Part shown: positions 1 through 64,000 of the stretch, piece by piece | Position numbering within the stretch: the first letter of the stretch is position 1 | Layout of the letters: each line of letters starts with the position of its first letter | IMG/VR virus record: IMGVR_UViG_3300035182_000347 | Span: 5,433 to 69,432 of that record | Strand: one strand, 5' to 3' | From: a virus | DNA length: 64,000 bases | Notes under the pieces: generated by a model | The model's input: only the letters and a program-made list of their open reading frames with translations | What the model was told of the DNA's origin: nothing | The model's database searches: none | Translations under genes and position numbers: made by a program

Positions 1-18
1 TACTATGCCTACGCCGCG

Positions 19-858
19 ATGGCTGCCGCCTACATGGCTGCCATCGACGAACTCCGGGCCGCGCTTGGCCTGGAGACGCACGCGGCTATCGCCGCAGCCG
101 CGCGTGAGGTGCGCAACCAGGCGGCGCGTGACGCTGCCGAAATCCGCGCTACGCAAGAAGTCGCGGCGCAAGCGAAAATCGCGGCGACAGAACAAGCCGC
201 CCGCACGGCGGCGTGTGACGCCATGACCACTCTGTTCGTGGATGGTCGCGGCCAGCGTGTCGCCATCGCCGACAAAACCTCGTATTCAGAGGGGAGGTTT
301 TCAAGCCTTGGCGGCTGGAACGAAGGCGGCGACGTAATTGGCCGCCGCATGAGCATGACGGCCGAAGACGGGCGGGACGTGACCGGCGAGGTCGTAGTTA
401 TGCCCGATGGCGAGTTTCGCCTGGAGCAGCCCTACTCCCGCTCATACCCCAATGGGGGCAAGTCCTGGCACGGTGGCAAGCTGGTGACTGTAGATACCAC
501 CGCCACCAGCGAGTGGCTGCCGGAAGGCGCGGTAGTGCCTGAGTGGCGCTCCGAGTCTCGGGTTGCATGCGACTGGGAAGCAGCCTACCAGGCGCGGGCC
601 GACGAAGTCATGCTTGCCGACCTGGAAGCCATGCCGGAAGCGTGGTTGCAAGGGCGGGCCAGGCTGGTAGAGGCGTTCTCCGCCGACTATTCCGCCACCT
701 ACGGCGGCCAGAACGGGCGGAAATACTCCGTGCGCACAGAATTACGCGCCGACCTGGACGAGTACCAGGCGGTACAACGCGCCGCCGATGCGGAAAAGTC
801 CGCCCGGATGGCATCTTCACCTTTCGCGGCGCTTGCCGCACTACGGAGAGCAGCATGA
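19..858 (+). CDS. hypothetical phage protein (start may lie upstream)
   Basis: 279-aa ORF; stop overlaps next ATG (ATGA at 855-858). Confidence 0.6.
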   Translation: MAAAYMAAIDELRAALGLETHAAIAAAAREVRNQAARDAAEIRATQEVAAQAKIAATEQAARTAACDAMTTLFVDGRGQRVAIADKTSYSEGRFSSLGGWNEGGDVIGRRMSMTAEDGRDVTGEVVVMPDGEFRLEQPYSRSYPNGGKSWHGGKLVTVDTTATSEWLPEGAVVPEWRSESRVACDWEAAYQARADEVMLADLEAMPEAWLQGRARLVEAFSADYSATYGGQNGRKYSVRTELRADLDEYQAVQRAADAEKSARMASSPFAALAALRRAA

Positions 859-1289
859 GCATCATCAATCTGACCCAGCACCCCGCTACGCCGGAGCAAG
901 TCGCGGCGGGCGTATTTGATCTGCCGCCGAATCTGCGCGGAGACCTGTCCGCGCTGCTTACCTTTGACGCCATCCCCGGCGTCGAGGAAATCAAGGTCCG
1001 CGCCCACGACATCGGCCTGATGGCGGCGATGCTCGCCAGTGGTGCGGATCGCACCGAGGAAGTGGACGGCGAGGTAGCGGACACCGACAGGGGCGCGTTT
1101 GCGCTGCAAGCCATGATAGGCGGCGCCCCCTACCTCATGGCCCCGCTTGAATCCGCCTTGCGCGAGAACGGCATTGAGCCGGTGTACGCATTCTCGGTAC
1201 GCGAAAGCGTCGAGCAGACCCAGCCGGATGGCACTGTGCGCAAGGTCAACATCTTCCGCCACGCCGGGTTTGTTCCGGCTGTGGCGTGA
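855..1289 (+). CDS. conserved-looking phage hypothetical protein
   Basis: Start reassigned to MSIINLTQHPAT (ATG 855) after GGAG; coupled to upstream stop. Confidence 0.7.
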   Translation: MSIINLTQHPATPEQVAAGVFDLPPNLRGDLSALLTFDAIPGVEEIKVRAHDIGLMAAMLASGADRTEEVDGEVADTDRGAFALQAMIGGAPYLMAPLESALRENGIEPVYAFSVRESVEQTQPDGTVRKVNIFRHAGFVPAVA

Positions 1290-1471
1290 AGCCCGAAAAA
1301 CCCAAGGCGAAGGGCGGGAAACGTGAAGGGGCTGGCAGGAAATCAAAGGATGGCGCAACCGATCTTGTTCAGGTCGGATTGCGCATCCAGGCAGACCAAA
1401 AGCCGAAGCTATTGCGCCTTGGGGGCAGTATTTGGGTACGCCGGAAGCTGGATGAGGCGGATGAAATCTAA
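1286..1471 (+). CDS. small DNA-binding protein with GGxRxGAGRK motif
   Basis: KGGKREGAGRK followed by a ribbon-helix-helix-like segment. Confidence 0.6.
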   Translation: MKPEKPKAKGGKREGAGRKSKDGATDLVQVGLRIQADQKPKLLRLGGSIWVRRKLDEADEI

Positions 1472-1500
1472 CTCCAACTTAGGCTATAAAGGAGAAGTAC

Positions 1501-1734
1501 ATGGAACCAAAGATTGATATTGAACCAGACGCATGGGCAACGAAAGATATGTGCATAGGGCCGCATTTAGGGAATGTACGTTACGACAAATTACCTATTC
1601 AAAGTTTCAACCCGTTGCAATACACCCATGAAAAACTCTACTCAGAGAAAGCGGTAATTGGCTTGATGAAGGCCGCTTACTATGATGGCTACACGGAACG
1701 AGAGCAGGAATTAAGGGCGGTGCCGAACGCCTGA
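1501..1734 (+). CDS. hypothetical protein
   Basis: AAGGAG SD; C-terminus (VPNA*) runs into attC-like site at 1722. Confidence 0.65.
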   Translation: MEPKIDIEPDAWATKDMCIGPHLGNVRYDKLPIQSFNPLQYTHEKLYSEKAVIGLMKAAYYDGYTEREQELRAVPNA

Positions 1735-1785
1735 ATTAACCGGACGCCGCTTTAGCGGCGGTCCGAGTTGAATGAAATGTTAGAA
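1722..1785 (-). repeat. attC-like recombination site 1
   Basis: Minus strand reads TTCTAAC-ATTTC-ATTCAACTCGGACCGCCGCTAAAGCGGCGTCCGGTTAAT-TCAGGC-GTTCGGC, closely resembling the aadA-type attC as recalled; extrahelical G on + strand. Confidence 0.85.
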
Positions 1786-2026
1786 CTGACGACTGCACAC
1801 TGTTTTAAGGTGGCGTACCACCTGACATTCACGGATCGTATGCCGTGGAGAGTTCGATAAATGACCGGGGAATCCACGTTTACGGTCAGCCGAAATGCCA
1901 GAACGCGAGCCGCAAGGCAGCGCACCAAAACTGGCCGGTGCGGACGATGGCAGTGTGCAGCCATGAGTTCTAACGCGGGTTATCCGCCACCCATGGAAGC
2001 GCGGCAACACTGAAAAGGAAACAACG

Positions 2027-2389
2027 ATGCGCGAACTGAACGAACACAAGATTAACCCCGGCAACGACACGCTCAAGATTACCGTGCTGGACGAACCTGG
2101 GCACGGTGGCGCAAACCACGCCTACGATATTGAGGGCGGCGAGGCGGTGCCGACACACCTGCGCTTTCAAAACGGACCGATCAACGCGGACGGTAACGGC
2201 GTGAATGGCATTACCCATGAGGCGCTGCTCGTGGTGCTGTGCGACCGCCTGCGCGGGTTTCAGGCGGGGCCGTATGCCTGCAAGGCGAACGCTTGCGCGC
2301 TGACACACTTGGAAGAAGCGCAACACTGGTTGCAGCAGCGCACCATCGAGCGTATGCGGCGAGGCGTCGAAGGCACGCATACGGTTTAA
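2027..2389 (+). CDS. tad1: Tad1-like (Acb2/Tad1 family) anti-Thoeris/anti-CBASS nucleotide-signal sponge
   Basis: MREL...HxY...FQNGPI..GVNGIT.E.L..L.DRL..FQ.GP.AC..N..A.T.LEEA..WL..RT..R.RRGVEGT matches the recalled Tad1 pattern; AAGGA SD. Confidence 0.8.
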   Translation: MRELNEHKINPGNDTLKITVLDEPGHGGANHAYDIEGGEAVPTHLRFQNGPINADGNGVNGITHEALLVVLCDRLRGFQAGPYACKANACALTHLEEAQHWLQQRTIERMRRGVEGTHTV

Positions 2390-2447
2390 TTTTGTGGGCC
2401 GCAGATGGCCTTCTCTCTGCGTTTTTCGCAGCCTTTCGGCCAGCGGC

Positions 2448-2505
2448 GGCTAACGCCTGAGTTCAGGCGCGGCCGGAGGCTGTCACCTGGAACGACGGGT
2501 TGTGC
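2448..2505 (-). repeat. attC-like site 2
   Basis: + strand GGCTAAC-gcctga-GTTCAGG...CCTG(G)AAC-gacgg-GTTGTGC, 58 bp. Confidence 0.8.
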
Positions 2506-2532
2506 ATCTTGCGGTGATACGGAGAAAGAAGA

Positions 2533-3303
2533 ATGAACAGAATTGTTTGCCAGTTTTCCTGCGGCGCTGCCTCGGCGGTGGCGACTAAGTTGGCGCTTTC
2601 GCAGTACGGCGACCGCTGCGTGGTGCTGAATGCCTACATTGCAAACGAGCATGAGGACAACCGCCGCTTTGCCGCCGACTGCGAAAAGTGGTTTGGGCGT
2701 ACGATGACCGTACTGCGTGACGAGAAGTACGACGCGGACGCTATCACTGTTTTTGAGCGGGTCGGCTACATCAAGGGGCCGAAGGGCGCGGCATGTACCA
2801 CCAGGATAAAGCGGGGTTTGCTTCGTGCGTTTGCGCAACCCGGAGACGTGCTAGTGCTCGGCTACACGGCGGAGGAACAGTGGCGATTTGACGACTTTGA
2901 AGCCAACTGGCCCGACCTCCCCGTAGTGGCTCCTCTGATCGAGCGCGGACTGACCAAGGAAGACTGTAAGGCGCTTGTTGAGCGCGCAGGGATGGTGCTG
3001 CCGATGATGTACCGGATGGGCTACGACAACGCCAACTGTATTGGCTGCGTAAAGGGCGGGCTTGGGTACTTCCGCGCAATCCGCGATGACTTCCCCGATC
3101 AGTTCGAGCGGTTGGCGCAAGCGGAGGACAAGGTTGCCGAACTGCATGGAACGAACGCCTACATCCTGCGCCACCGATCCGGGCCGCTTAAAGGGCATAG
3201 GTTCCCGTTGCGCGAGTTACCACCGGGTCCAATTGTAAGAAACGAGGCGCTACCGTCATGCGGGTTGTTTTGCGATGCAGCAGAGCAGGAATACGCGGCA
3301 TGA
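2533..3303 (+). CDS. PAPS-reductase-like / adenine nucleotide alpha-hydrolase protein with Cys cluster
   Basis: N-terminal FSCGAASAVA loop, CTTRIK, NANCIGCVK, terminal CGLFC. Confidence 0.7.
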   Translation: MNRIVCQFSCGAASAVATKLALSQYGDRCVVLNAYIANEHEDNRRFAADCEKWFGRTMTVLRDEKYDADAITVFERVGYIKGPKGAACTTRIKRGLLRAFAQPGDVLVLGYTAEEQWRFDDFEANWPDLPVVAPLIERGLTKEDCKALVERAGMVLPMMYRMGYDNANCIGCVKGGLGYFRAIRDDFPDQFERLAQAEDKVAELHGTNAYILRHRSGPLKGHRFPLRELPPGPIVRNEALPSCGLFCDAAEQEYAA

Positions 3304-3310
3304 TTTTGAC

Positions 3311-3399
3311 GCACAACGCTGAGCTAACCGGGCGCGATGAACCGGACGGCTCGAAGTAAACCCGCATTCCGCGCGCTCCGGTTGAGCGCCGTGTTGGAC
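3311..3399 (-). repeat. attC-like site 3
   Basis: GCACAAC-gctga-GCTAACCGG...CCGGTT(G)AGC-gccgt-GTTGGAC. Confidence 0.8.
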
Positions 3400-3409
3400 G
3401 GAGGATGAT

Positions 3410-3691
3410 ATGGATAGACCAATTACATACGGTGAGCTATTCGCGCGCATGAGAATGCCTGCATCTGTTGAGTTCGATGATCCGCGCTGGTGGCGGCCAA
3501 TCGGTATGGAGATTGATCGGCTGCGCGCGGCATTGAAGCCATTTTCCGCACATCCGCAATTCCAAGCGCCAGACGACTGGCCAGTGACGGTAATTGACCG
3601 GAACGAACCGACCGGAGACCCAGTTGCAGGGGTAACCGCTGGAGATTTTCGACGCGCGGCAGAGGCCATGACGCCCAAGTCACCTGACTGA
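3410..3691 (+). CDS. hypothetical cassette protein
   Basis: GGAGG SD directly after attC-like site 3; stop lies inside site 4. Confidence 0.6.
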   Translation: MDRPITYGELFARMRMPASVEFDDPRWWRPIGMEIDRLRAALKPFSAHPQFQAPDDWPVTVIDRNEPTGDPVAGVTAGDFRRAAEAMTPKSPD

Positions 3692-3734
3692 CGCGGCCTT
3701 ATCGCGGCAGGTCAGGTGGACTTCCGGGTTATGC
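3666..3734 (-). repeat. attC-like site 4 (left core degenerate, GAC instead of AAC)
   Basis: gcccaa-GTCACCTGAC...GTCAGGTG(G)AC-ttccgg-GTTATGC; left arm shares ACGCCCAAGTCAC with site 7. Confidence 0.7.
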
Positions 3735-3758
3735 CGCGCGAATACTACAAAGAAAGGA

Positions 3759-4052
3759 ATGGGCATGAAGATTCAAGGTCCGGTGGAAGTGGAATTGAAA
3801 ATCAGCATCACAAACGAAGAACAACATGGAGTCGTAACTATCAGCATGGGGAAAGGCAGCTACCCAACAGAAGGAGAACTGCGCGAACGGGTAGTTCAGT
3901 TTGAAAATGAAGAAATGCCGACAGGATTCCGCTTGATGACCAAGCGCGAATGGTGGGACTCTGTTTGCCCTCCGTCCTACGACGAGGACGAGGATGGTGT
4001 GCGCAACAAGACGCGCTTTGCTGTTCCAGGTGGCGATGACTACGACGCATAA
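3759..4052 (+). CDS. hypothetical acidic cassette protein
   Basis: AAGGA SD; TAA stop lies within GCATAAC core of site 5. Confidence 0.7.
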   Translation: MGMKIQGPVEVELKISITNEEQHGVVTISMGKGSYPTEGELRERVVQFENEEMPTGFRLMTKREWWDSVCPPSYDEDEDGVRNKTRFAVPGGDDYDA

Positions 4053-4115
4053 CACTGAATGTGAGGCGACTGGCGTGGATTTATGCGGCAGGTCGACTCG
4101 ACCGTACTGTTACCA
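4047..4115 (-). repeat. attC-like site 5
   Basis: GCATAAC...GTGAGGCGAC...GTCGACTC(G)AC-cgtact-GTTACCA. Confidence 0.7.
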
Positions 4116-4126
4116 CGGAGAATGGA

Positions 4127-4402
4127 ATGGAACATATATTTAGCGACAAAATCGTTACAGCGAAGAAGCGCCATCACTGCGACGCAAGCGAACAGTGGCG
4201 ACGAGCTGGCTTCACCATTGCCGACTGCGAAACGGACGAGCAGCGGCTGATGGTTGCCGCTGCCGAGGTAGACAACTGGCGCATCTTGCCTGGGCAAGCC
4301 TACCGTAGGGTGATCGGAATTCACGAAGGCGGATTGAGCACCTACAGGGCGAGGCCGGGCATGGACGCAGTGTGCAGCGACCTTGATATATGGGACGAGT
4401 GA
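4127..4402 (+). CDS. hypothetical cassette protein (HxCD motif)
   Basis: GGAG SD; AKKRHHCD and ILPGQAYRR resemble small phage Zn-finger-like proteins. Confidence 0.65.
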   Translation: MEHIFSDKIVTAKKRHHCDASEQWRRAGFTIADCETDEQRLMVAAAEVDNWRILPGQAYRRVIGIHEGGLSTYRARPGMDAVCSDLDIWDE

Positions 4403-4406
4403 GATT

Positions 4407-4463
4407 GCCTAACGCCTGAATTCAGGGGCGGCGAAGCCGTCCCGCTGGATTGACGTGTTAGGG
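4407..4463 (-). repeat. attC-like site 6
   Basis: GCCTAAC-gcctga-ATTCAGGGGCGGCGAAGCCGTCCCGCTG(G)ATT-gacgt-GTTAGGG, 57 bp. Confidence 0.8.
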
Positions 4464-4482
4464 GCGGAAATTTGGAGAAGAA

Positions 4483-4989
4483 ATGGGATACGGAGCACAC
4501 GAAAAACCGAACGAAGGCGCGACCAATATTTGGCTCACACCACCGCGCATTATTGAAATGCTTGGGCCTTTTGACCTTGACCCATGCGCAGCACCGGAGC
4601 CGCGACCGTGGCCGACAGCACACGCGCACTATGCCGAGGCAGACGGTGATGGGCTGCAACGGGAATGGCATGGGGTTGTGTGGGTGAACCCGCCATACGG
4701 CGACAAGGCCGAGGCGTGGCTGCACAGGCTGGCTAGGCACGGAGAGGGCATCGCGCTGGTTTTCGCCAGGACGGAAACGGCATGGTTTCAGCGCGTAGCG
4801 CGGCACGGCTGGCTTTTGTTTTTCCCGTCAGGGCGGCTGACCTTTCACAAACCGAATGGAGAGCGCGGGGTCGGTAATGCAGGGGCACCGAGCGTTTTCC
4901 TTGCCATTGGCGAGGAAAGCAAACTGCGCCTGAGAAGCTGCGGGATGGAAGGGTTCTTCTGCGAGCCTGAGTTTTTCGCGACGCAATGA
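4483..4989 (+). CDS. phage DNA N6-adenine methyltransferase (Dam-like family)
   Basis: WLTP, FDLDPCA, DGL..W, WVNPPY, ARTET.WF, GRL.F motifs. Confidence 0.9.
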   Translation: MGYGAHEKPNEGATNIWLTPPRIIEMLGPFDLDPCAAPEPRPWPTAHAHYAEADGDGLQREWHGVVWVNPPYGDKAEAWLHRLARHGEGIALVFARTETAWFQRVARHGWLLFFPSGRLTFHKPNGERGVGNAGAPSVFLAIGEESKLRLRSCGMEGFFCEPEFFATQ

Positions 4990-5079
4990 CGCCCAACGCA
5001 GGATATACACCAAGTGACCAGTAACACCCGAAAACACAGAATATAGGACACCAGTAAGCAACAGAACCAGCAGCGAAGA

Positions 5080-5145
5080 ATGAACAATGAACTGATGTTT
5101 TCGAGCAAGACCGATATGTTGTCAACACCACAAGCGTTCTTTTGA
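5080..5145 (+). pseudogene. N-terminal remnant of a second phage Dam-type methylase
   Basis: Translates MNNELMFSSKTDMLSTPQAFF*, resembling the recalled FSSK.D.W.TPQ.FF start of phage Dam proteins. Confidence 0.6.
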
Positions 5146-5150
5146 CAGCA

Positions 5151-5205
5151 ATAAAAACATTTGATGAAGAATCTTCTTGTGTTACCGGAAACGGTGGTCT
5201 ATAGT
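5151..5205 (+). promoter_or_regulatory. sigma70-type early promoter with upstream repeated operator-like element
   Basis: TTGTGT(5177)-17 nt-TATAGT(5200); 28-bp upstream block shared with 8208-8235. Confidence 0.65.
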
Positions 5206-5234
5206 TACACCATCAACAACGCACGGAGCGCAAA

Positions 5235-5984
5235 ATGAAAGTCGAAATCAAAAGTCGTTTTACAGGCGAGGTTCAATTCGCACTTGAGTGCGAAGGGAAC
5301 ACTGTGGCCATTACGCTGGCCGAGGCCGTAAGGTTAGGCACCAACCTGTATGGCGCATACCTTAGCGGCGCGGACCTTAGCGGATCGTCACTGGGGGGCG
5401 CAAATCTTCACTGTGCGAACTTGATGGGCGCTAGCCTTATGGACGCGGACTTGATGTCCGCGGACCTCTATGGATCTGATCTCAGCAGTGCGTCCCTTGA
5501 GGACGCGAATCTCAATGGCGCGAACCTTAGGTCTGCGAATCTTTATGGGGCCTACATGAGGTCCGCGAAACTTCGCAATGCAAACCTTAGCAATACGAAC
5601 CTTATGGACGCGGACTTGATGTCCGCGGATTTGGTTGCCGCCAATTTGTACGGTGCGGACTTTGTCAGTGCGAACCTATCTTGGGTGGATTTGCAGGACG
5701 CAAACATTGATGGCGCGGACCTTAATGGCGCGATCCTTAAGGGTGCCAATCTTGATGGCGCGTCCATCGGGGACGCTGGTAAGCTGACTGGCGAAAGCCC
5801 GTATTTCACTGTTATCTTTGGAGTTAATGCGGAACGCATTGAGTCGTTTCGCACAGAGAAGGGGATTTTTATCCGCAGCGGGTCATTCTTTGGCACTGCG
5901 GCGGATTTCCGGGGCAACAACCCCGCCGGCGGAGTGTACCAGGCCGCCTTGGACCTGGTTGAAGCCCATTATCGGCTGGTCTGA
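5235..5984 (+). CDS. pentapeptide repeat protein
   Basis: Long run of A(D/N)Lxx repeats; IKSRFTG N-terminus and IRSGSFFGT C-terminus. Confidence 0.9.
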   Translation: MKVEIKSRFTGEVQFALECEGNTVAITLAEAVRLGTNLYGAYLSGADLSGSSLGGANLHCANLMGASLMDADLMSADLYGSDLSSASLEDANLNGANLRSANLYGAYMRSAKLRNANLSNTNLMDADLMSADLVAANLYGADFVSANLSWVDLQDANIDGADLNGAILKGANLDGASIGDAGKLTGESPYFTVIFGVNAERIESFRTEKGIFIRSGSFFGTAADFRGNNPAGGVYQAALDLVEAHYRLV

Positions 5985-6033
5985 AGATTTCCGGGACCGC
6001 GTTCTCGCGGCCGGTTTCAAGTTTGGATTGGAG

Positions 6034-6234
6034 ATGAGAGTGAAAACTTCAAAGTATAGGGTGGCGGCTCTGCGAAAGCGGGCCGCCGCGATTGGCCTGA
6101 AGCGCCGTGAAATCTATTCGCATGAGGATGACTGGCCAGCAATTAAAGCGCTGGCAGAATATCTTATAAAACGCAGAGAGAAGGCCGCGAAGGTGGCGGA
6201 TAACGCCAATTTAACCATTACCAATTTCACTTAG
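6034..6234 (+). CDS. small basic hypothetical protein
   Basis: RVAALRKRAAAIGLKRREIY; start uncertain (ATG 6034 or GTG 6040). Confidence 0.55.
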   Translation: MRVKTSKYRVAALRKRAAAIGLKRREIYSHEDDWPAIKALAEYLIKRREKAAKVADNANLTITNFT

Positions 6235-6242
6235 GATCAGAC

Positions 6243-6698
6243 ATGACCATCACGCTTGAGGCCATCAAGGCAGAGCAGAAACGCATTGCCGCGATGATTT
6301 CGGAGTTTGAGAAGCAACCCGCTGCATTGGCATTCCCGATCAGCATCCGATTTCCCGATCTTGCGGAGGGCGAAAAGTTTGTCGGCGTCATCATCAGCGC
6401 GGACGGTAGCCGCAAGCATGCGGTGATTCTGCTGCCGGGCGAAGCCGATATCGCCAACTGGAAAACGCAACACAAGTGGGCAGAGAGCATAGGCGGCGAA
6501 CTATTTGACCGTGTTGAAGGCGCTCTGCTGTTCGCCGCGATGAAGGATGAATTCAAGCCCGAATGGTATTGGACTTGCGAGAAGCACGAAGTCGACTCGG
6601 CCTATGCCTGGGATCAGGACTTCGGACACGGCTACCAGTACGGCCACGATACGAGCTACAAGTTCAGAGCCCGAGCAGTCCGCAGGGTTTCACTCTGA
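6243..6698 (+). CDS. DUF1566/C-type-lectin-fold protein
   Basis: WAESIGGEL, WYWT, AYAW.QDF..G.Q, RARAVRR C-terminus. Confidence 0.8.
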   Translation: MTITLEAIKAEQKRIAAMISEFEKQPAALAFPISIRFPDLAEGEKFVGVIISADGSRKHAVILLPGEADIANWKTQHKWAESIGGELFDRVEGALLFAAMKDEFKPEWYWTCEKHEVDSAYAWDQDFGHGYQYGHDTSYKFRARAVRRVSL

Positions 6699-6769
6699 AC
6701 ACCATCGAAGTCTCACTATTGACGTAACTTCCCCCGCCATAAAAGACGGGGTTCTAGGAGCAAAATCTG

Positions 6770-7198
6770 ATGAACAACTGGAACTTCACCGGAAACATCG
6801 GCAAGGATGCCGAAACGCGATTCATCCAAAGCGGCGAGGCTGTCGTTCAATTCTCGGTCGGTGTGAAATCTGGCTACGGCGACAAAGCCACAACCACATG
6901 GGCGCGTTGCACCATGTGGGGCAAGCGTGGAGAGTCTGTCGCGCAATACCTCACCAAAGGATCGCTTGTCGGAATCTCCGGCGAGGTCACGCTGCGCGAA
7001 TTCACCAACAAGGAAGGCAACAAGCAGACGACGCTGGAAGTGCGCGTGAATGATCTGACGCTTATGGGAGGCCGAAAGGACGGCGGTAGCTCACCAGATA
7101 ACGAGTCACACCAGTCAAGCGCTCTATCTAGGTCAAGGCCGCAGCCAGCAAGCGGCGGCAATGCGTTTGATGATCTAGATTCAGATATCCCGTTCTGA
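6770..7198 (+). CDS. ssb: single-stranded DNA-binding protein
   Basis: GNIGKDAE, YLTKGSLV.ISG, acidic DSDIPF tail. Confidence 0.95.
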   Translation: MNNWNFTGNIGKDAETRFIQSGEAVVQFSVGVKSGYGDKATTTWARCTMWGKRGESVAQYLTKGSLVGISGEVTLREFTNKEGNKQTTLEVRVNDLTLMGGRKDGGSSPDNESHQSSALSRSRPQPASGGNAFDDLDSDIPF

Positions 7199-7247
7199 CA
7201 ATTACCTCAATGCCTCAAAAACGCAGAGAGAAGGCCGCGAAGGTGGC

Positions 7248-7312
7248 GGCTAACGCCCAAGTCACAGGCGCGGCGGCATCATCGACGCGTCCTGTAGACT
7301 GACGTGTTATGC
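7248..7312 (-). repeat. attC-like site 7
   Basis: GGCTAAC-gcccaa-GTCACAGG...CCTGT(A)GAC-tgacgt-GTTATGC. Confidence 0.8.
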
Positions 7313-7324
7313 ATTCGGGGTGAT

Positions 7325-7690
7325 ATGCCATACCTAAACGAAGACGGGACGATAGACACATGGAAAGGCTACATACGCAAATGCGGACACTGCGGAGCGA
7401 TAGAAAAGGTATTTGATGAGGCCACAGACCAAAACGTAGGACGATATGAAGAAATCTACGCATTGGAAGCTACGATATGCAAATTGTTCAGTGGGACGCG
7501 CGGGCCGGGGTTGCCAAATGTTTTGTGCGTTGAGTGCATGACGAGGCTGATGCCAAACCTGCACAAGCTGAGGGATGCAATTGAACTAGATATTTTCGTA
7601 AATAGACTGAAAGGTGCAATAAATGAAAAACGAAAGCAAGGAACTAAAGACAACCGGACAACTACGGACGATGCTTGCGAATGCTGCTAA
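7325..7690 (+). CDS. hypothetical protein with two CxxC pairs
   Basis: CGHC and CVEC; starts 13 nt after site 7. Confidence 0.6.
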   Translation: MPYLNEDGTIDTWKGYIRKCGHCGAIEKVFDEATDQNVGRYEEIYALEATICKLFSGTRGPGLPNVLCVECMTRLMPNLHKLRDAIELDIFVNRLKGAINEKRKQGTKDNRTTTDDACECC

Positions 7691-7862
7691 AGGTGTACTC
7701 AACGGAGACTTGGACATCGAGCGTGCCACGGCGCTGCACAAGCTGGCGAAGAACATCAGCGAGAGCCTGTACAGCGAAACCAAGATAGCAATGTTCAGCC
7801 ATGAGATCGGCAGCGCCATTCCGAAGATGGGAGACCTACCGCTTGGCGGCAGCGATGAATAA
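7623..7862 (+). CDS. hypothetical phage protein
   Basis: 79 aa; TAA stop lies in GAATAAC cassette end. Confidence 0.65.
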   Translation: MKNESKELKTTGQLRTMLANAAKGVLNGDLDIERATALHKLAKNISESLYSETKIAMFSHEIGSAIPKMGDLPLGGSDE

Positions 7863-7875
7863 CGCAGGAAACGAA

Positions 7876-8184
7876 ATGACAACGCCTATCGCACAAGGTC
7901 CGGATGAAAATGTGGAGCAGGACGCCGCCCGTTACCGCTGGTTGCGTGACCGGATGGAGGTGCTCTACAAAGAAACGATGTCTGGCCGGGAACCCCGCGC
8001 CACGCTGGCTATGCGCATTGGGCATGAATTTCTGGATAGCAAAATGCGCCCGGCCGCTGGGTGGATGGCCACCCTATATTTCGACGAATGCCGAGAGAAG
8101 GTGGACGCTGCAATAGACGATGCCATGAAGATGGCTAACAACCAAGCTAAGTGTCCTGGCTGCAGTTTTCCCGGTCCCGCTTGA
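7876..8184 (+). CDS. hypothetical protein (DAARYRWLR motif, Ead/Ea22-like)
   Basis: DAARYRWLRD...DAAIDDAM is common in phage early genes; runs into site 8. Confidence 0.65.
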   Translation: MTTPIAQGPDENVEQDAARYRWLRDRMEVLYKETMSGREPRATLAMRIGHEFLDSKMRPAAGWMATLYFDECREKVDAAIDDAMKMANNQAKCPGCSFPGPA

Positions 8185-8198
8185 GCGCAGAGTTAGCC
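8133..8198 (-). repeat. attC-like site 8
   Basis: GGCTAAC-aaccaa-GCTAAG...CTT(G)AGC-gcaga-GTTAGCC; cores perfectly complementary. Confidence 0.75.
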
Positions 8199-8207
8199 GC
8201 GACATCC

Positions 8208-8261
8208 ATAAAAACATTTGAGGAAGAATCTTCTTTCGAATCTTTGAATTATACGTATAAT
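8208..8261 (+). promoter_or_regulatory. sigma70-type early promoter, second copy
   Basis: TATAAT at 8256-8261; upstream block 27/28 identical to 5151-5178. Confidence 0.65.
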
Positions 8262-8285
8262 TAAATCGTCAACAACGAACAAGGA

Positions 8286-8525
8286 ATGAAAATGACGTCA
8301 ATGTTCAAAACCCAAGAGCATCCAATGATGGTTGAGGCCACCGCTCATATTTTTACCTTGCTTAACGGTAAGGTTTATGAGTTTGTGAACATAGACGGAA
8401 CAGACCAATTTGCGTTGTCTGGATCGTCCAACTATTACGACGCCGCCCAGTTTGGGCGCGCCAAAGAAAATGCGATCTCCAAGGGGGCAGTGTTCACCGA
8501 ATCTCGCGGCTGGACCTTCAAGTAA
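8286..8525 (+). CDS. hypothetical protein
   Basis: AAGGA SD downstream of promoter. Confidence 0.6.
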   Translation: MKMTSMFKTQEHPMMVEATAHIFTLLNGKVYEFVNIDGTDQFALSGSSNYYDAAQFGRAKENAISKGAVFTESRGWTFK

Positions 8526-8573
8526 GTAAACAACCCGCTCATAGATGGGCGGGAAACAAATCAGGAGAACACT

Positions 8574-8948
8574 ATGACCGCTTATACCCCATACGTCTAT
8601 GGCGCAAGCAGCACGACTTTTGAAGCCGAAAATGCCTGCGAAGTGGCTGAAAAGATTATGCGCTCGAACAGAATGCGAGAGGTGCTTGGCCTAAACGGCC
8701 TAGCAGGATACAACTTGCATGGCTTGAAGCTTGAAAGGGCTGTGATCACCAAGGACGGACTGACTCGTAAGCTGGTCATCCAGTGGCAGGCGATGCAGAC
8801 ACTGCCGCAAGAGCAAAATGGCGAGCATAACTCGATAGAAACCAAGACCGTTTATATGGAGCACGGTATCGACAACACGCCAGAAACAGAATGGCGTTGG
8901 GTGAAGGACGGAAAAGGCAAGCTAAATGCTCAAATTTTCCAATCCTAA
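8574..8948 (+). CDS. hypothetical protein
   Basis: AGGAG SD, 124 aa. Confidence 0.65.
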   Translation: MTAYTPYVYGASSTTFEAENACEVAEKIMRSNRMREVLGLNGLAGYNLHGLKLERAVITKDGLTRKLVIQWQAMQTLPQEQNGEHNSIETKTVYMEHGIDNTPETEWRWVKDGKGKLNAQIFQS

Positions 8949-9198
8949 AATCGGTGGCTCTCGCAATGGCGCAGGCCTGGCAACCGACGCTGCCGGCCTG
9001 AAAACCGCAAAGCACACCGTAACCCTGGACGTAGTGACGGTGGATCGCCTGAAGGAATTGGGTGCGGGAAATCTGTCTCGCGGAATACGACAAGCCGCTC
9101 GGCGACTGGCGGATAAGGCAAAAAGTGAGCCGACCAACCCGATGCAGCCCGCAATGCCAAGCATCGGCTGGCAAAGCAACACAAGGAGAGAACCATGA
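8926..9198 (+). CDS. small DNA-binding protein (GGxRxGAG motif)
   Basis: GGSRNGAG...VTLD...LGAGNLSRGIR. Confidence 0.6.
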   Translation: MLKFSNPKIGGSRNGAGLATDAAGLKTAKHTVTLDVVTVDRLKELGAGNLSRGIRQAARRLADKAKSEPTNPMQPAMPSIGWQSNTRREP

Positions 9199-10016
9199 GT
9201 AAGGTGAACGCATCAGACGTTTCAACCGAAGTCGAGGCTGAAATCGGCCTTCCGGTGTTGGTCGACAACGCCGTGGATTTGGTATTTAGAGGACCGGACG
9301 GGGCCATCGATCAGGCCCTTGCTACAGCCGACCGCTCAGCGGCCATGAACGCAGGCGACCGTTCGAAGGCCACGAACATAGGCGTCCGCTCGGCTGCCGT
9401 GAACATGGGTGACCATTCGGTTGCCATTAACGCAGGCGACCGTTCGACGGCAATAAACACTGGAGACCACTCAGAGGCCATGAACATGGGCTACCAATCG
9501 TCGGCCATGAATATGGGAGAATTTTCTGCGGCCACGAACACGGGAGAACAATCTGTGGCCATGAACATTGGCCGCCACTCAGCGGCCATGAACACGGGCT
9601 ACTGGTCGACGGCCATGAACGCGGGCGAATATTCGGAGGCCACGAACACTGGCAGCTACTCGGCTGCCGTGAACACTGGCGACCAATCGGTTGCCATGAA
9701 CGCAGGCTACCGTTCGACATCCATGAACACGGGGGAATACTCAACGTCCAAGAACGAAGGCGACCAGTCGTTTGCCCTGAACACGGGCTACCACTCGGTA
9801 GCCGAGGTGATGGGCACCGGTTCGGTCGCGGCATCCCTTAGCGCCCAAGGGCGCGCCCGCGCTGCCGCTGGCGGCGCAATCGTCCTCTGCTACCGCGACG
9901 AGATTAGCGGTCGCCTAATCAATATCCGCGCCAGCATAGTTGGCGAAAATGGCGTCAAGCCGGACACCTGGTACGTTCTCGACGCCGCTGGCGGATTTAT
10001 CGAGGTTACCGAATGA
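9195..10016 (+). CDS. 11-aa repeat protein (NTGxxSxAxxx)
   Basis: Roughly 14 tandem 33-nt repeats; C-terminal VGENGVKPDTWY; AAGGAG SD. Confidence 0.8.
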   Translation: MSKVNASDVSTEVEAEIGLPVLVDNAVDLVFRGPDGAIDQALATADRSAAMNAGDRSKATNIGVRSAAVNMGDHSVAINAGDRSTAINTGDHSEAMNMGYQSSAMNMGEFSAATNTGEQSVAMNIGRHSAAMNTGYWSTAMNAGEYSEATNTGSYSAAVNTGDQSVAMNAGYRSTSMNTGEYSTSKNEGDQSFALNTGYHSVAEVMGTGSVAASLSAQGRARAAAGGAIVLCYRDEISGRLINIRASIVGENGVKPDTWYVLDAAGGFIEVTE

Positions 10017-10103
10017 AAACGAACTGCGGGCAGACGACGAAGGCAACGAGCAATGCCAGTCCTATCTGACAGCGGGCCTGATTGAATACGCGGAGGAAGA
10101 GGA

Positions 10104-10469
10104 ATGCCAGTTTCTGAACTGATTGACGATCTACGCGGCCGGATAAACCCGGTATACGCGTCCCAGCCCGGAACAGAAAGCCATGAGCGCAGGCTGTGTG
10201 CCGAGGCACTGGAGGCGCAGCGCGACAGAATCAACGAACTTGAAGGAGCGATAGGCCGCGGCTACCGAATGCTGCTATCTGAGCCTGACACGAAAGGCGC
10301 TCTATTCAAAACCGAGAACATCCTGCGGGAAGCGCTGGAGCTGGCAGCCAAAAACCTGATCTCCGTCAGAGGCCGGCACCATACCGAGCAGGCGTACAAG
10401 CTGCCGCATGAGGCGGTTGAGAAAGTAGGCACCCTGCCGGAGTCGCAACGTAATGCCAAATCGTCGTGA
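10104..10469 (+). CDS. hypothetical protein
   Basis: GAGG SD, 121 aa. Confidence 0.55.
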   Translation: MPVSELIDDLRGRINPVYASQPGTESHERRLCAEALEAQRDRINELEGAIGRGYRMLLSEPDTKGALFKTENILREALELAAKNLISVRGRHHTEQAYKLPHEAVEKVGTLPESQRNAKSS

Positions 10470-10484
10470 GGATACTGTAGCGCC
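10463..10484 (+). promoter_or_regulatory. putative late promoter (variant GTCGTGAG), leaderless
   Basis: GTCGTGAG-GA-TACTGT-6 nt-ATG(10485). Confidence 0.65.
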
Positions 10485-10988
10485 ATGCCAAAAATAGTTA
10501 GATTCGACAAGGATGAAGCCCTTACCGACTGGAAAACCGGGAAATATACGGTACGCGATCTTGCGTCTAAATATAAGGTTTCACCGGGCACAATCCATAA
10601 GCTCGTTGTCGGAGTAGACAAGTCACTAGCCCCTTTAATAAACAAAGCAGTTGAAATAAAACAAGAACTTACAAATTTTAATGAACGGGAGATAAACAGA
10701 TTTGAACAAGAAGTAAGCGAGCGTACAAAACACATTCAATTCTTCACCAGCGCTAACGCACTGATTGCCAAGACGGTCATCAATAAAGTGCAGGCGGATG
10801 GCGATGAAGCCAGCTATCAGGACTTGAATGCAGCGGCCAATGCCATCACCAAGGCCCAAGAGAATGTTCTGGGCAAGCAGCCGGATAGTGTGGTCAATGT
10901 TGGGGTGACGCAGCGGACGGTGATTCAGTCGGCAGATCGGGTGCGCGAGATTCGACAAAAGCTGATAAGGGACATCTGTGGCGAGTAG
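10485..10988 (+). CDS. terS: terminase small subunit
   Basis: N-terminal HTH (TVRDLASKYKVSPGTI); overlaps terL. Confidence 0.75.
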   Translation: MPKIVRFDKDEALTDWKTGKYTVRDLASKYKVSPGTIHKLVVGVDKSLAPLINKAVEIKQELTNFNEREINRFEQEVSERTKHIQFFTSANALIAKTVINKVQADGDEASYQDLNAAANAITKAQENVLGKQPDSVVNVGVTQRTVIQSADRVREIRQKLIRDICGE

Positions 10989-12534
10989 CCTTTCGGAAGA
11001 GGATGAGATTCTGCGGGTAATGCTGCTGGATGACTTCCAGCTATTCGTCGAGTATTTCTTCCGGGCGCAGTACGGCCGGCGCTTTGTGGTGGCCGAGCAT
11101 CATGCGCAGATTACTGAGGCATTGACGCGGGTGGCGGCCGGAGAGTGCAAGAGGCTGATTATCAATATCCCGCCTCGCGCCGGAAAGACTGAGATTGCCG
11201 TCAAGATGTTCGTCGCTTGGTGCCTGGCGCACAATCCGGCGGCGAAGTTCATCCACCTTTCGTACTCCGATGACCTAGCACTGGACAACTCCAGCTCGAT
11301 TCGGGACGTGGTGAAGTCTGCCGAGTATCAGAAGCTCTTTCCGATTGCGCTCAAGGCTGACTCTGACAGCAAAAAGAAGTGGCTGACCAATGAGGCGGGC
11401 GGCATGTACGCGACGGCGGCAGGGGGCGCGATTACCGGATTCGGAGCGGGATTGATGCACCGAATCAGGACGGGAACGGAATGCGCGGCGGATGGATTTG
11501 GCGGCGGAATTTTAATTGACGACGCCTTGAAGCCAGATGATGCGTACTCGGAAACCGTGCGCGGCCGTGTTAATAATCGCTTCAACAACACCATCGCCAG
11601 CCGGGTGAATAGCCCGGATACGCCGATTGTCGTGGTCATGCAGCGGCTGCACGAAAACGACCTGACCGGCTATCTACTGGCCGGTGGAAGTGGCGAGAAA
11701 TGGGAGCACCTGTGCATTCCGGCGATCAATTCGCATGGTGAGTCAATTTGGCCAGACAAGTGGTCGATTGAACGGCTGCGGCAGATGGAAGCGGCAGACC
11801 CTTATACCTTCGCCGGGCAGTACATGCAGGTGCCGTCGCCACTTGAGGGGGGATTATTCAAGCCTGACAACATCGCCATCATTCTGGTATTGCCGGTTGA
11901 GTCAATCGAATGGGTACGCGGTTGGGACTTCGCCAGCACCACGACGGGCGACTGGACGGCGGGCGTAAAGTTGGGCAGATTGCGCGAGGGCCGATTGATT
12001 ATCGGCGATGTGGTGCGCATTCGCGTGGGTCCGGACGAACGCGATGCCGCGCTACTACATACGGCGGCGCGAGATGGCTATGAGTGCAAGCAATCCATCC
12101 CCCAAGACCCTGGGCAAGCCGGCGTAACGCAGGTCAAGTACCTCTTGCGCCAACTGGCCGGGTACAGCGTCAAGTCAAGCCCGGAGACGGGTAACAAGGT
12201 GGTGCGCGCCGAGCCGGTAGCGAGTCAGGTCAATGTCGGCAACGTGATGATGCTCAAGGCCGAGTGGAATTCGGCGTTGATCAACGAAATGCGCATGTTC
12301 CCCAATGGTACATGGGACGATCAGGTCGACGGTCTGAGCCGGGCGTTCGGTCTGCTGATCGGGCGCAACCCGTCAGAGATATTCATCCCTGACACCAGCA
12401 TCAAGGATGTCATTGCGGCGGCTGGGACGTGTGGGCGGTGCGCGTCATTCGGTGATGGCATGTGTAAAGAGAACTTCGGACTACAGGTAGGCGCATCGGA
12501 TATTGGGTGCGGGATGTTCATTGCGGGGTGGTAG
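10978..12534 (+). CDS. terL: terminase large subunit
   Basis: LIINIPPRAGKT Walker A, ILIDD Walker B, VMQRLHE.D, RGWDFA and DDQVD nuclease motifs. Confidence 0.95.
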   Translation: MASSLSEEDEILRVMLLDDFQLFVEYFFRAQYGRRFVVAEHHAQITEALTRVAAGECKRLIINIPPRAGKTEIAVKMFVAWCLAHNPAAKFIHLSYSDDLALDNSSSIRDVVKSAEYQKLFPIALKADSDSKKKWLTNEAGGMYATAAGGAITGFGAGLMHRIRTGTECAADGFGGGILIDDALKPDDAYSETVRGRVNNRFNNTIASRVNSPDTPIVVVMQRLHENDLTGYLLAGGSGEKWEHLCIPAINSHGESIWPDKWSIERLRQMEAADPYTFAGQYMQVPSPLEGGLFKPDNIAIILVLPVESIEWVRGWDFASTTTGDWTAGVKLGRLREGRLIIGDVVRIRVGPDERDAALLHTAARDGYECKQSIPQDPGQAGVTQVKYLLRQLAGYSVKSSPETGNKVVRAEPVASQVNVGNVMMLKAEWNSALINEMRMFPNGTWDDQVDGLSRAFGLLIGRNPSEIFIPDTSIKDVIAAAGTCGRCASFGDGMCKENFGLQVGASDIGCGMFIAGW

Positions 12535-12540
12535 CAGATA

Positions 12541-12562
12541 GTCGTGACGCCACAATAGACGC
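12541..12562 (+). promoter_or_regulatory. putative late promoter, leaderless
   Basis: GTCGTGAC-GC-CACAAT-6 nt-ATG(12563). Confidence 0.8.
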
Positions 12563-14779
12563 ATGAGCTCAGACCTTACCCATTCAGTCGCCTTTAACCA
12601 TTCCGCGCCACAAGATGAGCGCACCTCTGCGCTTGCAGAGCTGCAGAAGGCGGCCATGCCAACACGCGTCATTTCGGCTGAGGTTGTTGCCAAGATGATT
12701 GAGATGGCTGATATGACCAAAGCCATCAGCCAGAATGTCGTCCCGTTCCCTGGCCCAAACCAAGGAAAGCCGGGTATGCAGTCGATTCGGCTGGATGATC
12801 GGCAGCTTGGCCTGCAAGGTGAGTATTGGGAAAAGCCGGCCGCGATGAGCTTTGATGCTCTGCGCGCCATGGTCGATCAGACGCCCGTCCTGAACGCTGT
12901 GGTGATGACGCGGATACGCCAGGTGCAGCGCTTCTGTCGCGTGCAGGAATCCGGCGAAGGCATGGGCTTCACCATCAGACATGTGGACAAAGACCATCAG
13001 ATCAGCGCTAGCGAAAAAGAATCCATAGGCCTACTGAACAAGTTCATGGCGAATTGCGGCTGGGAGTTCAATGCGCGCAATCGGCGCAAGTTGCGGCGCG
13101 ACAACTTCGGAAACATGATGGGCAAACTGGTGCGGGATTCGCTGGTGCTTGACTCCTGCGCCATCGAGACTGAGTTCAAGCGTAACCGCGATGCCGGCAT
13201 GGATGGTATGGCGGCCATTGATGGCTCAACCATCCGTCTGACGGCAGAAGGCGGCTACAGAGGCAATGAGGATATTTTCGCCGTACAGGTGATTCAGGGG
13301 GCCATTCGTACCGCCTACACCTACGACGACCTGATATACGATCCGCGCAATCCACGATCTGACATCCTGGTGGGCGGCTACGGCCTGGGTGAGACGGAAT
13401 TGCTGGTGCGCGTGGTCACTGGCTTCCTCAATGCCATGACGCACAACATCACAGGATTTGACCGGAACGCTATACCAAAAGGAGTCCTGCATCTGTCTGG
13501 AGACTACACGCAAGATGATCTGGTGGCCTTCAGGCGCTACTGGAACAGCATGGTCAAGGGCACGAATAGTCAGTGGTCGGTGCCGGTGCTCATCAGTAAG
13601 GATCAGGAAAGCAAGGCCAGTTTTGAGAAGTTTGGTGTGGATTACGACGAGATGCATTTCTCGAAGTGGATGACCTTCCTGGCCAGCTTGATATGTGCCA
13701 TCTACGGCATGAGTCCGGCTGAAATCAACTTCGATGCCTTCTCGGGCGGTAATTCATCGCCTCTTAGTGGCTCAGATACCGCCGAAAAGCTGGCCGACTC
13801 GAAAGACAAGGGCCTGCGGCCTCTGCTGAGCTACTTCGAGAATCTATTCACCGACTACGTAGCCAATGACTTCAGCGACAAGTACGTGTTCCGCTGGACC
13901 GGGCTGGATGACAAAGATGTCGAGACCAAGGAAAAGCGCGCCGGCTTGATTTTGACGCTGAACGAAATGCGCGCCCAGGAGGGGTATGACGCAATCGAAG
14001 GCGACCTGGGCGATGCGCCATTGAATCCATCGCTGATTGGCCCATGGCTGCAGATGCAGCAACAAGCCCAGCAACCGGATACCGGAACCCCGCCAGAAGA
14101 CGGGCAAGGCGGCGACGATCCGCCCGAAGGCTTTGGTGGTGGCGATGGTGGCGGCGACTTCGGCCAGAAACCGGATGGCGATGATGATCAAGCTCAGGAC
14201 GGCGCTCCAACCAATGAAGACAGCGAAGAAGAAGCCTTTGGCAAGGCCATCAAGCCGACCGGGAACCCCGGCGTTGGCCTTGATGATGATGTGTTCTTCG
14301 ACCACGACGAGCATGGCCCAACGTCCGGAAAGGTAGTAGCCGTCGGCAAGGACGGATTCACCGTCAATCATGAGCTTACCGGGAAGACCGGTGTGCTGTG
14401 GGACAAGTTCCTAGGCCACAAGAAGCGAGCCGAGCGCAGGCTGATCCCAGTCATGCAAGGCGAGGACGGCATGATTGCCCGCGATGCAGCCACCGGCAAG
14501 CGGACATTCCTTGCTGGCGAACTGCCAGACGACGGGCAAGACGAAGAGATTGTCGGCGAACACATGCAGAAGGCGATGCAGATCATGGCCAGCAGCCAGT
14601 CAGACAAGGTTGATGCCGTGGCGGCGCTGGTTGAACGCATGGCTGAACAGTCACCAGACATTCAGGGTTTGGTTGATGGCCTGGGCGCTGTGATACAGAA
14701 GGCCATGGCCGACTCCGCAAACCAGCACGCCGGGCAACTCTCCGCGCTGGCGATTGCGGTTGAAAAACTAGCTCAGTAA
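12563..14779 (+). CDS. portal protein with long C-terminal extension
   Basis: Follows terL; IDGSTIR, YGLGE.E, PKGVL, SKDKGLRPLL, LTLNEMR resemble Twort/K-type portals. Confidence 0.9.
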   Translation: MSSDLTHSVAFNHSAPQDERTSALAELQKAAMPTRVISAEVVAKMIEMADMTKAISQNVVPFPGPNQGKPGMQSIRLDDRQLGLQGEYWEKPAAMSFDALRAMVDQTPVLNAVVMTRIRQVQRFCRVQESGEGMGFTIRHVDKDHQISASEKESIGLLNKFMANCGWEFNARNRRKLRRDNFGNMMGKLVRDSLVLDSCAIETEFKRNRDAGMDGMAAIDGSTIRLTAEGGYRGNEDIFAVQVIQGAIRTAYTYDDLIYDPRNPRSDILVGGYGLGETELLVRVVTGFLNAMTHNITGFDRNAIPKGVLHLSGDYTQDDLVAFRRYWNSMVKGTNSQWSVPVLISKDQESKASFEKFGVDYDEMHFSKWMTFLASLICAIYGMSPAEINFDAFSGGNSSPLSGSDTAEKLADSKDKGLRPLLSYFENLFTDYVANDFSDKYVFRWTGLDDKDVETKEKRAGLILTLNEMRAQEGYDAIEGDLGDAPLNPSLIGPWLQMQQQAQQPDTGTPPEDGQGGDDPPEGFGGGDGGGDFGQKPDGDDDQAQDGAPTNEDSEEEAFGKAIKPTGNPGVGLDDDVFFDHDEHGPTSGKVVAVGKDGFTVNHELTGKTGVLWDKFLGHKKRAERRLIPVMQGEDGMIARDAATGKRTFLAGELPDDGQDEEIVGEHMQKAMQIMASSQSDKVDAVAALVERMAEQSPDIQGLVDGLGAVIQKAMADSANQHAGQLSALAIAVEKLAQ

Positions 14780-14870
14780 GAGCCTTCTGGCGACGGAATA
14801 GTGAAGGCTTTCGCGGCGGAGATTAAAAACGCAAACACCTTAAACGCAGCAATCAAAAAGGAGTAAAGAC

Positions 14871-15254
14871 ATGCCTAAATGGGTACATTCTGACGTATTG
14901 GATGGTGGTTTGAATGCCATCAAGACAGTTGCGATAAAAATGATGCTGATCAAAGCCTACACGGCCGGCGACAGCTATACGACGGTCGCCACGACAAACA
15001 AGTTGGCTGAAGTAACGGTTGCTACGGGCGACTTCACCCTATCGAGCAGCGGAAACAATCGACTAATCACTACAGCGACAAAGAGCGCTTCCGCGACGGT
15101 GAGCTCGGGGGCTACACCCGACCTGCATATTGCCTTTACGGATGGCGTATCGAAAGTGCTTTGGGTTACTGACGAAACCTCGGATCAGGTGATCACCAGC
15201 GGCAACACGGTAAACTTCCCTGCGCTGACCTATACCAGCAACCAGCCGACTTGA
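14871..15254 (+). CDS. putative virion structural protein
   Basis: AAGGAG SD; Thr/Ser-rich beta-type sequence. Confidence 0.7.
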   Translation: MPKWVHSDVLDGGLNAIKTVAIKMMLIKAYTAGDSYTTVATTNKLAEVTVATGDFTLSSSGNNRLITTATKSASATVSSGATPDLHIAFTDGVSKVLWVTDETSDQVITSGNTVNFPALTYTSNQPT

Positions 15255-15271
15255 TCTCAGCTGACAACGCC

Positions 15272-15454
15272 ATGAGTCACGCACTGGAATTCACCAGCGA
15301 AACCGACCTAGATGCCGTATTTGTTTGCGCGACCTGCGGACAAATGGTTGGCTTCAATAAATCGGAAACGAGCGATCCGCACGCCGTAAAAGTCGGCGCT
15401 GACTGGACGGCACCTGCAAACCCCGATCAATGGATGTCGCCATGCACGCAATAA
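15272..15454 (+). CDS. small hypothetical protein (CATC)
   Basis: Fills the gap between co-oriented genes. Confidence 0.5.
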   Translation: MSHALEFTSETDLDAVFVCATCGQMVGFNKSETSDPHAVKVGADWTAPANPDQWMSPCTQ

Positions 15455-16662
15455 GCCGAGGCAAGCCAACTCACGCTGACAAGCTAGAACGCTGGCTCGG
15501 CAAGGATCAGGTCGAGCGTATTTCGCGCGAGTTCAAATCCTTCTACTGGCCTGTGCCGGTCAATGGCGTACCGGGCAAGGTGTTCGTCATGCCAGGCGGT
15601 GACTTCGCCGGAGAGATTCAGGCCGGCAGTTTCATGTCAGCGGCGGACGGCGCAGCCATGACCATCAAGAAACTGAAAGCCAAGATTGACGCCAAGGTGC
15701 GCGCAAGCAAGGCGCTGATGACGCTGGCCGACATCCTGCACGCCGAAGATCGGCGCATGTTTTCCGTCGGGGCCTTCGCCTCGATTGACGCCGTGGTCGC
15801 CGCCTATACTGGCGGAAAAGGTCAGTCCGTCATGTTCCAGAAAACCGGCGTTGCCTCGAACGCCATCGGAAACGCCAACGATCTTTGGACGCGGGCAGGC
15901 TTCCCTAGTGCAGGCGCAGCAGGATCGGCAGCACCGGTCGGCAAAGGCTGGTCGAAGAATGACAATGGTGCGTTACCCTACCTCAACACGGCCAGTGTTG
16001 ATGCGAACCACTACTTGAATTGGGCGTTGACCGCCTCCGTAGCCAATAACTCGCTATTGCTCTACGACCGCCTGTTCTCGGTTGCCAAGACCATGAACAG
16101 CACGACGGCCGAAGCGGTAACCGGTGTGCCGTCGCGCTACCAGAATACGTCGAGCAGCGCCGTAGAGTACGCGGGCGGAAACTTCATCACCATCTCCAAC
16201 CCGACAACGGTGCTTGCATCGACGGCGCACAACGTTACGGCGGCTGGTACTGCCGTCTGGAACTACACCAATCAAGTGGGGACGAGCGGCAGGAACCTCA
16301 ACCACAACGGCACGGCCGTTCAGACGCTCGCAGGAGTGTCTGCCTGCGTGGTGGGTGGTATCGACCTTGCAGTGGGCAGTTGGTTCATTCCGTTGGCTGC
16401 TGGTGACAGCGGCATTGCCTCGCTGCAACAGATGCAACTGTCGGCCTCTGTGGCGACCGGAACACTTGACGCTGTGATCGGTCATCCGATTGCCATCAAT
16501 GCCTGCCCGATAGCGAACATTGCCTGCCTGGACGATGGCCTTTATACGGCTATGAACCTGACCACTATTCTTGACGATGCCTGCCTGTCGTTCATCGAAT
16601 TGCCGAAGCCGGCGACCTCGGCCACGAACTATAGCGGCCTGCTGCGTTATGTAAGCGAGTGA
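15442..16662 (+). CDS. putative virion structural protein
   Basis: About 406 aa; LLYDRL motif; Gly/Thr/Ala-rich. Confidence 0.7.
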   Translation: MHAISRGKPTHADKLERWLGKDQVERISREFKSFYWPVPVNGVPGKVFVMPGGDFAGEIQAGSFMSAADGAAMTIKKLKAKIDAKVRASKALMTLADILHAEDRRMFSVGAFASIDAVVAAYTGGKGQSVMFQKTGVASNAIGNANDLWTRAGFPSAGAAGSAAPVGKGWSKNDNGALPYLNTASVDANHYLNWALTASVANNSLLLYDRLFSVAKTMNSTTAEAVTGVPSRYQNTSSSAVEYAGGNFITISNPTTVLASTAHNVTAAGTAVWNYTNQVGTSGRNLNHNGTAVQTLAGVSACVVGGIDLAVGSWFIPLAAGDSGIASLQQMQLSASVATGTLDAVIGHPIAINACPIANIACLDDGLYTAMNLTTILDDACLSFIELPKPATSATNYSGLLRYVSE

Positions 16663-16670
16663 GGTGACGC

Positions 16671-18620
16671 ATGGCGGCACGTGACTTGCTCCGGCTCCGG
16701 CTCCGGCTCCGGGGCGGCGGTGTCATACTTGCACCGAAAGGCGACTCGCTTGCCCCTGCTGTGCTGCCGATTAAGTTTCCCGGAGCGCAACTGGTCGGAG
16801 CGGCGTCTGTTCAATCGAACGCAGCAGCGACCGGTGTACTTTCGCAAACTCATAACCTTGTCGGCGCGACCAGCACGCAAGGCGGCATATCGGCGGCCGG
16901 GATCGTTGTCCAGCTACACGATCTCATTGGAGCGTCAAGCTCACAACCGAATGCAACGTCGACGGGATCGGCGACGCTGGTATATAACCTCGCTGGAACG
17001 CCGGCCTCGCAGTCATCGATAGCAGCGACCGGCGCGGTAACTCAAACGCACGTCATTTTTGGGGCCACAACGGATCAGGCGGGTGTTTCGGCTACTGGCG
17101 TAGCTACGCAAGCGCACCAACTGGCCGGATCGACTACCGCGCAAGCAAATACCACCAGCACCGGTGCGCTGGAAGCCACTTCCATAAGTTTATCCGGTGC
17201 GCCGTGCTCTCAAGGGGCTGTCGGCAGTACGGGCTCAGCTTCGCAGTCTCATGTTATAGCGGGCGCAGCGTCAAATCAGGCGCAGGCTTCTGCTACTGGA
17301 GCTATTGCGCAAGTTCATGCGCTGGCAGGGAGCGCCTCTGCACAAGCCAACTCAGCAGCCACAGGAATAGAAACACAGATTCACGTTTTAGTTGGCGCTC
17401 CCGCAATCCAGGCTAACGGCAGCGGTATCGGCGTCATCACTCAACTGGCTCAGCTAGTCGGCGCGACGAGTACGAATTCCAGTACATCATCAGCGGGCGC
17501 AGTTGCGCAAATCCACACCTTGCTTGGCGCTGCCTGCACACAAAGCCAATCAGCGGCAACAGGCGCGGAGACGCAAATTCACGTCTTGGCGGCAGTGTCA
17601 TGCAGCCAGTCCAGCGCGAGTGGCACTGGTTCGATCACGCAAGCTGTGCAATTGTCAGGCGCAACGAACGGGCAAACAAATGCGGCCGGTACTGGAAATA
17701 TTGCGCAGGTGCATGCGATTTCTGCTGCAGCCTGCGTGCAGGGCGCTGTGGCAGCGATTGCGGCTATTACGCAGGTGCATGCGCTTTCTGGCGCAGCAAG
17801 TGCAAATAGCGCATCAAGTGCGTCCGGTGCGGTAGCGCAAGTTCATTCGCTGGTTGGTACAGGAAGCGCGCAGACTAATGCGACCAGTGTGGCGGCTCTG
17901 GGCGAATTGATCATCTACATAGCCGGGGCTACGAGCTCGCAGGGCAATGTTTCGAGCAGCGCGACGGTAACACAGGCGCAGATGCTGGTCGGCGCGAATT
18001 CAGCGCAATCCGCCGTCTCACCAGGTCCGACTATCACGGCGTCTTATGTCTTGACCGTTGGCGCTTCCGCTCAAGCAAATAGCGCGCTCTCTGGCGCGGT
18101 GACACTGGTACAACAACTGGTTGGCTCTGCGTCATCGCAAACGAATCAGACATCAACAGGTCAAGTTAGTAACGAGATAATTTTGGCTGGTGCACCATGC
18201 AGTCAATCTGAAAGCTCGGCGGCGGGGGTTGTCGAACAAACTCACATCCTATCGGCCGGGGCGGCTACTCAGATAGTGCTATCGAGCGGCATGGCGATAA
18301 CGCAGGAACACGCCATCATCTGCGCGCCAAGCGTGCAGGACAGCATTGCCGACTCATCAAGAATCGTTCAGGAATACCTGTTGTATGGTGCAAGCGGACT
18401 ACAAATAAATAGTGCAGCCGCAGCCGTTGTGGCGATTACCTTTCTGCGGTACAAAACGCTCGCCAGCGTCTCGGCCAATAGATCGATGGTTGAGGCGTCT
18501 GCCAACAGGACGCTAGCCAGCGTATCGACCAATAGATCGATGGTTGAGGCGTCTACCAACAGGACGCTAGCCAGCGTCTTGGCCAACAGATTATTTTCAG
18601 AAACAACTATCGAGGCATAG
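16671..18620 (+). CDS. repetitive Ala/Ser/Thr/Gln-rich fibre-like protein
   Basis: About 25 degenerate 22-aa repeats (Q.H.L.GA...Q.....G); GAGGTG SD. Confidence 0.8.
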   Translation: MAARDLLRLRLRLRGGGVILAPKGDSLAPAVLPIKFPGAQLVGAASVQSNAAATGVLSQTHNLVGATSTQGGISAAGIVVQLHDLIGASSSQPNATSTGSATLVYNLAGTPASQSSIAATGAVTQTHVIFGATTDQAGVSATGVATQAHQLAGSTTAQANTTSTGALEATSISLSGAPCSQGAVGSTGSASQSHVIAGAASNQAQASATGAIAQVHALAGSASAQANSAATGIETQIHVLVGAPAIQANGSGIGVITQLAQLVGATSTNSSTSSAGAVAQIHTLLGAACTQSQSAATGAETQIHVLAAVSCSQSSASGTGSITQAVQLSGATNGQTNAAGTGNIAQVHAISAAACVQGAVAAIAAITQVHALSGAASANSASSASGAVAQVHSLVGTGSAQTNATSVAALGELIIYIAGATSSQGNVSSSATVTQAQMLVGANSAQSAVSPGPTITASYVLTVGASAQANSALSGAVTLVQQLVGSASSQTNQTSTGQVSNEIILAGAPCSQSESSAAGVVEQTHILSAGAATQIVLSSGMAITQEHAIICAPSVQDSIADSSRIVQEYLLYGASGLQINSAAAAVVAITFLRYKTLASVSANRSMVEASANRTLASVSTNRSMVEASTNRTLASVLANRLFSETTIEA

Positions 18621-18622
18621 CC

Positions 18623-18949
18623 ATGAACACACTCATTACGGGAGACGACACGCAAGTGCCGATGACTCTACTGAAAAATGGAGAGACGTTCGCGATTAAT
18701 CCGGCCGCGATCATAAAGGCGCGCTTGGTATCCACGAATCATGTCTATCCACTGACGGACGACATTGAACAATCATTCTCCGATCCAGGCGGGGATTGGT
18801 CTAAGTCGTTGGTCATGATTCAGTTGCCAGGAAGCGCTACGGTGCACGTCGGGCAGCAAGGGCCGGCGCTACTCGAAGTGCAAGTAGATGACAACGGGAA
18901 AGTGACATGGTTCACGGACATCAACATTGTTCTCGGGCAGATACCGTAA
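18623..18949 (+). CDS. hypothetical structural protein (BppU-N-like)
   Basis: TGDD..V..TL, EVQV motifs. Confidence 0.6.
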   Translation: MNTLITGDDTQVPMTLLKNGETFAINPAAIIKARLVSTNHVYPLTDDIEQSFSDPGGDWSKSLVMIQLPGSATVHVGQQGPALLEVQVDDNGKVTWFTDINIVLGQIP

Positions 18950-19012
18950 TGGGCAACATGAACAACCTGGACTTTGGCGACCTGCTTCTGAAGGGTGCGC
19001 GCTGCCTAGCTT

Positions 19013-19034
19013 GTCGTGACGCCACACTAGGCGC
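19013..19034 (+). promoter_or_regulatory. putative late promoter, leaderless
   Basis: GTCGTGAC-GC-CACACT-6 nt-ATG(19035). Confidence 0.8.
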
Positions 19035-20150
19035 ATGTGCGAAAACCACGATGCCCTACTGAAAGCCAAGCCACCAGACGATCACGACATCTGGGGGCCG
19101 CATGAGTCCCCCTTTATTCGCGACCTGATCGAGCGCTGGACAAGCGACGGGCTGGAGCGATTCGGCCAGACAAGCGCAGAATTGCTGTTGTGGGTAGCGG
19201 GCAAGATGCACAAGCCTGGCCCGTCTGTAATTCGTCCCGGACCCATGCTGCGCTGGTCGGCTGAAGACCTGGCCAGAGTCAAGCAATTCCTTGAGGCATT
19301 GCCGCCTGAAGCCTTTACCATCAATGAATGGATGCTGGTAGTCGACTATCTGTTCCAGCGCTACCTGCCAGCCGACGCCATGATGCAAGAATCGCAATGG
19401 CAGATTGCGCGAGCCTCAATGATGGGGCGCGTGCAATCGAACATTGCCGCCATGTCTGCCGCCTCTGCTGCGCATATTGCCATGACGATTCCGGCCAGCG
19501 TGCCAGATATTGAGACGCAATTCGGCATCAGCGAGATACAGAGAGCCGCGATTGAGTTCGGTCAGGCGCGGTGCGCGCAGTACGTAACCAACGTCACCGA
19601 CGGTCTTCGCGGCCGCATCAAGCTGGCCATTACTGACTGGCAGGAGCAAAAGTTCCTCGGCACGCCATCAAAAATTGCCAAGCAAGACCTGCAATCCAAG
19701 CTGCTGGATCAGTTCGGCGAGGCCAATCGAGACTGGCGAAGGATCGCCATCACGGAAGCCGGCGAAGCGGCGAATCAGGGGTTCATCGGGGCGCAACCGT
19801 TCGGGACGCAGGTCAAGCGGATTGAGCAGTACCGGGGTGTATGCCCGTTTTGCGCCTCTATCGACGGCAAAATCTATACCGTGGTATCGCCAGATAAGCA
19901 CGACAAAGATGGCGATACCGAGGTCTGGGCGGGAAAGAACAACATCGGCCGATCAGCGGCACAGCGCAAGCGCACGGCGGATGGCTGGGTGAATCGAGTA
20001 AAGAATGAAATGCTGTGGGCTCCGGCAGGGCTTGCGCATCCGCATTGTCGCGGGCGCTGGGTTCGAGTCAATCTTCCCACACTCCCGATTGATGCTGAAT
20101 TATCTAGTTGGCTACGACAACAAACTGAAGCGAGAAAAAAGAATGGCTGA
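19035..20150 (+). CDS. MuF/SPP1 gp7-like head morphogenesis protein
   Basis: RDWRRIAITE, CPFC...DGK, HPHCRG. Confidence 0.85.
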   Translation: MCENHDALLKAKPPDDHDIWGPHESPFIRDLIERWTSDGLERFGQTSAELLLWVAGKMHKPGPSVIRPGPMLRWSAEDLARVKQFLEALPPEAFTINEWMLVVDYLFQRYLPADAMMQESQWQIARASMMGRVQSNIAAMSAASAAHIAMTIPASVPDIETQFGISEIQRAAIEFGQARCAQYVTNVTDGLRGRIKLAITDWQEQKFLGTPSKIAKQDLQSKLLDQFGEANRDWRRIAITEAGEAANQGFIGAQPFGTQVKRIEQYRGVCPFCASIDGKIYTVVSPDKHDKDGDTEVWAGKNNIGRSAAQRKRTADGWVNRVKNEMLWAPAGLAHPHCRGRWVRVNLPTLPIDAELSSWLRQQTEARKKNG

Positions 20151-20355
20151 TGAGGTCGATCAAGCAAATGACAGGGCGCTGCGGGATAACGACTTATGCG
20201 TGAGTATGGCACGCGATGCGGCGGCGAGAATACCTGTGGGCGAGGCTGGTGATTGTGATACCTGCGGGTCTTGGAATGGACGCCTTGTTGGCGGCATGTG
20301 CTCCCCATGCCGAGATCGTTACTCACGAATGGAGGCTATCAATGGAAAACCGTAA
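20143..20355 (+). CDS. TraR/DksA-like C4 zinc-finger protein
   Basis: MADEVDQA (DxxDxA) plus CDTC...CSPC. Confidence 0.75.
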   Translation: MADEVDQANDRALRDNDLCVSMARDAAARIPVGEAGDCDTCGSWNGRLVGGMCSPCRDRYSRMEAINGKP

Positions 20356-22411
20356 AATGATGATCATCGTAACCGGCGAACTCGCCAAGTCGTATGTGTC
20401 TGCACATATCCGCACCCTACCCAGCGGCAAAGTGATTCAGATTAAGGCGCACAATGACCGGCGCAGCAAGAAAGTCGAGCCAGGCGAGGATTCGCGCACG
20501 CCGGATATGTTCAGGTCGCCATCGAAGCCCATGCCCAAGCGCGACATTCCTGACGAGTGCTGGCGCAATCCAGAGAAATGCACGCCAGATTTGTTCAGCG
20601 GGGATACGGAGCTAGAGGAAACGCAGAAAGTAGGCGCTGGCGGGACGGCGGTACCGAAGGAAGGATTGGAAGTTGTTCCGCTGAAAGACGTTCTTGCTAA
20701 TCGTGAAGCGGAATTGGATGCCGTAGAGGCGGATTACGCAGAACAGCTAAAGGGATTTATCGGTGATCTTTCCGCATTGGATAGCAAAGTAACGCCTGTT
20801 CGAGGAAAAAAGGAAAATAAAGATGCCTTGAATGAACGCGCTGGCAAGGCACGTCGGGATTACGAGCAAAGGATGCGCGACATAAGCATCAAGTACGATA
20901 AGATCATCAAGTTGCACCCGGAAGAGATTGCACGCAGAGCAGAGTCAAAACGCATCAACGAAGCCGCTGCCGCATCCTTACCTGCGAAGATGGGCGCTGG
21001 AACTACAGACCGGATGACCAAATCCAAGCCGCGCACCCTGTTCGTTAAATCCCACATCAAGCAATTCACCCGCAAAGACGGCACCATCGTCAAAGAACAC
21101 TACGACAAGCGTACCAAGAAAGCGGAAGCCCTCGTCCCAGGACGCAATCCTGGTGCGCCAGACGAAGGCAAAGACCCGGAAGACATTCGCGGTTCAGCCC
21201 ACGGCTACGGCACCCACAACATCGAGGAAGGCGACGCCTTGAAATTCAATGCTGGCGACTTTAAGGGCGGCGGCAGGGTCAAGTCCGTCGGCAAGGATGG
21301 CGCAGTTGTCACTGACGAATCCGGACGCGATCATAACGTGCATTGGCATGAGGTGACGGGATTCAAGGCGGATCGTGGCGACGGCGGGAAGAAGTCTCCT
21401 TCTGATGGCGGCAAGCCCGTGAAAGAAGGCGACGATGAGCCAAATAAGGGTCAAGGGAAGGCGTCAACGGTTCTTGGCAAGCAAGAGCCAATCCCAGCCG
21501 AATCCTTCAAGGCCAGCGACTATGCAAAGTCGCATGATCAGTCCGACGTGAGCGTCGATAGCATTCTGGCGAGCTTCCCGGAAGACACGAAGGGGAAGAT
21601 TGCGAAGGCGGCTGATCGGCTGGCGAACATCGAAGAGACGTTCAAAATGTTTCACGCCGACGGAGAGTGGACTACTGAGCGGCAAGAGCTGCACAGGAAA
21701 ATCATGTTTGACGGCGTGGTTGGAAAGGATGAAAACGGGGATGAGGTGAAAATACCTGGGATTCTATCGCCCGAACGGCAAAAGGCAGCGCGACCACAGG
21801 ACGGTGATCTGCCCACATTCGTTCTTCTTGGCGGCAGGGGTGGATCGGGGAAGAGCTCTCTCAAGGGGCTGGTCTATGATCCCGAGCAATGCATCGTCCT
21901 GGATGCGGACCATATCAAGTCCATGCTTCCGGAGTACGAAGGATGGAATGCCGCGCAAGTGCACGAGGAATCCGGCGAACTATTCGATATGGCCGCTGAG
22001 TATTCCAGGATCATGGGGCTGAATGTAGTCCTGGACAAGACCATGAAGACCGCCAAATCAGCTGTCTCCGACGTGCATAAATTCAAAAAAGCAGGCTATC
22101 GGACGGAGGCGCATTACATGCACCTGCCGCGCCAAGAGGCAGCGAAGAGGGCTGTTAAGCGGTTTCTAGATGGCGGCGAGTCTGGTCGGTACGTGCCAGT
22201 TGAAATAGTGCTGAGCAACACAGGCAACGAAGATTCTTTTGATCAAGTCAAAGGCATGTGCGATGCCTGGTCTTTCCATGACAACAACGTGCCTCGCGGA
22301 TCAAAGCCGATTCTGATTTCCCAGCATGGCGACCCCATTATGAAGCGCAAAGATGTATTGAAGAAGTCACTCGGCAAGCGTATTATCTTTGTGAGGAGTG
22401 TAGCAAAATGA
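20342..22411 (+). CDS. multidomain protein with C-terminal zeta-toxin-like P-loop kinase
   Basis: GGRGGSGKS, LDADHIKSMLPEY, VHEES, NVVLDKT, GRYVP. Confidence 0.85.
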   Translation: MENRKMMIIVTGELAKSYVSAHIRTLPSGKVIQIKAHNDRRSKKVEPGEDSRTPDMFRSPSKPMPKRDIPDECWRNPEKCTPDLFSGDTELEETQKVGAGGTAVPKEGLEVVPLKDVLANREAELDAVEADYAEQLKGFIGDLSALDSKVTPVRGKKENKDALNERAGKARRDYEQRMRDISIKYDKIIKLHPEEIARRAESKRINEAAAASLPAKMGAGTTDRMTKSKPRTLFVKSHIKQFTRKDGTIVKEHYDKRTKKAEALVPGRNPGAPDEGKDPEDIRGSAHGYGTHNIEEGDALKFNAGDFKGGGRVKSVGKDGAVVTDESGRDHNVHWHEVTGFKADRGDGGKKSPSDGGKPVKEGDDEPNKGQGKASTVLGKQEPIPAESFKASDYAKSHDQSDVSVDSILASFPEDTKGKIAKAADRLANIEETFKMFHADGEWTTERQELHRKIMFDGVVGKDENGDEVKIPGILSPERQKAARPQDGDLPTFVLLGGRGGSGKSSLKGLVYDPEQCIVLDADHIKSMLPEYEGWNAAQVHEESGELFDMAAEYSRIMGLNVVLDKTMKTAKSAVSDVHKFKKAGYRTEAHYMHLPRQEAAKRAVKRFLDGGESGRYVPVEIVLSNTGNEDSFDQVKGMCDAWSFHDNNVPRGSKPILISQHGDPIMKRKDVLKKSLGKRIIFVRSVAK

Positions 22412-22599
22412 GCGCCAAAGAAAATGCAACAAAAGATCCATTATGGAAGTCTCACCCCGAATTGTTTGACGGGTATGACGGTACCGAGCGCGATGGCGAG
22501 CGTCAGAAACAGTTCTCTGACTATTGCGCCGAAATGATGAAGTCAGCGCCTGATTACATCAAACAGGCCGTCGCAGACGGGCAAGGAAAATCAGCCTAA
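22408..22599 (+). CDS. small hypothetical protein coupled to the zeta-like gene
   Basis: GAGGAG SD; ATGA overlap. Confidence 0.65.
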   Translation: MSAKENATKDPLWKSHPELFDGYDGTERDGERQKQFSDYCAEMMKSAPDYIKQAVADGQGKSA

Positions 22600-22604
22600 C
22601 CAAT

Positions 22605-22624
22605 CCGCCCTTCGGGGCGGTTTT
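22605..22624 (+). terminator. intrinsic terminator-like hairpin
   Basis: CCGCCC-TTCG-GGGCGG-TTTT. Confidence 0.65.
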
Positions 22625-22643
22625 GCCTTTACGGGAGGTGAAG

Positions 22644-23201
22644 GTGTCGCGGTTCGATCAAGCCCTGCAACTTGCCACTGAAGCCCATGCCGGGCAGGTG
22701 CGCAAGAGTACCGACATCCCCTACATCACACACCCGGTAGCCGTCTCCGAGTTGATCCGCAAGTATGGCGGCGATGAAGATCAGGCGATTGCCGGCCTAT
22801 TGCATGATGTACTGGAAGACGGTGGTCCGCAATACCGCGAACCAATCAAGGCACACTTCGGCGAGCGCGTGCTGGGCATGGTCGAAGCCTGTACCGATGG
22901 CGTGCCTGATGCAACCGGAAATAAGCCGCCATGGAAGGCGCGCAAGGTGGCGTACCTTGAGCACTTGTCAGAATCAGCCGGTGATGCGCTACTGGTCTCC
23001 GCTTGCGACAAGCTGCACAACATGCAATCCATCCTTTCGGATCGCCGCGACATTGGCGACAAGGTATTCGACCGATTCACCGCCAGCAAGGCGGAAACGC
23101 TGTGGTACTACGGCGAATTGGTGGCAACACTGACTGACCGCGTGCCGGCCAATCTCGCGCATGCCTTGCGCGCAGCCAACAAGGAACTACAGCAGGCCTA
23201 A
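22644..23201 (+). CDS. RelA/SpoT-family HD hydrolase (small alarmone hydrolase/Mesh1-like)
   Basis: AHAGQVRK...PYITHP.AV, AGLLHDVLED, DKLHN; GGAGG SD before GTG 22644. Confidence 0.9.
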   Translation: MSRFDQALQLATEAHAGQVRKSTDIPYITHPVAVSELIRKYGGDEDQAIAGLLHDVLEDGGPQYREPIKAHFGERVLGMVEACTDGVPDATGNKPPWKARKVAYLEHLSESAGDALLVSACDKLHNMQSILSDRRDIGDKVFDRFTASKAETLWYYGELVATLTDRVPANLAHALRAANKELQQA

Positions 23202-23229
23202 AAAGTCGGCACTGGCTGGGCGGCGAGTA

Positions 23230-23245
23230 GTCGTGACTGCATCAT
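23230..23245 (+). promoter_or_regulatory. putative late promoter
   Basis: GTCGTGAC-TG-CATCAT upstream of 23273. Confidence 0.7.
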
Positions 23246-23272
23246 CGCGTAAACCCACTCTGCGATGCCGTC

Positions 23273-26200
23273 ATGCTCAATTCAGCGAACGTCAGAATTA
23301 TCCTGGTCATCAAGTCGCAAGGCATGCTCTTCGACATGCCGATTCAAGTTGGCTCATCCGTCGATAAGCATGGTCGCTTCCGGCAGGCGCACACCCGCAT
23401 TCAAAAGGTGCGCGCAAAAGAACTTCCTAGCGTGCGGGAGCCCATCGCTGAAGAAATAAAGCCGAATACGCGGCTGGCTGCGTGGCTCGATAAGCATGGC
23501 GGAATTGGATCGGTAGCGAAGATCGTCGCCGAAGCTCCAGATGCCGCGCAGGCCAAGATGATTGACCTCATGGCGGGCGTTGGCAAACTTACTCCGGAGC
23601 AAGCGCGCAAGCTGCTCGATAGCGCCATACCGAACGACAGCCAGGCGGATTTGTTTGCTCAGGCACCAAAAGCAACTGATGGGACGGACGATCTGTTTTC
23701 TCAGCCAGCAACCGTCAAGGGCAAGTGGAAACTGAAGTCCCCTCCTCCCGCAGAAGAAAGCCATGCTCAAGCCACCGAAGCCATCGAAACAGAACCGCCA
23801 AAAGCGCCCGAAGAAAAACCCGCCGCAAAGCTGACGGAAGCGCAAAAAGTCGGCGCTGGCGAGACGGCAAAGCTCGACTATGAAGGATTCCGCAAAGAGT
23901 ACGAGGAGCTTTTCAATCGCATGATGTCCTACTCGCCCAATGAAGTAGGGTCTGGCATCTATGCGGATAAAATGGCGAAGCTGTCTGATGATTACCCGGA
24001 GTTCATGGATCGGTTCGACCGCAACGACGATGAGATTCATAACCTGAAGCGCATCAAGGCCATCAATGAGCGGCAGGGGCTTGATCTTGATGTTGCTGGG
24101 ATGGCATCTCAAACACTGAAGGAAAGCGGGCGATTGCCCGAGGTATTTGCTGATGTACCAAGCGCACAACCAGTAACGGCACCGCCTCACGGCGAGGCCA
24201 TCCAATTCGGCGTCCAGGCCGGCATCACCAAGCAAGCCAGGCGTGACCTGAATGCGCAAGCCGTAGCCATCGTGCAGCGCGGCGGACCATTCTCAGATGA
24301 CGACAAAGCCATCTTGCGGCAATACTCCGGAAACGGCGGCTGCGGCGATTCGCTCAACGAGTATTACACTCGGCAAGACGTGGCCGCGGCCATGTGGGTG
24401 GCGCTGCAAAGCATGGGCGTGATGGGCGGCAGCGTATTGGAGCCGTCGTGCGGGCCCGGTGTGTTCCTGCATACCGCGCCGAATAGTTTCAAAGTCACTG
24501 GCGTAGAAATGGATGGCGTTTCGGCACAAGTGGCGAAAGCCCTGCATGGTGACCGCCATGAAATCCAGAATGCCAGCCTGGAGCGCTTCGCCGTACAGGA
24601 TAACAGGCAGTTTGATGCCGTCATCGGCAATGTGCCATTTGGCTTGCGTGGCAGTCTGATCAGGGATGACAAGCCGCACCTGAAGACCGCCGAAGCCTAT
24701 TTCTGCGACACGGCCATGGACAAGTGTAAGGCAGGCGGCATAGTGGGCCTGATCGTCCCTACGGGCGTTATGGATTCGCGCACTAATCGCAAGTTGCGCG
24801 AAATGCTGCTGCGCAAGGGTCAGTTTCTCGGCGCGCAGCGCATGCCCAATACGGCATTCGAGCATGCGCATACCGAGGTGACTACGGATATTATCTGGCT
24901 GCGCAAGTATCCAGACGACGTATCCGGGGCGCTATCAAGTTCGCCAGTCGGTCAATCGCAACTCAAGTCACTGGGCATTTGGGATGATGAGTTCCTGTCC
25001 GGAAGCTACTTCACCGGGCGCGGAGCAGCGAACATTCACGGCAGTATGGAAGCTGGCTGGCGGGCCAAGGCTGGCATTGGCGCGGACATTACCGTGACCG
25101 GATCAATGAAAGATGTGGCCGACTCGCTGGCGATGTTCAAGCCGGAAGTGGCGGCGAAAATTCCCACCGTGCCAGATATTATGGATGCCGTAGGCGCTGA
25201 CGAGAAGGCGCGGGCAAAGGTGCTGGGCGCAACCATGACGCGCCCTTACGAGAAGCAAGGTAAAGCGGGCGATACGAAGACAGTCGACGGCATCGCCTAT
25301 GTACTGCAAGGCCGCCCGCTGCGCTGGCACCGTGTGGATGAGGTGGTACAGTCCGAGGCGCTGATACAGGGGCGGGATATTGCGGCACGTATCGAAACGT
25401 TGATAGCCGGAAGTGCGCCAGTTGATCGGGACCAACTGCAAAAAGACCTGCATGCCTGGGTGGCTGCGCATGGTGTTCCGGCGAAGAACAAAGATGTTCT
25501 GCTTGGCGCGCAACAAGACAAGTCGCTATACCGCCTGATTGGTGCCGTTAATAGCCAGGGTGAGCTATCCGATTGGGTGACCGGCAAGGCGGCCAAAAAG
25601 GTCGCTGGCAATTTCGAGGCGACGGTGCAATCCCTGCTGAATGACCATGAAACTGCCGCCGTGCGCAGCATCGCACTGTCGGCCGGCATCCATGAAGAGG
25701 AGGCACTAGACCAGCTCTATGGCTCACCCAAGTACGCGATTGACCCAGCAACAGGCGAATGGACTACGCAGGACATTTACCTGTCTGGCGACTTGTGGGC
25801 AAAGTCAGATGCCGCAAAGGAATCGCTGACCAATATCGACCTAGCCCCGGAGATGCGCAGCAAACTGGAAAAGCAGTCCGCGATGCTGATGGAAGCGATT
25901 GCACCGGTCTCGCTGGAAGATGCATTCATTCAGGTGAATTCTGCTTTCCTGCCAACGTCGATTCTCTCATCCTTCCTGACGTGGCGAAACAAGGAAGGAC
26001 CGCAGGCGAGAGATTGGTCAAAATCCCTCGATCCGGTCGAGGTGACATTTGCGGATGGCGTCTACACCATCGAAGGCGGCAACAAGTGGGGCATGCAGAA
26101 AGACCTCGACAAGTACCTGAACCGCACCGGCCTGCGCAAAGACGATAAGCACACCATTGATGACCTGAATGTTGAATTCAAGGAATGGCTTTGCGCATCG

Positions 26201-29200
26201 CCGCAGTACCGCGAGCAAGCTGAAGACCTCTACAACCGAAAGTTCAGAGGGTTTGCTGAGCGTGAGTTCAGTAATGAGCCGATGGACATTCCGGGGATGA
26301 ATACGGAAGGGTTGAAGGATTACCAATGGGGAACGCTGCGCTGGGCGCTGAATGCCGGCAAGGGGATCATCGCCAGCGACGTGGGACTCGGGAAGGCCCA
26401 GCCGCTAGACGCGAAGATTCTGACGCCAACTGGCTGGAAGTTGATGGGGGAAATGCGCGTCGGAGACGAAGTGATTGCTGGCGACGGAACAGTGACGCAT
26501 GTGACTGGCGTATTCCCGCAAGGCGAGAAAGAGATATTCCGCGTCACCATGTCGGACGGGGCGACAACCGAGTGCTGCGATGAGCACTTGTGGCTTACCC
26601 AGACCACAAAAGAACGCAACAACGAAAGGCGCAGACTTGGCGAAAGCGGGAAGCCAAAAGTCCGCCAGCTATCAGATATTCGCGCAACGCTGCAAAACCT
26701 TGGACGAGAGAAGAATCACGCCATCCCAATGATTGGGCCGGTTGAATTTGCAGCCCGCGATGTGAAGATTGACCCGTATCTGCTTGGCGTTCTCATAGGC
26801 GACGGGAGCCTCGCTAGATGCACCCCGCAGATAAGCAACCCTGAGCCTGGAATTATTGAGGCGTTGCGCGATAAGTTGCCAGATGGATACGCGCTCAATA
26901 AGCAAGCAACAAATGGCGATAGATGCGCCTCATACAACCTATGTAAGTCTGGAACAAATACGCTCCCGAGGAATGGCTTTACGTCGTCCATAGAGGGATA
27001 TGGCTTAAATAAATTGAGCAACGGGAAGTTTGTCCCAGATGACTACAAGTACAACACAAGCGATGTTCGCGTAGCCATACTTCAGGGGCTAATGGATACC
27101 GATGGGTACGTCGACCGTAGGGGCGTGACCGTGCAATTCACCTCAGTTTCTGAGCGCCTAGCAAATGACGTGAAGTTTTTGGTGAACAGCATCGGCGGGA
27201 ATGCGACTATCAAGAGCAAGATTCCGACATTCACCTACAAAGGCGAAAAGAAGCAAGGCCAGCGTGCCTACACGGTACATCTTCGCCTACCTCCTTCAGT
27301 CTCTCCGTTCCTGCATAGCGTGAAGCGGGAGAGAGTCGTTCCGAAGAGCAAGTATCGGCCGGTACGGTACATCGTTGCCGCCGAATCAGTTGGTATGAAG
27401 CTGGCTCAGTGCATCGCTGTCGCACATGAAAGCCACCTGTACGTCACCGATGATTTCATCGTCACACACAATACCGTCGCATCGCTCATGCTGGTCAAGA
27501 CGCTGGTCGCAACAGGCCAAGCCAATCGCCCGATGATTGTCGTGCCTAAGTCGGTGCTGTCCAACTGGGCCGCCGAAGCTGAAAAGTGGTTTCCAGGCAG
27601 CAAGGTTCTGCTGATTGGTGCTGATGGCGATAATGCCCAAGAGCGTAAGCGCAAGTACCACGACATGCAGCAGAATCACTACGACTTCATCATTGTGTCC
27701 GAGCCGTCGTTCGAAGAACTTGATCTTGATCCGGCGACCAAGGTCGAATACAACGCTAGAGATTTTTGGGTACAGCGCGGCGACAGGCTGGGGAGTGCAG
27801 GAGACAAGCGAACCAACAAGATCAGGGAAGCCTGGAATCAGTCGCGCGCCGGGCAGGAGTTCAGCGGGAAGGATAGAACGGACGCGACCTACTTCAACCA
27901 GATGGGCGTGGACGCCATCGTATATGACGAAGCGCACCATACAAAGAACCTTGTTGGCGTGAAGTCCCGCTTTGGTGAGTCTCCGAAGTATCTCGGTGGC
28001 GGCGGGCTATCGATGCGCTCGCTCGACTTCAATCTTAAATCGCGCTGGCTGATGGATCACAACAACGGCAAGAACGTGTTTTTGTGCACGGCAACGCCTA
28101 CCAAAAATAGCCCACTGGAAATATTCAGCATGATCTCGCATGTTGCGCCAGAGTTATTCGAGCGAATCGGCGTGCGCAACAGCGAGGAATTTCTCGACCG
28201 CTTTGCAAAATTCGAGAACGGCATGGCGCTGGACACGGGCGGCACAATGAAAGAGGCGCTGATTACCGCTGGCTTCCAGAATATGGACGAGCTGCGCGCC
28301 ATCATGAAGCGTGCGATTCGGCGCAAGACGGCCGATGACGTTGGCCTCAAGCTCCCGCAACGCCAGGACGTACAGCACATGATCCAGATGGACGACGCCC
28401 AGCAGGCCAAGTATGCTGAGTTGCGTGAGTTAGCGGCGGAGGCTGGCAGCAGAGACGCGACGGGCGACTCGCACATTTTCAGCATCATGGACAAGATGAA
28501 CAAGGCGGCGACGGATATGTCTTTGCTTGATTCCGACTACGATGCCACCAAGTCACCAAAGTACGTCGCCTGTGCTGCCGAGATTGTCAAAAACATGAAG
28601 GACGGCGGACAGATCGTGTTTTCAGATTACGTCGACTCGCACGAAAAGATTGCGGCGGCACTGGTGGCGTCCGGCATTCCGCGCAAGCAGATCGGCATCC
28701 TCAACGCCAAGGCGGCATCCTCGTCGGAAAAACGCCAGAAGATTGCCGACGACTTCAATGCCGGAAAGCTGCGCGTGGTGATCGGCAACACGGCGGTGAT
28801 GGGAGAGGGCTTGAACCTGCAAAAAGGCACCAGCGATATTCACCACCTCGACCTGCCATGGGAGCCAGCCTCGATGCAGCAGCGCAATGGCCGCGGCTTG
28901 CGGCAAGGAAACACCAATGCCGGCGTGCGCATCCATAACTACTTGGCGCGCGGCAGCTTTGACGGTTACCGCCTGCAGGCCATCATGGCGAAAAAGGATT
29001 GGCAGGACGCGGTATGGAATGGCGGCAATGAGGTGGAAAACCTCAACAAGCAAGACATCAATCGCGAAGAGCTGATGATCATGCTGGCCGCTGACCCAGA
29101 TCAGGCCCGCGAAGCCTACGAGTCGAATAACAAAGACAAGGAGGCGCGACTGATTGCCGGCAAGACGGCAGAGTCGGCGCAGCGCTTCGACAAGTTTCAG

Positions 29201-30643
29201 GAGATCAAGCGCAGTTTCAATGCCATCAAGGACAAGGATACGCAAAGCGCCATACGACTCAAGGCCAAAATGGACAAGGAATACTCTGCCCTGCGGGCGG
29301 ATCGCTACTTCACTGCCAAGGCAGCCTTGGACATGGATCAGGTCATCGTTAATTCATCCGGGGTCATGCTGCATTCAGGGGCCGGGATCGACCTGGGTGA
29401 TGAAGGGCGCTATGTGGTGACCGAGGTTGATCCGCGCAAGGGCGATGTATCGATGCGGCGCTACGGCGATGAAACAGGGCTCTTCAAGCGAGTGATAGCA
29501 GCAAGGGACATTGCCAAAATCAAGCCATTCGCCTTTAGCAAAGACGAAGAGAACGAGGAAATTGCCCGCAAGATTGCATCAAAGCCGCTGGAGATCAAAT
29601 CGATGGATGATGTCTATAAGCTGCCTGACGGAGCAATTAATGCCAACCGCGACAAGATTCAGGCGCAGTTATGGGAGGGCTTGCGCAACTACAGCATCCA
29701 CTCTTATGGCGTTATTCCGCTGATCGAAAAGTCGACCGGGAAGGTGGTTACGGCCAATAGCTACGATGTGACCAGCAAGTCGCCGAAGTACAGCGAAGCG
29801 GAATACGATATTCTGACGCCGACGATTGAGAACAAAGCCAAGCTGCTGGAAGCGTGGAAGGATGCCGAGCGCAAGGCAGAATTCAGCACGCAACATTACC
29901 AAGCAAAGCGCGGAAAAAGCACATCGATAGCAAGACGCGCCTATGGGACGTCCATCACCTATGAAAACCCGCTCTCGGACATCATCAAGAAAGTGACCGG
30001 CGGCAGTGGACAGTATTACGACGACGACCACCCAGCCATCAAAGCGGTGCGCGAAGAATTGCATGCGGAGCAGTTGCAGCGCATGCGGCGCGCAACCACG
30101 TTTGACGATGCGCTACAGGCCGCCAAGCCGCTGGGCGAAATCAAGTTCGCGCAATCAGGCTACGACGCGCGAGTCGATTTACCAAAAAAGGCTATTGCAA
30201 TTCTGTGGGCTAAAGCTCGCCAGCAAGGCATCCTTGGCGAGAAGATTAACGAGCATCTATTGAACGGACGGGGCAGCTACTTTATTAAGAATGGCCACAA
30301 TCAAATCCATCAGGCATTGCTCGAAATGGCGAACAGTTCAGGCCATGATGATTTGGTGCATGCGATTGCCGATGCCGGAATCCGGCACCACAAGGGAGCG
30401 GATCACGCTGCGGCGCTGAACGGGCTGGCGCAAGGCTTTGCCCATTCTGTTGATAAGGTGGCCGCCATGCAAAAACTCGCCGATGCAGCCGGAATGATGG
30501 ACCGAAAGCGCAATCAGGGATTCGTGGGCGGGGCTTTAGTCGCACCCTCGTGGAATAAAGAAGAAGGCGAGCAAACCATCCGCGATAAACTGAGCGAAAT
30601 GCTTGAGGAAGCGCAAAAACGCGAACAGGGGAAAGTGAAGTGA
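23273..30643 (+). CDS. DarB-like N6-adenine methyltransferase-SNF2 helicase fusion, intein-containing
   Basis: VLEPSCGPG, IGNVPF; GLGK[intein]T, DEAH, TATP, QRNGRGLRQG. Confidence 0.9.
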   Translation: MLNSANVRIILVIKSQGMLFDMPIQVGSSVDKHGRFRQAHTRIQKVRAKELPSVREPIAEEIKPNTRLAAWLDKHGGIGSVAKIVAEAPDAAQAKMIDLMAGVGKLTPEQARKLLDSAIPNDSQADLFAQAPKATDGTDDLFSQPATVKGKWKLKSPPPAEESHAQATEAIETEPPKAPEEKPAAKLTEAQKVGAGETAKLDYEGFRKEYEELFNRMMSYSPNEVGSGIYADKMAKLSDDYPEFMDRFDRNDDEIHNLKRIKAINERQGLDLDVAGMASQTLKESGRLPEVFADVPSAQPVTAPPHGEAIQFGVQAGITKQARRDLNAQAVAIVQRGGPFSDDDKAILRQYSGNGGCGDSLNEYYTRQDVAAAMWVALQSMGVMGGSVLEPSCGPGVFLHTAPNSFKVTGVEMDGVSAQVAKALHGDRHEIQNASLERFAVQDNRQFDAVIGNVPFGLRGSLIRDDKPHLKTAEAYFCDTAMDKCKAGGIVGLIVPTGVMDSRTNRKLREMLLRKGQFLGAQRMPNTAFEHAHTEVTTDIIWLRKYPDDVSGALSSSPVGQSQLKSLGIWDDEFLSGSYFTGRGAANIHGSMEAGWRAKAGIGADITVTGSMKDVADSLAMFKPEVAAKIPTVPDIMDAVGADEKARAKVLGATMTRPYEKQGKAGDTKTVDGIAYVLQGRPLRWHRVDEVVQSEALIQGRDIAARIETLIAGSAPVDRDQLQKDLHAWVAAHGVPAKNKDVLLGAQQDKSLYRLIGAVNSQGELSDWVTGKAAKKVAGNFEATVQSLLNDHETAAVRSIALSAGIHEEEALDQLYGSPKYAIDPATGEWTTQDIYLSGDLWAKSDAAKESLTNIDLAPEMRSKLEKQSAMLMEAIAPVSLEDAFIQVNSAFLPTSILSSFLTWRNKEGPQARDWSKSLDPVEVTFADGVYTIEGGNKWGMQKDLDKYLNRTGLRKDDKHTIDDLNVEFKEWLCASPQYREQAEDLYNRKFRGFAEREFSNEPMDIPGMNTEGLKDYQWGTLRWALNAGKGIIASDVGLGKAQPLDAKILTPTGWKLMGEMRVGDEVIAGDGTVTHVTGVFPQGEKEIFRVTMSDGATTECCDEHLWLTQTTKERNNERRRLGESGKPKVRQLSDIRATLQNLGREKNHAIPMIGPVEFAARDVKIDPYLLGVLIGDGSLARCTPQISNPEPGIIEALRDKLPDGYALNKQATNGDRCASYNLCKSGTNTLPRNGFTSSIEGYGLNKLSNGKFVPDDYKYNTSDVRVAILQGLMDTDGYVDRRGVTVQFTSVSERLANDVKFLVNSIGGNATIKSKIPTFTYKGEKKQGQRAYTVHLRLPPSVSPFLHSVKRERVVPKSKYRPVRYIVAAESVGMKLAQCIAVAHESHLYVTDDFIVTHNTVASLMLVKTLVATGQANRPMIVVPKSVLSNWAAEAEKWFPGSKVLLIGADGDNAQERKRKYHDMQQNHYDFIIVSEPSFEELDLDPATKVEYNARDFWVQRGDRLGSAGDKRTNKIREAWNQSRAGQEFSGKDRTDATYFNQMGVDAIVYDEAHHTKNLVGVKSRFGESPKYLGGGGLSMRSLDFNLKSRWLMDHNNGKNVFLCTATPTKNSPLEIFSMISHVAPELFERIGVRNSEEFLDRFAKFENGMALDTGGTMKEALITAGFQNMDELRAIMKRAIRRKTADDVGLKLPQRQDVQHMIQMDDAQQAKYAELRELAAEAGSRDATGDSHIFSIMDKMNKAATDMSLLDSDYDATKSPKYVACAAEIVKNMKDGGQIVFSDYVDSHEKIAAALVASGIPRKQIGILNAKAASSSEKRQKIADDFNAGKLRVVIGNTAVMGEGLNLQKGTSDIHHLDLPWEPASMQQRNGRGLRQGNTNAGVRIHNYLARGSFDGYRLQAIMAKKDWQDAVWNGGNEVENLNKQDINREELMIMLAADPDQAREAYESNNKDKEARLIAGKTAESAQRFDKFQEIKRSFNAIKDKDTQSAIRLKAKMDKEYSALRADRYFTAKAALDMDQVIVNSSGVMLHSGAGIDLGDEGRYVVTEVDPRKGDVSMRRYGDETGLFKRVIAARDIAKIKPFAFSKDEENEEIARKIASKPLEIKSMDDVYKLPDGAINANRDKIQAQLWEGLRNYSIHSYGVIPLIEKSTGKVVTANSYDVTSKSPKYSEAEYDILTPTIENKAKLLEAWKDAERKAEFSTQHYQAKRGKSTSIARRAYGTSITYENPLSDIIKKVTGGSGQYYDDDHPAIKAVREELHAEQLQRMRRATTFDDALQAAKPLGEIKFAQSGYDARVDLPKKAIAILWAKARQQGILGEKINEHLLNGRGSYFIKNGHNQIHQALLEMANSSGHDDLVHAIADAGIRHHKGADHAAALNGLAQGFAHSVDKVAAMQKLADAAGMMDRKRNQGFVGGALVAPSWNKEEGEQTIRDKLSEMLEEAQKREQGKVK
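26396..27472 (+). mobile_element. intein (359 aa, class 3-like) with LAGLIDADG homing endonuclease
   Basis: Starts AQPLDAKILTPTGW, ends IVTHN before Thr; LLGVLIGDG and LQGLMDTDG; splits Walker A. Confidence 0.92.
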
Positions 30644-31560
30644 ATACCAAACAAGTCTTCCGCATCAAGCCAGCGCCAATCATTTTGCTATTCAAATCCG
30701 TCAGTCGCGGCGACAAATATACGCTTGATATGTTTGGCGGAAACCAAGGCGGTCTATTCACTGCGCCATCGAACGTGCATGGCTACACCGACAAGAATGG
30801 ACGTACCGTCGCTCCGCACACAGCAGGGCATAAGCATAAAATAATGCTTGCAAAGCCGAAAACGGAAACGCAGAATAAAGACGTTGGCGCAACGCCAGCA
30901 GCGCAAGCAAGCGCAAGTCGTGCGACGGACAATCAGTCGCTGGAGATGAAGATGAGCAATACTTACACGTTCCACCAAGATCATTCAATAAAAGACTTGC
31001 GCGGGAAGACGTTCACTGTGGCGAAATTTGACAAGATATTGAACAACGGCAAGCGAGTGGACGCGGCCGTTTTCAAGGAATCGTTTCAAGGAAAACCGAT
31101 CATGGCGCTGGTATCTGGAAAGCCTGAGCTTGAGGCTATGCTAGCAGCGAAGAATGCAGAAAAGGAACGGAAAGCCGCCGCTGATCGCGCTGCTGCCGCC
31201 GCTGATCGCGCTGAATTGGAGGCGGCAGTTCCAGGCGTTACCGAGTACGAATCGGCGATGCGGAAGTACCAAAACGCACAGGCAGACTATGAACGCGCCT
31301 CTGAGCGCGGATACCCCGCGAAAGAAGCCGCTGCTGCATCTGCTGCTGATGTTGAGTTGCGGGCAGTCATGAAAAAATACCCGGCGACCGCATTATGGCG
31401 CAAGGTCCAGGGGTACGTTAATGCCAGTAATTACGACAAGCAAGGTGCTGGCATGGCGGCAGATAGCGCAATCAGGTCAGGCACGCCAATAGCCGATGCT
31501 GTCGAAGAAATGGAAGCGGCGTGGAAGTCTGACGCCGAGCGCGCCATGTGGAATTCATGA
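30640..31560 (+). CDS. putative virion-internal protein
   Basis: IILLFKS leader and VHGYTDKNGRTVAPH motif shared with neighbours. Confidence 0.7.
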   Translation: MNTKQVFRIKPAPIILLFKSVSRGDKYTLDMFGGNQGGLFTAPSNVHGYTDKNGRTVAPHTAGHKHKIMLAKPKTETQNKDVGATPAAQASASRATDNQSLEMKMSNTYTFHQDHSIKDLRGKTFTVAKFDKILNNGKRVDAAVFKESFQGKPIMALVSGKPELEAMLAAKNAEKERKAAADRAAAAADRAELEAAVPGVTEYESAMRKYQNAQADYERASERGYPAKEAAAASAADVELRAVMKKYPATALWRKVQGYVNASNYDKQGAGMAADSAIRSGTPIADAVEEMEAAWKSDAERAMWNS

Positions 31561-31856
31561 AAATTCACCTACACTTTCCCGATGGCGGGATTGCCGCCAT
31601 CAATGAACTCGGCCTACGTCAGCGCAACCCTGAGAAGTTGCGCCTCGTCACTGATCACCCGGCGAGCAGTTACGGTATCGGCGTGATTCTGCGCGGCAAT
31701 ACTGGCGAGATATTGGATGGCCGCTCATTTGCTGCCCTCAATAAAGCCTTTGGAGCGTGGATCGAATGCGATAGCGCCGATACTAAACGCAGAGTAGAGA
31801 ATGCGCTGGCAACGGCCGCCGCCGAGCTTGATGACTTCATAAAGGTTTCACCATGA
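31557..31856 (+). CDS. hypothetical protein
   Basis: ATGA-coupled on both sides. Confidence 0.65.
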   Translation: MKIHLHFPDGGIAAINELGLRQRNPEKLRLVTDHPASSYGIGVILRGNTGEILDGRSFAALNKAFGAWIECDSADTKRRVENALATAAAELDDFIKVSP

Positions 31857-32188
31857 TCAACCCCATGCTTCCACCTGACCAGATTGCCGCCAATATCCGC
31901 AAGGTGCTGGACAACAAGATTGAGACGTATCACAACTTCGGCGTCTACTGGTATTTCGTCAAAGCATTCCTGAAGCGATACTACGATCAGATGCAAATGC
32001 CTATTCTGGGTAATTTTGAACAGGCCGATGTCGTCTCCAGAATGCCGCAGTACGACAACTTCGCGGACGCTATGCATGATGCACTGCTGTTCTGGCGAGC
32101 GAACTACGAAAACAACGGCAATGACGCGACCAGCATTGCGCCAGATGATGAGCCAGTGACCTTGTTTGATGAGGATATCGGAATGTAG
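31853..32188 (+). CDS. hypothetical protein
   Basis: ATGA-coupled, 111 aa. Confidence 0.7.
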   Translation: MINPMLPPDQIAANIRKVLDNKIETYHNFGVYWYFVKAFLKRYYDQMQMPILGNFEQADVVSRMPQYDNFADAMHDALLFWRANYENNGNDATSIAPDDEPVTLFDEDIGM

Positions 32189-32212
32189 CCGTACCGCCAG
32201 CGCCAACTTCCC

Positions 32213-32234
32213 GTCGTGACGAGATCATGGCGTG
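32213..32234 (+). promoter_or_regulatory. putative late promoter, leaderless
   Basis: GTCGTGAC-GA-GATCAT-6 nt-ATG(32235). Confidence 0.75.
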
Positions 32235-35200
32235 ATGGAAAAGATCATTCTGCTCATCAAGGCGCAACCAACGCCAGCACAGGCCGAGGCCGGCAACTAC
32301 AAAAAGCGCAAACTCGCATGGCGCGGCCTGACCATCTCAATTGAGAATGAGGCCGGCAGCGTCCGCAAGGGCGTCGGCTGGCGGACGAAGATGCTGTACC
32401 CATACGGGTACATCAACCGCACCGAAGGAAGCGACGGTGATCAAATCGACGTTTATATCGGGCCGGATGAGGCTGCCGATACCGTCTATGTGGTGCATCA
32501 GCGCAAGTATGGCGACTGGGGCAGGTACGACGAGGACAAGTGCATGCTCAATTTCTCGTCAGAGTCGGCGGCGCGCGCAGCCTATCTGAAGCACTACGAT
32601 GATCCGCGCTTCCTTGGGCCGATTACCGCCATCCCGGTGGATGAGTTTGTCGATAAATCGCTGGCGGCAAACGGGCGGATGGTGAAGTCCATTACCCTGA
32701 TTTTCCCCAATGGCAATCGGCATCTAGTTGCTGGTGGTGATTGGGCATTCGATAACACCCTCGCCAAATCCGATCTTTCTCCTGGGCAGCGTTGGATAAC
32801 TGTTCATTCACACTCACACGGTGAAGGCAAGGGTACGCCCGTCCTAGTGCAAGAGGTTCCGCACAGCCCAGGCGTATATCACGTCATTGGCGGTGCTGGC
32901 GGCAAGCTCAACATGCTCAAGATGACCGGCATCAAGCCACAATCAAGCTACAAGGAGCATTTGGCAAAGAAAGCCAAGGAGAAAGCTGATCAGAAAAAGA
33001 AGCTGCGCGAACGCGACAAGGAGATGGGCATCGAGAAGGGCAAAGGCAAGGCGCGCGAAGCTGTCATGTCGCAAAAGCATGAGGCGCAAAAGGGATTCAT
33101 CAAGAAAGTGGCCGAGAAAATGGGCTGGAAGGATGAAGACCTTGCGCCCAATATACCGGCGAACGTCTCCGATGTGACGCGCAACAAGCTCGAAGCGAAG
33201 CACCATAGCGAATTGTTGAGAAAGGCGCACCAGGCGGTTGATTTGCAGCGGCAGAATCTGCTGACTGATGTGGTGGCGCGGCAGGAGGCCGGCATTGCAC
33301 CAGAGCCCAATGAGCACGACGATTCGACGCTTTCCACAGCGGACCTTGACGACACGCGGCCACAAGCGAAATCCGGGCTGGGCTTTTCCGCCCACTACGC
33401 CGAGCGCGCCGAAGCGCAAGGGGCAACGCAGGAAGTCATCCAGAAGGAAGCCGACGAAAAGAAAGCCGCTCGGCAGGCCATGCTGACCGATGGCCAACGC
33501 TCAGACATCAAGCATCGCGGCACGGTGCAGGCCCAGATCAAGGAAGAAATCAAGGCCATTCGCGAGCCCGTCACGAAAGACGTAAAAGCCGTGCTAGCTG
33601 ACGCCAAGAGCGCGGTGGAATTGCTCAAAGCGCAGAATCAACTCAAGGCCATTGAGAAGTCGGCCGGCGCTGCCATGAAGGACATTGACGAAGCGAAAGA
33701 AGTCAAAGCCTACAACCTGGAAGTGTCGGCACCGGATGATGCCTCAATCGAAGAGGGCATCGAAAACGACCTGCGCACCATTCGCACCAAAGCCTTCCTT
33801 TCAGCCATCGATAAAGAATTCGATGATCCAGAAAAGCAGATTCGTCAACATGTCGGCGCGGGCGCGTTCAACTCGGTCAACTCTCTCGCCATCACCAAGG
33901 GCGGCGCGGCGCTGGTAGATCGCTCCGTGGTCGATGTGCTCGGTATAAGTGGTGCAGCTCAGGTATTAGTGCGGCGGCTGTATGCTGACTTGCCGGCCGA
34001 CGAGATGGAAAAGCTCGTGGGCGAAATGGAGGATTACCATCTACATCACTACATGGAAACCTCGCAAGACGCGCTCAAGGAAGCGAAAGACCTGCATGAT
34101 GCTGCAAAGGAAATTCAGCTTGGCGAAGCGTCGCATGGCGATGATTTCGAGGCGGCGCGGGAGATCGGCGCACGGCGTAAGGCTTGTATCGAGCAAGCTC
34201 ATCAGATACTTGGGACTGCGCTGGGTGAAATGGAGGCCAATGCCGCGCTGGTAGTCGCCCTCAAGGGCGGGCGCAACGACAATCCGCTGGAAGTGCCGCT
34301 TGGCAAGATAGCCGACGAAGATGCAATTCGCCAGGCACGCGCCATCGGCCTGCAACGCGGCGACTACAGCATCACCAAGATCGCCGGCAATCAGGTATTG
34401 ACCGTGACACCGGGGGGTATGGACCGCCTTGCAAAGCCGGTCGACAAGGCCGAATTGGAGCGCACGCGCAACACGCTGGACATCATCAACGGCGGGCAGG
34501 ATGAAGACGACTGGCTACCCATGGGATTCTCGAACCGGCCAGACTTGGCGCTTGACCTGAAACCGGGCGTGGCCGCGACATTGGCGCAACCCTTCGCGCC
34601 ATCGGCCGACCTGGAACAGTCGCTGCGCGACTACATCGGCGGGCGCACGGCCGACGGCGATTCTCCGAGTGACATCGTGGCCGATATTCAGTCATCGGAT
34701 TTTTTCGACAAGGCCGGCAACAACGAAGCCTACCGGGCGGCGCTGGATGCGGTGGCACCACTCAAGGGCAAAGACGGCAAGATGGCGCGCGCCGAATCAC
34801 TGGCCGACGCCTTCAACCAGTACGCCGATACCTTTGTCGGAGGCAAGGCTTCAACCTTGCAGCGTCAGAACTTTACCCCTGACGCAGTGGCGCAAGATGC
34901 ACTGCATCGCGCTCTCGCAGACGAGCCAGCCGGAGTCGTCGCCTACAAGCCCATTGGAGAGCTGTCGCACGACGATCAGGCAGTCTTGCGCAAGTATTTT
35001 TACGCCAATGTAGCTCACGAAAGCCCGGAAGCGGCCAACTTGCGCGAGCGTCTTGAGACCATTGGCGCGCACGAACCAGAAAAAGAGTCGGTCGATATGT
35101 TTGGCGACACGACGATCAATCAGGAATGGTACGACTGGAAAGCGCAACGCGATACGCTGGCCGAAGAGGTCAATAGCGCCTCGCTGAACTGGCAGAAGTA

Positions 35201-37271
35201 CGCCAGCGCCATGAACGGGCATGAGAAGGCCTACGCGACCATGCAGGACATGATTCGCTCGAAGATCGGGCAGTCATTCCAGCAGCACTACAACACGCTG
35301 AATCCATCCGCGCCCATGAAGCTCGGCCGGCAGGTCATACGCAACAACCTGAATCACCTTGACGCGGTTGATCCGCAGGCGCGCGCTGCACGCGAAGAGC
35401 AAGAGCGGCAACTGATCGACCGCCTGCGTGAACGCAACCAGGGCAAGTACGCCAGCGGTAGCGTCTCTGACAAGCTAGATGCCGAACGCGAACAGAAAGA
35501 AGCCTTCGAGCAGTCGCAAATGGGCTTCTTCTCGGCTGAGGCGGAACCGGATATGTTTGGCGATGCGCCAAAGCCGGCAAAGCCGCTGGCGGTAGATGAG
35601 CGCCATACCCTCGGGCATGCCGCAGAACGCACGCTGGCCGGCATGATGGGGGTGGTCGGGAAGAACTTCAAACCCGGTCAGCCGGTGAAGATATTCAATC
35701 CCACCATGTCCGGGACGGATGGGGTGCTACGGCAGCGCGCCATCAAGTTCATCGAGGCGAACAAGCGCATGTCTCTCGCAGCCGGGACAGGCAGCGGAAA
35801 AACTTCCATGATTCTGGGGGCGTACTCTCACTTGCAGGCGCAAGGCAAGGCGAAGAAAGGCATCATCGTTTGCCCCAGCACCGTGATAGGCGGCGTGGGT
35901 GCCGATGCCTTGCGCTTCATGGAGCCTGGCAAATTCAAGTTTCACTGTGACCCCGGCGCATCTTTCGAGGAGCGGCTGGCCTCCTACAAAGACCCGGAAA
36001 CGCATTTCTCGGTCGTTACGCATCAATCATTCCGCGATGACCTGCTGAAAATGGCTTCGATGAAGTCGGGTGAGGAATCGGGTGCGATTGCCGAAAAGAT
36101 GAGCACCATGAGCCGCAAGGAGCGCGCTTCCTTCATCAAGGACGTGCTCGCGCACCACGGCGTGAATTTCGATTTCTCGGCCATTGATGAAGGGCATAAC
36201 CTGCTTGATCGCGCCGGCAAAGATAATTCCATGATGTCGAACGTCATTGGTGGCGTCACGGATAATACGGAGTACATGATCAGTTCCACGGCTGACGTGG
36301 TAAAGAATGACCTCAGCGAACTGCACTCAGCATTGGAAAAGATTGACCCGGAACGCTACAAAGATCGCGATGCCTTTATGCGCCAGTACGGCGTCAATAC
36401 CGAAGGGGCGAAAGAAGCCCTTAGGCGTGAAATGGTCAATCGCGTCCTGCCGTTCAAGATTGAGCCAAAGGTGCGCACCGACAAGAAAGAGATTGCAGTC
36501 ACGCCATCGCCGGAACAGTCCGCGGCGCTGGCCGACCTGGACAAGAACATCGGCAAGGCGCGCATGGCGCGCATGGAAGGCAAGGTTGATGTAGCGGCCG
36601 TCAAGGCCATCTCGCCACGCCAGTTCAAAGACGCGCCGGTAGAACAGCACGAAGCCATCGCCAAAGAGCTATCGCAAAGCCTGGGCATCATCAAAGGCTC
36701 GGCGGTACGGGCGATTCTCGACGCTTACCCTAAATCATCCAAGATCGATGCGCTGGCGAAGATCGCCAACGAGCGCAAGGGCAAGCCCGGCGTGGTATTT
36801 GCGCATAGCCTGGAGGCCGTCGAGAACATCAAGAAGCGCCTTGAGGCGGATGGTCACCGCGTCGTCACGCTGACAGGCGGCGATTCATCGGCGGAGAAGG
36901 CGGCAAAGATTCGCGGTTTCAATCCAGACAAAGGAGACCGCACGCACGACATCATGGTGGCGTCGGACGCCGGCAGCACTGGGGCAAACCTGCAATCGGG
37001 ACAATGGCTGACTCAGTTTGACTCACCCATGACGGCCATGGTGCATGCTCAGCGACAGGGCCGCATTAACCGCGTTGGGCAGCGCAATAATGTCGAGCTG
37101 ATGGATTTGGTTTCCGATCACCCTTCGGAGCGAAAAGCCCGCGAACGCCTGAAAACCAAGTATGCGCTGCGCGACATGCTGACTTCGCCCATGGACAATC
37201 TGGACGATACCGGGCTTGCCGCCTTCCTGAATCAGCGCAAGGTGATACAGCAAAATGCCGAGCTGTTTTGA
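32235..37271 (+). CDS. polyvalent protein: inorganic-pyrophosphatase-like domain plus SNF2-like helicase
   Basis: EAGNYKK, ISIEN..GS.R, YGYI..TEG.DGD.IDVY, DEDK; AGTGSGKT, DEGH, QRQGRINRVGQ. Confidence 0.88.
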   Translation: MEKIILLIKAQPTPAQAEAGNYKKRKLAWRGLTISIENEAGSVRKGVGWRTKMLYPYGYINRTEGSDGDQIDVYIGPDEAADTVYVVHQRKYGDWGRYDEDKCMLNFSSESAARAAYLKHYDDPRFLGPITAIPVDEFVDKSLAANGRMVKSITLIFPNGNRHLVAGGDWAFDNTLAKSDLSPGQRWITVHSHSHGEGKGTPVLVQEVPHSPGVYHVIGGAGGKLNMLKMTGIKPQSSYKEHLAKKAKEKADQKKKLRERDKEMGIEKGKGKAREAVMSQKHEAQKGFIKKVAEKMGWKDEDLAPNIPANVSDVTRNKLEAKHHSELLRKAHQAVDLQRQNLLTDVVARQEAGIAPEPNEHDDSTLSTADLDDTRPQAKSGLGFSAHYAERAEAQGATQEVIQKEADEKKAARQAMLTDGQRSDIKHRGTVQAQIKEEIKAIREPVTKDVKAVLADAKSAVELLKAQNQLKAIEKSAGAAMKDIDEAKEVKAYNLEVSAPDDASIEEGIENDLRTIRTKAFLSAIDKEFDDPEKQIRQHVGAGAFNSVNSLAITKGGAALVDRSVVDVLGISGAAQVLVRRLYADLPADEMEKLVGEMEDYHLHHYMETSQDALKEAKDLHDAAKEIQLGEASHGDDFEAAREIGARRKACIEQAHQILGTALGEMEANAALVVALKGGRNDNPLEVPLGKIADEDAIRQARAIGLQRGDYSITKIAGNQVLTVTPGGMDRLAKPVDKAELERTRNTLDIINGGQDEDDWLPMGFSNRPDLALDLKPGVAATLAQPFAPSADLEQSLRDYIGGRTADGDSPSDIVADIQSSDFFDKAGNNEAYRAALDAVAPLKGKDGKMARAESLADAFNQYADTFVGGKASTLQRQNFTPDAVAQDALHRALADEPAGVVAYKPIGELSHDDQAVLRKYFYANVAHESPEAANLRERLETIGAHEPEKESVDMFGDTTINQEWYDWKAQRDTLAEEVNSASLNWQKYASAMNGHEKAYATMQDMIRSKIGQSFQQHYNTLNPSAPMKLGRQVIRNNLNHLDAVDPQARAAREEQERQLIDRLRERNQGKYASGSVSDKLDAEREQKEAFEQSQMGFFSAEAEPDMFGDAPKPAKPLAVDERHTLGHAAERTLAGMMGVVGKNFKPGQPVKIFNPTMSGTDGVLRQRAIKFIEANKRMSLAAGTGSGKTSMILGAYSHLQAQGKAKKGIIVCPSTVIGGVGADALRFMEPGKFKFHCDPGASFEERLASYKDPETHFSVVTHQSFRDDLLKMASMKSGEESGAIAEKMSTMSRKERASFIKDVLAHHGVNFDFSAIDEGHNLLDRAGKDNSMMSNVIGGVTDNTEYMISSTADVVKNDLSELHSALEKIDPERYKDRDAFMRQYGVNTEGAKEALRREMVNRVLPFKIEPKVRTDKKEIAVTPSPEQSAALADLDKNIGKARMARMEGKVDVAAVKAISPRQFKDAPVEQHEAIAKELSQSLGIIKGSAVRAILDAYPKSSKIDALAKIANERKGKPGVVFAHSLEAVENIKKRLEADGHRVVTLTGGDSSAEKAAKIRGFNPDKGDRTHDIMVASDAGSTGANLQSGQWLTQFDSPMTAMVHAQRQGRINRVGQRNNVELMDLVSDHPSERKARERLKTKYALRDMLTSPMDNLDDTGLAAFLNQRKVIQQNAELF

Positions 37272-37272
37272 C

Positions 37273-37294
37273 ATCGTGACGGCACAATAGGCAA
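37273..37294 (+). promoter_or_regulatory. putative late promoter, leaderless
   Basis: ATCGTGAC-GG-CACAAT-6 nt-ATG(37295). Confidence 0.75.
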
Positions 37295-39622
37295 ATGCCT
37301 ACCTACACACATGACCGCATGCCGGCGCTGCTGGCCTACTACGGCGACAAGCTCAAGCCCAAGGACAAATCGCCGCTGACATTCATGAAAGCGCACTTTG
37401 GTATTGCGGATGATCCGCTGGTGAAGGCCGTCGACAAGAAAGACACGCATACCTTGTCGATGTTTGGCCCGAATGATTCTGTGCAATACCAGGTGCGCAG
37501 TGACGGGCGCGGGCAGCGCTATCACCATACGATCAAGCAAGAGGATGAGCAGTCCGGCGAGGATGTGGGCGACGGGGAATCGAGCAAGGATGGACGCATT
37601 ACCGAAAAGACCGGATTGTTTGACGGAGAAACGATTACCGACGCAAAAGGCTTGCCATATCGAGTGCATTATCAGCGCAAAAGCCTGATTATTGCGCATC
37701 CGATTATCAACGGAAAGGCGCAAGTCAATAGAGATACCGCCATCCGATTCTGGGTTGACGCTGCGCGCATCCCGGCCGGAGAAAATGATAGGACTGATCC
37801 GGTCTATCGCGCCAATGAATTCATCAAATCACCGTCTGGCGCGGCGGGCTTTGTAGGCTCAACTCCTGATGCCGGTGAATTGGCCCCCATGGTTAGCCAA
37901 CAGAGTGATTCAACTATAGCCCAGCCAGCACCCGAAGGTAATGTCGTCAAAAAGTTTGGGGCGCGCGAAGAAAGCGACCAAGACAGGTCGTGGCGCGAGT
38001 GGGAGGAAAACTACGCGAAAGTCAGCGGCGCAGCCGACCTAACTACGCTCGACACAAAATCAATCGAGCGCGCGCTTGGCTATGGCGAATCGTTTGTGCA
38101 GCGCGAAAAACGGAAGGGGTGGGATGGTGGTGCGGTAAATTTTGACCTGATACGATCTATCGAAGTTGATCTTTACGCATTCAAGAGCGAACTCAAGGCG
38201 CGCGGTCTATACAAATCCTTCCCCCTCATCCTCTTCACCAAAGGCGGCAAGCCCGGCGCTCCAGGCCTGTACGAACGCGCCATCACCGGCAAGGACGGCA
38301 TCAAGCGCATCCATTGGATGAAGTTGCCGGGCGGCACAAAGACGGCGCATAATGACGCACAGGCTGAACTGTTCAATCCAGATGGAACACCGTACCAATC
38401 ACTTGAGACTCGCCGAGGCACCACCGACAAGCAACGGCACGTCGGCATGGATGCCCTCGCGGCGCTTAAGCGACGGGTCAATCTTCTACGGGATAATCGA
38501 GGATCGGCCGCCACCCTACTTGGTGCTCGTCTCTACGCCGGATTCGTCGCGTCAGGCGGGAATCAACTCACCGGCCAGAAGATAACCTCTCCCGCCGATC
38601 TGGCCGCGCTGGCGCAGGTCTATCGTGATCCGCGCTTCGAGACATTCCGCTGCATCTACCTGAAGGACAACGAGGTCGTCGGCGAAACCGCTTATTCATC
38701 GCGCCTGCCGGGTGCGGTTCTCATGCCGGAAGATTACAAGCGGCTTATTAAAAACGACAAGCAGCGCTTTGGGGCTAATGGGTATTACATACTGCACAAT
38801 CACCCGAGCGGGGAGTCGCGGCCATCGAAGGCCGATGAACAACTGACGGTCGACCTGAACGCGGCGGTATCGGGAATGCGGGCGCACGTCATCATTGACC
38901 ACAACGAGTATTCCGTAATCGAGAAAGGCGGCGCGGTACGCACGCATCAAGCGCCCGAGCTATCCGGCACGGACTATCACGCCACGCCATCAATCGACCA
39001 TCCACTGCTAGGCACAAAGCTCGGATCGCCAAAAGACGTTGCACTGGCCGCTAAGACGCTGCAACAGGAACTGAAGGCCGGCGCTCCGGTGCTGATCATG
39101 ACCAAGGGCTACCATTCGGAAGTCGATTTGATCGCGTCTGCCCCGCTATCACTAATGATGCAGAAAACAAGTCGCGTCAAGGCGTGGCTACGCGGCACTG
39201 GCCGTGCAGCAGGAGCCAGTGCCTATGCCTTCCTGGTCGTATCAAATTCCGACTACCAATCTCATTATGCTGCCTTGTCCAGTCTCATTGAGGATGGGAT
39301 TGTGACTGATGTTGTTTCGGAAAGCGGTATGTCCACTCGCGAGAAAAGGCCGCTAATGATCATCAATGACGATGTTTTCAGGCCGAGAAAGGCCGGCCGC
39401 AAGGTCGCCGAGCCGCAATGGCTTGAGGATGATCTGGTCGCGCAAGAACGCTACCTGACCGACGGCGCGAAGGCGCTGGGTTATGCCACGATAGACGATA
39501 TGGCCGTTGCCGACTACTCGGCATTCGAGCGTTTGGCGATGGATTGGCGCGCTGAACATCAGATAGAGGATGCGCTATATCAGCCGGCATCTGGATACAA
39601 TCAAGACGGGAAAAAGCCATGA
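37295..39622 (+). CDS. polyvalent protein with RadC-like JAB domain
   Basis: ITSPADLA...RDPRFETF...LHNHPSG...PSKAD...HVII. Confidence 0.85.
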   Translation: MPTYTHDRMPALLAYYGDKLKPKDKSPLTFMKAHFGIADDPLVKAVDKKDTHTLSMFGPNDSVQYQVRSDGRGQRYHHTIKQEDEQSGEDVGDGESSKDGRITEKTGLFDGETITDAKGLPYRVHYQRKSLIIAHPIINGKAQVNRDTAIRFWVDAARIPAGENDRTDPVYRANEFIKSPSGAAGFVGSTPDAGELAPMVSQQSDSTIAQPAPEGNVVKKFGAREESDQDRSWREWEENYAKVSGAADLTTLDTKSIERALGYGESFVQREKRKGWDGGAVNFDLIRSIEVDLYAFKSELKARGLYKSFPLILFTKGGKPGAPGLYERAITGKDGIKRIHWMKLPGGTKTAHNDAQAELFNPDGTPYQSLETRRGTTDKQRHVGMDALAALKRRVNLLRDNRGSAATLLGARLYAGFVASGGNQLTGQKITSPADLAALAQVYRDPRFETFRCIYLKDNEVVGETAYSSRLPGAVLMPEDYKRLIKNDKQRFGANGYYILHNHPSGESRPSKADEQLTVDLNAAVSGMRAHVIIDHNEYSVIEKGGAVRTHQAPELSGTDYHATPSIDHPLLGTKLGSPKDVALAAKTLQQELKAGAPVLIMTKGYHSEVDLIASAPLSLMMQKTSRVKAWLRGTGRAAGASAYAFLVVSNSDYQSHYAALSSLIEDGIVTDVVSESGMSTREKRPLMIINDDVFRPRKAGRKVAEPQWLEDDLVAQERYLTDGAKALGYATIDDMAVADYSAFERLAMDWRAEHQIEDALYQPASGYNQDGKKP

Positions 39623-39861
39623 GCCACGAACAGGCCACCGCCGAACTGCGCAAGCGCATTGGCCAAACAACCGCCCTCCTGCACCAATGCAAGGCGCAAG
39701 ATTGGGCGATTACCGAAGGCGCTACCAACAGGGCAAGGCAAGTCGAATCCCGTCTCGCGGAACTGCGTAGGACGGCGATTACCGATCCTGCTGCCGCCAA
39801 CGAGTATATGGAGCTGACAAAGGAGAAGGGCGCGCTGCTGCGCACACTGGCGAAGTCGTGA
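39619..39861 (+). CDS. hypothetical protein
   Basis: ATGA-coupled; ends LAKS*. Confidence 0.65.
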   Translation: MSHEQATAELRKRIGQTTALLHQCKAQDWAITEGATNRARQVESRLAELRRTAITDPAAANEYMELTKEKGALLRTLAKS

Positions 39862-39870
39862 CGCCATCCT
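39855..39870 (+). promoter_or_regulatory. putative late promoter (leadered)
   Basis: GTCGTGAC-GC-CATCCT; AAGGA SD before ATG 39910. Confidence 0.7.
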
Positions 39871-39909
39871 GTTTCCAGTCAACTACTTCCCCCATTAAAG
39901 GATTCAATT

Positions 39910-40218
39910 ATGACACTCTCCACTGATGCCGTAAAACGCCTGAAAACCGCCGTTACCTCCAATGCCGTTGGCGCAGAACTCGCTGCCGCCATCGATGCCT
40001 CCGGAAGCGGACCTGCCGCACTGGTCGCTGCATTGGCCGCATCAACCAATCTGCCGGCCGCCGCCTGTGCCGGCGCTGCAACCCCCTCGGCAACCAATGT
40101 CAATGCCGCCATAGACACCGTTTCCGCCGTTGCCGAAACGCGACTCGACAATCTGGAGATCAAGGTCAATGCGATTCTCGCAGCCCTCAAGGCGGCGAAC
40201 CTAATGGCATCGTCCTGA
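39910..40218 (+). CDS. putative head decoration/fibre protein
   Basis: Ala-rich; C-terminal KVNAILAALKAANLM; own promoter and terminator. Confidence 0.6.
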   Translation: MTLSTDAVKRLKTAVTSNAVGAELAAAIDASGSGPAALVAALAASTNLPAAACAGAATPSATNVNAAIDTVSAVAETRLDNLEIKVNAILAALKAANLMASS

Positions 40219-40240
40219 ACATTGATCACGCTCAGCAAAC

Positions 40241-40262
40241 AGCCAGCTTCGGCTGGCTTTTG
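40241..40262 (+). terminator. intrinsic terminator
   Basis: AGCCAGC-TTCG-GCTGGCT-TTT. Confidence 0.8.
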
Positions 40263-40274
40263 CTTTTAAGGAAG

Positions 40275-40297
40275 GTCGTGACGCCACACTCTCGGAC
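40275..40297 (+). promoter_or_regulatory. putative late promoter, leaderless or 1-nt leader
   Basis: GTCGTGAC-GC-CACACT-7 nt-ATG(40298). Confidence 0.8.
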
Positions 40298-41182
40298 ATG
40301 ATTACCGACGATCAACTACTGGCCACACTGCCCGATTTCGTGCGCTTTGACACGATGATGAAGGCCCGCCCTGCGACCGAGGGAGACGAGCGCCTTGTCT
40401 ATGTCGAAGCCTCCACCGAGGCACGCGACCAAGAAGGCGAAGTCGTTCTGTCGAAAGCACTGAAGGATTCGCTCGACGTATTTATGAAGTTCGGCGTAGT
40501 CGACCTGGATCACAAGTCCATGCCGTCGGTCGCGCAGAAATATGGCATCCCGCAAGAGGATTGCCCGAAGTGGATCGTTGGTCAACCGGTGGCAGTGCGT
40601 TTTGACGGTGACAAGACACTGGTCAAGGCCAGGCTCCGGCAAGGCGATACCCCGCTGGCCGCGCAAGCCAATCAGATTTGGGATGGGCTCACCAAGCTCA
40701 ATCCGCCAGATCGATACTACGCGTCGGTGGGTGGATCAGTCCTAGCGCGAGAGATTCGCATTGATCCAACGACAAAAGATCGCATCCCCGTCATCACCAA
40801 GACGCGATGGAACAATCTGGCCCTGAGCCTGCAGCCGGTTAATCAACACCTGGATGCCGCATCTACGGTGCCGATTGGCACCTTCGCCAAAGCCTTTGGT
40901 GGATTCGTGCTGAAGGCCCTTGAAGCCGGCTACGCTACGGACGCATCAGCCATGACTGGCGGGCAAGCGCTGTCCATGCAGTCGCTGGACCGCGGCATTG
41001 CCAGCTACTTTGATTTCCGCGAGCGCATCTCGGCGGATATTCGCGCCGGTAAAGTTGGTCGTGACGTTACAAAGTACGCCATGACTTCGTATGGCCTTTC
41101 TGCTGACAAAGCATCCACTTGGGCAGAGAAATTCCTGCAAGACATTACCCGTTCGTCGGCCAAAAACCGGCGTCTCACATAG
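40298..41182 (+). CDS. prohead protease
   Basis: ASTEARDQEGEVV, DLDH, SVGG, ALS.QPVN; position before scaffold and MCP. Confidence 0.8.
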   Translation: MITDDQLLATLPDFVRFDTMMKARPATEGDERLVYVEASTEARDQEGEVVLSKALKDSLDVFMKFGVVDLDHKSMPSVAQKYGIPQEDCPKWIVGQPVAVRFDGDKTLVKARLRQGDTPLAAQANQIWDGLTKLNPPDRYYASVGGSVLAREIRIDPTTKDRIPVITKTRWNNLALSLQPVNQHLDAASTVPIGTFAKAFGGFVLKALEAGYATDASAMTGGQALSMQSLDRGIASYFDFRERISADIRAGKVGRDVTKYAMTSYGLSADKASTWAEKFLQDITRSSAKNRRLT

Positions 41183-41192
41183 GAGAAATACA

Positions 41193-41804
41193 ATGTCGTA
41201 TGAACTGCTGCTGAATGACCTAGAGGCGCTGCAAAAGAGCTACGCCGCCGATGAAGACGATAAGGCCATTCGGGCCGCCGCTGAAGGTAACGACGAGGAA
41301 CTTGATGAAGATGGCAATCCCATCGCCAAGAAGCCTGCCGCCAAACCCGATGGCGACGAAGGCAAGCCGTTTGGTAAATCATTCACGTTGATTGCTGAGG
41401 ATGGCACAGAAGCCGAAGCGATTGATGGCACTGATCTGATCAAGTCGCTGCAAGATGAGGTGGTCGCACTGGGCCAATCCGCCAAGGATGAAAAAGAAGA
41501 CCTCACCAAGTCAATCACCATTCTGTCTAATGTCATCAAGAGCCAGGGGTCATTGATCAAGTCGCTGCAAGAGGATGTCGCCAAGCTGTCGAATCAAGGT
41601 GCCGGCCGCAAGTCGATCATGGCCCCTACGCAAGACATGGCGAAGAGCATGCAGCCCATCAGTACCGAAACCTTCATGATGAAAGCCAATGCCGCCTTCA
41701 ATGCCGGGCGGATCAGTGGCAAGGAATTGACCGTGTGCGATGTATCCATGCGCCACAACGAATCCATTGAACCGGCGCTAATCAGCAAGATTTTTGCCGA
41801 ATAA
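41193..41804 (+). CDS. scaffold-like protein
   Basis: AGGAG SD; acidic coiled coil with many LxKS motifs; between protease and MCP. Confidence 0.75.
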   Translation: MSYELLLNDLEALQKSYAADEDDKAIRAAAEGNDEELDEDGNPIAKKPAAKPDGDEGKPFGKSFTLIAEDGTEAEAIDGTDLIKSLQDEVVALGQSAKDEKEDLTKSITILSNVIKSQGSLIKSLQEDVAKLSNQGAGRKSIMAPTQDMAKSMQPISTETFMMKANAAFNAGRISGKELTVCDVSMRHNESIEPALISKIFAE

Positions 41805-41832
41805 ACGATTTACAACCTTCAGGACAATCAAA

Positions 41833-43341
41833 ATGAACCCGCAAGAACTCATGCAACAATTTGCCAGCATGCAAGCTGGTGGTGCCCCGGTACTCGGCGG
41901 CTCGGTCGGCGGCGCATTGGGCGATGCCCAAGAGCTGCAAAAAGCCTTGACTGCCAGCAATTACCAAACCGACGTAGCCAGCCTTACAGGCGGCGGCGCA
42001 ATGGGCGTGCAATCGCTCGATACTGCCATGAAGACCGTCGTGCAGGAAGAAGAGCACTTCGTCCTGTTCAAGAAGCTCCAGCAGTCTAACGCCACCAACA
42101 TCGTTGATGAATACACCCGCCAGAACAGCATCGGCGGCGTATTGGGCGGCTCCACCAATAGCCAGATGGGCGTTGTGCGTTCGGCGCAAGGCGAGTACAG
42201 CCGCGAAGTGGGCATGGTGAAGTTCCTCATGACGCTGCGTCAAGTCGGCTACGTGCTGAACATCGGCAAAAACATGGTCGAGCCGATGGCTGTTGAAGAG
42301 CGCAACGGCGCACTGCAACTGCTGACCGATGCCGAGTACCTGCTATTCCATGGCAATGCCGCTGCTTCGCCGACGCAATACGATGGCATCTTCACCCAGA
42401 TCGAAGCCGCCATCGCCGCTGGCAAGGTCAGTTCCGATCATGTGGTCGATATGCAAGGCGTCAAGCTCAATACCATCGAGCCATTCACCAAGCTGCAGGC
42501 TGCCATTCAAGACTACGGCAACTGGGGTCGCATCACCGAGACCTTCCTGCCTACGGCAGTGCAAACCGACCTGAACATGGGCCTTGATCCCGCCTTCCGC
42601 TGGAATGCACAGCCGAATGCCGTCTCCACCATCGGCGCACACGTCGAAGGTATCCGCCTGACCGAAGGCGTGTTAAAGACCAATATCGACACCTTCCTGC
42701 ATCACGGCGAATTCCCGATGGCCAAGCCGATTGAGCTGACCTGGCCGGCAACCGCTACCGCCAACGTCGCCTTCAAGCCGGCGTCCGTTACGGTCGATGC
42801 CACCACCAGCGACGCCTCCAGCTCGTTCAATACAGCCCGCGCCGGCAACTACTACTACGCGGTCGCTGGTGTTGGCGCGAATGGCGAAGGCTTGACGGCA
42901 GTTACGTTATCAGGTCAAACATCCATCGCTTCTGGCAAGAAAGCCGTGCTGACCATCACCGCATCGGGCGCAGCCAGCGAAAGTGGCTACGCGATTTACC
43001 GTTCGCGCCAGGATGGCACCAACGCCGTGTCCGACTTCCGCCTGGTCAAGATCATCCCGAAGGCGGGCGCAACGACCACCTTCACCGATCTGAACAAGGA
43101 CATTCCAGGTACGGTATCTGTGCCCTGCTTGAACATGAACCCGTCGTCCGATGCCATCGGCTGGCGTCAGTTCCAGCCGATGACCAAGATTCCCCTGCCG
43201 TTCGGTGTTGGCGGCGTCCCTGTGAATTCATGGTTCCAGTTCCTGTTCGGCTACCTCCGTGTGACCAAACCCAAGCATCACGGGTTCATAAAGAACATTC
43301 TACCCAGCTCGGCGACGTGGTTGCCGCACACCACGGTTTAA
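41833..43341 (+). CDS. major capsid protein (Twort/K-like)
   Basis: ELQKAL, QSLD, EY.LFHGN, QYDGI resemble recalled Herelleviridae MCP; followed by terminator. Confidence 0.9.
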   Translation: MNPQELMQQFASMQAGGAPVLGGSVGGALGDAQELQKALTASNYQTDVASLTGGGAMGVQSLDTAMKTVVQEEEHFVLFKKLQQSNATNIVDEYTRQNSIGGVLGGSTNSQMGVVRSAQGEYSREVGMVKFLMTLRQVGYVLNIGKNMVEPMAVEERNGALQLLTDAEYLLFHGNAAASPTQYDGIFTQIEAAIAAGKVSSDHVVDMQGVKLNTIEPFTKLQAAIQDYGNWGRITETFLPTAVQTDLNMGLDPAFRWNAQPNAVSTIGAHVEGIRLTEGVLKTNIDTFLHHGEFPMAKPIELTWPATATANVAFKPASVTVDATTSDASSSFNTARAGNYYYAVAGVGANGEGLTAVTLSGQTSIASGKKAVLTITASGAASESGYAIYRSRQDGTNAVSDFRLVKIIPKAGATTTFTDLNKDIPGTVSVPCLNMNPSSDAIGWRQFQPMTKIPLPFGVGGVPVNSWFQFLFGYLRVTKPKHHGFIKNILPSSATWLPHTTV

Positions 43342-43357
43342 TCGCCGACGAAACCAG

Positions 43358-43381
43358 CAGGGGCTTAGGCCCCTGTTTTTT
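43358..43381 (+). terminator. intrinsic terminator
   Basis: CAGGGGC-TTAG-GCCCCTG-TTTTTT. Confidence 0.85.
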
Positions 43382-43402
43382 CTCGTTTTAAGGAGAACTA
43401 AA

Positions 43403-43660
43403 TTGGCAAAAGTAATCTGCGCTCGCCCTAATGCCAGCAACTTGATCAACGGCGTGCCGTTTGAGGCTGAAGATGGGTTCATGGTCGCATACAACGTCAG
43501 CGATGAAGTGGCTGCGGTATTTGCTGAATGCGATGGATACCTCATCGAAAGCGATGGCAAAACTACTGCCGATGCGGATCAAACGGAAGGCGAAGACCAA
43601 TCGTCAAATGGTGGTGCTGCCCGTCGCGGCCGCAATCCCAAAGAAGTACCTGCCGCCTGA
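43403..43660 (+). CDS. small head-associated hypothetical protein
   Basis: AAGGAG SD with TTG start; RRGRNPK tail. Confidence 0.65.
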   Translation: MAKVICARPNASNLINGVPFEAEDGFMVAYNVSDEVAAVFAECDGYLIESDGKTTADADQTEGEDQSSNGGAARRGRNPKEVPAA

Positions 43661-43687
43661 AGCCGGCCAGCGTGCCGATCTCACACG

Positions 43688-43714
43688 AAACCCGCTCACG
43701 AGGCGGGTTTTTTT
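43688..43714 (+). terminator. intrinsic terminator
   Basis: AAACCCGC-loop-GCGGGTTT-TTTT. Confidence 0.85.
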
Positions 43715-43720
43715 GTTGCC

Positions 43721-43742
43721 GTCGTGACGCCATAATCAAGCC
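43721..43742 (+). promoter_or_regulatory. putative late promoter, leaderless
   Basis: GTCGTGAC-GC-CATAAT-6 nt-ATG(43743). Confidence 0.85.
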
Positions 43743-44624
43743 ATGAAGCCAATCATCCTACTCATCAAGGCCATCGATAAACGCGATACGCACACGGGCA
43801 GCCTGTTTGACGAGCGCGTTGAAACGCATACGCGCAAGGATGGCGTGGTGCAGCGGTACCACGTCAGCGCCGTCCCGCAGATCGTCACTGTGGCGCGAAT
43901 TAACACCATTCACGACAAGCGGCAGCTGGTAGACAAGCGCGACATGCTGCGTGACTTTTTGAGCACCAAGCCGGAGTCGCCGAACGCCGATAGTTGGCGC
44001 AAGCAGATTGCAGAAATTGACGCGCAGATTAGCCCGCACGCTGACCCGAAGAAAGAGTCTGCCAAGAAGCAAACCCCGGATATGTCCGGCTGGAGCGAAC
44101 ACCAGCAGGCCGCCTACGGTCTGCGCAAGGAGTACGAAGACACATTCATGTACGCGAGCCCGAAGGAGCTGGGTGAGTTCAAGCGGAAAATCCGGCGCGT
44201 AGCGAAGACCATCCCAGAGAGCGATGAGAGGGCCGTTACGCAGGTCGACCTACTGGTCACGCGCGTATGGGGTGCCGACTTCGATCCAAGGCGGGCCGAC
44301 GTTGAATTCGCCAAACCAGCCAATCAATCGCTTCCAGCACCAGAAGGAAGTCACTCTGCCGCCGTCCCGCCAGCGCCGACTTATGACGCTGCGACAATGG
44401 AAAGCATGATCGCCGTAGCCGCTGACTCATTGGCGAAGCTACGCAAGGTCGATGTATTTCGGGTGCTCGAAAGCAACAGCCGCAACACGCAACTCGCAAG
44501 GTACATCGCCGCAAACCGTCAAGACTTGGCTATTGAGGTCAGAGAAGTCATGGAAGACGAATTTGGCATCAAGGACTGGATGACCAAATCCATGCGATTC
44601 CGAATCATCCAGAGGAACCCATGA
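43743..44624 (+). CDS. putative virion-internal protein
   Basis: IILLIKA leader; HTRKDGVVQRYH motif. Confidence 0.7.
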   Translation: MKPIILLIKAIDKRDTHTGSLFDERVETHTRKDGVVQRYHVSAVPQIVTVARINTIHDKRQLVDKRDMLRDFLSTKPESPNADSWRKQIAEIDAQISPHADPKKESAKKQTPDMSGWSEHQQAAYGLRKEYEDTFMYASPKELGEFKRKIRRVAKTIPESDERAVTQVDLLVTRVWGADFDPRRADVEFAKPANQSLPAPEGSHSAAVPPAPTYDAATMESMIAVAADSLAKLRKVDVFRVLESNSRNTQLARYIAANRQDLAIEVREVMEDEFGIKDWMTKSMRFRIIQRNP

Positions 44625-45382
44625 GCCTATTCCCCACCAAATCCACCATCGTGTCTGAATTGCGCGCAGACCGCCTTGTTTTGGCTAGCAAGTATTTCAA
44701 GGCATCCGCACTGTCAGACGACTACCTCTACAGCAAAGTGCTCACGGCGGAAGCGCAGGCAGCGCGTAGCTTGCGTGTGCCACTGGAGCCCACCACGTTC
44801 TTTGCTGGCGAACCCACTGCCGAAGAAATCACGGCGGCCGGCACCAATCCATGGCAGGAAGAATCGGCTTATGACTACGAGCCCGGTTTATGGAACCCAG
44901 ATGACTGGGGCTACCTGGTGCTGCGACAAAAACCCGTCATCAGCGTATCGTTGATCGAATTCGTCTATCCGTCGCCCGTCGCAGGAACTTTTGCCATTCC
45001 CGCCAACTGGATTCGCCTCGACAAAAAGGCTGGGCATATCCGCTTTGTGCCGGCCGGGGCATCGGTCATGTCGGGCGCATTCGGGTCAATGATCCTCTCC
45101 TTGGTGGCTGGCGGGCGAAATGTGCCGCAGATGATTCGTGTGCGCTACGTCGCCGGCCTGAGCAATGCGGCAACCGCGTACCCTGACTTGATCAACCTAA
45201 TCAAGAAAATGACCGTCCTGAGCATCATGAGCGATGCCTTTACGGAGCAGTCTGGATCAATCTCTGCCGACGGACTCAGCCAGTCGTTTTCGGCCGATCT
45301 GGATAAATTCAAGGGTAGCATTGATGGCGAGCTGGATACGCTGCGGCAGTCGATTCACGGCATCCGAATGGCGGTGCTGTGA
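44621..45382 (+). CDS. head-tail adaptor/neck protein
   Basis: Position; LRQKPVISV, VRYVAG, SISADGLSQS. Confidence 0.7.
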   Translation: MSLFPTKSTIVSELRADRLVLASKYFKASALSDDYLYSKVLTAEAQAARSLRVPLEPTTFFAGEPTAEEITAAGTNPWQEESAYDYEPGLWNPDDWGYLVLRQKPVISVSLIEFVYPSPVAGTFAIPANWIRLDKKAGHIRFVPAGASVMSGAFGSMILSLVAGGRNVPQMIRVRYVAGLSNAATAYPDLINLIKKMTVLSIMSDAFTEQSGSISADGLSQSFSADLDKFKGSIDGELDTLRQSIHGIRMAVL

Positions 45383-46011
45383 TGCAGCTTGACCCCGGCG
45401 CTTTCAATGACTTCCTGAATTGCATTGGCCAGAACATGTCATGGCGACGGGCATTTGCTTGCCCCTGCCTGAATCCGAACTCGGGATCGCCTAACCCTGT
45501 CTGCCCATCCTGCAATGGCAAGGGGCGCACCTGGGCCGTGGCGGTTACTGGTATGTCCGGCATTGCCGGCATGAAGGTACAGCGCGAGTGGGCGCAGTAT
45601 GGCCTATGGGAATCCGGCGATGTGGTGCTAACCATTCCGTCGGATTCTCCTTTGTACGCGATGGGCCCATTTGACCGGGTGGTTTTTACCGATGCCAGCG
45701 AACCGTTTTCCATCAGCATGACGCGCGGCGACAATGACGTTCTGCGCTTTCCGGTTGTCGCGATTGACCGGGTTTTCTGGCTCAATGGATCGAGCGCTAT
45801 CGTTGAAGGCGGCATTCCAACGGTGAGCACTGCCGGTGTTCTGACATGGGCCACTGGCGAGCCAGCAGCAGGAACGCAATACAGCATCACTGGTCGCCAG
45901 CGGCCGGAATACTTCATGTTTCAGGAAATGCCGTCTGACCGGGCGTTTCACTCCGGGGCCGCGCTGCCTCGTCGCGTAACCTTGCGTAAATATGACCTCT
46001 ATGGCAGGTAA
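45382..46011 (+). CDS. neck/head-closure protein with Zn-binding Cys
   Basis: CPC...CPSCNGKG, as in Twort-like neck proteins. Confidence 0.7.
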   Translation: MQLDPGAFNDFLNCIGQNMSWRRAFACPCLNPNSGSPNPVCPSCNGKGRTWAVAVTGMSGIAGMKVQREWAQYGLWESGDVVLTIPSDSPLYAMGPFDRVVFTDASEPFSISMTRGDNDVLRFPVVAIDRVFWLNGSSAIVEGGIPTVSTAGVLTWATGEPAAGTQYSITGRQRPEYFMFQEMPSDRAFHSGAALPRRVTLRKYDLYGR

Positions 46012-46783
46012 CGATATTCAGCTGGAGCTTTCCAGCCTTAAAGATTTTCCTGCGGCCATGAAGGGAGTGCTGGATGTGGCCATTGCCGGCGCGATGGTTA
46101 ATATCGCTACGCAGATCAAGGCGGATTGGCAGGAGACTATTCAGCGATCTGGAGGCAAAGGCGGCCTTAATGCATGGGAGCGCGACACCTACGCCAATAG
46201 CCTGAAATGGGAGGCATCCGCCTACTCCGCCCGGATATGGTCTGACTGGAAGCTTTCTGACGAGGTGGAGGCCGGACGCCCGGAGCGCGACATGAAGATG
46301 ATGTTGCGCACTAGCACCAAGGTTCGACAAACCAAGGCCGGCAAGCGCTATCTCATCATCCCATTCCGGCATAACGTACCTGGCAGCAACGCCCATGCAC
46401 AGTCAATGCCAAAAGAGGTGTATGCCGCGGCAAAGGAACTCACCAAGTCGCACGTTACCGGCATGGGGCTGCGCCGCTCGGCATCCGGTCATCTCGTTGC
46501 CCAGCGCACCTACCTGTGGGGCGGTAAGTTGCCGGAAGGTCTTGCGCCAAAACTGCAATCCAAGTCGGACCATTACGCCGGCATGGTGCGCATGGATACC
46601 TCATCAGGTAAGCAGAAATCCTCAGCCTACCTCACCTTCCGCGTCATGTCGGAATATTCATCTGGCTGGATCATGCCGGCGAAGCCTGGGTTATTCATCG
46701 TGCAAGGCGTTGTTGACCGCATGCGCGGTGCAGCCAGCCAATCACTGAATGATGCAATTCTGAATATCGCGCATAGCGCCTGA
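46001..46783 (+). CDS. neck/tail-completion protein
   Basis: RYLIIPFRH, YLTFRVMS...W. Confidence 0.65.
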   Translation: MAGNDIQLELSSLKDFPAAMKGVLDVAIAGAMVNIATQIKADWQETIQRSGGKGGLNAWERDTYANSLKWEASAYSARIWSDWKLSDEVEAGRPERDMKMMLRTSTKVRQTKAGKRYLIIPFRHNVPGSNAHAQSMPKEVYAAAKELTKSHVTGMGLRRSASGHLVAQRTYLWGGKLPEGLAPKLQSKSDHYAGMVRMDTSSGKQKSSAYLTFRVMSEYSSGWIMPAKPGLFIVQGVVDRMRGAASQSLNDAILNIAHSA

Positions 46784-46798
46784 AAGTCGCGAATTCAG

Positions 46799-46814
46799 GT
46801 CGTGACTTCAGAAT
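46799..46814 (+). promoter_or_regulatory. putative late promoter for the lysis cluster
   Basis: GTCGTGAC-TT-CAGAAT. Confidence 0.7.
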
Positions 46815-46832
46815 ACAGTCAAACCACAAATC

Positions 46833-47291
46833 ATGCGAGGCACCGTGAAAATCGTTTTCATCTATGGCAATCAGCTGCCCTCTGTGCTGAGCAAGGCCTT
46901 CACCGGCTCGACCTGTTATCACGTCGGCTTCACCGATGGCGCGCGCTTCTGGGACATGAACCTGCTGCGCCGTCGCCGGCTGTGGCCGTGCTATCCGGCA
47001 GAGCGCGTGATTCTTGCCGAGTGCCCCGTCGATGTTCCTGCGGACTACCTAGAGCACATGCTCGACATCGATGATGCCACGTATGGATGGCGCGATTATT
47101 TGCTGTTCGTGCTGCGCCCGCTGTATCACCTATTCGGCAAAAGCACGCGTAATGCCGGAGGCGTGATCTGCTCTGAAATGGTTGCCAATGACCTGATCGC
47201 AATGGGATGGCCAGTTCGATTTTCCGAAGTTCCAAGCCCCGCAGACCTTGAACTCTCAATCCTCGGAAAAAAGGACGCCATTCATGGTTGA
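46833..47291 (+). CDS. permuted papain-like (NlpC/P60 superfamily) protein
   Basis: YHVGF His before ICSEMVA Cys; terminal SPADL. Confidence 0.7.
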   Translation: MRGTVKIVFIYGNQLPSVLSKAFTGSTCYHVGFTDGARFWDMNLLRRRRLWPCYPAERVILAECPVDVPADYLEHMLDIDDATYGWRDYLLFVLRPLYHLFGKSTRNAGGVICSEMVANDLIAMGWPVRFSEVPSPADLELSILGKKDAIHG

Positions 47292-47574
47292 AAAATGTAA
47301 CGCACAACAAGGCGATTGCCCGCAGGCATCGCAGCAGGCATCGCAGCAGGCATCTCAGGCGGCAGATGCCGCCGTTAAAAGGGTGTTTGCCATTTTGGGC
47401 GTCGATATTGACAAACCAGAGTCGGTCGAGGAATTCCGCGAAGACCTGCGATTCGGCAAGAAGCTGCGGCGAGTGGCCGACCAGAGCTTGCTGGCGCTGT
47501 TCGGCGTCGTCATGGCTGGCCTGGCTGCCGCTGTCTGGGCTGGAATTGTCTCCAGTATTCCGAGGGGGCACTAA
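47284..47574 (+). CDS. membrane protein (lysis cluster)
   Basis: FREDLRF followed by one C-terminal TM helix. Confidence 0.65.
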   Translation: MVEKCNAQQGDCPQASQQASQQASQAADAAVKRVFAILGVDIDKPESVEEFREDLRFGKKLRRVADQSLLALFGVVMAGLAAAVWAGIVSSIPRGH

Positions 47575-47653
47575 TGACTTTTCCTCAGCGCCACAATCAG
47601 CGCGTATGCGCGAGTCATCAATTGCCGTTCCGTGCCGAGTGAGAGGTTATCTT

Positions 47654-47863
47654 ATGATGATCCCGAATTGGAAGCGCGTCTTGCGCAAGGCATGGAGCAT
47701 CCGGCTGATGGTGCTCGCCGGGTTCCTGTCTGGCTGCGAGGTCATCCTGCCGATGTACCAGGAATCTATCCCGCGTGGCACCTTCGCCATGCTGTCGATG
47801 CTGGCCATTGGCGGCGGATTTATTGCGCGGATCGTCTCACAGAAAGGCATGAGAGATGAATAA
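47654..47863 (+). CDS. putative holin
   Basis: MMIPNWKRVLRKAWSIRL, two TM segments, GAGG SD. Confidence 0.7.
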   Translation: MMIPNWKRVLRKAWSIRLMVLAGFLSGCEVILPMYQESIPRGTFAMLSMLAIGGGFIARIVSQKGMRDE

Positions 47864-48041
47864 GTATGGCTCCCGCAAGTTCATCATTGCCGTGCTGGTG
47901 CTGGTTACCGCGACATGGTTACGGATCGAGGCACTGATCGAGTCCACCGACTTCGTGAGGCTTGCCATTGCTGTCCTGGGTCTGTATGGTCTGTCGAATG
48001 TCGGGCAGAAAGTGTGGGGCAAAGATGCAGCTGCGCAATAA
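47856..48041 (+). CDS. second putative holin/antiholin
   Basis: SRKF, two TM segments, NVGQK. Confidence 0.65.
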   Translation: MNKYGSRKFIIAVLVLVTATWLRIEALIESTDFVRLAIAVLGLYGLSNVGQKVWGKDAAAQ

Positions 48042-48501
48042 GAGGCTTACCGCTGCTGCCGCTATTGCCGCGGCTGCCGCCATTCAGGCTGAGGGATTGC
48101 GTCAGGTGGCTTACTACGATCCCCCCGGAATCCTGACCGTTTGCTATGGCTCAACCACAGACGTGCAGCCCGGCAAGGTGTACTCGCTAACCGAATGCCG
48201 CGCCAGGCTCGATCATGACATGCAGGCCGCCGTCGAGATGGTGGAGCGCTGTGCGCCAGGCCTTGGCGAAAACCAACTCGCCGCCTTTGCTGATGCGGCT
48301 TACAATATTGGGCCGAAAGTCGCTTGCGACACCAAAAACTCTACAGCGGCACGCCTTCTCAGGTCAGGCCAGATCGGCGCGGCCTGCGCGCAACTACCGC
48401 GCTGGAATAAAGCGCGCGTGGCTGGGGTGACGGTCGAACTTCCGGGGCTGACGAAGCGCCGGCAGGTGGAATACGCTTTGTGCATGCGTGGGCTGACGTG
48501 A
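48025..48501 (+). CDS. endolysin, GH24 lysozyme (possible SAR)
   Basis: Ala-rich N-terminus, EG...YYD..G..TVCYG.T, YNIG, GLTKRR. Confidence 0.92.
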   Translation: MQLRNKRLTAAAAIAAAAAIQAEGLRQVAYYDPPGILTVCYGSTTDVQPGKVYSLTECRARLDHDMQAAVEMVERCAPGLGENQLAAFADAAYNIGPKVACDTKNSTAARLLRSGQIGAACAQLPRWNKARVAGVTVELPGLTKRRQVEYALCMRGLT

Positions 48502-48692
48502 CCAGCGCCCTAATAAAGCACTGCACCGTGGCGCACTGCGCTTGGCGTGATCGCTGCGCGAACCATGCACCGCAGACGACGAGAACGACGGGGATGATCT
48601 GGCTAATAAAGGCGGAGGATGCCTGCGACTGGTATGAACAAAAGCCGCCAAAGGCGTGGGGCCACGGCCGCGATAACGAGGAGAACGACTGA
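48498..48692 (+). CDS. small Cys-rich hypothetical protein
   Basis: HC...HC..R..C...C.WY; fills gap with overlaps. Confidence 0.45.
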   Translation: MTSALIKHCTVAHCAWRDRCANHAPQTTRTTGMIWLIKAEDACDWYEQKPPKAWGHGRDNEEND

Positions 48693-49255
48693 TGCCGGAT
48701 ATCCGAATCATGCTGATGATTGCAGCTGTGGCGCTTTCAGCGCTGGCCGGCTGGGCAACGCGCGGCTGGAAGGAAGATGCCGCTCGGCTGGCGGCAGAGC
48801 GTGCGGCAGTGAAACAGTTGCAGGAAGTGTCCGGCCGGTATGGCCAGGCGCTCAACAATGCAAACGACGCGCTGGCGAAGGACCACCTGCAGTCCAGCGC
48901 AGAACGGCATGATTTCAACAGGAGATTGCGCGATGCGAGAAAAAATGGAACGAAACTCGTTGGGTTTGACGCCAGGCTTGACGCTGGCGGACCGACTGAT
49001 TTTGGCGGCCGGGTGCATTTTGACCCTGTTTTTGTCCAGCTGTGGGACGACGGCCTTGCCGTTGGCCTGCCCTCCGCCTACCGCACCGCCAGCCCTGACC
49101 GATCCGGTACCGGGTCCGATCTACTTGACCCCGAAGACCTCCTCGATAACGTCGCTGAAAACGGAGAGCAGTGTAACGAAATTAGGAACAGGCTTTTGGT
49201 CGCAAAGCAATGGGCTGTCGAAATAGGGGCGGCGAAGCAAGGTAAATCCCAATGA
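48692..49255 (+). CDS. Rz-like spanin
   Basis: N-terminal TM (AGW..RGW), coiled coil, follows endolysin. Confidence 0.65.
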   Translation: MPDIRIMLMIAAVALSALAGWATRGWKEDAARLAAERAAVKQLQEVSGRYGQALNNANDALAKDHLQSSAERHDFNRRLRDARKNGTKLVGFDARLDAGGPTDFGGRVHFDPVFVQLWDDGLAVGLPSAYRTASPDRSGTGSDLLDPEDLLDNVAENGEQCNEIRNRLLVAKQWAVEIGAAKQGKSQ

Positions 49256-50076
49256 TCACTTTCGCCATCCCGCTTCCTGTAGGCAATGCCAACAAGATCA
49301 TTCTTGCGCCGATTGCCGGGGCGACGAAATGGAAACTGCTACGCAAAAGCGAGGACACCTTTACCGGCCACGACGATTCGGGCGCGCTGCTGGTGCATGA
49401 AGGCACAGAAATCTATTTTCTCGATACTGCCTCAATTGCCAATGGTCAGGCGTACTACTACCGCGCTTATTACCTGATAGGGGCAACATGGATCGCCTCT
49501 GCGACAGTCAGCGTTACGCCGGCCTGCACCTTTGTTGGCGCGATGGATGTGATGAACACCTTGCGCGACCGATTGGATTCCGGATTGCGGTCGCTGCTCG
49601 CCAGAAACATCGTCGCGCATCCAAAGGGACATATCCCTGTCCTGCTTGCGCCGCCCGCGCTGGAAGATTCGACCTTCCCAGTCGTGACGCTACATTTGAC
49701 TTCGGAAACATCGTCCGATCACTTCATTGGCGACTTGCTGGGTCGGGATGTCAGGCTGGATAACGGCGATTGGCAAGAAGGAAGCGGATGGTGGCAGCGC
49801 GTGCAGGTATCCATTGTCGGCTGGAGTCAAAACCCCGACGAACGCGCCATGTTGCGGATTGCCGTCCGCGATGTGGTGCTGGCCAACCTGGAAGTGTTTG
49901 CCGCCGTAGGGATGATGCAGATCGAGTTTAGCCAGCAGCAGATTGAGGATTTCGCGAGTTACGGTGCCCCGATGTACGAAGCCATGGGAAACCTGACCTG
50001 CACCACACCAGTAATGGTGACATCGACGGTCAATCCGATTGGCGATGTGACCATAACGCAAGGCGTTACGAACTAA
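49252..50076 (+). CDS. tail terminator/neck protein
   Basis: Upstream of sheath; FPVVTLHL, WSQNPDER. Confidence 0.6.
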   Translation: MITFAIPLPVGNANKIILAPIAGATKWKLLRKSEDTFTGHDDSGALLVHEGTEIYFLDTASIANGQAYYYRAYYLIGATWIASATVSVTPACTFVGAMDVMNTLRDRLDSGLRSLLARNIVAHPKGHIPVLLAPPALEDSTFPVVTLHLTSETSSDHFIGDLLGRDVRLDNGDWQEGSGWWQRVQVSIVGWSQNPDERAMLRIAVRDVVLANLEVFAAVGMMQIEFSQQQIEDFASYGAPMYEAMGNLTCTTPVMVTSTVNPIGDVTITQGVTN

Positions 50077-50080
50077 GGAG

Positions 50081-50326
50081 ATGGAAATGGAAAATACACC
50101 CACGGAATATGGCGAAGATGTTGCGGAGTCGGTCACGACGCCACAGAGCGAAGTTGCCGAATTTGACCTTACGCTGCAAGAGTTCTGCATGCGACTGTCG
50201 AACATTGACAAGCGTGTTGAGCTGATAGGCGGCTTTGAGCACTCGGAGCGTGTTGCCGGCCGGGCGAAGGATACCGAATCCGCCTATCGCCAGCGCTACA
50301 CCGCCTTCATCAATCGCCCTGCTTAA
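50081..50326 (+). CDS. hypothetical protein
   Basis: AAGGAG SD; small gene before sheath. Confidence 0.7.
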   Translation: MEMENTPTEYGEDVAESVTTPQSEVAEFDLTLQEFCMRLSNIDKRVELIGGFEHSERVAGRAKDTESAYRQRYTAFINRPA

Positions 50327-50340
50327 TCTAGGAGACTATC

Positions 50341-52056
50341 ATGGGTGTTTTCTTCAATGGCCGGCTGTGGATCAGCCCGGCAACAATGAGCGTAGTCGAT
50401 GACTCCGCGATGTACAACAAAAACCTGTCGGTCGGCAATGTGCTGGCTTTGGTGGGTCGATCCGAGGGCGGGAAGCCTGCTACCGCATTGCGATTCGGTT
50501 CCGCCGAAGAGGCGCGCGCCGTCCTGCGGTCTGGAGATCTACTGAAGGCGGTTGAAAAGGCATTCGACCCGTCAAGCCAGACCTATGGACCCTCGACCGT
50601 GATTGCGTTGCGCGTGAATCCTGCCACTCAAGCTGCGCTGACTCTGAAAGATGGCACTGCGGCCGATGTCATTGATCTGCTCTCGACCGACTACGGCCTC
50701 TACACCAACCAGATCAAGGTCAAGGTTGAAACTGCGTCGACCAAGGGCAAGAAACTGACAACGCAGTTTGGAGACAGTTATTTCTCGGCCGATAACGTCT
50801 ACCGTGATGCCTTCTCGGTGGTTTATACCGGGGCACAAGTCACCGCGACGATCAGTATCACTGACTCGACCGTCACGCTCTACGCGCCGGCTGCCACATC
50901 CGTGGCCACCATTGACCTCAACAGCTACAACACGATTGTCGAAGTCGTGGATCGCATCAATGCCGTTTCCGGCTTCGCGGCGACCGTGCTCGATGGCAAT
51001 GCTGAAAAAGCATCGCTCAGTGCACTGGACGCCATCACTGCGCAAAGCGTTAAGACTACGGACTATACCGTGACAGCCAACCTGCAGGCGATTGTCGACT
51101 GGCTCAACGGCACGGGCGAGGGGTATGTCACCGCGACGCGTAAGGCCAATGCCGGGACAGTTCCGGCCAATATCGCCTTCACCTATCTGGCAGGCGCAAC
51201 CGATGGCTCGGTAACCAACACCGAGTGGGGCAACTGCTTCACCGCGCTTCAGTCCGAGGACGTTCAGTGGGTGGTTCCGGTTTCATCCGATCCGTCGATT
51301 CACGCCATGACGGACACGCACTGCTCGTACATGAGCAACATTGCCCGCATGGAGCGCCGCTGCATCGTGGGGGGCGATACCGGAGCAACGGATGATGCCG
51401 CGATTGCCGCTGCCAAGGCGCTGAACGACGACCGCACATCGTATGTGCATCTCGGCTTCTACGACTACAACGATGCCGGGAAGCTGACCCTTTACCCGCC
51501 CTACATCCTTGCCGCGCAATTGGCGGGAATGTTCTCTGGCGTCAACCCAGGAACCGCCCTGACCAACAAGTCGATCAAGGTTCGTGGCCTGGAGCGCAAG
51601 CTGCGCAACCCGACCGATACCGACAATTTGATTGAGGGTGGCGTGCTGTGCGTGGAAGACACCCCGAAGGGCTACAAGGTGGTGAAATCCATCTCTACGT
51701 GGCTCATCAACGACAACTACAACCGCGTGGAAGTCTCTACGGGCGTAGCGTGCGACTTCATCTCCCGTAACGTTCGCAATATTCTGGATGATCTGCGCGG
51801 GATGAAGGGCACGCCGGTACTGTTGGCAAGCGCGGTCTCTCGCGTCAAGTCGACGCTGGACAAGCTGGCAGAACCGGAACCGATGGGCCCGGCTGTTATT
51901 GTGGGCGACAAGGAAAATCCAGCCTACAAAAACGTGACGGCCAGTCTTGAGGGCGACGTGATGAAGGTTTCCTTTGAGTGCCATCCGGTGATCAGCGTGA
52001 ACTACATTCCCGTGGTGATCTACGCCGTGCCGTACAGCGGAAGCGCATCGGCCTAA
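50341..52056 (+). CDS. tail sheath protein
   Basis: VGRSEGGKP...AR.VLRSGDLL.A resembles recalled Twort/K sheath; 571 aa. Confidence 0.92.
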   Translation: MGVFFNGRLWISPATMSVVDDSAMYNKNLSVGNVLALVGRSEGGKPATALRFGSAEEARAVLRSGDLLKAVEKAFDPSSQTYGPSTVIALRVNPATQAALTLKDGTAADVIDLLSTDYGLYTNQIKVKVETASTKGKKLTTQFGDSYFSADNVYRDAFSVVYTGAQVTATISITDSTVTLYAPAATSVATIDLNSYNTIVEVVDRINAVSGFAATVLDGNAEKASLSALDAITAQSVKTTDYTVTANLQAIVDWLNGTGEGYVTATRKANAGTVPANIAFTYLAGATDGSVTNTEWGNCFTALQSEDVQWVVPVSSDPSIHAMTDTHCSYMSNIARMERRCIVGGDTGATDDAAIAAAKALNDDRTSYVHLGFYDYNDAGKLTLYPPYILAAQLAGMFSGVNPGTALTNKSIKVRGLERKLRNPTDTDNLIEGGVLCVEDTPKGYKVVKSISTWLINDNYNRVEVSTGVACDFISRNVRNILDDLRGMKGTPVLLASAVSRVKSTLDKLAEPEPMGPAVIVGDKENPAYKNVTASLEGDVMKVSFECHPVISVNYIPVVIYAVPYSGSASA

Positions 52057-52093
52057 TCGCAGCGCGCAGTACCCCAGGCGTTCAGCCGAAACA

Positions 52094-52128
52094 AACTCCC
52101 CGGTGGGCAATTTGCTCCCCGGGGAGTT
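52094..52128 (+). other. long GC-rich hairpin in the sheath-tube intergenic region
   Basis: AACTCCCCGG-T-GGGCAA-T-TTGCTC-C-CCGGGGAGTT. Confidence 0.6.
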
Positions 52129-52195
52129 GCATTTTGGGCGGTCGCTTTGTCGATGCAGGCCATGCCACCGAAATTGTCATCGTAACCGTCCACCA

Positions 52196-52211
52196 GTCGT
52201 GACGCCATGAT
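52196..52211 (+). promoter_or_regulatory. putative late promoter (leadered)
   Basis: GTCGTGAC-GC-CATGAT; GGAGG SD before 52241. Confidence 0.75.
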
Positions 52212-52240
52212 AGCCCAATCTACCCCACGGAGGCTCCATC

Positions 52241-52666
52241 ATGGCAACTACGAACGTCCAAGCAAAATCTGCCAACCGAATCGCCATTCTCTACGACGGC
52301 AAGCAAGTTGGCGCGTGCAAAAGCGTTTCCTTGCACGAGAGCTACAACCACGAAACCGTGACCGGAATTGGCGACATCCACGTCATCGAGCATGTGCCGA
52401 CACTGGCTGCCTATTCGGTGCAGATCGAGGCGATGGTGCTGGAAAAAGAAGCCTTGCGCTCGGCGCAAATTCTCACTGAAGACGGCGATGATACCCTTGT
52501 CGGCCGCGTCTTCGACATCTCCGTGATTCACCGTGATACTGGCGAGGAGTTGCGCAAGTTCTCCGGCTGCACCTACGATTCCGGCGACATTCGCATCACT
52601 GCCAATCAGGTCATCAGCACCAGCGCCCAATTCAAAGCGCTGCGCGTTTCTGGCATGGGAGCGTAA
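52241..52666 (+). CDS. tail tube protein
   Basis: SANR....DGKQVG, V.GIGDI...EHV; follows sheath. Confidence 0.88.
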   Translation: MATTNVQAKSANRIAILYDGKQVGACKSVSLHESYNHETVTGIGDIHVIEHVPTLAAYSVQIEAMVLEKEALRSAQILTEDGDDTLVGRVFDISVIHRDTGEELRKFSGCTYDSGDIRITANQVISTSAQFKALRVSGMGA

Positions 52667-52669
52667 TTC

Positions 52670-53074
52670 GTGCGACCAGCCAAAGATACCGACTTTCTGG
52701 TTGATCTTGAAGGCGTTGGCAAGTTCCGCTTTGCGCGCCGCACCTTTGGTGACCGCATCAAGATTCGTGGCGAAATTGCTCGCATGTCGCGTGACTTTGG
52801 CGACGATCTTGATTCGGTTGCCGAGGTCTCGGTAGTCGCCATCTATAAAACGCTGATCGTCTCATGCCCGAAAGGCTGGGAGGATATTGAGGCGATTGAT
52901 CTGGTTGAGCATCCAGAAGCGGAGGAGCAGGCATGGCAGCTTTTCATCAAGCTGAACGACGCCGAAGACCGATTTCGCGAAGAGCGAAACAAGTCGCACA
53001 AAAAAGATGGGCAAAAAAATAGCGCACTCGATTCCGTTCTGGTTTCGACAGCGGTATCACCTGCCGCCAAATGA
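52670..53074 (+). CDS. tail assembly chaperone
   Basis: Between tube and tape measure. Confidence 0.75.
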   Translation: MRPAKDTDFLVDLEGVGKFRFARRTFGDRIKIRGEIARMSRDFGDDLDSVAEVSVVAIYKTLIVSCPKGWEDIEAIDLVEHPEAEEQAWQLFIKLNDAEDRFREERNKSHKKDGQKNSALDSVLVSTAVSPAAK

Positions 53075-53273
53075 TCCTCGCTTCCTCGCTTTAACCCCGG
53101 AGGAGGTCGAGACTGAATTCTGGGCTTGCCAGTACGCCGAAAAGCCAGCCACGGAAGATTACGAAGACGACTCGATTGATATTGAGGAAATACTTGCTCA
53201 GGCTGATCGGGAAGAGGCGGCGCTGCGCGCGGCGAAGTCTGACGAATGGGAAGAGGTAATCAACGATGGCTGA
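53007..53273 (+). CDS. second tail chaperone ORF (probable frameshift extension)
   Basis: FWFRQRYHLPPNDPRFL; overlaps upstream ORF at A-runs. Confidence 0.65.
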   Translation: MGKKIAHSIPFWFRQRYHLPPNDPRFLALTPEEVETEFWACQYAEKPATEDYEDDSIDIEEILAQADREEAALRAAKSDEWEEVINDG

Positions 53274-56151
53274 AATCAATGTCAAGGTGGCGATGGAGGG
53301 TGGGCTGAATGCGCCCGGCCAGACTCCGCAGCAACCGGCTGGTACAGGTCGGCCTGAACCAGGCAAACCAAATAAAGAAAGTCCAGCCGATGCCGCGCTT
53401 GAACGAGAGAAGCGCCTTGAAGCGGCCGCTCGGCGTGAAATCATCAAGCGCATGGGCAAGGCGACGGACGAGCAAGTCCGCTCCGTGCGGGCAGGCGTTG
53501 CCGAGTTGGCGCAGTTTGATCGACGCATACGCAAGTTTGGCGGCGATCTGGAAAAGCTGGTCCAAGGCTACAGCAAGACATTCGTCAGCCCGTCATTAGG
53601 GGCGCAGCATCACCGCGACCTGATGAGGCGCTTGGGCCTGCCAGAGCAAGGCATGCAACAGGCGGGCGGCATCATGGGTATGCTGGGAACGGCTGCTCGC
53701 GGCATGATTAGGGCTACCGGCATTGGCGGGGGCGTTGCTGGCGGCATCATGAATAGTTCCATTCAGCAGGCGCAAGACATGGATGGTGGGGCGGCGTCGG
53801 CTGGCGGGATAAGCATGCTCGCAAAGGGGGCCGGTGTTGCGGCGCTGGCCTATGCCGGAATCAAGGTCATCCAGAAAGTTGGCGAGAAAGTTGGCCAGGC
53901 GCAAGACGAGGCGATTGGCTACAGTGATCTGCGGCGCGCACTCGGCGGCAATGTCGAGGCCATGGAGACACTGCAAGGCTCGGTCAATAAGTCCGTCCTG
54001 AATCTTGGGGTGCTGACCAGTGATGCGCTGGCGCTGGCAAAGAACTACTCAACGTCGTCTCAGGTCTACGGCAAGGCATCCGGTGAAGTCGGGCAAGCCG
54101 TCGGCATCGGGGTGGGGCTATCGCGCGGCATGGGGATCGACCCGGCATCAGGCGTTTCATTCCTGGGCGGCATGCGCCACTTTGGCGCATCGGATGGTAC
54201 CGACAAAGACAATCGCCGACTGGCGCTTCTGATTGGCGATGCGGTAGGGAAAACGCGCGCCTTCAGCAAAGCCGACGACGTATTGCAGGCCATCTCGTAT
54301 TATGTCGAGACATCAACTCGGCAAACCTTTAACAGAGCCAACACCGAAGGCTATGCAGGGTTCCTTGGGGCGCTTGGGTCGCTGAAACTCCCCGGACTGG
54401 ATGCAGCCGGGTCGGCAAACATCATGGGCAAGGTGGCTGCCGGCTGGAATGGAGGTGGTGAAGCCGGGCAAAACTTGCGCCTTGGGTGGCTACAAAAGCA
54501 TGGCGTAACTGCGCTCGAAATGGGGGCGATTGATGATGCCGGGCCGTGGGCGCTACCCAGCAAGGCATTTGATGAAAATTCGTCGTATTACAAGGCGGCG
54601 GAAGCCGGGTTAAAGGGTGCAAAAACCAATGAAGACAAGGCAAAGTATCGCGCCGAAATGGAGCGCGCAAAGCAGATATCTGCCAGCATGTCCGCTGGCG
54701 GGCAGGAAAAAACGGCGCTAGTTCAGGAGCTTGAATACATCAAGCAGCAGCAGCCGAACATGCTGCGCCAGAGCATCATGGGAAAGCTCAACCTGAGCTG
54801 GTCAGAGGCTGGCGTAATCAAGTCTGCACTGGATAGCGGAGACCTTGGGTCACTGGATAAGAAGGTTGAAGCAGCTCTAGGCAAAAACAGAAATGGGTTC
54901 GTTGGGGCTGGCAAGTCGATGTCCGAAATCGATCCCAACAAATTCAGCGAACTGGCAATGATCCAGTTCGGCGATGAAAAGTCACTCAAAGCCATGCGCG
55001 ACAAGGACCTGAACAGGGGCGATGCCACCGCCACCGAGAAGTCTGCGCTGGTGGGCGCGAAAGATACCGATGCCCTACGTGAAGTTTTGACGCAATTCGA
55101 GGCATTCCGCGACACCAGCGACAAAGGCGAAGAGGCGCGCAAGGCCGCTGTCAATCTCGACAATCAATTCAAAGCCTACGCTGCATCAATCATCCCACTG
55201 ACCAATGCTATTCAGCAGGGGGTATTTGCGCTATTGCCATCTTGGGTAAAGACGAACGAGCTCAAGCAGATTGAGGCAGATGTGGGCTTCCAGCGCAAGA
55301 TTGATGCGGCGGCTGGTGATCAAGGCAAGATCAAGGCTATCACAGATGAAGCCGTGGCCATAGCCAGAAAGGGGCAGATGTCGAGCGAGGAGGAGCAAGA
55401 TAGGCGACACGCAGTAACCCATCTTTTTGGAAGCGCGGCGGAGAGAGGCGAAAAAATTAAGGCGATTACAGAGGAGCGCGACCGGAGAAACGCGATAATC
55501 CCATCCCAAATCCAGTCGCTTGTAAGCCGAATTGACGAAAACGCTGCGACCATGGCGTCATCACATGGCGTAGCACCCAATCAGCGCGATATAAAAGCAC
55601 GCAAAGGCATGCAGCTCACCGCCGAGGAGCTGGCCTACCTGGCAGAAACGGACAAGTTGCTTGGCGCAAAACCGGGAACGTCTGCCGCGCAAATACAGGT
55701 GGAAAGCGGCAATAACCCAGATGCTATTTCAAAAACCGGGGCATGGGGTTTGGGTCAGATCATGCCAAGAGAGCGCGCCATCATGGAGCAGCGCATGGGG
55801 CGGAAGATTAAGACGCGCAAGGATCAGCTTGAGGCGCACCGCTTGATGATGCTCGAAAACAAAAAGAAATACAAAACCGTTGAAGACTCTTTAAGGGCGT
55901 ACAACGGCGGGTGGTCGCCGGATACGTGGTGGAATAGAGAAACGTCAGAATACGTTGGTAAAGTCGCCGCAGCGCGTGGCGACACGGATGCCCAAGTCCC
56001 AGCAGCCGCCAGGCCGGCTAATGCCGCTATTGTAGCCTCCGGCAGCGTCGATATGTCGCTGACACTCAATGGGCCAAGCATCACCCCTACGGAAGTTCAA
56101 AAGAGAATCCCGCTTGGGTTCAAGGGCTCGCTTGCAGGGTTGCCGGCATGA
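53266..56151 (+). CDS. tape measure protein with C-terminal lytic transglycosylase
   Basis: Gly/Ala-rich; QVESG.NP.A.S..GA.GLGQIMP, AYNGG. Confidence 0.9.
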   Translation: MAEINVKVAMEGGLNAPGQTPQQPAGTGRPEPGKPNKESPADAALEREKRLEAAARREIIKRMGKATDEQVRSVRAGVAELAQFDRRIRKFGGDLEKLVQGYSKTFVSPSLGAQHHRDLMRRLGLPEQGMQQAGGIMGMLGTAARGMIRATGIGGGVAGGIMNSSIQQAQDMDGGAASAGGISMLAKGAGVAALAYAGIKVIQKVGEKVGQAQDEAIGYSDLRRALGGNVEAMETLQGSVNKSVLNLGVLTSDALALAKNYSTSSQVYGKASGEVGQAVGIGVGLSRGMGIDPASGVSFLGGMRHFGASDGTDKDNRRLALLIGDAVGKTRAFSKADDVLQAISYYVETSTRQTFNRANTEGYAGFLGALGSLKLPGLDAAGSANIMGKVAAGWNGGGEAGQNLRLGWLQKHGVTALEMGAIDDAGPWALPSKAFDENSSYYKAAEAGLKGAKTNEDKAKYRAEMERAKQISASMSAGGQEKTALVQELEYIKQQQPNMLRQSIMGKLNLSWSEAGVIKSALDSGDLGSLDKKVEAALGKNRNGFVGAGKSMSEIDPNKFSELAMIQFGDEKSLKAMRDKDLNRGDATATEKSALVGAKDTDALREVLTQFEAFRDTSDKGEEARKAAVNLDNQFKAYAASIIPLTNAIQQGVFALLPSWVKTNELKQIEADVGFQRKIDAAAGDQGKIKAITDEAVAIARKGQMSSEEEQDRRHAVTHLFGSAAERGEKIKAITEERDRRNAIIPSQIQSLVSRIDENAATMASSHGVAPNQRDIKARKGMQLTAEELAYLAETDKLLGAKPGTSAAQIQVESGNNPDAISKTGAWGLGQIMPRERAIMEQRMGRKIKTRKDQLEAHRLMMLENKKKYKTVEDSLRAYNGGWSPDTWWNRETSEYVGKVAAARGDTDAQVPAAARPANAAIVASGSVDMSLTLNGPSITPTEVQKRIPLGFKGSLAGLPA

Positions 56152-57632
56152 AAGTTCACAAGCCGCTTATCAAGGTCACACTGATCAAGACGCGGGCGCG
56201 CAATTTTGTCACGGGGCTGCTACCCGCCTCCGGTGCCAGATACAAAACGCCGCGTATTCTTGATCTGACACCCTACTTATCTGATGGCGGCGTGGTCACG
56301 CACAAAAATGTTCGTGAGCCTGCTGGGTCATTCACCGTCAGCCTGCTGCCGCGACCATACTCGCACAATGGCGTGCCATTGCTTGAGTCGCTGGACATGC
56401 TGATCGAGCCAATGGATATTGTAGAAATCCGCATGGCGCACAATCCTCCAGATCAAAGCCTGCCGCAAGAAGAGCGCTTGAAATGGCCGCCCATCATCAT
56501 GCGCGGCTTTGTCTCTCGGGTGGCAAAATCAGAATCAATCAGCAATGGCACTCCAGCGCGCTCAATCATGATCAGCGGGCAGGATTTCGGAAAGATTTTG
56601 CAGATCATCCAGATTTACTACCTCAACAACTCGGTAGTCGGCGATAACCTGGTATCGGCGCTCAAGTTCTTCCAGAAGTACGCGCCAAGTGGTGATGTGA
56701 AGAACGAAAAAGCCAGCGATTTTGTTTTGAAGCTGCTGAAAGAGGTTATCAATCCGTATTTGTCTGTAATATCAGCGCTGACCGAGAAAAGCGGCGGCGT
56801 GCCATCGGAAATGAAGCCAGATATAAGCGCGGAAGGCGTGGTTTCCCCGTTTGGCGTGGGCGGCGCGCAAGACATGACGATGCACCAGTTGCTGACCAAG
56901 TTCCTTGATGTTGGCGCATACAACGAGCTGTACATCGAAGATCGCGGGCCGGACGTGTATCTCGTATTGCGGCCAATGCCATGCTGGGGCGGCGACGGAC
57001 TTCCTTATAAGCCAGAAGACGCCATCCCATCAATTGCCAAGATTGGTTTGGGGGATGTGGTTAGCACACAGTTGATGCGGAGCGATGAGGGCCTATACAA
57101 CATCTTTGAGGTCACGTCGTCTCGGGTGTCCGTGGTGGATAACGGCATTTACCGTCTTATCGCCATGAGCTCGGAAGCAGGCAATCCGTTGCGGCTTCAG
57201 GTGCAAAACCACGAGGCCGCATTTTTTGGCATTCGTCGCGTCGCCGTTGATGTCATGCTGAACAACCCGGCACTGGTGACAACTGACGCAGACAAAAAAG
57301 AAGCTAGCGGGACAAGCCTGAAGAATGCCGAGCAATGGATTCAAGATCGGCGTGAACGACTATTTCTGCTGAACAAGGACGCCTCGGTATTCGAGACCGG
57401 ATCGCTGCGACTCAAAGGCAACGAAAACCTGCGTGCCGGCATGCGGCTGGAAGTCGCACATTCCGGCGGCATGATCGTCAGCTACTACGTACCAGCCATT
57501 ACCCATGAATTTATTCCAGGCCAAGGGTTTTTCACCACGGCTCAGGTAGAGCGCGGCAATAGTTTCATTCTGTCAGCCGGAATCAACCAAGCGCCCGATC
57601 TTCGGCGGCGCGACCTGGGGGGCGTTAGATGA
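56148..57632 (+). CDS. baseplate hub protein
   Basis: Follows TMP; ISGQDFGK, NELYIED, G.L.LKGNE.LRAG. Confidence 0.75.
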   Translation: MKVHKPLIKVTLIKTRARNFVTGLLPASGARYKTPRILDLTPYLSDGGVVTHKNVREPAGSFTVSLLPRPYSHNGVPLLESLDMLIEPMDIVEIRMAHNPPDQSLPQEERLKWPPIIMRGFVSRVAKSESISNGTPARSIMISGQDFGKILQIIQIYYLNNSVVGDNLVSALKFFQKYAPSGDVKNEKASDFVLKLLKEVINPYLSVISALTEKSGGVPSEMKPDISAEGVVSPFGVGGAQDMTMHQLLTKFLDVGAYNELYIEDRGPDVYLVLRPMPCWGGDGLPYKPEDAIPSIAKIGLGDVVSTQLMRSDEGLYNIFEVTSSRVSVVDNGIYRLIAMSSEAGNPLRLQVQNHEAAFFGIRRVAVDVMLNNPALVTTDADKKEASGTSLKNAEQWIQDRRERLFLLNKDASVFETGSLRLKGNENLRAGMRLEVAHSGGMIVSYYVPAITHEFIPGQGFFTTAQVERGNSFILSAGINQAPDLRRRDLGGVR

Positions 57633-58441
57633 TCGATGAACTGGGCAAGGTGGTTGCCATCCACCCTGAATCGAACTGCGTGGACGTGGTTCTCTACCGG
57701 ACGGGACTACGCTTGCCAGCGGTTCGCGTGTTAGGCGACATGGCGACCGGTCAGACTGGGGTTGCCAATCTTCATGTACCTGACTGCAAGGATGGCTTTG
57801 ATTCAGCCAACACCGGCAAGCGGGACATTGTGGCTGCGATTGCCTACTACAAAGAATTTCCGATGGTTGTTGGCTTCATGTTCCCTGAAGTGGCGGAATG
57901 CCTGTTTGCGCGCAATGATTTCAAGGTCGACCGCCATGCATCGGACGTGTACTCAACCATTGACGCCGATGGCAACATGGAGACCTATCACCCATCTGGA
58001 ACCTACCTGCGCATCGGCACGTCTCCCGCTCACGAGGATTTGACCGGAAAGGATTACGACGCCATCTGGAAAATCGAACGCAATACGCAAAAGGCCGTGC
58101 ATGTGCATCTCGTGGTCGCCAATGCTGGCGCGGTAAAGGCGACGATTGATATTGACCAAAATGGAAATATCACAATCTCCAATGCTGGGAATACCCAAAT
58201 CAACACGTCTGGCACGCTTGCCGCGGTTATCGGTGGAGAAACCTCAATCACTACGCCAAAGGTCACGATGACAACTTCAGAGCTGATGGTGACTGGGAAG
58301 ATTACAGCCAACGGCACGATTACCGATCTGGCTGGTAGCAGCGGCAAGAGTATGAGCGGAATGCGCGCCACTTACAATTCGCACACGCATCCGGAAAACG
58401 GTAACGGCGGACCAACGAGCGCACCGAATCAGCCCATGTAA
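57629..58441 (+). CDS. baseplate spike (gpV-like)
   Basis: OB-like N-terminus, HPSG, beta-helix-like repeats, YNSHTH metal-binding tip. Confidence 0.85.
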   Translation: MIDELGKVVAIHPESNCVDVVLYRTGLRLPAVRVLGDMATGQTGVANLHVPDCKDGFDSANTGKRDIVAAIAYYKEFPMVVGFMFPEVAECLFARNDFKVDRHASDVYSTIDADGNMETYHPSGTYLRIGTSPAHEDLTGKDYDAIWKIERNTQKAVHVHLVVANAGAVKATIDIDQNGNITISNAGNTQINTSGTLAAVIGGETSITTPKVTMTTSELMVTGKITANGTITDLAGSSGKSMSGMRATYNSHTHPENGNGGPTSAPNQPM

Positions 58442-58465
58442 AAGTCGGCGTTGGTGAGATGGCGC

Positions 58466-58487
58466 GTCGTGACGTTATCGTCAGCGC
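58466..58487 (+). promoter_or_regulatory. putative late promoter, leaderless
   Basis: GTCGTGAC-GT-TATCGT-6 nt-ATG(58488). Confidence 0.8.
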
Positions 58488-59651
58488 ATGGCTACCCAAA
58501 GCAATCCAGACAAGCTAGGTGCAAAAGAGCGCCCTATCGCCTTTGTTCTGCACGACACTAATCCTGGCGGCAGGCCAACAAAGGTGCAGCTCTGGGTGCG
58601 CCCAGAAGACTTGTCGATTACCTCGCCGTCACGCATGGCCATCACGAATACCTTTGGACAGGATGGAGGCTGGGCCGATAGCTTTGGAGAAGGCGTCAAG
58701 ACCATCACGCTATCAGGCATTACTGGATGGGGCGGTCCGCGTACCAACGGTGGATCAGACGATGGCTATCAGCACTTTGTTGATCTACACAATACCGTGT
58801 TTCGTTCATGGCACGCCCTGCGGGACGCGGCGGCGCGACTTGGAAATGACCCGGACAAGGTAAAACTCATCCTGGCCGATGGGTTGGACCAGTTGACATG
58901 GGTCGTGGCTCCGCAGAACTTCGTGCTCAAGCGCAATAAGTCACGCCCGTTGATGGTGCAGTACAACATCACCATGCACCGCATCGCCGATGGAATTGAA
59001 GAGTTGGCAGCGGCAGGGCCGGACATTGAGGAAAAGAAGGCGGCGGCCATCAAAAGCCTGGAAAACACAGTGAATGATTTGGACAATGCCGCAACGGCCA
59101 TCGCTAAAGCGGCCTCTGCGGCGCTAGCCACTTTCAAAGAAGGGTTGGTGAGTTTTGTAAAGATGACGGCAAACCTTCTGCGCAAGGTGGTGGCTGGCGT
59201 CAAGTCATTGACTGGGGCCGTTGGCGGCGTATTTGGTGACCTCATCGTAATTGCGAAAGACATCGCCCGCGCCGGAATGAACATCGCACACACCATCGCC
59301 GCAGTGATGACCTTGCCGGCGCAGATCAAGAACGAGTTCTCCAAGTTGGCGAGCGCCTACTCGAACATGATGTGCGTGCTGAAAAATGTTTTTCGCAAGC
59401 GCCGCTACTTGCCTCAGTACGACATCAACGGCAGCGGAAACTGCGCTTCTACGGCAGGTGGCAGCGGCATTTCGCCCTACGTTTCGGAGAACACATTTTC
59501 AGCCGTGCTCAAGTCGGATAAGGCGCTTGTTTCAGTCACCAAGCTGGCGTCGGAATCCATTGCACAAACAGGGAAGCTAGACCCGCTGGTTGCGCCGATT
59601 GAAAGCATTCTGCGCACTCCAGGCCTGATTGCCAGCGGGGTGAGTATCTGA
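58488..59651 (+). CDS. baseplate/tube-initiator-like protein
   Basis: RPEDL, W.DSFG.G...ITLSG.TG, RPL..QY.I. Confidence 0.65.
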   Translation: MATQSNPDKLGAKERPIAFVLHDTNPGGRPTKVQLWVRPEDLSITSPSRMAITNTFGQDGGWADSFGEGVKTITLSGITGWGGPRTNGGSDDGYQHFVDLHNTVFRSWHALRDAAARLGNDPDKVKLILADGLDQLTWVVAPQNFVLKRNKSRPLMVQYNITMHRIADGIEELAAAGPDIEEKKAAAIKSLENTVNDLDNAATAIAKAASAALATFKEGLVSFVKMTANLLRKVVAGVKSLTGAVGGVFGDLIVIAKDIARAGMNIAHTIAAVMTLPAQIKNEFSKLASAYSNMMCVLKNVFRKRRYLPQYDINGSGNCASTAGGSGISPYVSENTFSAVLKSDKALVSVTKLASESIAQTGKLDPLVAPIESILRTPGLIASGVSI

Positions 59652-60247
59652 TGGCCGACATTTCCGTCCGCTACGCCGAGACAAATTACGGCGACACCTT
59701 GCAGGCGATTGCGCTGCGCGAGCTGGGCAATTCAGATCACTGGACCGATCTGATCTGGTTAAACGACCTGATCCCGCCTTTTATTACCGACGATGCCACC
59801 TTGGCTGGCGCACGAGTCCTACTGTCTGGCGAAAAAATCGCCCTACCGATGGGCGATTCCGGTATCTCTCCGGACGAGCGCGAGACCTTTGGCGTGGACG
59901 TCGCGCTCACTGATGTTGGCGTACTCACTGTGAGCGATGGTGATTTTGTGGTCGAGGATGGATTCAAAAACCTGCAATACGCTATTTGCCGGCGCATTGT
60001 CACCGAAAAGCGCACCAAGGGGTTCTCACCGGAATACGGCTGCTGGGTCGGCCTGCTGCGCGGCGAACGGCTGGGTGCGGCAAATCTGGCGCTGGCAGCA
60101 TTTTATGTGCAGTCGGCCATCCGCGAAGATGATCGGGTGGCAGATGTGCTGTCTTGTGTGGCCACGGCAGAGGGCGATGCAATCAAGATCAATGCCGTGG
60201 TCAAGCCGATTGAAGGCCGCGATTTGAAATTGGAGGTATTGGTGTGA
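59651..60247 (+). CDS. LysM-like plus gp25-like baseplate wedge protein
   Basis: GDTLQAIA.R.LG; PEYG...DDRV. Confidence 0.75.
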   Translation: MADISVRYAETNYGDTLQAIALRELGNSDHWTDLIWLNDLIPPFITDDATLAGARVLLSGEKIALPMGDSGISPDERETFGVDVALTDVGVLTVSDGDFVVEDGFKNLQYAICRRIVTEKRTKGFSPEYGCWVGLLRGERLGAANLALAAFYVQSAIREDDRVADVLSCVATAEGDAIKINAVVKPIEGRDLKLEVLV

Positions 60248-61365
60248 GTTTCCAGACAAAGAACTTCCTGACTATCCTGCTGGGCATGACCAATCTCGCC
60301 AAAGCAACGCAGGATAAGATTACTGACTTCCGAGTGGGATCAGTGGCGCGCACTCTCTTGGAAGCGTCGGCAGCGGAAATTGATGAGTTGTACCAGAACA
60401 TGTTTATTGGCCTGAAAGAGGCAATTCCTGTAGCCATCTACAACTCGTTCGAGTTCGGATTGCTGCCAGCCGTCTCGGCAAGCGGATTAGTGAGGGTAAC
60501 AATCACCTCATCGGACTTGGTAACAAATATTCCTGCCGGCACGGAATTTTCAATAAATGCGTCATCGCAGAGGTATATAAGCTTGTCGGATGCGATTATT
60601 CCGGCTGGGAATACCTATATCGATGTTGCGGTGGCTGCCAGTAGTGCTGGTATTGGCGGCAATATACCGGCTGCGCAGTCGTTTTCCTTGACGCCATCGC
60701 CTGCTGGTTTTCTGTCGGCATCAAATAGCGCTGAATTTATCAACGGGGCAGAATCTGAGACAAGTGAGCAGAGAAAATCAAGGTTTGTTGACTTTGTGCA
60801 GACGCTAAATCGAGGAACGGTTTCCGCGTTGCAATATGGCGCGAAGCAATCCAAATTGATGGATGCAAGCGGAAGCATCATAGAGCAAGTAAATAGTTCG
60901 GTGGTTATCGAGCCGTGGCTGACGAACCCTGGCGCACCGGTAGCCCTTGTAGAGCTTTACATTCACAACGGCGCTAGTGGTGCTAGTGGTGCGCTGATTG
61001 CTGAAACATCCAAAGTTATTGATGGCTACATTGACGGCAATGGGGCGCGTGTAGCGGGCTGGAAATCTGCGGGCGTAAAAGTAAATGTTTACGCGGCAGC
61101 GCTAACTCAAGTAAATATCACGGCCTTTGTGTCCATTACTGATGGCTTTGATGCCGCGGCAACCATAGCAAGCGTGACAGCAGAAATCGCGAACTACATC
61201 GATCAACTGCCAATTGCAGGAAATGTTTTGCTGGCGGAAATTATTTCCTCGGCAATGGGCATCGCTGGTGTTGATAACTTCACAATTGTCACGCCTGGCG
61301 CTGACGTTAGCATTGGTGCGACCAACAAGGCCTTCGCTGGAATAATTGCCGTCACGGAGCCATGA
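60244..61365 (+). CDS. baseplate J-like protein
   Basis: TDF.VGSVARTLLEA, IPAGT, G..GN, NGAESE...RGT. Confidence 0.9.
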   Translation: MSFQTKNFLTILLGMTNLAKATQDKITDFRVGSVARTLLEASAAEIDELYQNMFIGLKEAIPVAIYNSFEFGLLPAVSASGLVRVTITSSDLVTNIPAGTEFSINASSQRYISLSDAIIPAGNTYIDVAVAASSAGIGGNIPAAQSFSLTPSPAGFLSASNSAEFINGAESETSEQRKSRFVDFVQTLNRGTVSALQYGAKQSKLMDASGSIIEQVNSSVVIEPWLTNPGAPVALVELYIHNGASGASGALIAETSKVIDGYIDGNGARVAGWKSAGVKVNVYAAALTQVNITAFVSITDGFDAAATIASVTAEIANYIDQLPIAGNVLLAEIISSAMGIAGVDNFTIVTPGADVSIGATNKAFAGIIAVTEP

Positions 61366-61366
61366 T

Positions 61367-62545
61367 ATGCGCCTGACAGACAAACTTTTGGGGTATCTGC
61401 ACGGAGTTTTTAACAAAACTCCTGCGGAGTTCGTTGCCTTCCGAGCGCGCCACTTTTCAGATGCGTTCCGATATGTCGTGAGCGACTTTGTGCTGGAATG
61501 TTTTGATGGTGATGTCTCGCTATTTACTGCAAACCTGAACAATTACACCCTGTTAGGTCTGGCTGAATTTATTGGAAATCAGTCGGGCATGTCAGTTAGC
61601 TATCACGGCGATGACGTAACGCGCACGCTATCTGCCCGCGTGTTGCTAGAAAGATCGTCGGCACAAATAGACTCCAATGGCGACCAATTTATCGCCTACT
61701 CATCTCTGCTTTGGAGTTATCTCGATAGCGTTGGAGAAAGTCTTGCGACCGCTCGATTCGACATAGTTTCAGCACTGGATCAGATGTCAATCAAAACTGC
61801 CGACGATGATTGGCTTGATGAGTGGGGCGGCTACTTCGGCATACCACGAATATCCGCAGAAACTGACACCAGTTACGCCAATCGGATTGTCATCGAAATA
61901 ATGCGTCCGCGTGGCAACAATAAAGCCATTGAGATGGCATTGCTTGAGAGTTTTGGTCAAGAAGCGTCAGTGATTGACTTGGAAAAACGATTAATCACCG
62001 AAAGGACTTACAACGGCAGCAGCCTGCACAATGGGCTGATAAATCATGATGCTACCGACGATCCATTTTACGGATTGTTCGCCGTTGCAATTGGGTACGA
62101 TATTGAGGCTGGGGGTGACCTTCTGGAATACGCTGGTCGCGTGCGTCAATTTATTGAACAATTCCGTGACGCCGGTACGCACATGGAGAGCCTTCGCCTG
62201 TCGGAATCAGTATTGAATGACAGCTACCCAGGAACCATGGTTGATGCCGGTTATTCGGCAGTTGTTGAGCTGATTGGCTGGCGCGGGTCTGATCGCTCAT
62301 ACGATGGATCCCGTTACTACGACGGAAGTTTCAGCCATGATTCAACCGTATTCGGCGACTATTGCGACCCATCCCAAGATAGTGATTTCACTTCGGATGC
62401 ATCGCTCACATTGAGTGACACAAGCGATGCGGCGCTTGATGATGGATCGCTTGATATTACCTACACCACAACCTATGGCGGGCTGCGCTACTACAGCGGA
62501 ATGGTTCAGTATCAGAGTGGGAACACCGTATCAATGACGCTGTAG
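61367..62545 (+). CDS. baseplate wedge (gpI-like) protein
   Basis: WLDEWG.YFGIPR...ETD..Y..RI; YDGS repeats. Confidence 0.75.
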   Translation: MRLTDKLLGYLHGVFNKTPAEFVAFRARHFSDAFRYVVSDFVLECFDGDVSLFTANLNNYTLLGLAEFIGNQSGMSVSYHGDDVTRTLSARVLLERSSAQIDSNGDQFIAYSSLLWSYLDSVGESLATARFDIVSALDQMSIKTADDDWLDEWGGYFGIPRISAETDTSYANRIVIEIMRPRGNNKAIEMALLESFGQEASVIDLEKRLITERTYNGSSLHNGLINHDATDDPFYGLFAVAIGYDIEAGGDLLEYAGRVRQFIEQFRDAGTHMESLRLSESVLNDSYPGTMVDAGYSAVVELIGWRGSDRSYDGSRYYDGSFSHDSTVFGDYCDPSQDSDFTSDASLTLSDTSDAALDDGSLDITYTTTYGGLRYYSGMVQYQSGNTVSMTL

Positions 62546-62549
62546 GCCG

Positions 62550-62565
62550 GTCGTGACGATAGCCT
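62550..62565 (+). promoter_or_regulatory. putative late promoter (leadered)
   Basis: GTCGTGAC-GA-TAGCCT upstream of 62595. Confidence 0.7.
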
Positions 62566-62594
62566 GCTAAAACTCAATTACCCAAGGTCTGATC

Positions 62595-63041
62595 ATGATC
62601 AATCTAACCGATATTGCGGGTCCGCCAATGGGTCGCCTGCATATTGAGGCTTTTCGCGATGGGCAGTTATTTGATGTCCTGGACGAAAAAAACCTGATTG
62701 TCGATGTCTCAAAAACGATTCATTCACGCCTCTTGGGCGGAGCGACGACTGGCAAGATTATTACAAAAATCGGATTTGGTACCAACGGGACAGCGCCATC
62801 TGCCGGTAATACCAGCCTGACTGGTCCGTACATCAAGCTCCTTGACTCCGTTTCCTATCCGACCTCAAACCAGGTGCAATTCAATTTCTCGCTAGGTTCG
62901 TCTGAAAACAACGGTGTCGGAATACTTGAGTTCGGCTTGATTTCTGGCGATGGAAGTCTATACGCCCGTCGCGTCAGGGCTGGCGCGCTTAGCAAGGAAT
63001 CCGACATTTCGTTGACCGGCTACTGGACGATCACTTTTTAA
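62595..63041 (+). CDS. tail fibre attachment/baseplate protein
   Basis: NLIV, IGFGT.GT, I.EFGL...G.LYAR, W.I.F. Confidence 0.75.
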   Translation: MINLTDIAGPPMGRLHIEAFRDGQLFDVLDEKNLIVDVSKTIHSRLLGGATTGKIITKIGFGTNGTAPSAGNTSLTGPYIKLLDSVSYPTSNQVQFNFSLGSSENNGVGILEFGLISGDGSLYARRVRAGALSKESDISLTGYWTITF

Positions 63042-63051
63042 GGAATAACTC

Positions 63052-64000
63052 GTGGCAAACTTAACTGAAACGACAACCTACGATGCAGGGGTGTACCAGC
63101 TCGAAACTACAGACCCTGTGGTTGGTGGTGCAGCAGGCGTATCTAACGCGCCGCTGAAAAACCTTGCCAATCGAACGAATTACCTCAAGAGCCGGGTAGA
63201 CCTGATTGAATCCGGGACTACAGTTCCGCCTACAGTAGCCACCTTGGCCTCGCCTACATTTACGGGCGACCCAAAAGGGCCAACTGCAGGACTAGGTGAT
63301 AACGATACATCATTGGCCACCACGGCCTTTGTGCAAACCACCGTTGGCGGAAGGCTCGTCAAGAGCGTGGCTGGCGGATCGACGGTTGCACTGACAGCAA
63401 TAGAAGCGGGTAACGGAATTCTGGAATTTACCGGCATCTTGACGGCAAACATCGCCGTGACCGTTCCAGTTTCCCCAACTCGTCCGTGGTTCGTGTTCAA
63501 CAACACAACTAGCGCATTCACTTTAACCGTCAAAACGCCAGCGGGATCGGGTGTCGTGGCGACGCAAGGCATGAGGTCCATCCTGTATTGCGATGGGACA
63601 AATGTAGTCGCGGCGAGTAGCGACATATTGGCGGCGATGCTTGCTGTGGATGGTTCCGGCTCTGGACTGGATGCCGACTTACTGGATGGTCAGCACGGTG
63701 CGTACTATTCCCCCTTGGACTCGCCTACATTTACGGGCGACCCAAAAGGACCAACTGCAGGACTAGGCGATAACGATACATCATTGGCCACCACGGCCTT
63801 TGTGCAAAGCACCGTTGGCGGAAGGCTCGTCAAGAGCGTGGCTGGCGGATCGACAGTTACACTGACAGCAACGGAAGCGGGTAACGGAATTCTGGAATTT
63901 ACCGGCATCTTGACGGCAAACATCGCCGTGACCGTTCCAGTTTCCCCAACTCGTCCGTGGTTCGTGTTCAACAACACAACTAGCGCATTCACTTTAACCG
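63052..64000 (+). CDS. tail fibre protein (runs off window; absent from ORF track)
   Basis: AAGGA SD with GTG; ANLTE...VYQLETTDPVVGG..G.SN....LANRT.YLK, SPTFTG.P, LATTAFV, LDADLLDG. Confidence 0.88.
   Translation, partial: MANLTETTTYDAGVYQLETTDPVVGGAAGVSNAPLKNLANRTNYLKSRVDLIESGTTVPPTVATLASPTFTGDPKGPTAGLGDNDTSLATTAFVQTTVGGRLVKSVAGGSTVALTAIEAGNGILEFTGILTANIAVTVPVSPTRPWFVFNNTTSAFTLTVKTPAGSGVVATQGMRSILYCDGTNVVAASSDILAAMLAVDGSGSGLDADLLDGQHGAYYSPLDSPTFTGDPKGPTAGLGDNDTSLATTAFVQSTVGGRLVKSVAGGSTVTLTATEAGNGILEFTGILTANIAVTVPVSPTRPWFVFNNTTSAFTLT
63242..64000 (+). repeat. near-identical direct repeat within the tail fibre gene (period 471 nt)
   Basis: 63242-63529 matches 63713-64000 with about 8 substitutions. 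Confidence 0.9.

Follow-up and report, generated by a model that had tools for sequence, protein, structure and literature searches.

In integrons the strand cut by the integrase is the bottom one, and captured genes therefore face the Pc promoter. Cassettes that carry their own promoter or are reversed, for example toxin-antitoxin (TA) cassettes, occur in sedentary chromosomal integrons. The expression of TA cassettes apart from Pc has been described (PMC11023631). Clusters of attC sites without an integrase (CALINs) are already known from phages, both virulent and temperate, where orphan DNA methyltransferases form part of the cargo (Qi, Rajabal, Ghaly, Tetu, Gillings 2023, PMC9892861); according to the available portion of that study, 10,705 genomes contained 17 CALINs, those that are co-oriented being described as typical of bacterial arrays. 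Here we analyzed the IMG/VR contig IMGVR_UViG_3300035182_000347 (69,432 bases), of which positions 5,433-69,432 make up the window, the 64,000-nt stretch whose coordinates are used below unless genome coordinates are indicated. The source is a tailed phage with terminase, portal and tail sheath genes, and its whole gene set lies on the + strand. We consider it likely that the early region of this phage is made of integrase-less integron cassette arrays (CALINs) in which the bottom strand is the coding strand. The analysis confirmed that the small early accessory genes sit in genuine, swappable integron-type cassettes, and that their layout is the mirror image of that of bacterial integrons.

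attC sites and their bottom strand

The search was performed with a covariance model (R2) of 48 family members with a hand-set structure of 17 pairs, at a cut-off of E<0.05. There were 12 matches in the whole 69,432-base contig, every one on the + strand (five of them training rows and seven not), while the best minus-strand match had an E of 0.35. The matches upstream of the window lie at genome coordinates 1299, 1671, 2672, 3336, and 4425. Inside the window, all on the + strand, attC I (1722-1785; 46.9 bits, E 3.5e-11; a training row of the alignment A1, in the bottom-strand reading) is located at the end of an ORF (1501-1734), and is followed by what reads in the sequence as a collapsed site (1968-1985, TTCTAAC-GCGG-GTTATCC), in which the 5′ and 3′ boxes are present and the hairpin body is absent; its 5′ box is complementary to the 3′ box of attC I at 7/7 positions. 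AttC J (2448-2505, GGCTAAC ... GTTGTGC) is a training row with 61.1 bits (E 2.8e-15), and attC K, of 89 nt (3311-3399; R2 match 3314-3396), which is not, scores 18.1 bits (E 0.0077) and was folded; in its 3′ arm, CGCGC-T-CCGGTT-G-AGC GCCGT GTTGGAC, the bulged T and G are separated by six pairs. AttC L (3666-3734; 28.4 bits, E 7.8e-06; not a training row) has a degenerate 5′ box with GAC instead of AAC. The attC-like site M (4047-4115, GCATAAC ... GTTACCA) matches R2 only weakly (7.9 bits, E 6.8) and was called from its boxes and from the metagenome joint 4050->4995, which has the AAC of this site at one end. AttC N (4407-4463, GCCTAAC ... GTTAGGG; 52.7 bits, a training row) was also folded, with the 3′ arm CCG-T-CCC-G-CTGGATT. 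At the right end of the array we read a lone 5′ box (GCCCAAC, 4991-4997, +), the right partner of the joints 4050->4995 and 3318->4995, and folding at this box gave no hairpin behind it. If + is the bottom strand, the lone box marks where an attI-like or secondary site would sit. Farther along the + strand are attC P (7248-7312; 44 bits, a training row) and attC R (8133-8198; 15.8 bits, E 0.035, not a training row), the latter at the end of an ORF (7876-8184). About 16 attC sites are present in a single phage, the 12 model matches and the additional box-defined sites being clustered within some 12.3 kb (genome coordinates 1299-13630) with no intI nearby.

The architecture of the family is that of attC sites. 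The hairpins end in RYYYAAC and GTTRRRY, with AAC and GTT invariant in 48/48 rows of A1, and sites J, K, M, and N of the window carry R′ and R″ boxes of this form, L being the one with GAC. An L box and an unpaired central spacer accompany a covarying structure: 83.9% of the cells in the 17 pairs of A1 are paired, against 75.8% in shuffled alignments, and covariation on the same pairs is 0.229 against 0.099, values that 0/500 shuffles reached in either case. Moreover, 11 of the 17 pairs change on both sides, and sliding the partner by one column lowers the pairing from 83.9% to 41-49%. Kinship with proven attC sites points the same way. The class 1 attC sites of aadB, aac(6′)-IIa, fosE, and catB8 share 90-93% identity, over 58-59 of 60 nt, with a member of the family found in a viral contig (L002), and R2, although built on phage sites, gives 45 bits to the attC of aadA1 and 37.6 bits to that of aadB. 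These data together confirm the hairpins that separate the genes at 2448-4997 as true attC sites.

The preliminary description had taken + for the attC bottom strand on account of an unpaired G in the L arm, and this assignment was borne out both by the bulge columns and by homology with class 1 arrays and intI loci. In bottom strands AAC stands in R′ and the extrahelical bases are found on the opposite arm, as G16 and T23 in attCaadA7 (Nivina et al., 2016, PMC5027507), and on the + strand of the phage sites the extrahelical bases do lie on the arm opposite AAC: columns 58 (mostly G) and 51 (T) of A1 are unpaired in the 3′ arm, opposite the 5′ AAC and six pairs apart. In a plasmid locus (L051) oriented as the query, the attC sites and intI1 are on + and aadB, blaOXA-10 and aadA1 on the minus strand, and locus L052 is alike. 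R2 matches were obtained in 7 of 11 intI loci and in 7/7 of these, which are chromosomal, lie on the strand of intI, on its 5′ side. The + reading folds more stably than the other strand in 131/165 sites and is the G-rich one in 142/165, and both greater fold stability and G-richness have been reported for bottom strands (Nivina et al., 2016, PMC5027507). The sites are therefore attC sites whose bottom strand, by structure and homology, is +, and the genes lie on the same strand, which means that the polarity is reversed.

Cassette genes and their orientation in viral and bacterial arrays

That all credible cassette genes are encoded on + was upheld by the codon model and by Pfam and PHROG matches. 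The codon model gave +10 to +41 for 12/12 tested + ORFs and −7 to −30 for 12/12 tested minus ORFs, and families were found for three to four of the five genes inside 2448-4997, as well as for the Tad1-like gene upstream. The latter (2027-2389, +; 120 aa; codon score +18.9; phrog_2428) resembles the Acb2/Tad1 hairpin family by a weak Pfam match, and its cassette is 89% identical over 427 nt to one flanked by two attC sites in another viral contig (L007), the homology starting at position 1976, inside the collapsed site. Downstream of attC J, the gene at 2533-3303 (+; 256 aa; codon score +41.5) codes for a protein resembling phosphoadenosine phosphosulfate reductase (phrog_424, E 7e-48), and its flanking boxes, GTTGTGC and GCACAAC, are complementary at 7/7 positions. 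The gene at 3410-3691 (+; 93 aa; codon score +10.3) has no Pfam or PHROG match and its stop is inside the 5′ arm of attC L. It is followed by another gene without a family (3765-4052, +; 95 aa; codon score +19.9), whose TAA stop is inside the box and whose flanking boxes, GTTATGC and GCATAAC, are again complementary at 7/7 positions, by a phrog_13613 gene (4127-4402, +; 91 aa; E 1.4e-19; codon score +10.7), and by a gene for a Dam-type N6-adenine DNA methyltransferase (4483-4989, +; 168 aa; PF05869, 37.4 bits, above the cut-off; phrog_111). The idea that each gene has its Shine-Dalgarno (SD) sequence just after GTT and its stop at or in AAC holds roughly: starts lie 10-31 nt past the GTT box; of the stops, just the one at 4050-4052 (GCA-TAA-C) falls within the box, those at 3303, 4402, and 4989 precede it by 1-10 nt and that at 2389 by 58 nt, and the one at 3689-3691 is in the attC arm. 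The placement of each hairpin in the mRNA 5′ of the SD, also proposed, follows from the geometry.

We then compared ORF and attC orientation in viral contigs and bacterial arrays, the check that the preliminary description had suggested, and its outcome agrees with the reversed layout. The viral survey covered 48 IMG/VR contigs with 160 attC sites. Its seed was a single attC family, and the cassettes sampled may therefore belong to one lineage. Of the 320 flanks, 288 had the gene on the same strand, 12 on the opposite one, and 20 gave no call (288/300 calls same). In the genome of the source phage 24/24 flank calls were same strand, and even three loci with attC sites on both strands scored same (L028, 7; L042, 5; L047, 15). 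Neither the phage nor the viral loci, then, present the canonical arrangement, in which a gene is encoded on the top strand of attC, precedes the attC that belongs to it, and can be read from Pc. Bacterial arrays of the same attC family, analyzed with the same pipeline, were opposite (L077, 11:1; L084, 10:2; L057, 5:0; L070, 5:0; L074, 5:1), as were class 1 arrays (3:0 twice). The reversed layout is general in the viral contigs of this family. The phages that host these loci are unlike one another, since 9/10 of the large ORFs tested match different phage families and the genomes range from about 37 to 76 kb, and the terminase family of the window was found in none of the 48 viral records.

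The notion of a distinct, phage-adapted cassette class stood in part. Viral contigs follow this layout as a rule and their cargo looks phage-adapted; however, the class is not confined to phages. In a scan of 150 cassette ORFs, DNA methyltransferase families were matched by at least 11, and Mom, Lar, and dATP/dGTP pyrophosphohydrolase were also present. Same-strand cassettes also stand beside intI in a Rhodocyclaceae MAG (L159), which has seven attC sites and whose ORFs scoring above 5 are all on the same strand, and an Ottowia integron (L059) begins with two cassettes of the same-strand kind. In one of these two, the protein is 100% identical to that of viral contig L013 and 99% identical to that of L039, which carries terminase, primase, and RecT genes. 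Some short IMG/VR contigs may be pieces of bacterial integrons, L013 being identical to an Ottowia cassette.

Assembly, expression and rival explanations

The boxes of the arrays show the signature of site-specific assembly. The outer letters of the boxes are complementary across a gene at 3.29 of 4 positions (60/103 perfect) but across a hairpin at 2.12 (n=156), which equals random pairs of boxes (2.13, sd 0.10, maximum 2.46 in 2000 draws), and complementarity across genes and not across hairpins is the signature of integrase-made cassettes. Cassette content varies among phages and within natural populations, with its ends at the boxes: including reciprocal hits, 39 homology ends were at the 5′ box and 14 at the 3′ box. 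Contigs from metagenomes join at AAC boxes, as in 3318->4995 and in 4050->4995, the latter sharing AAC and having been seen in two runs, although the joints were mapped at 90% likeness, may stem from other organisms, and all but one have a short side of less than 30 letters. Among near-identical hairpin bodies the right flank was kept in six pairs and the left flank in none, pairs that reflect some two or three independent events, and the flanks on both sides were unrelated in 140/152 pairs, which makes the hairpin body a poor marker of its cassette. In 6/16 gene-level comparisons the gene alone is shared, with differing hairpin bodies on both sides; neither this nor the 14/53 ends at the 3′ box is predicted by a single crossover at AA|C. 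On +, a cassette reads C-hairpin-GTTRRRY-SD-gene-RYYYAA, with the hairpin 5′ of its own gene and the probable crossover at AA|C in the 5′ box. Box complementarity, the joints at AAC, and the presence of the same cassette beside intI are indirect indications that an integron integrase may act on these attC sites. No complete integron (intI, attI and Pc beside the array) was found, as PF00589 tyrosine-recombinase matches numbered 0 in the 69-kb contig and neither a recognizable attI nor a Pc was detected on it; because the contig is without an integron integrase, that of the host would carry out the exchange. CheckV estimates the contig to be 75% complete, so an integrase gene could sit off it, and intI is present in 2/48 viral records surveyed.

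Transcription would start from phage promoters just after some attC sites and read through the hairpins. Three consensus-like sigma-70 sites (12/12, 11/12, and 10/12) are found 17-26 nt past three attC sites in the 5.4 kb upstream of the window, and on these is based the proposed expression from phage early promoters; a scan inside 2448-4997 returned no such site. The predicted silence of the phage cassettes from Pc would be a logical consequence of the layout. A canonical cassette recombined into the phage array would become antisense, a phage cassette captured at attI would face Pc, and the reversed polarity would in this way separate the phage pool from the bacterial pool in expression. With this polarity, the strand able to fold may also find itself single-stranded more frequently.

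Other explanations have to be weighed against this one. The real genes could be on the minus strand, the cassettes being ordinary, and minus ORFs of 94-154 aa do overlap every + gene, but the negative codon scores of all 12 such ORFs tested against positive ones for all 12 + ORFs, the family matches in + frames, the 111 PHROG families that match same-strand cassette ORFs of the viral loci, and the SD motifs that precede the + starts make this hardly credible. We also judge it very improbable that the minus (top) strand is recombined in the phage, so that the cassettes would be functionally canonical despite the position of the bulges. The homology ends at the GTT box (14/53), the start at that box of the Tad1-like cassette common to L007, and the low-rate recombination of the top strand in some attC sites, including attCaadA7 (Nivina et al., 2016, PMC5027507), would suit it; yet the bulges opposite AAC, fold stability and G skew all favor +, the array terminates on + in a lone AAC box and not in a lone GTT, the joints use the AAC box, hairpin bodies travel with the right flank (6:0), and all arrays linked to intI have a constant orientation with respect to it. 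Alternatively, the resemblance to attC sites could be superficial and no integron integrase would act, the hairpins being elements of RNA or of transcription, or linkers that offer phage recombinases short stretches of homology. The arms are conserved over some 17-19 nt and could serve single-strand annealing, RecT or RecE genes are present in L039 and L020, homology blocks limited to the gene, with a box at each end, are compatible with crossovers in one or the other conserved arm, and the + RNA is more stably folded in 130/165 sites. Nevertheless, outer box letters that are complementary across genes and random across hairpins are expected of circular cassettes and not of homologous arm exchange, the clean joint shares exactly AAC, one family member has 90-93% identity to working class 1 sites, the same cassette occupies the first position beside intI in a bacterium, and IntI1 recombines five of six other phage attC sites (Qi et al., 2023, PMC9892861), all of which renders this explanation very improbable.

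The polarity itself might be a founder effect only: the reversed arrays would be real but functionless in their polarity, one ancestral pool having entered phages and attC x attC exchange having kept the direction. One family-specific pattern found all 48 viral loci, which may therefore be one lineage, and the reversed cassettes beside intI in bacteria (L159, L059) are a ready source. Against it are the unlikeness of the phages noted above, with no shared terminase family, the maintenance of the rule in three loci with blocks in both directions, and the fact that a canonical cassette is as easily inserted in the expressed direction, yet only 12/300 flank calls are opposite; we regard it as possible but rather unlikely. 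As a tentative proposal, which we would not press, phages may run a mirror image of the integron economy, in which host IntI (rarely their own) and the attC family of their hosts serve to trade counter-defence genes among unrelated phages, in cassettes coded on the recombinogenic strand and with an adaptive polarity. Such an economy would provide insulation, as host defence or toxin cassettes would be antisense and harmless in the phage array and phage cassettes silent at the host attI; moreover, in an early operon under heavy transcription the foldable bottom strand would be the non-template and perhaps the lagging-template one, and exchange could become more frequent as a result.

Comparison with known integron systems

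The reversed polarity of the viral cassettes suggests that phages keep a cassette pool of their own. Some 16 copies in one phage and 160 in 48 viral contigs consistently break the Pc-facing rule, though by their box signature they are integron-assembled. If the reading is true, it would provide a concrete mechanism by which the early accessory regions of phages become mosaic, point to a second, phage-side pool in which methyltransferases and other counter-defence genes abound, and reveal a path for exchange between this pool and bacterial integrons, one cassette being near-identical in phage and beside intI in the Ottowia genome. There are practical consequences as well, as software that orients cassettes by attC would put phage genes on the wrong strand and the same contigs would be claimed by both viral classifiers and integron finders. 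It becomes testable which strand of phage DNA IntI chooses, how transcription affects the folding of attC sites, and whether cassette exchange is driven by the SOS response during infection. Our literature search found no paper on reversed cassette polarity, and the available portion of the CALIN study does not mention the gene strand relative to the bottom strand (Qi et al., 2023, PMC9892861), whereas here reversal is the rule, with about 16 sites in one phage.

Insertion of cassettes at non-classical genomic sites, attG (bioRxiv 10.1101/2022.09.11.507474), would explain their entry without attI, and the lone AAC boxes at 4991-4997 and 6200-6206 resemble such junctions. When the Vibrio cholerae superintegron was inverted (Richard et al.), the bottom strand was single-stranded more often and excision rose sharply (PMC11023631). 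The possible pay-off of the phage layout is alike, but that inversion changed the direction of the entire array with respect to replication and left the gene-attC polarity as it was, unlike in the phage. Class 1 integrons and chromosomal integrons of Rhodanobacter, Nitrosomonas, and Sulfuritalea have the same attC family and architecture as the phage sites. In both, R boxes with AAC and GTT are combined with an L box and an unpaired spacer of 5 nt, G and T bulge six pairs apart, and many sites have a GAA-type loop; the boxes that flank a gene are complementary, and the arrays are tight successions of single small genes. The phage sites belong to the attC family of class 1 and beta/gamma-proteobacterial chromosomal integrons. 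What sets the phage arrays apart from classical integrons is that the gene is on the bottom strand, so that the hairpin comes before the gene, that the contig is without intI, recognizable attI or Pc, and that promoters are inside the arrays. The TA and reversed cassettes of sedentary chromosomal integrons are, like those of the phage, not read from Pc, and the same-strand cassettes beside intI in L159 and L059 hold overlapping ORF pairs of 70-140 aa resembling TA pairs. In bacteria, however, reversed cassettes are a minority among canonical ones, whereas in the phage arrays nearly all cassettes are reversed, most of them without a promoter of their own.

Identity of the hairpins and of the phage that carries them

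The phage contig carries imperfect hairpins of 56–122 nt at nearly every gene junction of its first 13.6 kb, with RYYYAAC at the left border and GTTRRRY at the right one. A search pattern derived from the four most alike copies retrieved 49 IMG/VR contigs, 48 of them plainly of the same family, and we aligned 43 distinct viral copies with five from this phage (48 rows). The consensus reads GCCTAAC-GCCTG-AATT-CAG-NGG-stem-loop-stem-T-CCN-CTG-G-AAT-GACGG-GTTAGGC, in which the G before AAT and a T six pairs further in are unpaired. Our first covariance model relied on the RNAalifold default structure, which has only eight pairs, and was superseded by a model (R2) with a hand-set structure of 17 pairs. 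On this structure 83.9% of the cells pair and 11 of the 17 pairs change on both sides, none of 500 shuffles matched the observed pairing or covariation, and sliding the 3′ partner by one column halved the pairing. At E < 0.05, R2 found 12 sites in the phage contig, all on the + strand and seven of them outside the training set, while no match on the minus strand of the contig was better than E 0.35. Built from phage copies only, the model also gave the aadA1 attC 45 bits and the aadB attC 37.6 bits. Moreover, the copy of locus L002 is 90–93% identical over 58–59 of 60 nt to the class 1 attCs of aadB, aac(6′)-IIa, fosE and catB8, and at least 5000 plasmid records match it. On these comparisons we take the hairpins to be attC sites and not look-alikes.

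Two other identities were considered. Rho-independent terminators were dropped for want of a T tract: in a terminator scan the number of terminator-like sites was at shuffle level, and the attCs were not followed by T runs. REP-like elements or phage promoter stem-loops are disfavoured by the identity to class 1 sites and by the complementarity of the boxes, described below. Three of the attCs are copies of one site (3336–3391 and 4425–4480 of the full phage record, L050, and 4407–4463 of the window), with nearly identical 3′ halves (GCGAAGCCGTCCCGCTGGATTGA..GTTAG) and drifted 5′ arms; at the L050 4425 copy the upstream gene runs through the hairpin and has its stop in the 3′ arm.

The window spans bases 5433–69432 of one virus record of 69,432 bases. 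CheckV puts the completeness of the record at 75%, and end repeats are absent. Pfam matches to a large terminase, a portal and a tail-sheath domain indicate a tailed phage. The only DNA matches in INPHARED were the PAPS-reductase gene (70%) and the portal (73%), both to Pseudomonas phages, so the phage has no close DNA relative in that collection. The contig of locus L014 matches this phage at 95% identity in the first 1 kb and has a different, much shorter cassette region. Inside the head-gene region, 20216–22411 encodes a protein of 731 aa whose C terminus has a zeta-toxin-like kinase domain.

Strand of the sites and polarity of the genes

According to Nivina et al. (2016, PMC5027507), the recombined bottom strand of an attC has 5′-AAC-3′ in R′ and is cut between A and C; its extrahelical bases (G16 and T23 in attCaadA7) lie on the arm opposite the AAC triplet, and of the two strands it has the more stable fold, is richer in G and often carries a GAA loop. 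On the + reading of the phage elements, AAC lies in the 5′ arm and the bulged G and T, six pairs apart, in the 3′ arm. Among 165 distinct sites, the + reading gave the more stable fold in 131 and was the G-rich one in 142. Homology provides an independent check. In plasmid locus L051, oriented as the L002 query, the attCs and intI1 lie on + and aadB, blaOXA-10 and aadA1 on −, and a second plasmid locus, L052, has the same arrangement. An integron integrase above the TIGR02249 cut-off is present in 10 of 13 bacterial genomes with this attC family, and R2 hits occur at 7 of the 11 intI loci searched, all seven on the strand of intI and at its start-codon side; a provirus record (L044) shows the same layout relative to intI as the chromosomal loci. 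The exception is L023, where two attCs on the strand of intI lie past its stop. By structure, and by homology taken separately, + is the predicted bottom strand of the attCs. Locus L023 itself (9243–12911) belongs to a prophage-like IMG/VR contig with a portal, a tail fibre and a phage integrase in addition to a 454-bit integron integrase; there, five small ORFs and the two attCs come after intI, all on its strand, and this array at the 3′ side of intI has a geometry absent from the other nine intI-linked arrays.

All credible genes of the contig are on +. At the contig's GC content of 56% the GC3 strand test failed, and strands were scored instead by a codon model whose training set was 98 ORFs of at least 300 aa: all 12 small + ORFs tested scored +10 to +41 and all 12 overlapping minus ORFs scored −7 to −30. 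Family matches on + comprise a PAPS-reductase-like gene (phrog_424), a Dam methyltransferase gene (PF05869, over cut-off), a gene with a PHROG match (phrog_13613), a pentapeptide-repeat protein gene and, weakly, an Acb2/Tad1-hairpin gene, which also matches phrog_2428. Codon scores and family matches thus place the genes on the attC bottom strand, as the preliminary description had claimed, and with the structure and homology of the attCs they confirm the claim; the reversed-polarity cassette array is a real feature of this phage. The same description placed the ribosome-binding site of each gene just after the GTT core and its stop at or in the AAC core. This is roughly right: starts lie 10–31 nt past the GTT box, but the stop falls in the box only at 4050–4052. 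Across the viral arrays the median start is 25 nt past the 3′ box, and the stop of the upstream gene is a TAA inside the 5′ box in 34 of 138 cases and a TGA or TAG ten bases in in another 47 of the 138.

Between attC I (1722) and a collapsed site, a 190-nt unit at 1779–1974 has no credible ORF. It has a 24-nt inverted repeat (88%) at its borders, and this repeat contains the boxes GTTAGAA and TTCTAAC, 7/7 complementary. The unit may be a geneless or a small-RNA cassette. A second collapsed site (L050 4806–4826, CTCTAAC-GAAG-GTTAGGC) lies between two small genes and resembles that at 1968–1985. A repeat of about 40 nt (AAACGCAGAGAGAAGGCCGCGAAGGTGGCGG-A/C-TAAC) occurs at the ends of two different genes, at 6163–6206, where it leads into a lone GGATAAC box (6200–6206) without a hairpin, and at 7216–7254, where it leads into attC P (7248); a perfect 19-nt inverted copy stands at 2407–2425, just before attC J (2448).

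Assembly and mobility of the cassettes

The two boxes on either side of an integron gene derive their outer letters from a single cassette, whereas a hairpin joins boxes from two adjacent cassettes. Of the 4 outer positions, 3.29 are complementary between gene-flanking boxes (60 of 103 pairs perfect) and 2.12 between hairpin-flanking boxes (n = 156), compared with 2.13 for random box pairs (sd 0.10, maximum 2.46 in 2000 draws). In the window, the box pairs around the PAPS-reductase gene and ORF 3765–4052 are complementary at 7/7 positions. On this signature, the arrays appear to have been assembled by the integron reaction. Short-homology exchange in the arms, considered as another source of the complementarity, would not yield such a pattern.

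A strict global-identity test of flank linkage left almost no informative pairs and was replaced by BLAST ends and looser thresholds. Counting reciprocal hits, homology between contigs breaks at the 5′ box with 24 HSP starts and 15 ends, and at the 3′ box with 8 starts and 6 ends. One gene, about 95% identical in four contigs, lies between GTTAGGC and GCCTAAC; the hairpin body upstream of it takes three different forms, and no downstream body is shared. The Tad1-like gene of the window has 89% identity to a cassette of locus L007. Hairpin bodies at least 90% identical between loci kept the right flank in six pairs and the left in none, which represents about two or three independent events; 140 of 152 pairs of near-identical bodies have neither flank in common. 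We also compared contigs of four metagenome runs (X1–X4) over window 1500–8500, parts of which are without contig cover in X3 and X4. A joint from 4050 to 4995, found in two runs with shorter sides of 42 and 33 letters, shares exactly AAC and lacks the two cassettes from attC M (4047) to Dam; weaker joints run from 3318 to 4995 and from 2465 to 4409 (short side below 30 letters each). All three joints lie at 5′ boxes, among them the lone box at the array's end; if + is the bottom strand, this is where the cut would be expected. Gene-only homology blocks in 6 of 16 comparisons and the 14 ends at 3′ boxes make a simple one-cut picture incomplete; infrequent recombination of the top strand, or exchange inside the conserved arms, may contribute too.

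An AT-rich motif (AAAAACATTTGA-T/G-GAAGAATCTTCTT) is shared by 5151–5190 and 8207–8250, after lone box O and attC R (8133), and metagenome joints near it run from 8197 back to 5151 (X1, X4) and from 8186 to 5151 (X3). The motif may act as a promoter specific to the phage, or it may belong to a conserved module at array ends.

Reversed cassettes in viral and bacterial arrays

The preliminary description had proposed a survey of gene orientation in phage contigs and bacterial integrons. Taking the best-scoring ORF on each flank and attCs called by R2 at E ≤ 0.01, we obtained 160 attCs in 48 viral loci, with 288 flank calls on the strand of the attC bottom-strand reading (same), 12 opposite, as in the canonical layout, and 20 without a call. 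All 24 calls in the phage's own genome were same, and in three viral loci with attCs on both strands the genes turn with the attCs. Of ten large ORFs beside the arrays, nine had matches among terminase, primase, polymerase, tail, RecE or integrase families; nine of the 48 viral records reach a completeness of 90% or more, and terminal repeats occur in four. By these marks the surveyed IMG/VR contigs are evidently phage. None of the 48 has Terminase_6C, the terminase family of this phage, so they are not its relatives. A search for T7-type RNA polymerase matched none of the 48, but it also matched no control genome. An intI is present in two of them.

Applied to 185,579 species genomes, the hairpin search pattern returned 93 stretches, of which many were chance matches, and R2 retained 92 hits among 80 listed genome loci and two plasmid controls. 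In the same pipeline, the arrays of Nitrosomonas (11:1), Sulfuritalea (10:2), Pseudoxanthomonas (5:0), Rhodanobacter (5:0, with intI adjoining) and locus L074 (5:1) were opposite, as were the two class 1 controls (3:0 each). Other genome loci were same (L113, 23:0; L097, 7:0; L131, L062 and L056) or mixed (L059, L082 and L086). L113, a 19.8-kb contig of a Propionivibrio MAG with 12 attCs, may be a prophage, or a contig of a phage that was binned with the MAG; the intI of that genome is on another contig. In a 540-kb contig of a Rhodocyclaceae MAG (L159), seven attCs lie directly upstream of a 450-bit intI, and all ORFs scoring above 5 are on the same strand, several of them as overlapping pairs of 70–140 aa. 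An Ottowia integron (L059/L154) begins, at its intI end, with two same-strand cassettes and continues with canonical ones. The first same-strand cassette is identical at 131 of 131 aa to L013 and at 99% to L019 and L039, the last of which encodes terminase, primase, RecT and RusA. Such near-identity to phage contigs indicates that reversed cassettes move between phages and bacterial integrons without losing their polarity. The earlier reading of a distinct, phage-adapted class is partly supported: phages have the reversed layout, but the class is not confined to them, as L159 and Ottowia show.

Among 150 of the 175 same-strand cassette ORFs scanned for cargo, Pfam found DNA methyltransferases (N6_N4, 5; Dam, 3; C5, 2; D12, 1), Mom (2), dATP/dGTP diphosphohydrolase (2), Lar and others, and 111 PHROG families were matched. 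Three near-consensus sigma-70 sites lie 17–26 nt past attCs, scoring 12/12, 11/12 with TG, and 10/12 after the attCs at genome positions 1741, 5157 and 3392, respectively. A sequence scan found no such site inside 2448–4997, so we infer that the genes there would be transcribed from the promoter predicted at genome position 5174.

Qi et al. (2023, PMC9892861) describe 17 phage CALINs (attC clusters without an integrase) and IntI1 activity on phage attCs, and the text available to us regards co-oriented phage arrays as typical. In the literature we found no statement of reversed gene polarity relative to attC in phage cassettes, and the supplementary tables of Qi et al. might show the orientations. 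Phage CALINs were already known (Qi et al., 2023, PMC9892861); the reversed polarity of their genes relative to attC would be the new element.

Follow-up and report, generated by a model that had tools for sequence, protein, structure and literature searches.

A recurrent element in this viral DNA probably represents one class of late promoters that lack a -35 element and combine a sigma70-type -10 hexamer with an upstream box for a bound factor. The window, i.e. the whole 64,000-nt stretch that was analysed, holds 15 copies on the + strand. The motif, its geometry and its strand bias are conserved in related phages and restricted to phage DNA. Positions are given below either as offsets from the first base of the box or relative to the predicted transcription start (+1).

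Thirteen exact copies of GTCGTGAC are found on the + strand of the window and one on the - strand; these 14 compare with 1.51 expected, and none of 100 shuffled versions (sd 1.32, maximum 6) contains as many. Two one-mismatch copies, GTCGTGAG at 10463 and ATCGTGAC at 37273, complete the 15 + strand sites. The hexamer NANNNT follows the 8-mer after 2 nt in 14/15 of these sites, with A at hexamer position 2 in 15/15 and T at position 6 in 14/15, and a G is directly 3' of the 8-mer in 13/15. No hexamer accompanies the - strand copy, at 50132. No -35 signal was detected, as nothing upstream of the box exceeds 0.5 bits in the 15 window sites. A weight matrix was built from 69 sites in seven other genomes, with the present genome left out, and exactly the 15 sites score 14.6-28.7 with it, all on the + strand. 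The runner-up anywhere in the 69-kb contig scores 8.7, and contig bases 1-15894, the non-structural part, contain zero copies. The 13 coordinates proposed earlier comprise 11 exact and the two one-mismatch copies, but two exact intragenic copies (41058 and 49681) had been missed. Consequently, the statement that the motif always lies at gene junctions holds for those 13 and fails for these two, which are internal to ORFs. The statement that copies often directly follow terminators is weaker than proposed, being clear at 2/15 sites (40275 and 43721) and marginal at 1/15 (37273).

Seven sites have an ATG at offset 22 and one at offset 23, as had been claimed. The copy at 10463-10485 (GTCGTGAG-ga-TACTGT, one mismatch; matrix score 14.7) has its predicted +1 at the A of ATG 10485, the start codon of a protein of 167 aa that is encoded upstream of TerL. 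The earlier TerS label for this protein was not confirmed, the TerS match being weak (E 0.003). The TGA of this motif is also the stop codon of ORF 10104-10469. The copy at 12541-12563 (GTCGTGAC-gc-CACAAT; 28.7) has its predicted +1 at the A of ATG 12563 and would give a leaderless portal message. At 19013-19035 (CACACT; 27.8) the predicted +1 is the A of ATG 19035, the leaderless start of a 371-aa conserved head-module protein; the MuF label given to it found no support, with no PHROG match. The copy at 32213-32235 (GATCAT; 22.7) is predicted to start at the A of ATG 32235, giving a leaderless message for a 1678-aa helicase-like virion protein. An in-frame GTG is present at offset 19 of this site besides the ATG at 22. 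Leaderless messages are likewise predicted from 37273-37295 (ATCGTGAC-gg-CACAAT, one mismatch; 17.5), with +1 at the A of ATG 37295 (775-aa protein), and from 40275-40298 (CACACT; 23.6), where ATG 40298 of the head maturation protease is at offset 23 and a terminator-like hairpin ends 5 nt before the copy. The remaining two are 43721-43743 (CATAAT; 27.6), with predicted +1 at the A of ATG 43743 (293 aa) and a terminator-like hairpin plus T run ending 3 nt upstream, and 58466-58488 (TATCGT; 19.4), with predicted +1 at the A of ATG 58488 of a 387-aa baseplate-module protein.

Five further copies are predicted to produce a leader. The copy at 23230-23252 (CATCAT; 22.6) has its predicted +1 at A 23252, and a 21-nt leader with no clear Shine-Dalgarno (SD) sequence extends to ATG 23273 of a 2456-aa DarB-like methylase/helicase. 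At 39855-39877 (CATCCT; 22.7) the predicted +1 is A 39877, followed by a 33-nt leader with a weak AGGA and ATG 39910 (102 aa). The TGA of the latter motif is the stop codon of ORF 39619-39861. The copy at 46799-46821 (CAGAAT; 23.8) is predicted to start at A 46821, 12 nt before ATG 46833 (152 aa). The copy at 52196-52218 (CATGAT; 25.8) would start at A 52218 and give a 23-nt leader with GGAGG before ATG 52241 of a tail tube-like protein of 141 aa, and the copy at 62550-62572 (TAGCCT; 14.6) would start at A 62572, with a leader of 23 nt in which a weak AAGG precedes ATG 62595 (148 aa). The idea that longer-spaced copies have SDs is thus borne out by GGAGG before 52241 and weakly by the sequences before 39910 and 62595, but not by 23273 and 46833, which are both without an SD. 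Of the two internal copies, the weak one at 41058-41081 (TACAAA, in which position 6 is not T; 16.4) sits within the protease ORF 40298-41182, and from its offset-23 ATG no more than the final 33 codons of the protease frame would be read; the gene served by this copy may be the following one, the ORF from 41091. The other, at 49681-49703 (TACATT; 15.4), lies within ORF 49252-50076 and may act as the promoter of 50081-50326 and of the sheath gene (50341-52056).

The same signal was observed in related phages. Eight related phage genomes together contain 81 gene-strand matches to GTCGTGAY-N2-NANNNT and a single match on the opposite strand. Pooled over these genomes, A at offset +11 and T at +15 are found in 81/91 gene-strand 8-mers, against 4.4% by chance, and in 1/11 opposite-strand 8-mers. 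Box and hexamer precede the portal and other genes at 15/18 loci with a portal identity of 52-81% and unalignable flanks, and are found at 0/12 loci whose portal identity is <=32%. Five whole relatives have 33 gene-strand and 0 opposite copies, with 1 control hit, and five cultured phages, whose hosts are Bordetella, E. coli, Aeromonas, Yersinia and Pseudomonas syringae, have 47 vs 1 with 0 control hits. The Pseudomonas putida phage Dolphis has 12 vs 0 copies. Across phages infecting alpha-, beta- and gamma-proteobacteria, which have hardly any early genes in common, the box is invariant, and it appears to be part of a promoter signal common to the whole phage family, cultured members included. 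In a Microvirga genome (4.9 Mb), 11 co-oriented matches fall within 63 kb adjoining the gene for Zn1, an uncharacterised double-zinc protein considered below, and nine further matches are scattered over the rest of the genome (control 3). Beyond such Zn1-linked regions, matches in five bacterial genomes are no commoner than those of a reversed-pattern control. The motif therefore appears to be specific to the phages and not to mark a host regulon. The late region shows no enrichment of consensus sigma70 promoters (12 vs 11.0 expected).

The 81 family sites define the start geometry more precisely. An ATG is found at offset 22 in 29/81 sites, vs 1.5 expected, and at offset 23 in 7/81, while offsets 16-21 and 25-30 each have 0-2 ATGs (1.46 expected per offset). 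ORFs of at least 60 codons are opened at 33/81 sites; at offsets 22-23 the codon opening ORFs of at least 60 codons is ATG in 32 cases and GTG, TTG or CTG in 0. As a rule, leaderless initiation requires a 5' AUG, and the ATG-only starts fit this. The start codon comes 10-40 nt later at 48/81 sites, in some cases with its own SD, and offset 22 is still A in 25 of these 48 sites with a leader (background 22%). Overall, -1 is C in 46/81 and +1 is A in 51/81. Upstream, the box TG is invariant at -18/-17, -15 is C (54) or T (27), -14 is G in 55/81 and -12 is C in 47/81. None of the positions -62 to -23 exceeds 0.13 bits, so that a -35 element is not conserved at the 81 sites. The spacing, the offset-22 ATG peak and the C(-1)/A(+1) preference persist in phages with diverged flanking sequence. 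Independently, the GenBank annotation of Dolphis starts five genes at motif-linked ATGs (4551, 6470, 8005, 84125 and 1). The reading of the motif as a promoter with leaderless geometry thus has strong comparative support from the retained motif, 2-nt spacing, A2/T6, offset-22 ATG and C(-1)/A(+1), and from these sequence patterns it is likely that the motif is a promoter with its start at offset 22-23.

The original prediction held that leaderless translation sets low-copy proteins apart from abundant ones or may make them resistant to stress-altered translation. A matching division is seen in all eight genomes taken together, in which leaderless starts are predicted for low-copy proteins, and abundant ones have a leader or lack a separate promoter. 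The first group comprises portal, protease, an adaptor-like gene and a baseplate gene, for which most of the genomes agree; a leader is predicted for tube and p148, and no separate promoter precedes capsid, scaffold, sheath or tape measure. Enterobacterial members have few predicted leaderless genes (1/9 and 1/7), and the leaderless design is thus not obligatory. We infer from gene content only that the motif copies drive late expression.

In the mechanism we favour, a host sigma70-family holoenzyme would recognise the -10 element, (C/T)A-N3-T with essentially invariant A(-11) and T(-7) and no -35. The box GTCGTGAY(G), at -22 to -14 in place of the -35, would bind a phage-encoded DNA-binding factor that substitutes for the -35 contact. 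Transcription would start 7 nt, sometimes 8 nt, beyond the hexamer. At eight window copies the start base would be the A of the ATG, so that the mRNAs would begin with AUG and have no SD; they would encode the TerS-position gene, the portal, the 371-aa head protein, two large virion proteins, the protease, the 293-aa protein and the baseplate protein. A leaderless cistron can be read only if it lies at the 5' end of its message and would therefore need a promoter to itself, which would account for the many copies. Participation of a phage factor is likelier than action of the bare host enzyme. As to the proposed activator, no gene for it was found in the contig, and the best BLASTP match of the P1 activator Lpa to all ORFs of the eight genomes has E 0.23. 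The contig is an estimated 75% complete, but complete relatives lack Lpa too.

The best candidate for the factor on the box, though less likely than not to be correct, is the Zn1 of relatives. Zn1 (~170 aa) is present in every complete relative; it was not found in this contig, estimated 75% complete, by a profile search in six frames. Its neighbour Zn2 (~100 aa) has a zinc ribbon, and neither protein matches a known fold or family. The model of Zn1 is a zinc-rich alpha/beta protein. A C-terminal clamp-binding-like QxxLF tail in 22/50 Zn1 homologues hints weakly at clamp binding by Zn1. The association of Zn1 with the motif is confounded by common descent, every motif phage being a relative, and the motif-less relatives tested for Zn1 were five fragments, 39-79% complete. 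A complete late system, in which Zn1 and Zn2 act together, Zn1 occupies GTCGTGAY at -22 to -15 in place of a -35 and is clamp-tethered in about half of the lineages, and a leaderless regulon of low-copy virion proteins results, is an unlikely reading. If it is true, the tether would link the late genes' transcription to replication in the manner of T4, and this would be an undescribed system common to myophages and prophages of ~85-95 kb in alpha-, beta- and gamma-proteobacteria, and the leaderless regulon would be made deliberately in hosts where such mRNAs are rare.

Instead of host sigma70 with an activator, a phage sigma-like factor or phage RNA polymerase might read the 16-bp element as a whole. 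The box abuts the -10 and G(-14) is common, as if both formed one extended element. Sigma70 favours T at -12, and the C mostly found there leaves room for a different sigma. T4 gp55 (~185 aa) is a divergent phage sigma missed by Pfam, and Zn1 and Zn2, without known fold or family, could be of this kind, although the Zn1 model does not resemble sigma region 2. Six-frame searches covering the contig, two complete relatives and additional ones (for region 2, G003 and G004; for region 4, Dolphis and ECML-606-1) gave best matches below the cut-off for both sigma70 region 2 (PF04542; 12.1 bits, within a structural gene, cut-off 24) and region 4 (PF04545; 12.2 bits, cut-off 24.1); very divergent sigmas would slip past both profiles. 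T7-type polymerase (PF00940) had zero matches in five records, but the search controls were equally silent, so that little follows from this. The invariant A(-11)/T(-7) with a start 7 nt further on is the standard sigma70-family geometry, and recognition by a phage sigma-like factor or phage polymerase is judged quite improbable.

Two other explanations are less probable still. The motif could act as RNA, so that read-through transcripts would be processed there, or translation signalled, and cleavage would generate the AUG 5' ends. Strand bias and a fixed distance to the ATG are equally compatible with an RNA element, and late genes are separated by few terminators, so motif-bearing read-through RNA probably exists. 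However, the conserved bases are those of a -10 element (A2/T6) and C(-1)/A(+1), more than half of the sites have their start codon further downstream, in the tube gene after GGAGG, and some copies stand directly 3' of terminators, where upstream RNA would be scarce. GTCGTGAC alone cannot form a stable hairpin and is unlike an SD. Use by the phages of a host regulon, with an alternative host sigma or regulator reading the box, would fit the invariance of the box among phages with such different early genes and the missing Zn1 of this contig; the control-level matches in bacterial genomes speak against it, and the box fits none of the known consensus promoters of sigma54, sigma32, sigma28, sigmaE and sigmaS. 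We therefore consider both highly unlikely and retain a sigma70-type -10 with a box-bound phage factor.

This promoter class shares features with several known systems. Like extended -10 (TGn) promoters of sigma70, it is -35-independent, has conserved bases upstream of the hexamer and commonly has G(-14). The box TG is at -18/-17, 3 bp out of register, rather than at -15/-14, and the eight conserved bases reach -22, which lies far beyond the known reach of sigma region 3.0. T4 late transcription uses the sigma gp55, the co-activator gp33 and the sliding clamp; T4 also has -10-only promoters, and two small phage proteins are the candidates here. The T4 -10 is TATAAATA and T4 has no upstream box, and no link in sequence or fold was found between Zn1/Zn2 and gp55/gp33. 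Leaderless phage mRNAs in Proteobacteria include lambda cI from PRM and P2 gene V, in which, as predicted here, the 5' AUG is the transcription start and no SD is present; those are single genes, whereas here a promoter class is concerned (8 window genes and 33/81 promoters in eight genomes). Late promoters of the P1 Lpa type depend on host SspA. For P1, 11 late promoters are described (PMC10695390). Both phages have dispersed late promoters with a -10, no -35 and a short conserved upstream box (annotated as the "-22 region" in P1), the promoters serve morphogenesis and packaging genes, and a DarB-like giant virion protein is present. In P1 an inverted repeat of 9 bp (ATGTGACTT at LPpac, AAGTTACTT at LPhot) forms the box and is spaced 4 or 9 nt from the hexamer, whereas the box here is an imperfect palindrome that does not match the AAGTNACTT-like repeat and has a constant 2-nt spacing; the P1 pacA leader is 35 nt, whereas about 40% of the copies here abut the ATG. 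As box sequence, symmetry and spacing differ, the analogy with P1 concerns architecture only.

The structural module is distantly related to that of Thermus phage Lalka27a, with a capsid 33% identical. The Lalka27a preprint describes 16 putative late promoters with a special -10, reported as lacking a -35, and mostly leaderless transcripts that start 6 bp after the -10, half of them backed by small-RNA sequencing; its authors infer a phage factor that alters host polymerase specificity, and YS40 late promoters are cited alongside (bioRxiv 10.64898/2026.04.20.719267). The motif described there, TAGGGT with C at -25, is unlike the combination of GTCGTGAY and adjacent CAyaaT seen here, where -25 is not conserved. 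Leaderless mRNAs are routine in Thermus, in contrast to the proteobacterial hosts of the present family, and tblastn found no Zn1 homologue in Thermus phages.

The motif can serve as a precise annotation tool for late promoters and start codons in this family and its prophages; in Dolphis, for instance, the annotated starts of gp15 and gp25 lie 162 and 60 nt 3' of the ATG to which the motif points. As several family members are cultured, the predictions are directly testable. Two zinc proteins without known fold and a compact 16-bp promoter are candidates for a new type of activator system and, if confirmed, would provide an orthogonal expression module. The family would offer dozens of natural leaderless mRNAs for essential virion genes in phages of Pseudomonas, Bordetella and Aeromonas, and more rarely of E. 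coli, and thereby a tractable model for the mechanism and purpose of leaderless translation in Proteobacteria and for the way in which a phage controls the ratios of its virion proteins.

The window has 13 copies of the 8-mer GTCGTGAC on its + strand and one on its - strand, against an expectation of 1.5, and 14 copies were reached in none of 100 shuffles. All 13 copies that the original prediction had listed as activator-dependent late promoters are genuine; 11 are exact and two (window positions 10463 and 37273) carry one mismatch. Two exact copies had been overlooked, both within ORFs, at 41058 and 49681. Among the resulting 15 + strand sites, a G directly follows the 8-mer in 13, and a hexamer begins after 2 nt, with A as its second base in all 15 and T as its sixth in 14. 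With offsets counted from the motif start, A is found at offset 22, the predicted +1, in 12 of the 15. The ATG spacing first described, offset 22 in seven sites and offset 23 in one, was reproduced; at site 41058 an ATG at offset 23 opens no more than the final 33 codons of the protease frame. A weight matrix built from 69 sites of seven other genomes, this genome excluded, recovers precisely the same 15 sites, all on the + strand with scores of 14.6-28.7, the next best position of the contig scoring 8.7.

The window covers bases 5433-69432 of a single virus contig of 69,432 bp (56% G+C, classed linear, estimated 75% complete). The contig originates from metagenomes; all ten runs containing it are DNA. 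From about window position 10,500 on, the recognisable genes all lie on the + strand and all belong to a myovirus virion module, comprising the large terminase (10978-12534), portal (12563-14779), protease (40298-41182), major head protein (41794-43341), sheath (50341-52056), a tube-like gene (52241-52666) and baseplate-module proteins. The head module contains two giant + strand genes. One encodes a DarB-like methyltransferase/helicase (2456 aa, 23273-30643). The other encodes a helicase-like protein of 1678 aa (32235-37271), the first 140 residues of which match minor-head and virion-protein families; by analogy with P1, both proteins are probably packaged and injected. Non-virion genes encode a PAPS-reductase-like protein (2533-3303), a Dam-like methyltransferase (4483-4989), a pentapeptide-repeat protein (5235-5984), an SSB (6770-7198), a 273-aa protein of short serial repeats (phrog_4433, 9195-10016) and, within the head module, an HD-domain protein (22623-23201). 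The 15.9 kb of non-structural genes holds no copy of the motif. A conserved 263-aa gene at 45992-46783 lies on the + strand here and opposite to the virion genes in seven of seven relatives, which marks a local inversion. The final 100 contig bases are repeated 471 nt upstream (63430-64000), and one-mismatch motif rows at 63454 and 63925 are likewise duplicated; the contig thus stops within a direct repeat of the tail-fibre region, a possible reason for the assembly ending at about 75% completeness.

In sigma70 promoters the bases flipped out of the helix are A(-11) and T(-7), and transcription usually starts 7 nt past the hexamer. The invariant A and T four bases apart, the preferred C/A seven bases further on, and the intergenic, post-terminator position of the motif match the -10 geometry and start site of the sigma70 family. 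Given this geometry and a box conserved from -22 to -14, which would take the place of the -35 hexamer, the 15 copies are read as predicted promoters of the -35-less class. Two neighbouring features were less general than had been proposed. Of the terminators said often to precede the motif, clear terminator-like hairpins stand before two copies only, 40275 and 43721, and a third case is marginal. SD sequences, attributed to all genes with leaders, are strong (GGAGG) for the tube gene alone, weak (AGGA or AAGG) in two cases and absent in two others. At 10463-10470 and 39855-39862 the TGA within the box also terminates the preceding gene (ORFs 10104-10469 and 39619-39861, respectively), so that the end of one gene, a predicted promoter and the start of the next gene fit in about 25 nt.

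The arrangement extends well beyond this virus, for which a near-identity search of a phage collection returned as sole match 600 bp of portal in Dolphis. In thirty viral contigs encoding a relative of the portal protein, the box and hexamer are present in 15 of 18 loci with portal identity of 52-81%, as a rule directly before the portal gene and with flanks that are otherwise unalignable, and in none of 12 loci with identity of 32% or less. Across five whole related records, the gene strand carries 33 matches to GTCGTGAC-N3-A-N3-T and the opposite strand none, the reversed control pattern occurring once. Cultured members, with genomes of about 86-95 kb, are Pseudomonas phages Dolphis, Jeremy and Touem01, Bordetella phage PHB04, Escherichia phage ECML-606-1, Enterobacter phage phiT5282EW, Aeromonas phage ST4, Yersinia phage fHe-Yen8-01 and Morganella phage Mecenats66. 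When position 8 of the box was allowed to be C or T (GTCGTGAY), five of these phages gave 47 matches on the gene strand, one on the opposite strand and none to the control; Dolphis has 12 on the gene strand and 0 opposite. A literature search covering sources other than subscription journals and supplements returned no description of the motif or of transcription in this phage family, and the words "promoter", "leaderless" and "motif" are absent from the Mecenats66 genome paper.

Start-site geometry was pooled over eight genomes (this contig, two complete uncultured relatives, Dolphis, PHB04, ECML-606-1, ST4 and fHe-Yen8-01). A at +11 together with T at +15, relative to the motif start, accompanies 81 of 91 gene-strand 8-mers (chance 4.4%) and one of 11 on the opposite strand. 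Among the 81 full sites, ATG stands at offset 22 in 29, at offset 23 in seven and at offset 24 in three, while each of the offsets 16-21 and 25-30 has 0-2 (expected 1.46 per offset). ORFs of at least 60 codons are opened there at 33 of the 81 sites; at offsets 22-23 all 32 opening codons are ATG, with no GTG, TTG or CTG. Of the 48 sites with leaders, 25 also have A at offset 22, where the background is 22%. Numbered from the predicted start, the 81 sites prefer C at -1 (46), A at +1 (51), G at -14 (55), C at -12 (47) and A at -8 (48). No position from -62 to -23 exceeds 0.13 bits, and therefore there is no -35 element. The starts of portal, gp6, protease, gp117 and terminase in the Dolphis GenBank record, which were placed independently, fall exactly at motif-linked ATGs. 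Two other Dolphis copies (MT711888.1, positions 14320 and 23688) have an in-frame ATG at offset 22, 162 nt before the start of gp15 (14482) and 60 nt before that of gp25 (23748). The annotated starts of both genes are probably too short, since the longer, predicted leaderless forms align with orthologues.

The sharp clustering of ATG at the predicted +1, the restriction to ATG and the recurrence of the same orthologues are best explained by transcripts starting with AUG; the start sites, timing and leaderless state of the mRNAs are all things that we infer from the genomes. Leaderless geometry is found for portal in five of the eight genomes, protease in six, a baseplate gene in five, a 371-aa head protein in four, and the 1678-aa helicase-like protein in all four genomes having the gene. 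The adaptor-like gene has it in seven of eight; the exception is the window, where it is overlapped by the upstream gene and presumably coupled to it. In none of the eight genomes does capsid, scaffold, sheath or tape measure carry its own promoter; the tube gene (two genomes) and p148 (four genomes) do so solely with a leader. This pattern agrees with the earlier proposal that leaderless translation sets low-copy proteins apart, as a correlation across eight genomes. A leaderless cistron can be translated solely from its own 5' end, so that each such gene requires its own promoter, which may be the reason for the many copies. The protease promoters of ECML-606-1 (site 60478) and fHe-Yen8-01 (site 3726) have a predicted leaderless three-codon frame, ATG TTT TGA, at offset 22, and the protease starts 13 nt past that TGA, 44 nt from the motif start. 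A ten-codon predicted leaderless frame at G001:2230, in the genome record of a relative, overlaps the start of the following gene. Such mini-ORFs could pass ribosomes on to the gene. Few promoters of the enterobacterial members are leaderless (one of nine and one of seven), and the leaderless proportion may therefore depend on the host. The claim that MazF favours the translation of leaderless mRNA is a disputed one; Dolphis carries an annotated MazE/MazF pair (MT711888.1, 76195-76744).

Host genomes do not use the box: a 4.9-Mb Microvirga genome has 11 co-oriented matches clustered in 63 kb of prophage and nine scattered matches elsewhere (control three). A phage sigma factor that escaped recognition could be what reads it, as the preference for C at -12 is unusual for sigma70; six-frame searches of the contig and the relatives searched gave nothing above cut-off for sigma70 region 2 or region 4, and neither a sigma factor nor a known late activator emerged when 26 ORFs of the contig, small or from the early region, were scanned against PHROG and Pfam. 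The six-frame searches also gave no match to a T7-type polymerase, with controls equally silent, so this result shows little. Upstream of the window, at L031:3919-4470 (coordinates of the complete contig), a 183-aa protein combines a helix-turn-helix with an alpha-CTD match (PF03118, 26.4 bits, cut-off 23.8) and could be a phage-encoded alpha-CTD mimic or transcription factor. It has no counterpart in the four relatives searched and is therefore ruled out as a family-wide factor. SSB alone among the early proteins of the contig is common to relatives.

The seven complete family genomes have as common non-structural genes only SSB, a methyltransferase domain and Zn1, an uncharacterised Cys-rich protein of about 170 aa with eight invariant cysteines and a conserved CVSCYNRERE...GRNAKG segment. 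Zn2, a zinc-ribbon protein of about 100 aa, adjoins it in six of the seven. Zn1 has no Pfam or PHROG assignment and falls in unnamed clusters only of the protein atlas; its AlphaFold model is confident (pLDDT 86), and the fold matched nothing with E below 0.8 in the PDB by Foldseek and nothing above Z 2.7 among 48,161 chains by VIA-align. Zn1 is encoded in 11 of 13 motif-bearing records examined, the other two being fragments (this contig and one 24% complete), and in none of five motif-less distant relatives, all of them fragments. Around 27 bacterial Zn1 homologues from alpha-, beta- and gamma-proteobacteria, 434 kb contain 31 motif matches where about one is expected, and Zn2 directly follows Zn1 in 15 of the 27 loci. 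At one Cupriavidus locus the start of the Zn1 gene itself lies at offset 22 of a box, next to which stands another box, back to back. Common descent confounds the association of Zn1 with the motif, and a role of Zn1 in replication is equally possible. A clamp-binding-like (QxxLF) C-terminal tail, Qxx[LIMV][FWLY], is present in 22 of 50 aligned homologues and its stricter form, Qx[DSREGK]L[FW], in 18 of 50. A predicted complex with the Pseudomonas aeruginosa beta clamp scored 0.46 (best control 0.01), with runs agreeing in at least 59% of contacts and a partner pLDDT of at least 73. That score is classed as "weak support" and is not counted as evidence: by calibration, a pass at 0.60 or below is more often wrong than right unless the complex was likely beforehand, and clamp-peptide complexes have already been solved, so the model may reflect memory. 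Zn1, possibly with Zn2, is thus the best candidate reader of the box, and its identification as the activator is tentative, the chances lying somewhat against it. The contig is incomplete and carries no candidate activator; a 128-aa Cys-rich ORF at 7304-7690 was rejected as a Zn1 relative (hhalign probability 0.3%).

Among known systems, P1 is closest in architecture; its GenBank annotation shows a conserved box in addition to the -10 hexamer. The account in PMC10695390 describes 11 dispersed late promoters in P1, the box of which is bound by the late promoter activator Lpa. The P1 box is a 9-bp inverted repeat of other sequence lying 4 or 9 nt from the hexamer, whereas the present box lies 2 nt away; P1 genes have leaders, whereas many promoters here abut the ATG and are predicted to be leaderless. 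No Lpa homologue was found in the eight genomes (best E 0.23). The GTGAC common to the box and P1 LPpac was dropped as a link, since its distance to the hexamer is 2 nt here and 6 nt there, and is probably a coincidence. Closest by descent is Thermus phage Lalka27a, with a capsid 33% identical. As its promoters are described in the preprint, Lalka27a has 16 putative late promoters with a TAGGGT -10, a conserved C at -25 and no -35, its transcripts are mostly leaderless, and the authors infer an unknown phage factor (bioRxiv 10.64898/2026.04.20.719267). The box is new in the present family, and the factor is probably new too. Leaderless mRNAs are uncommon in Proteobacteria, into which these phages would have brought the leaderless design.
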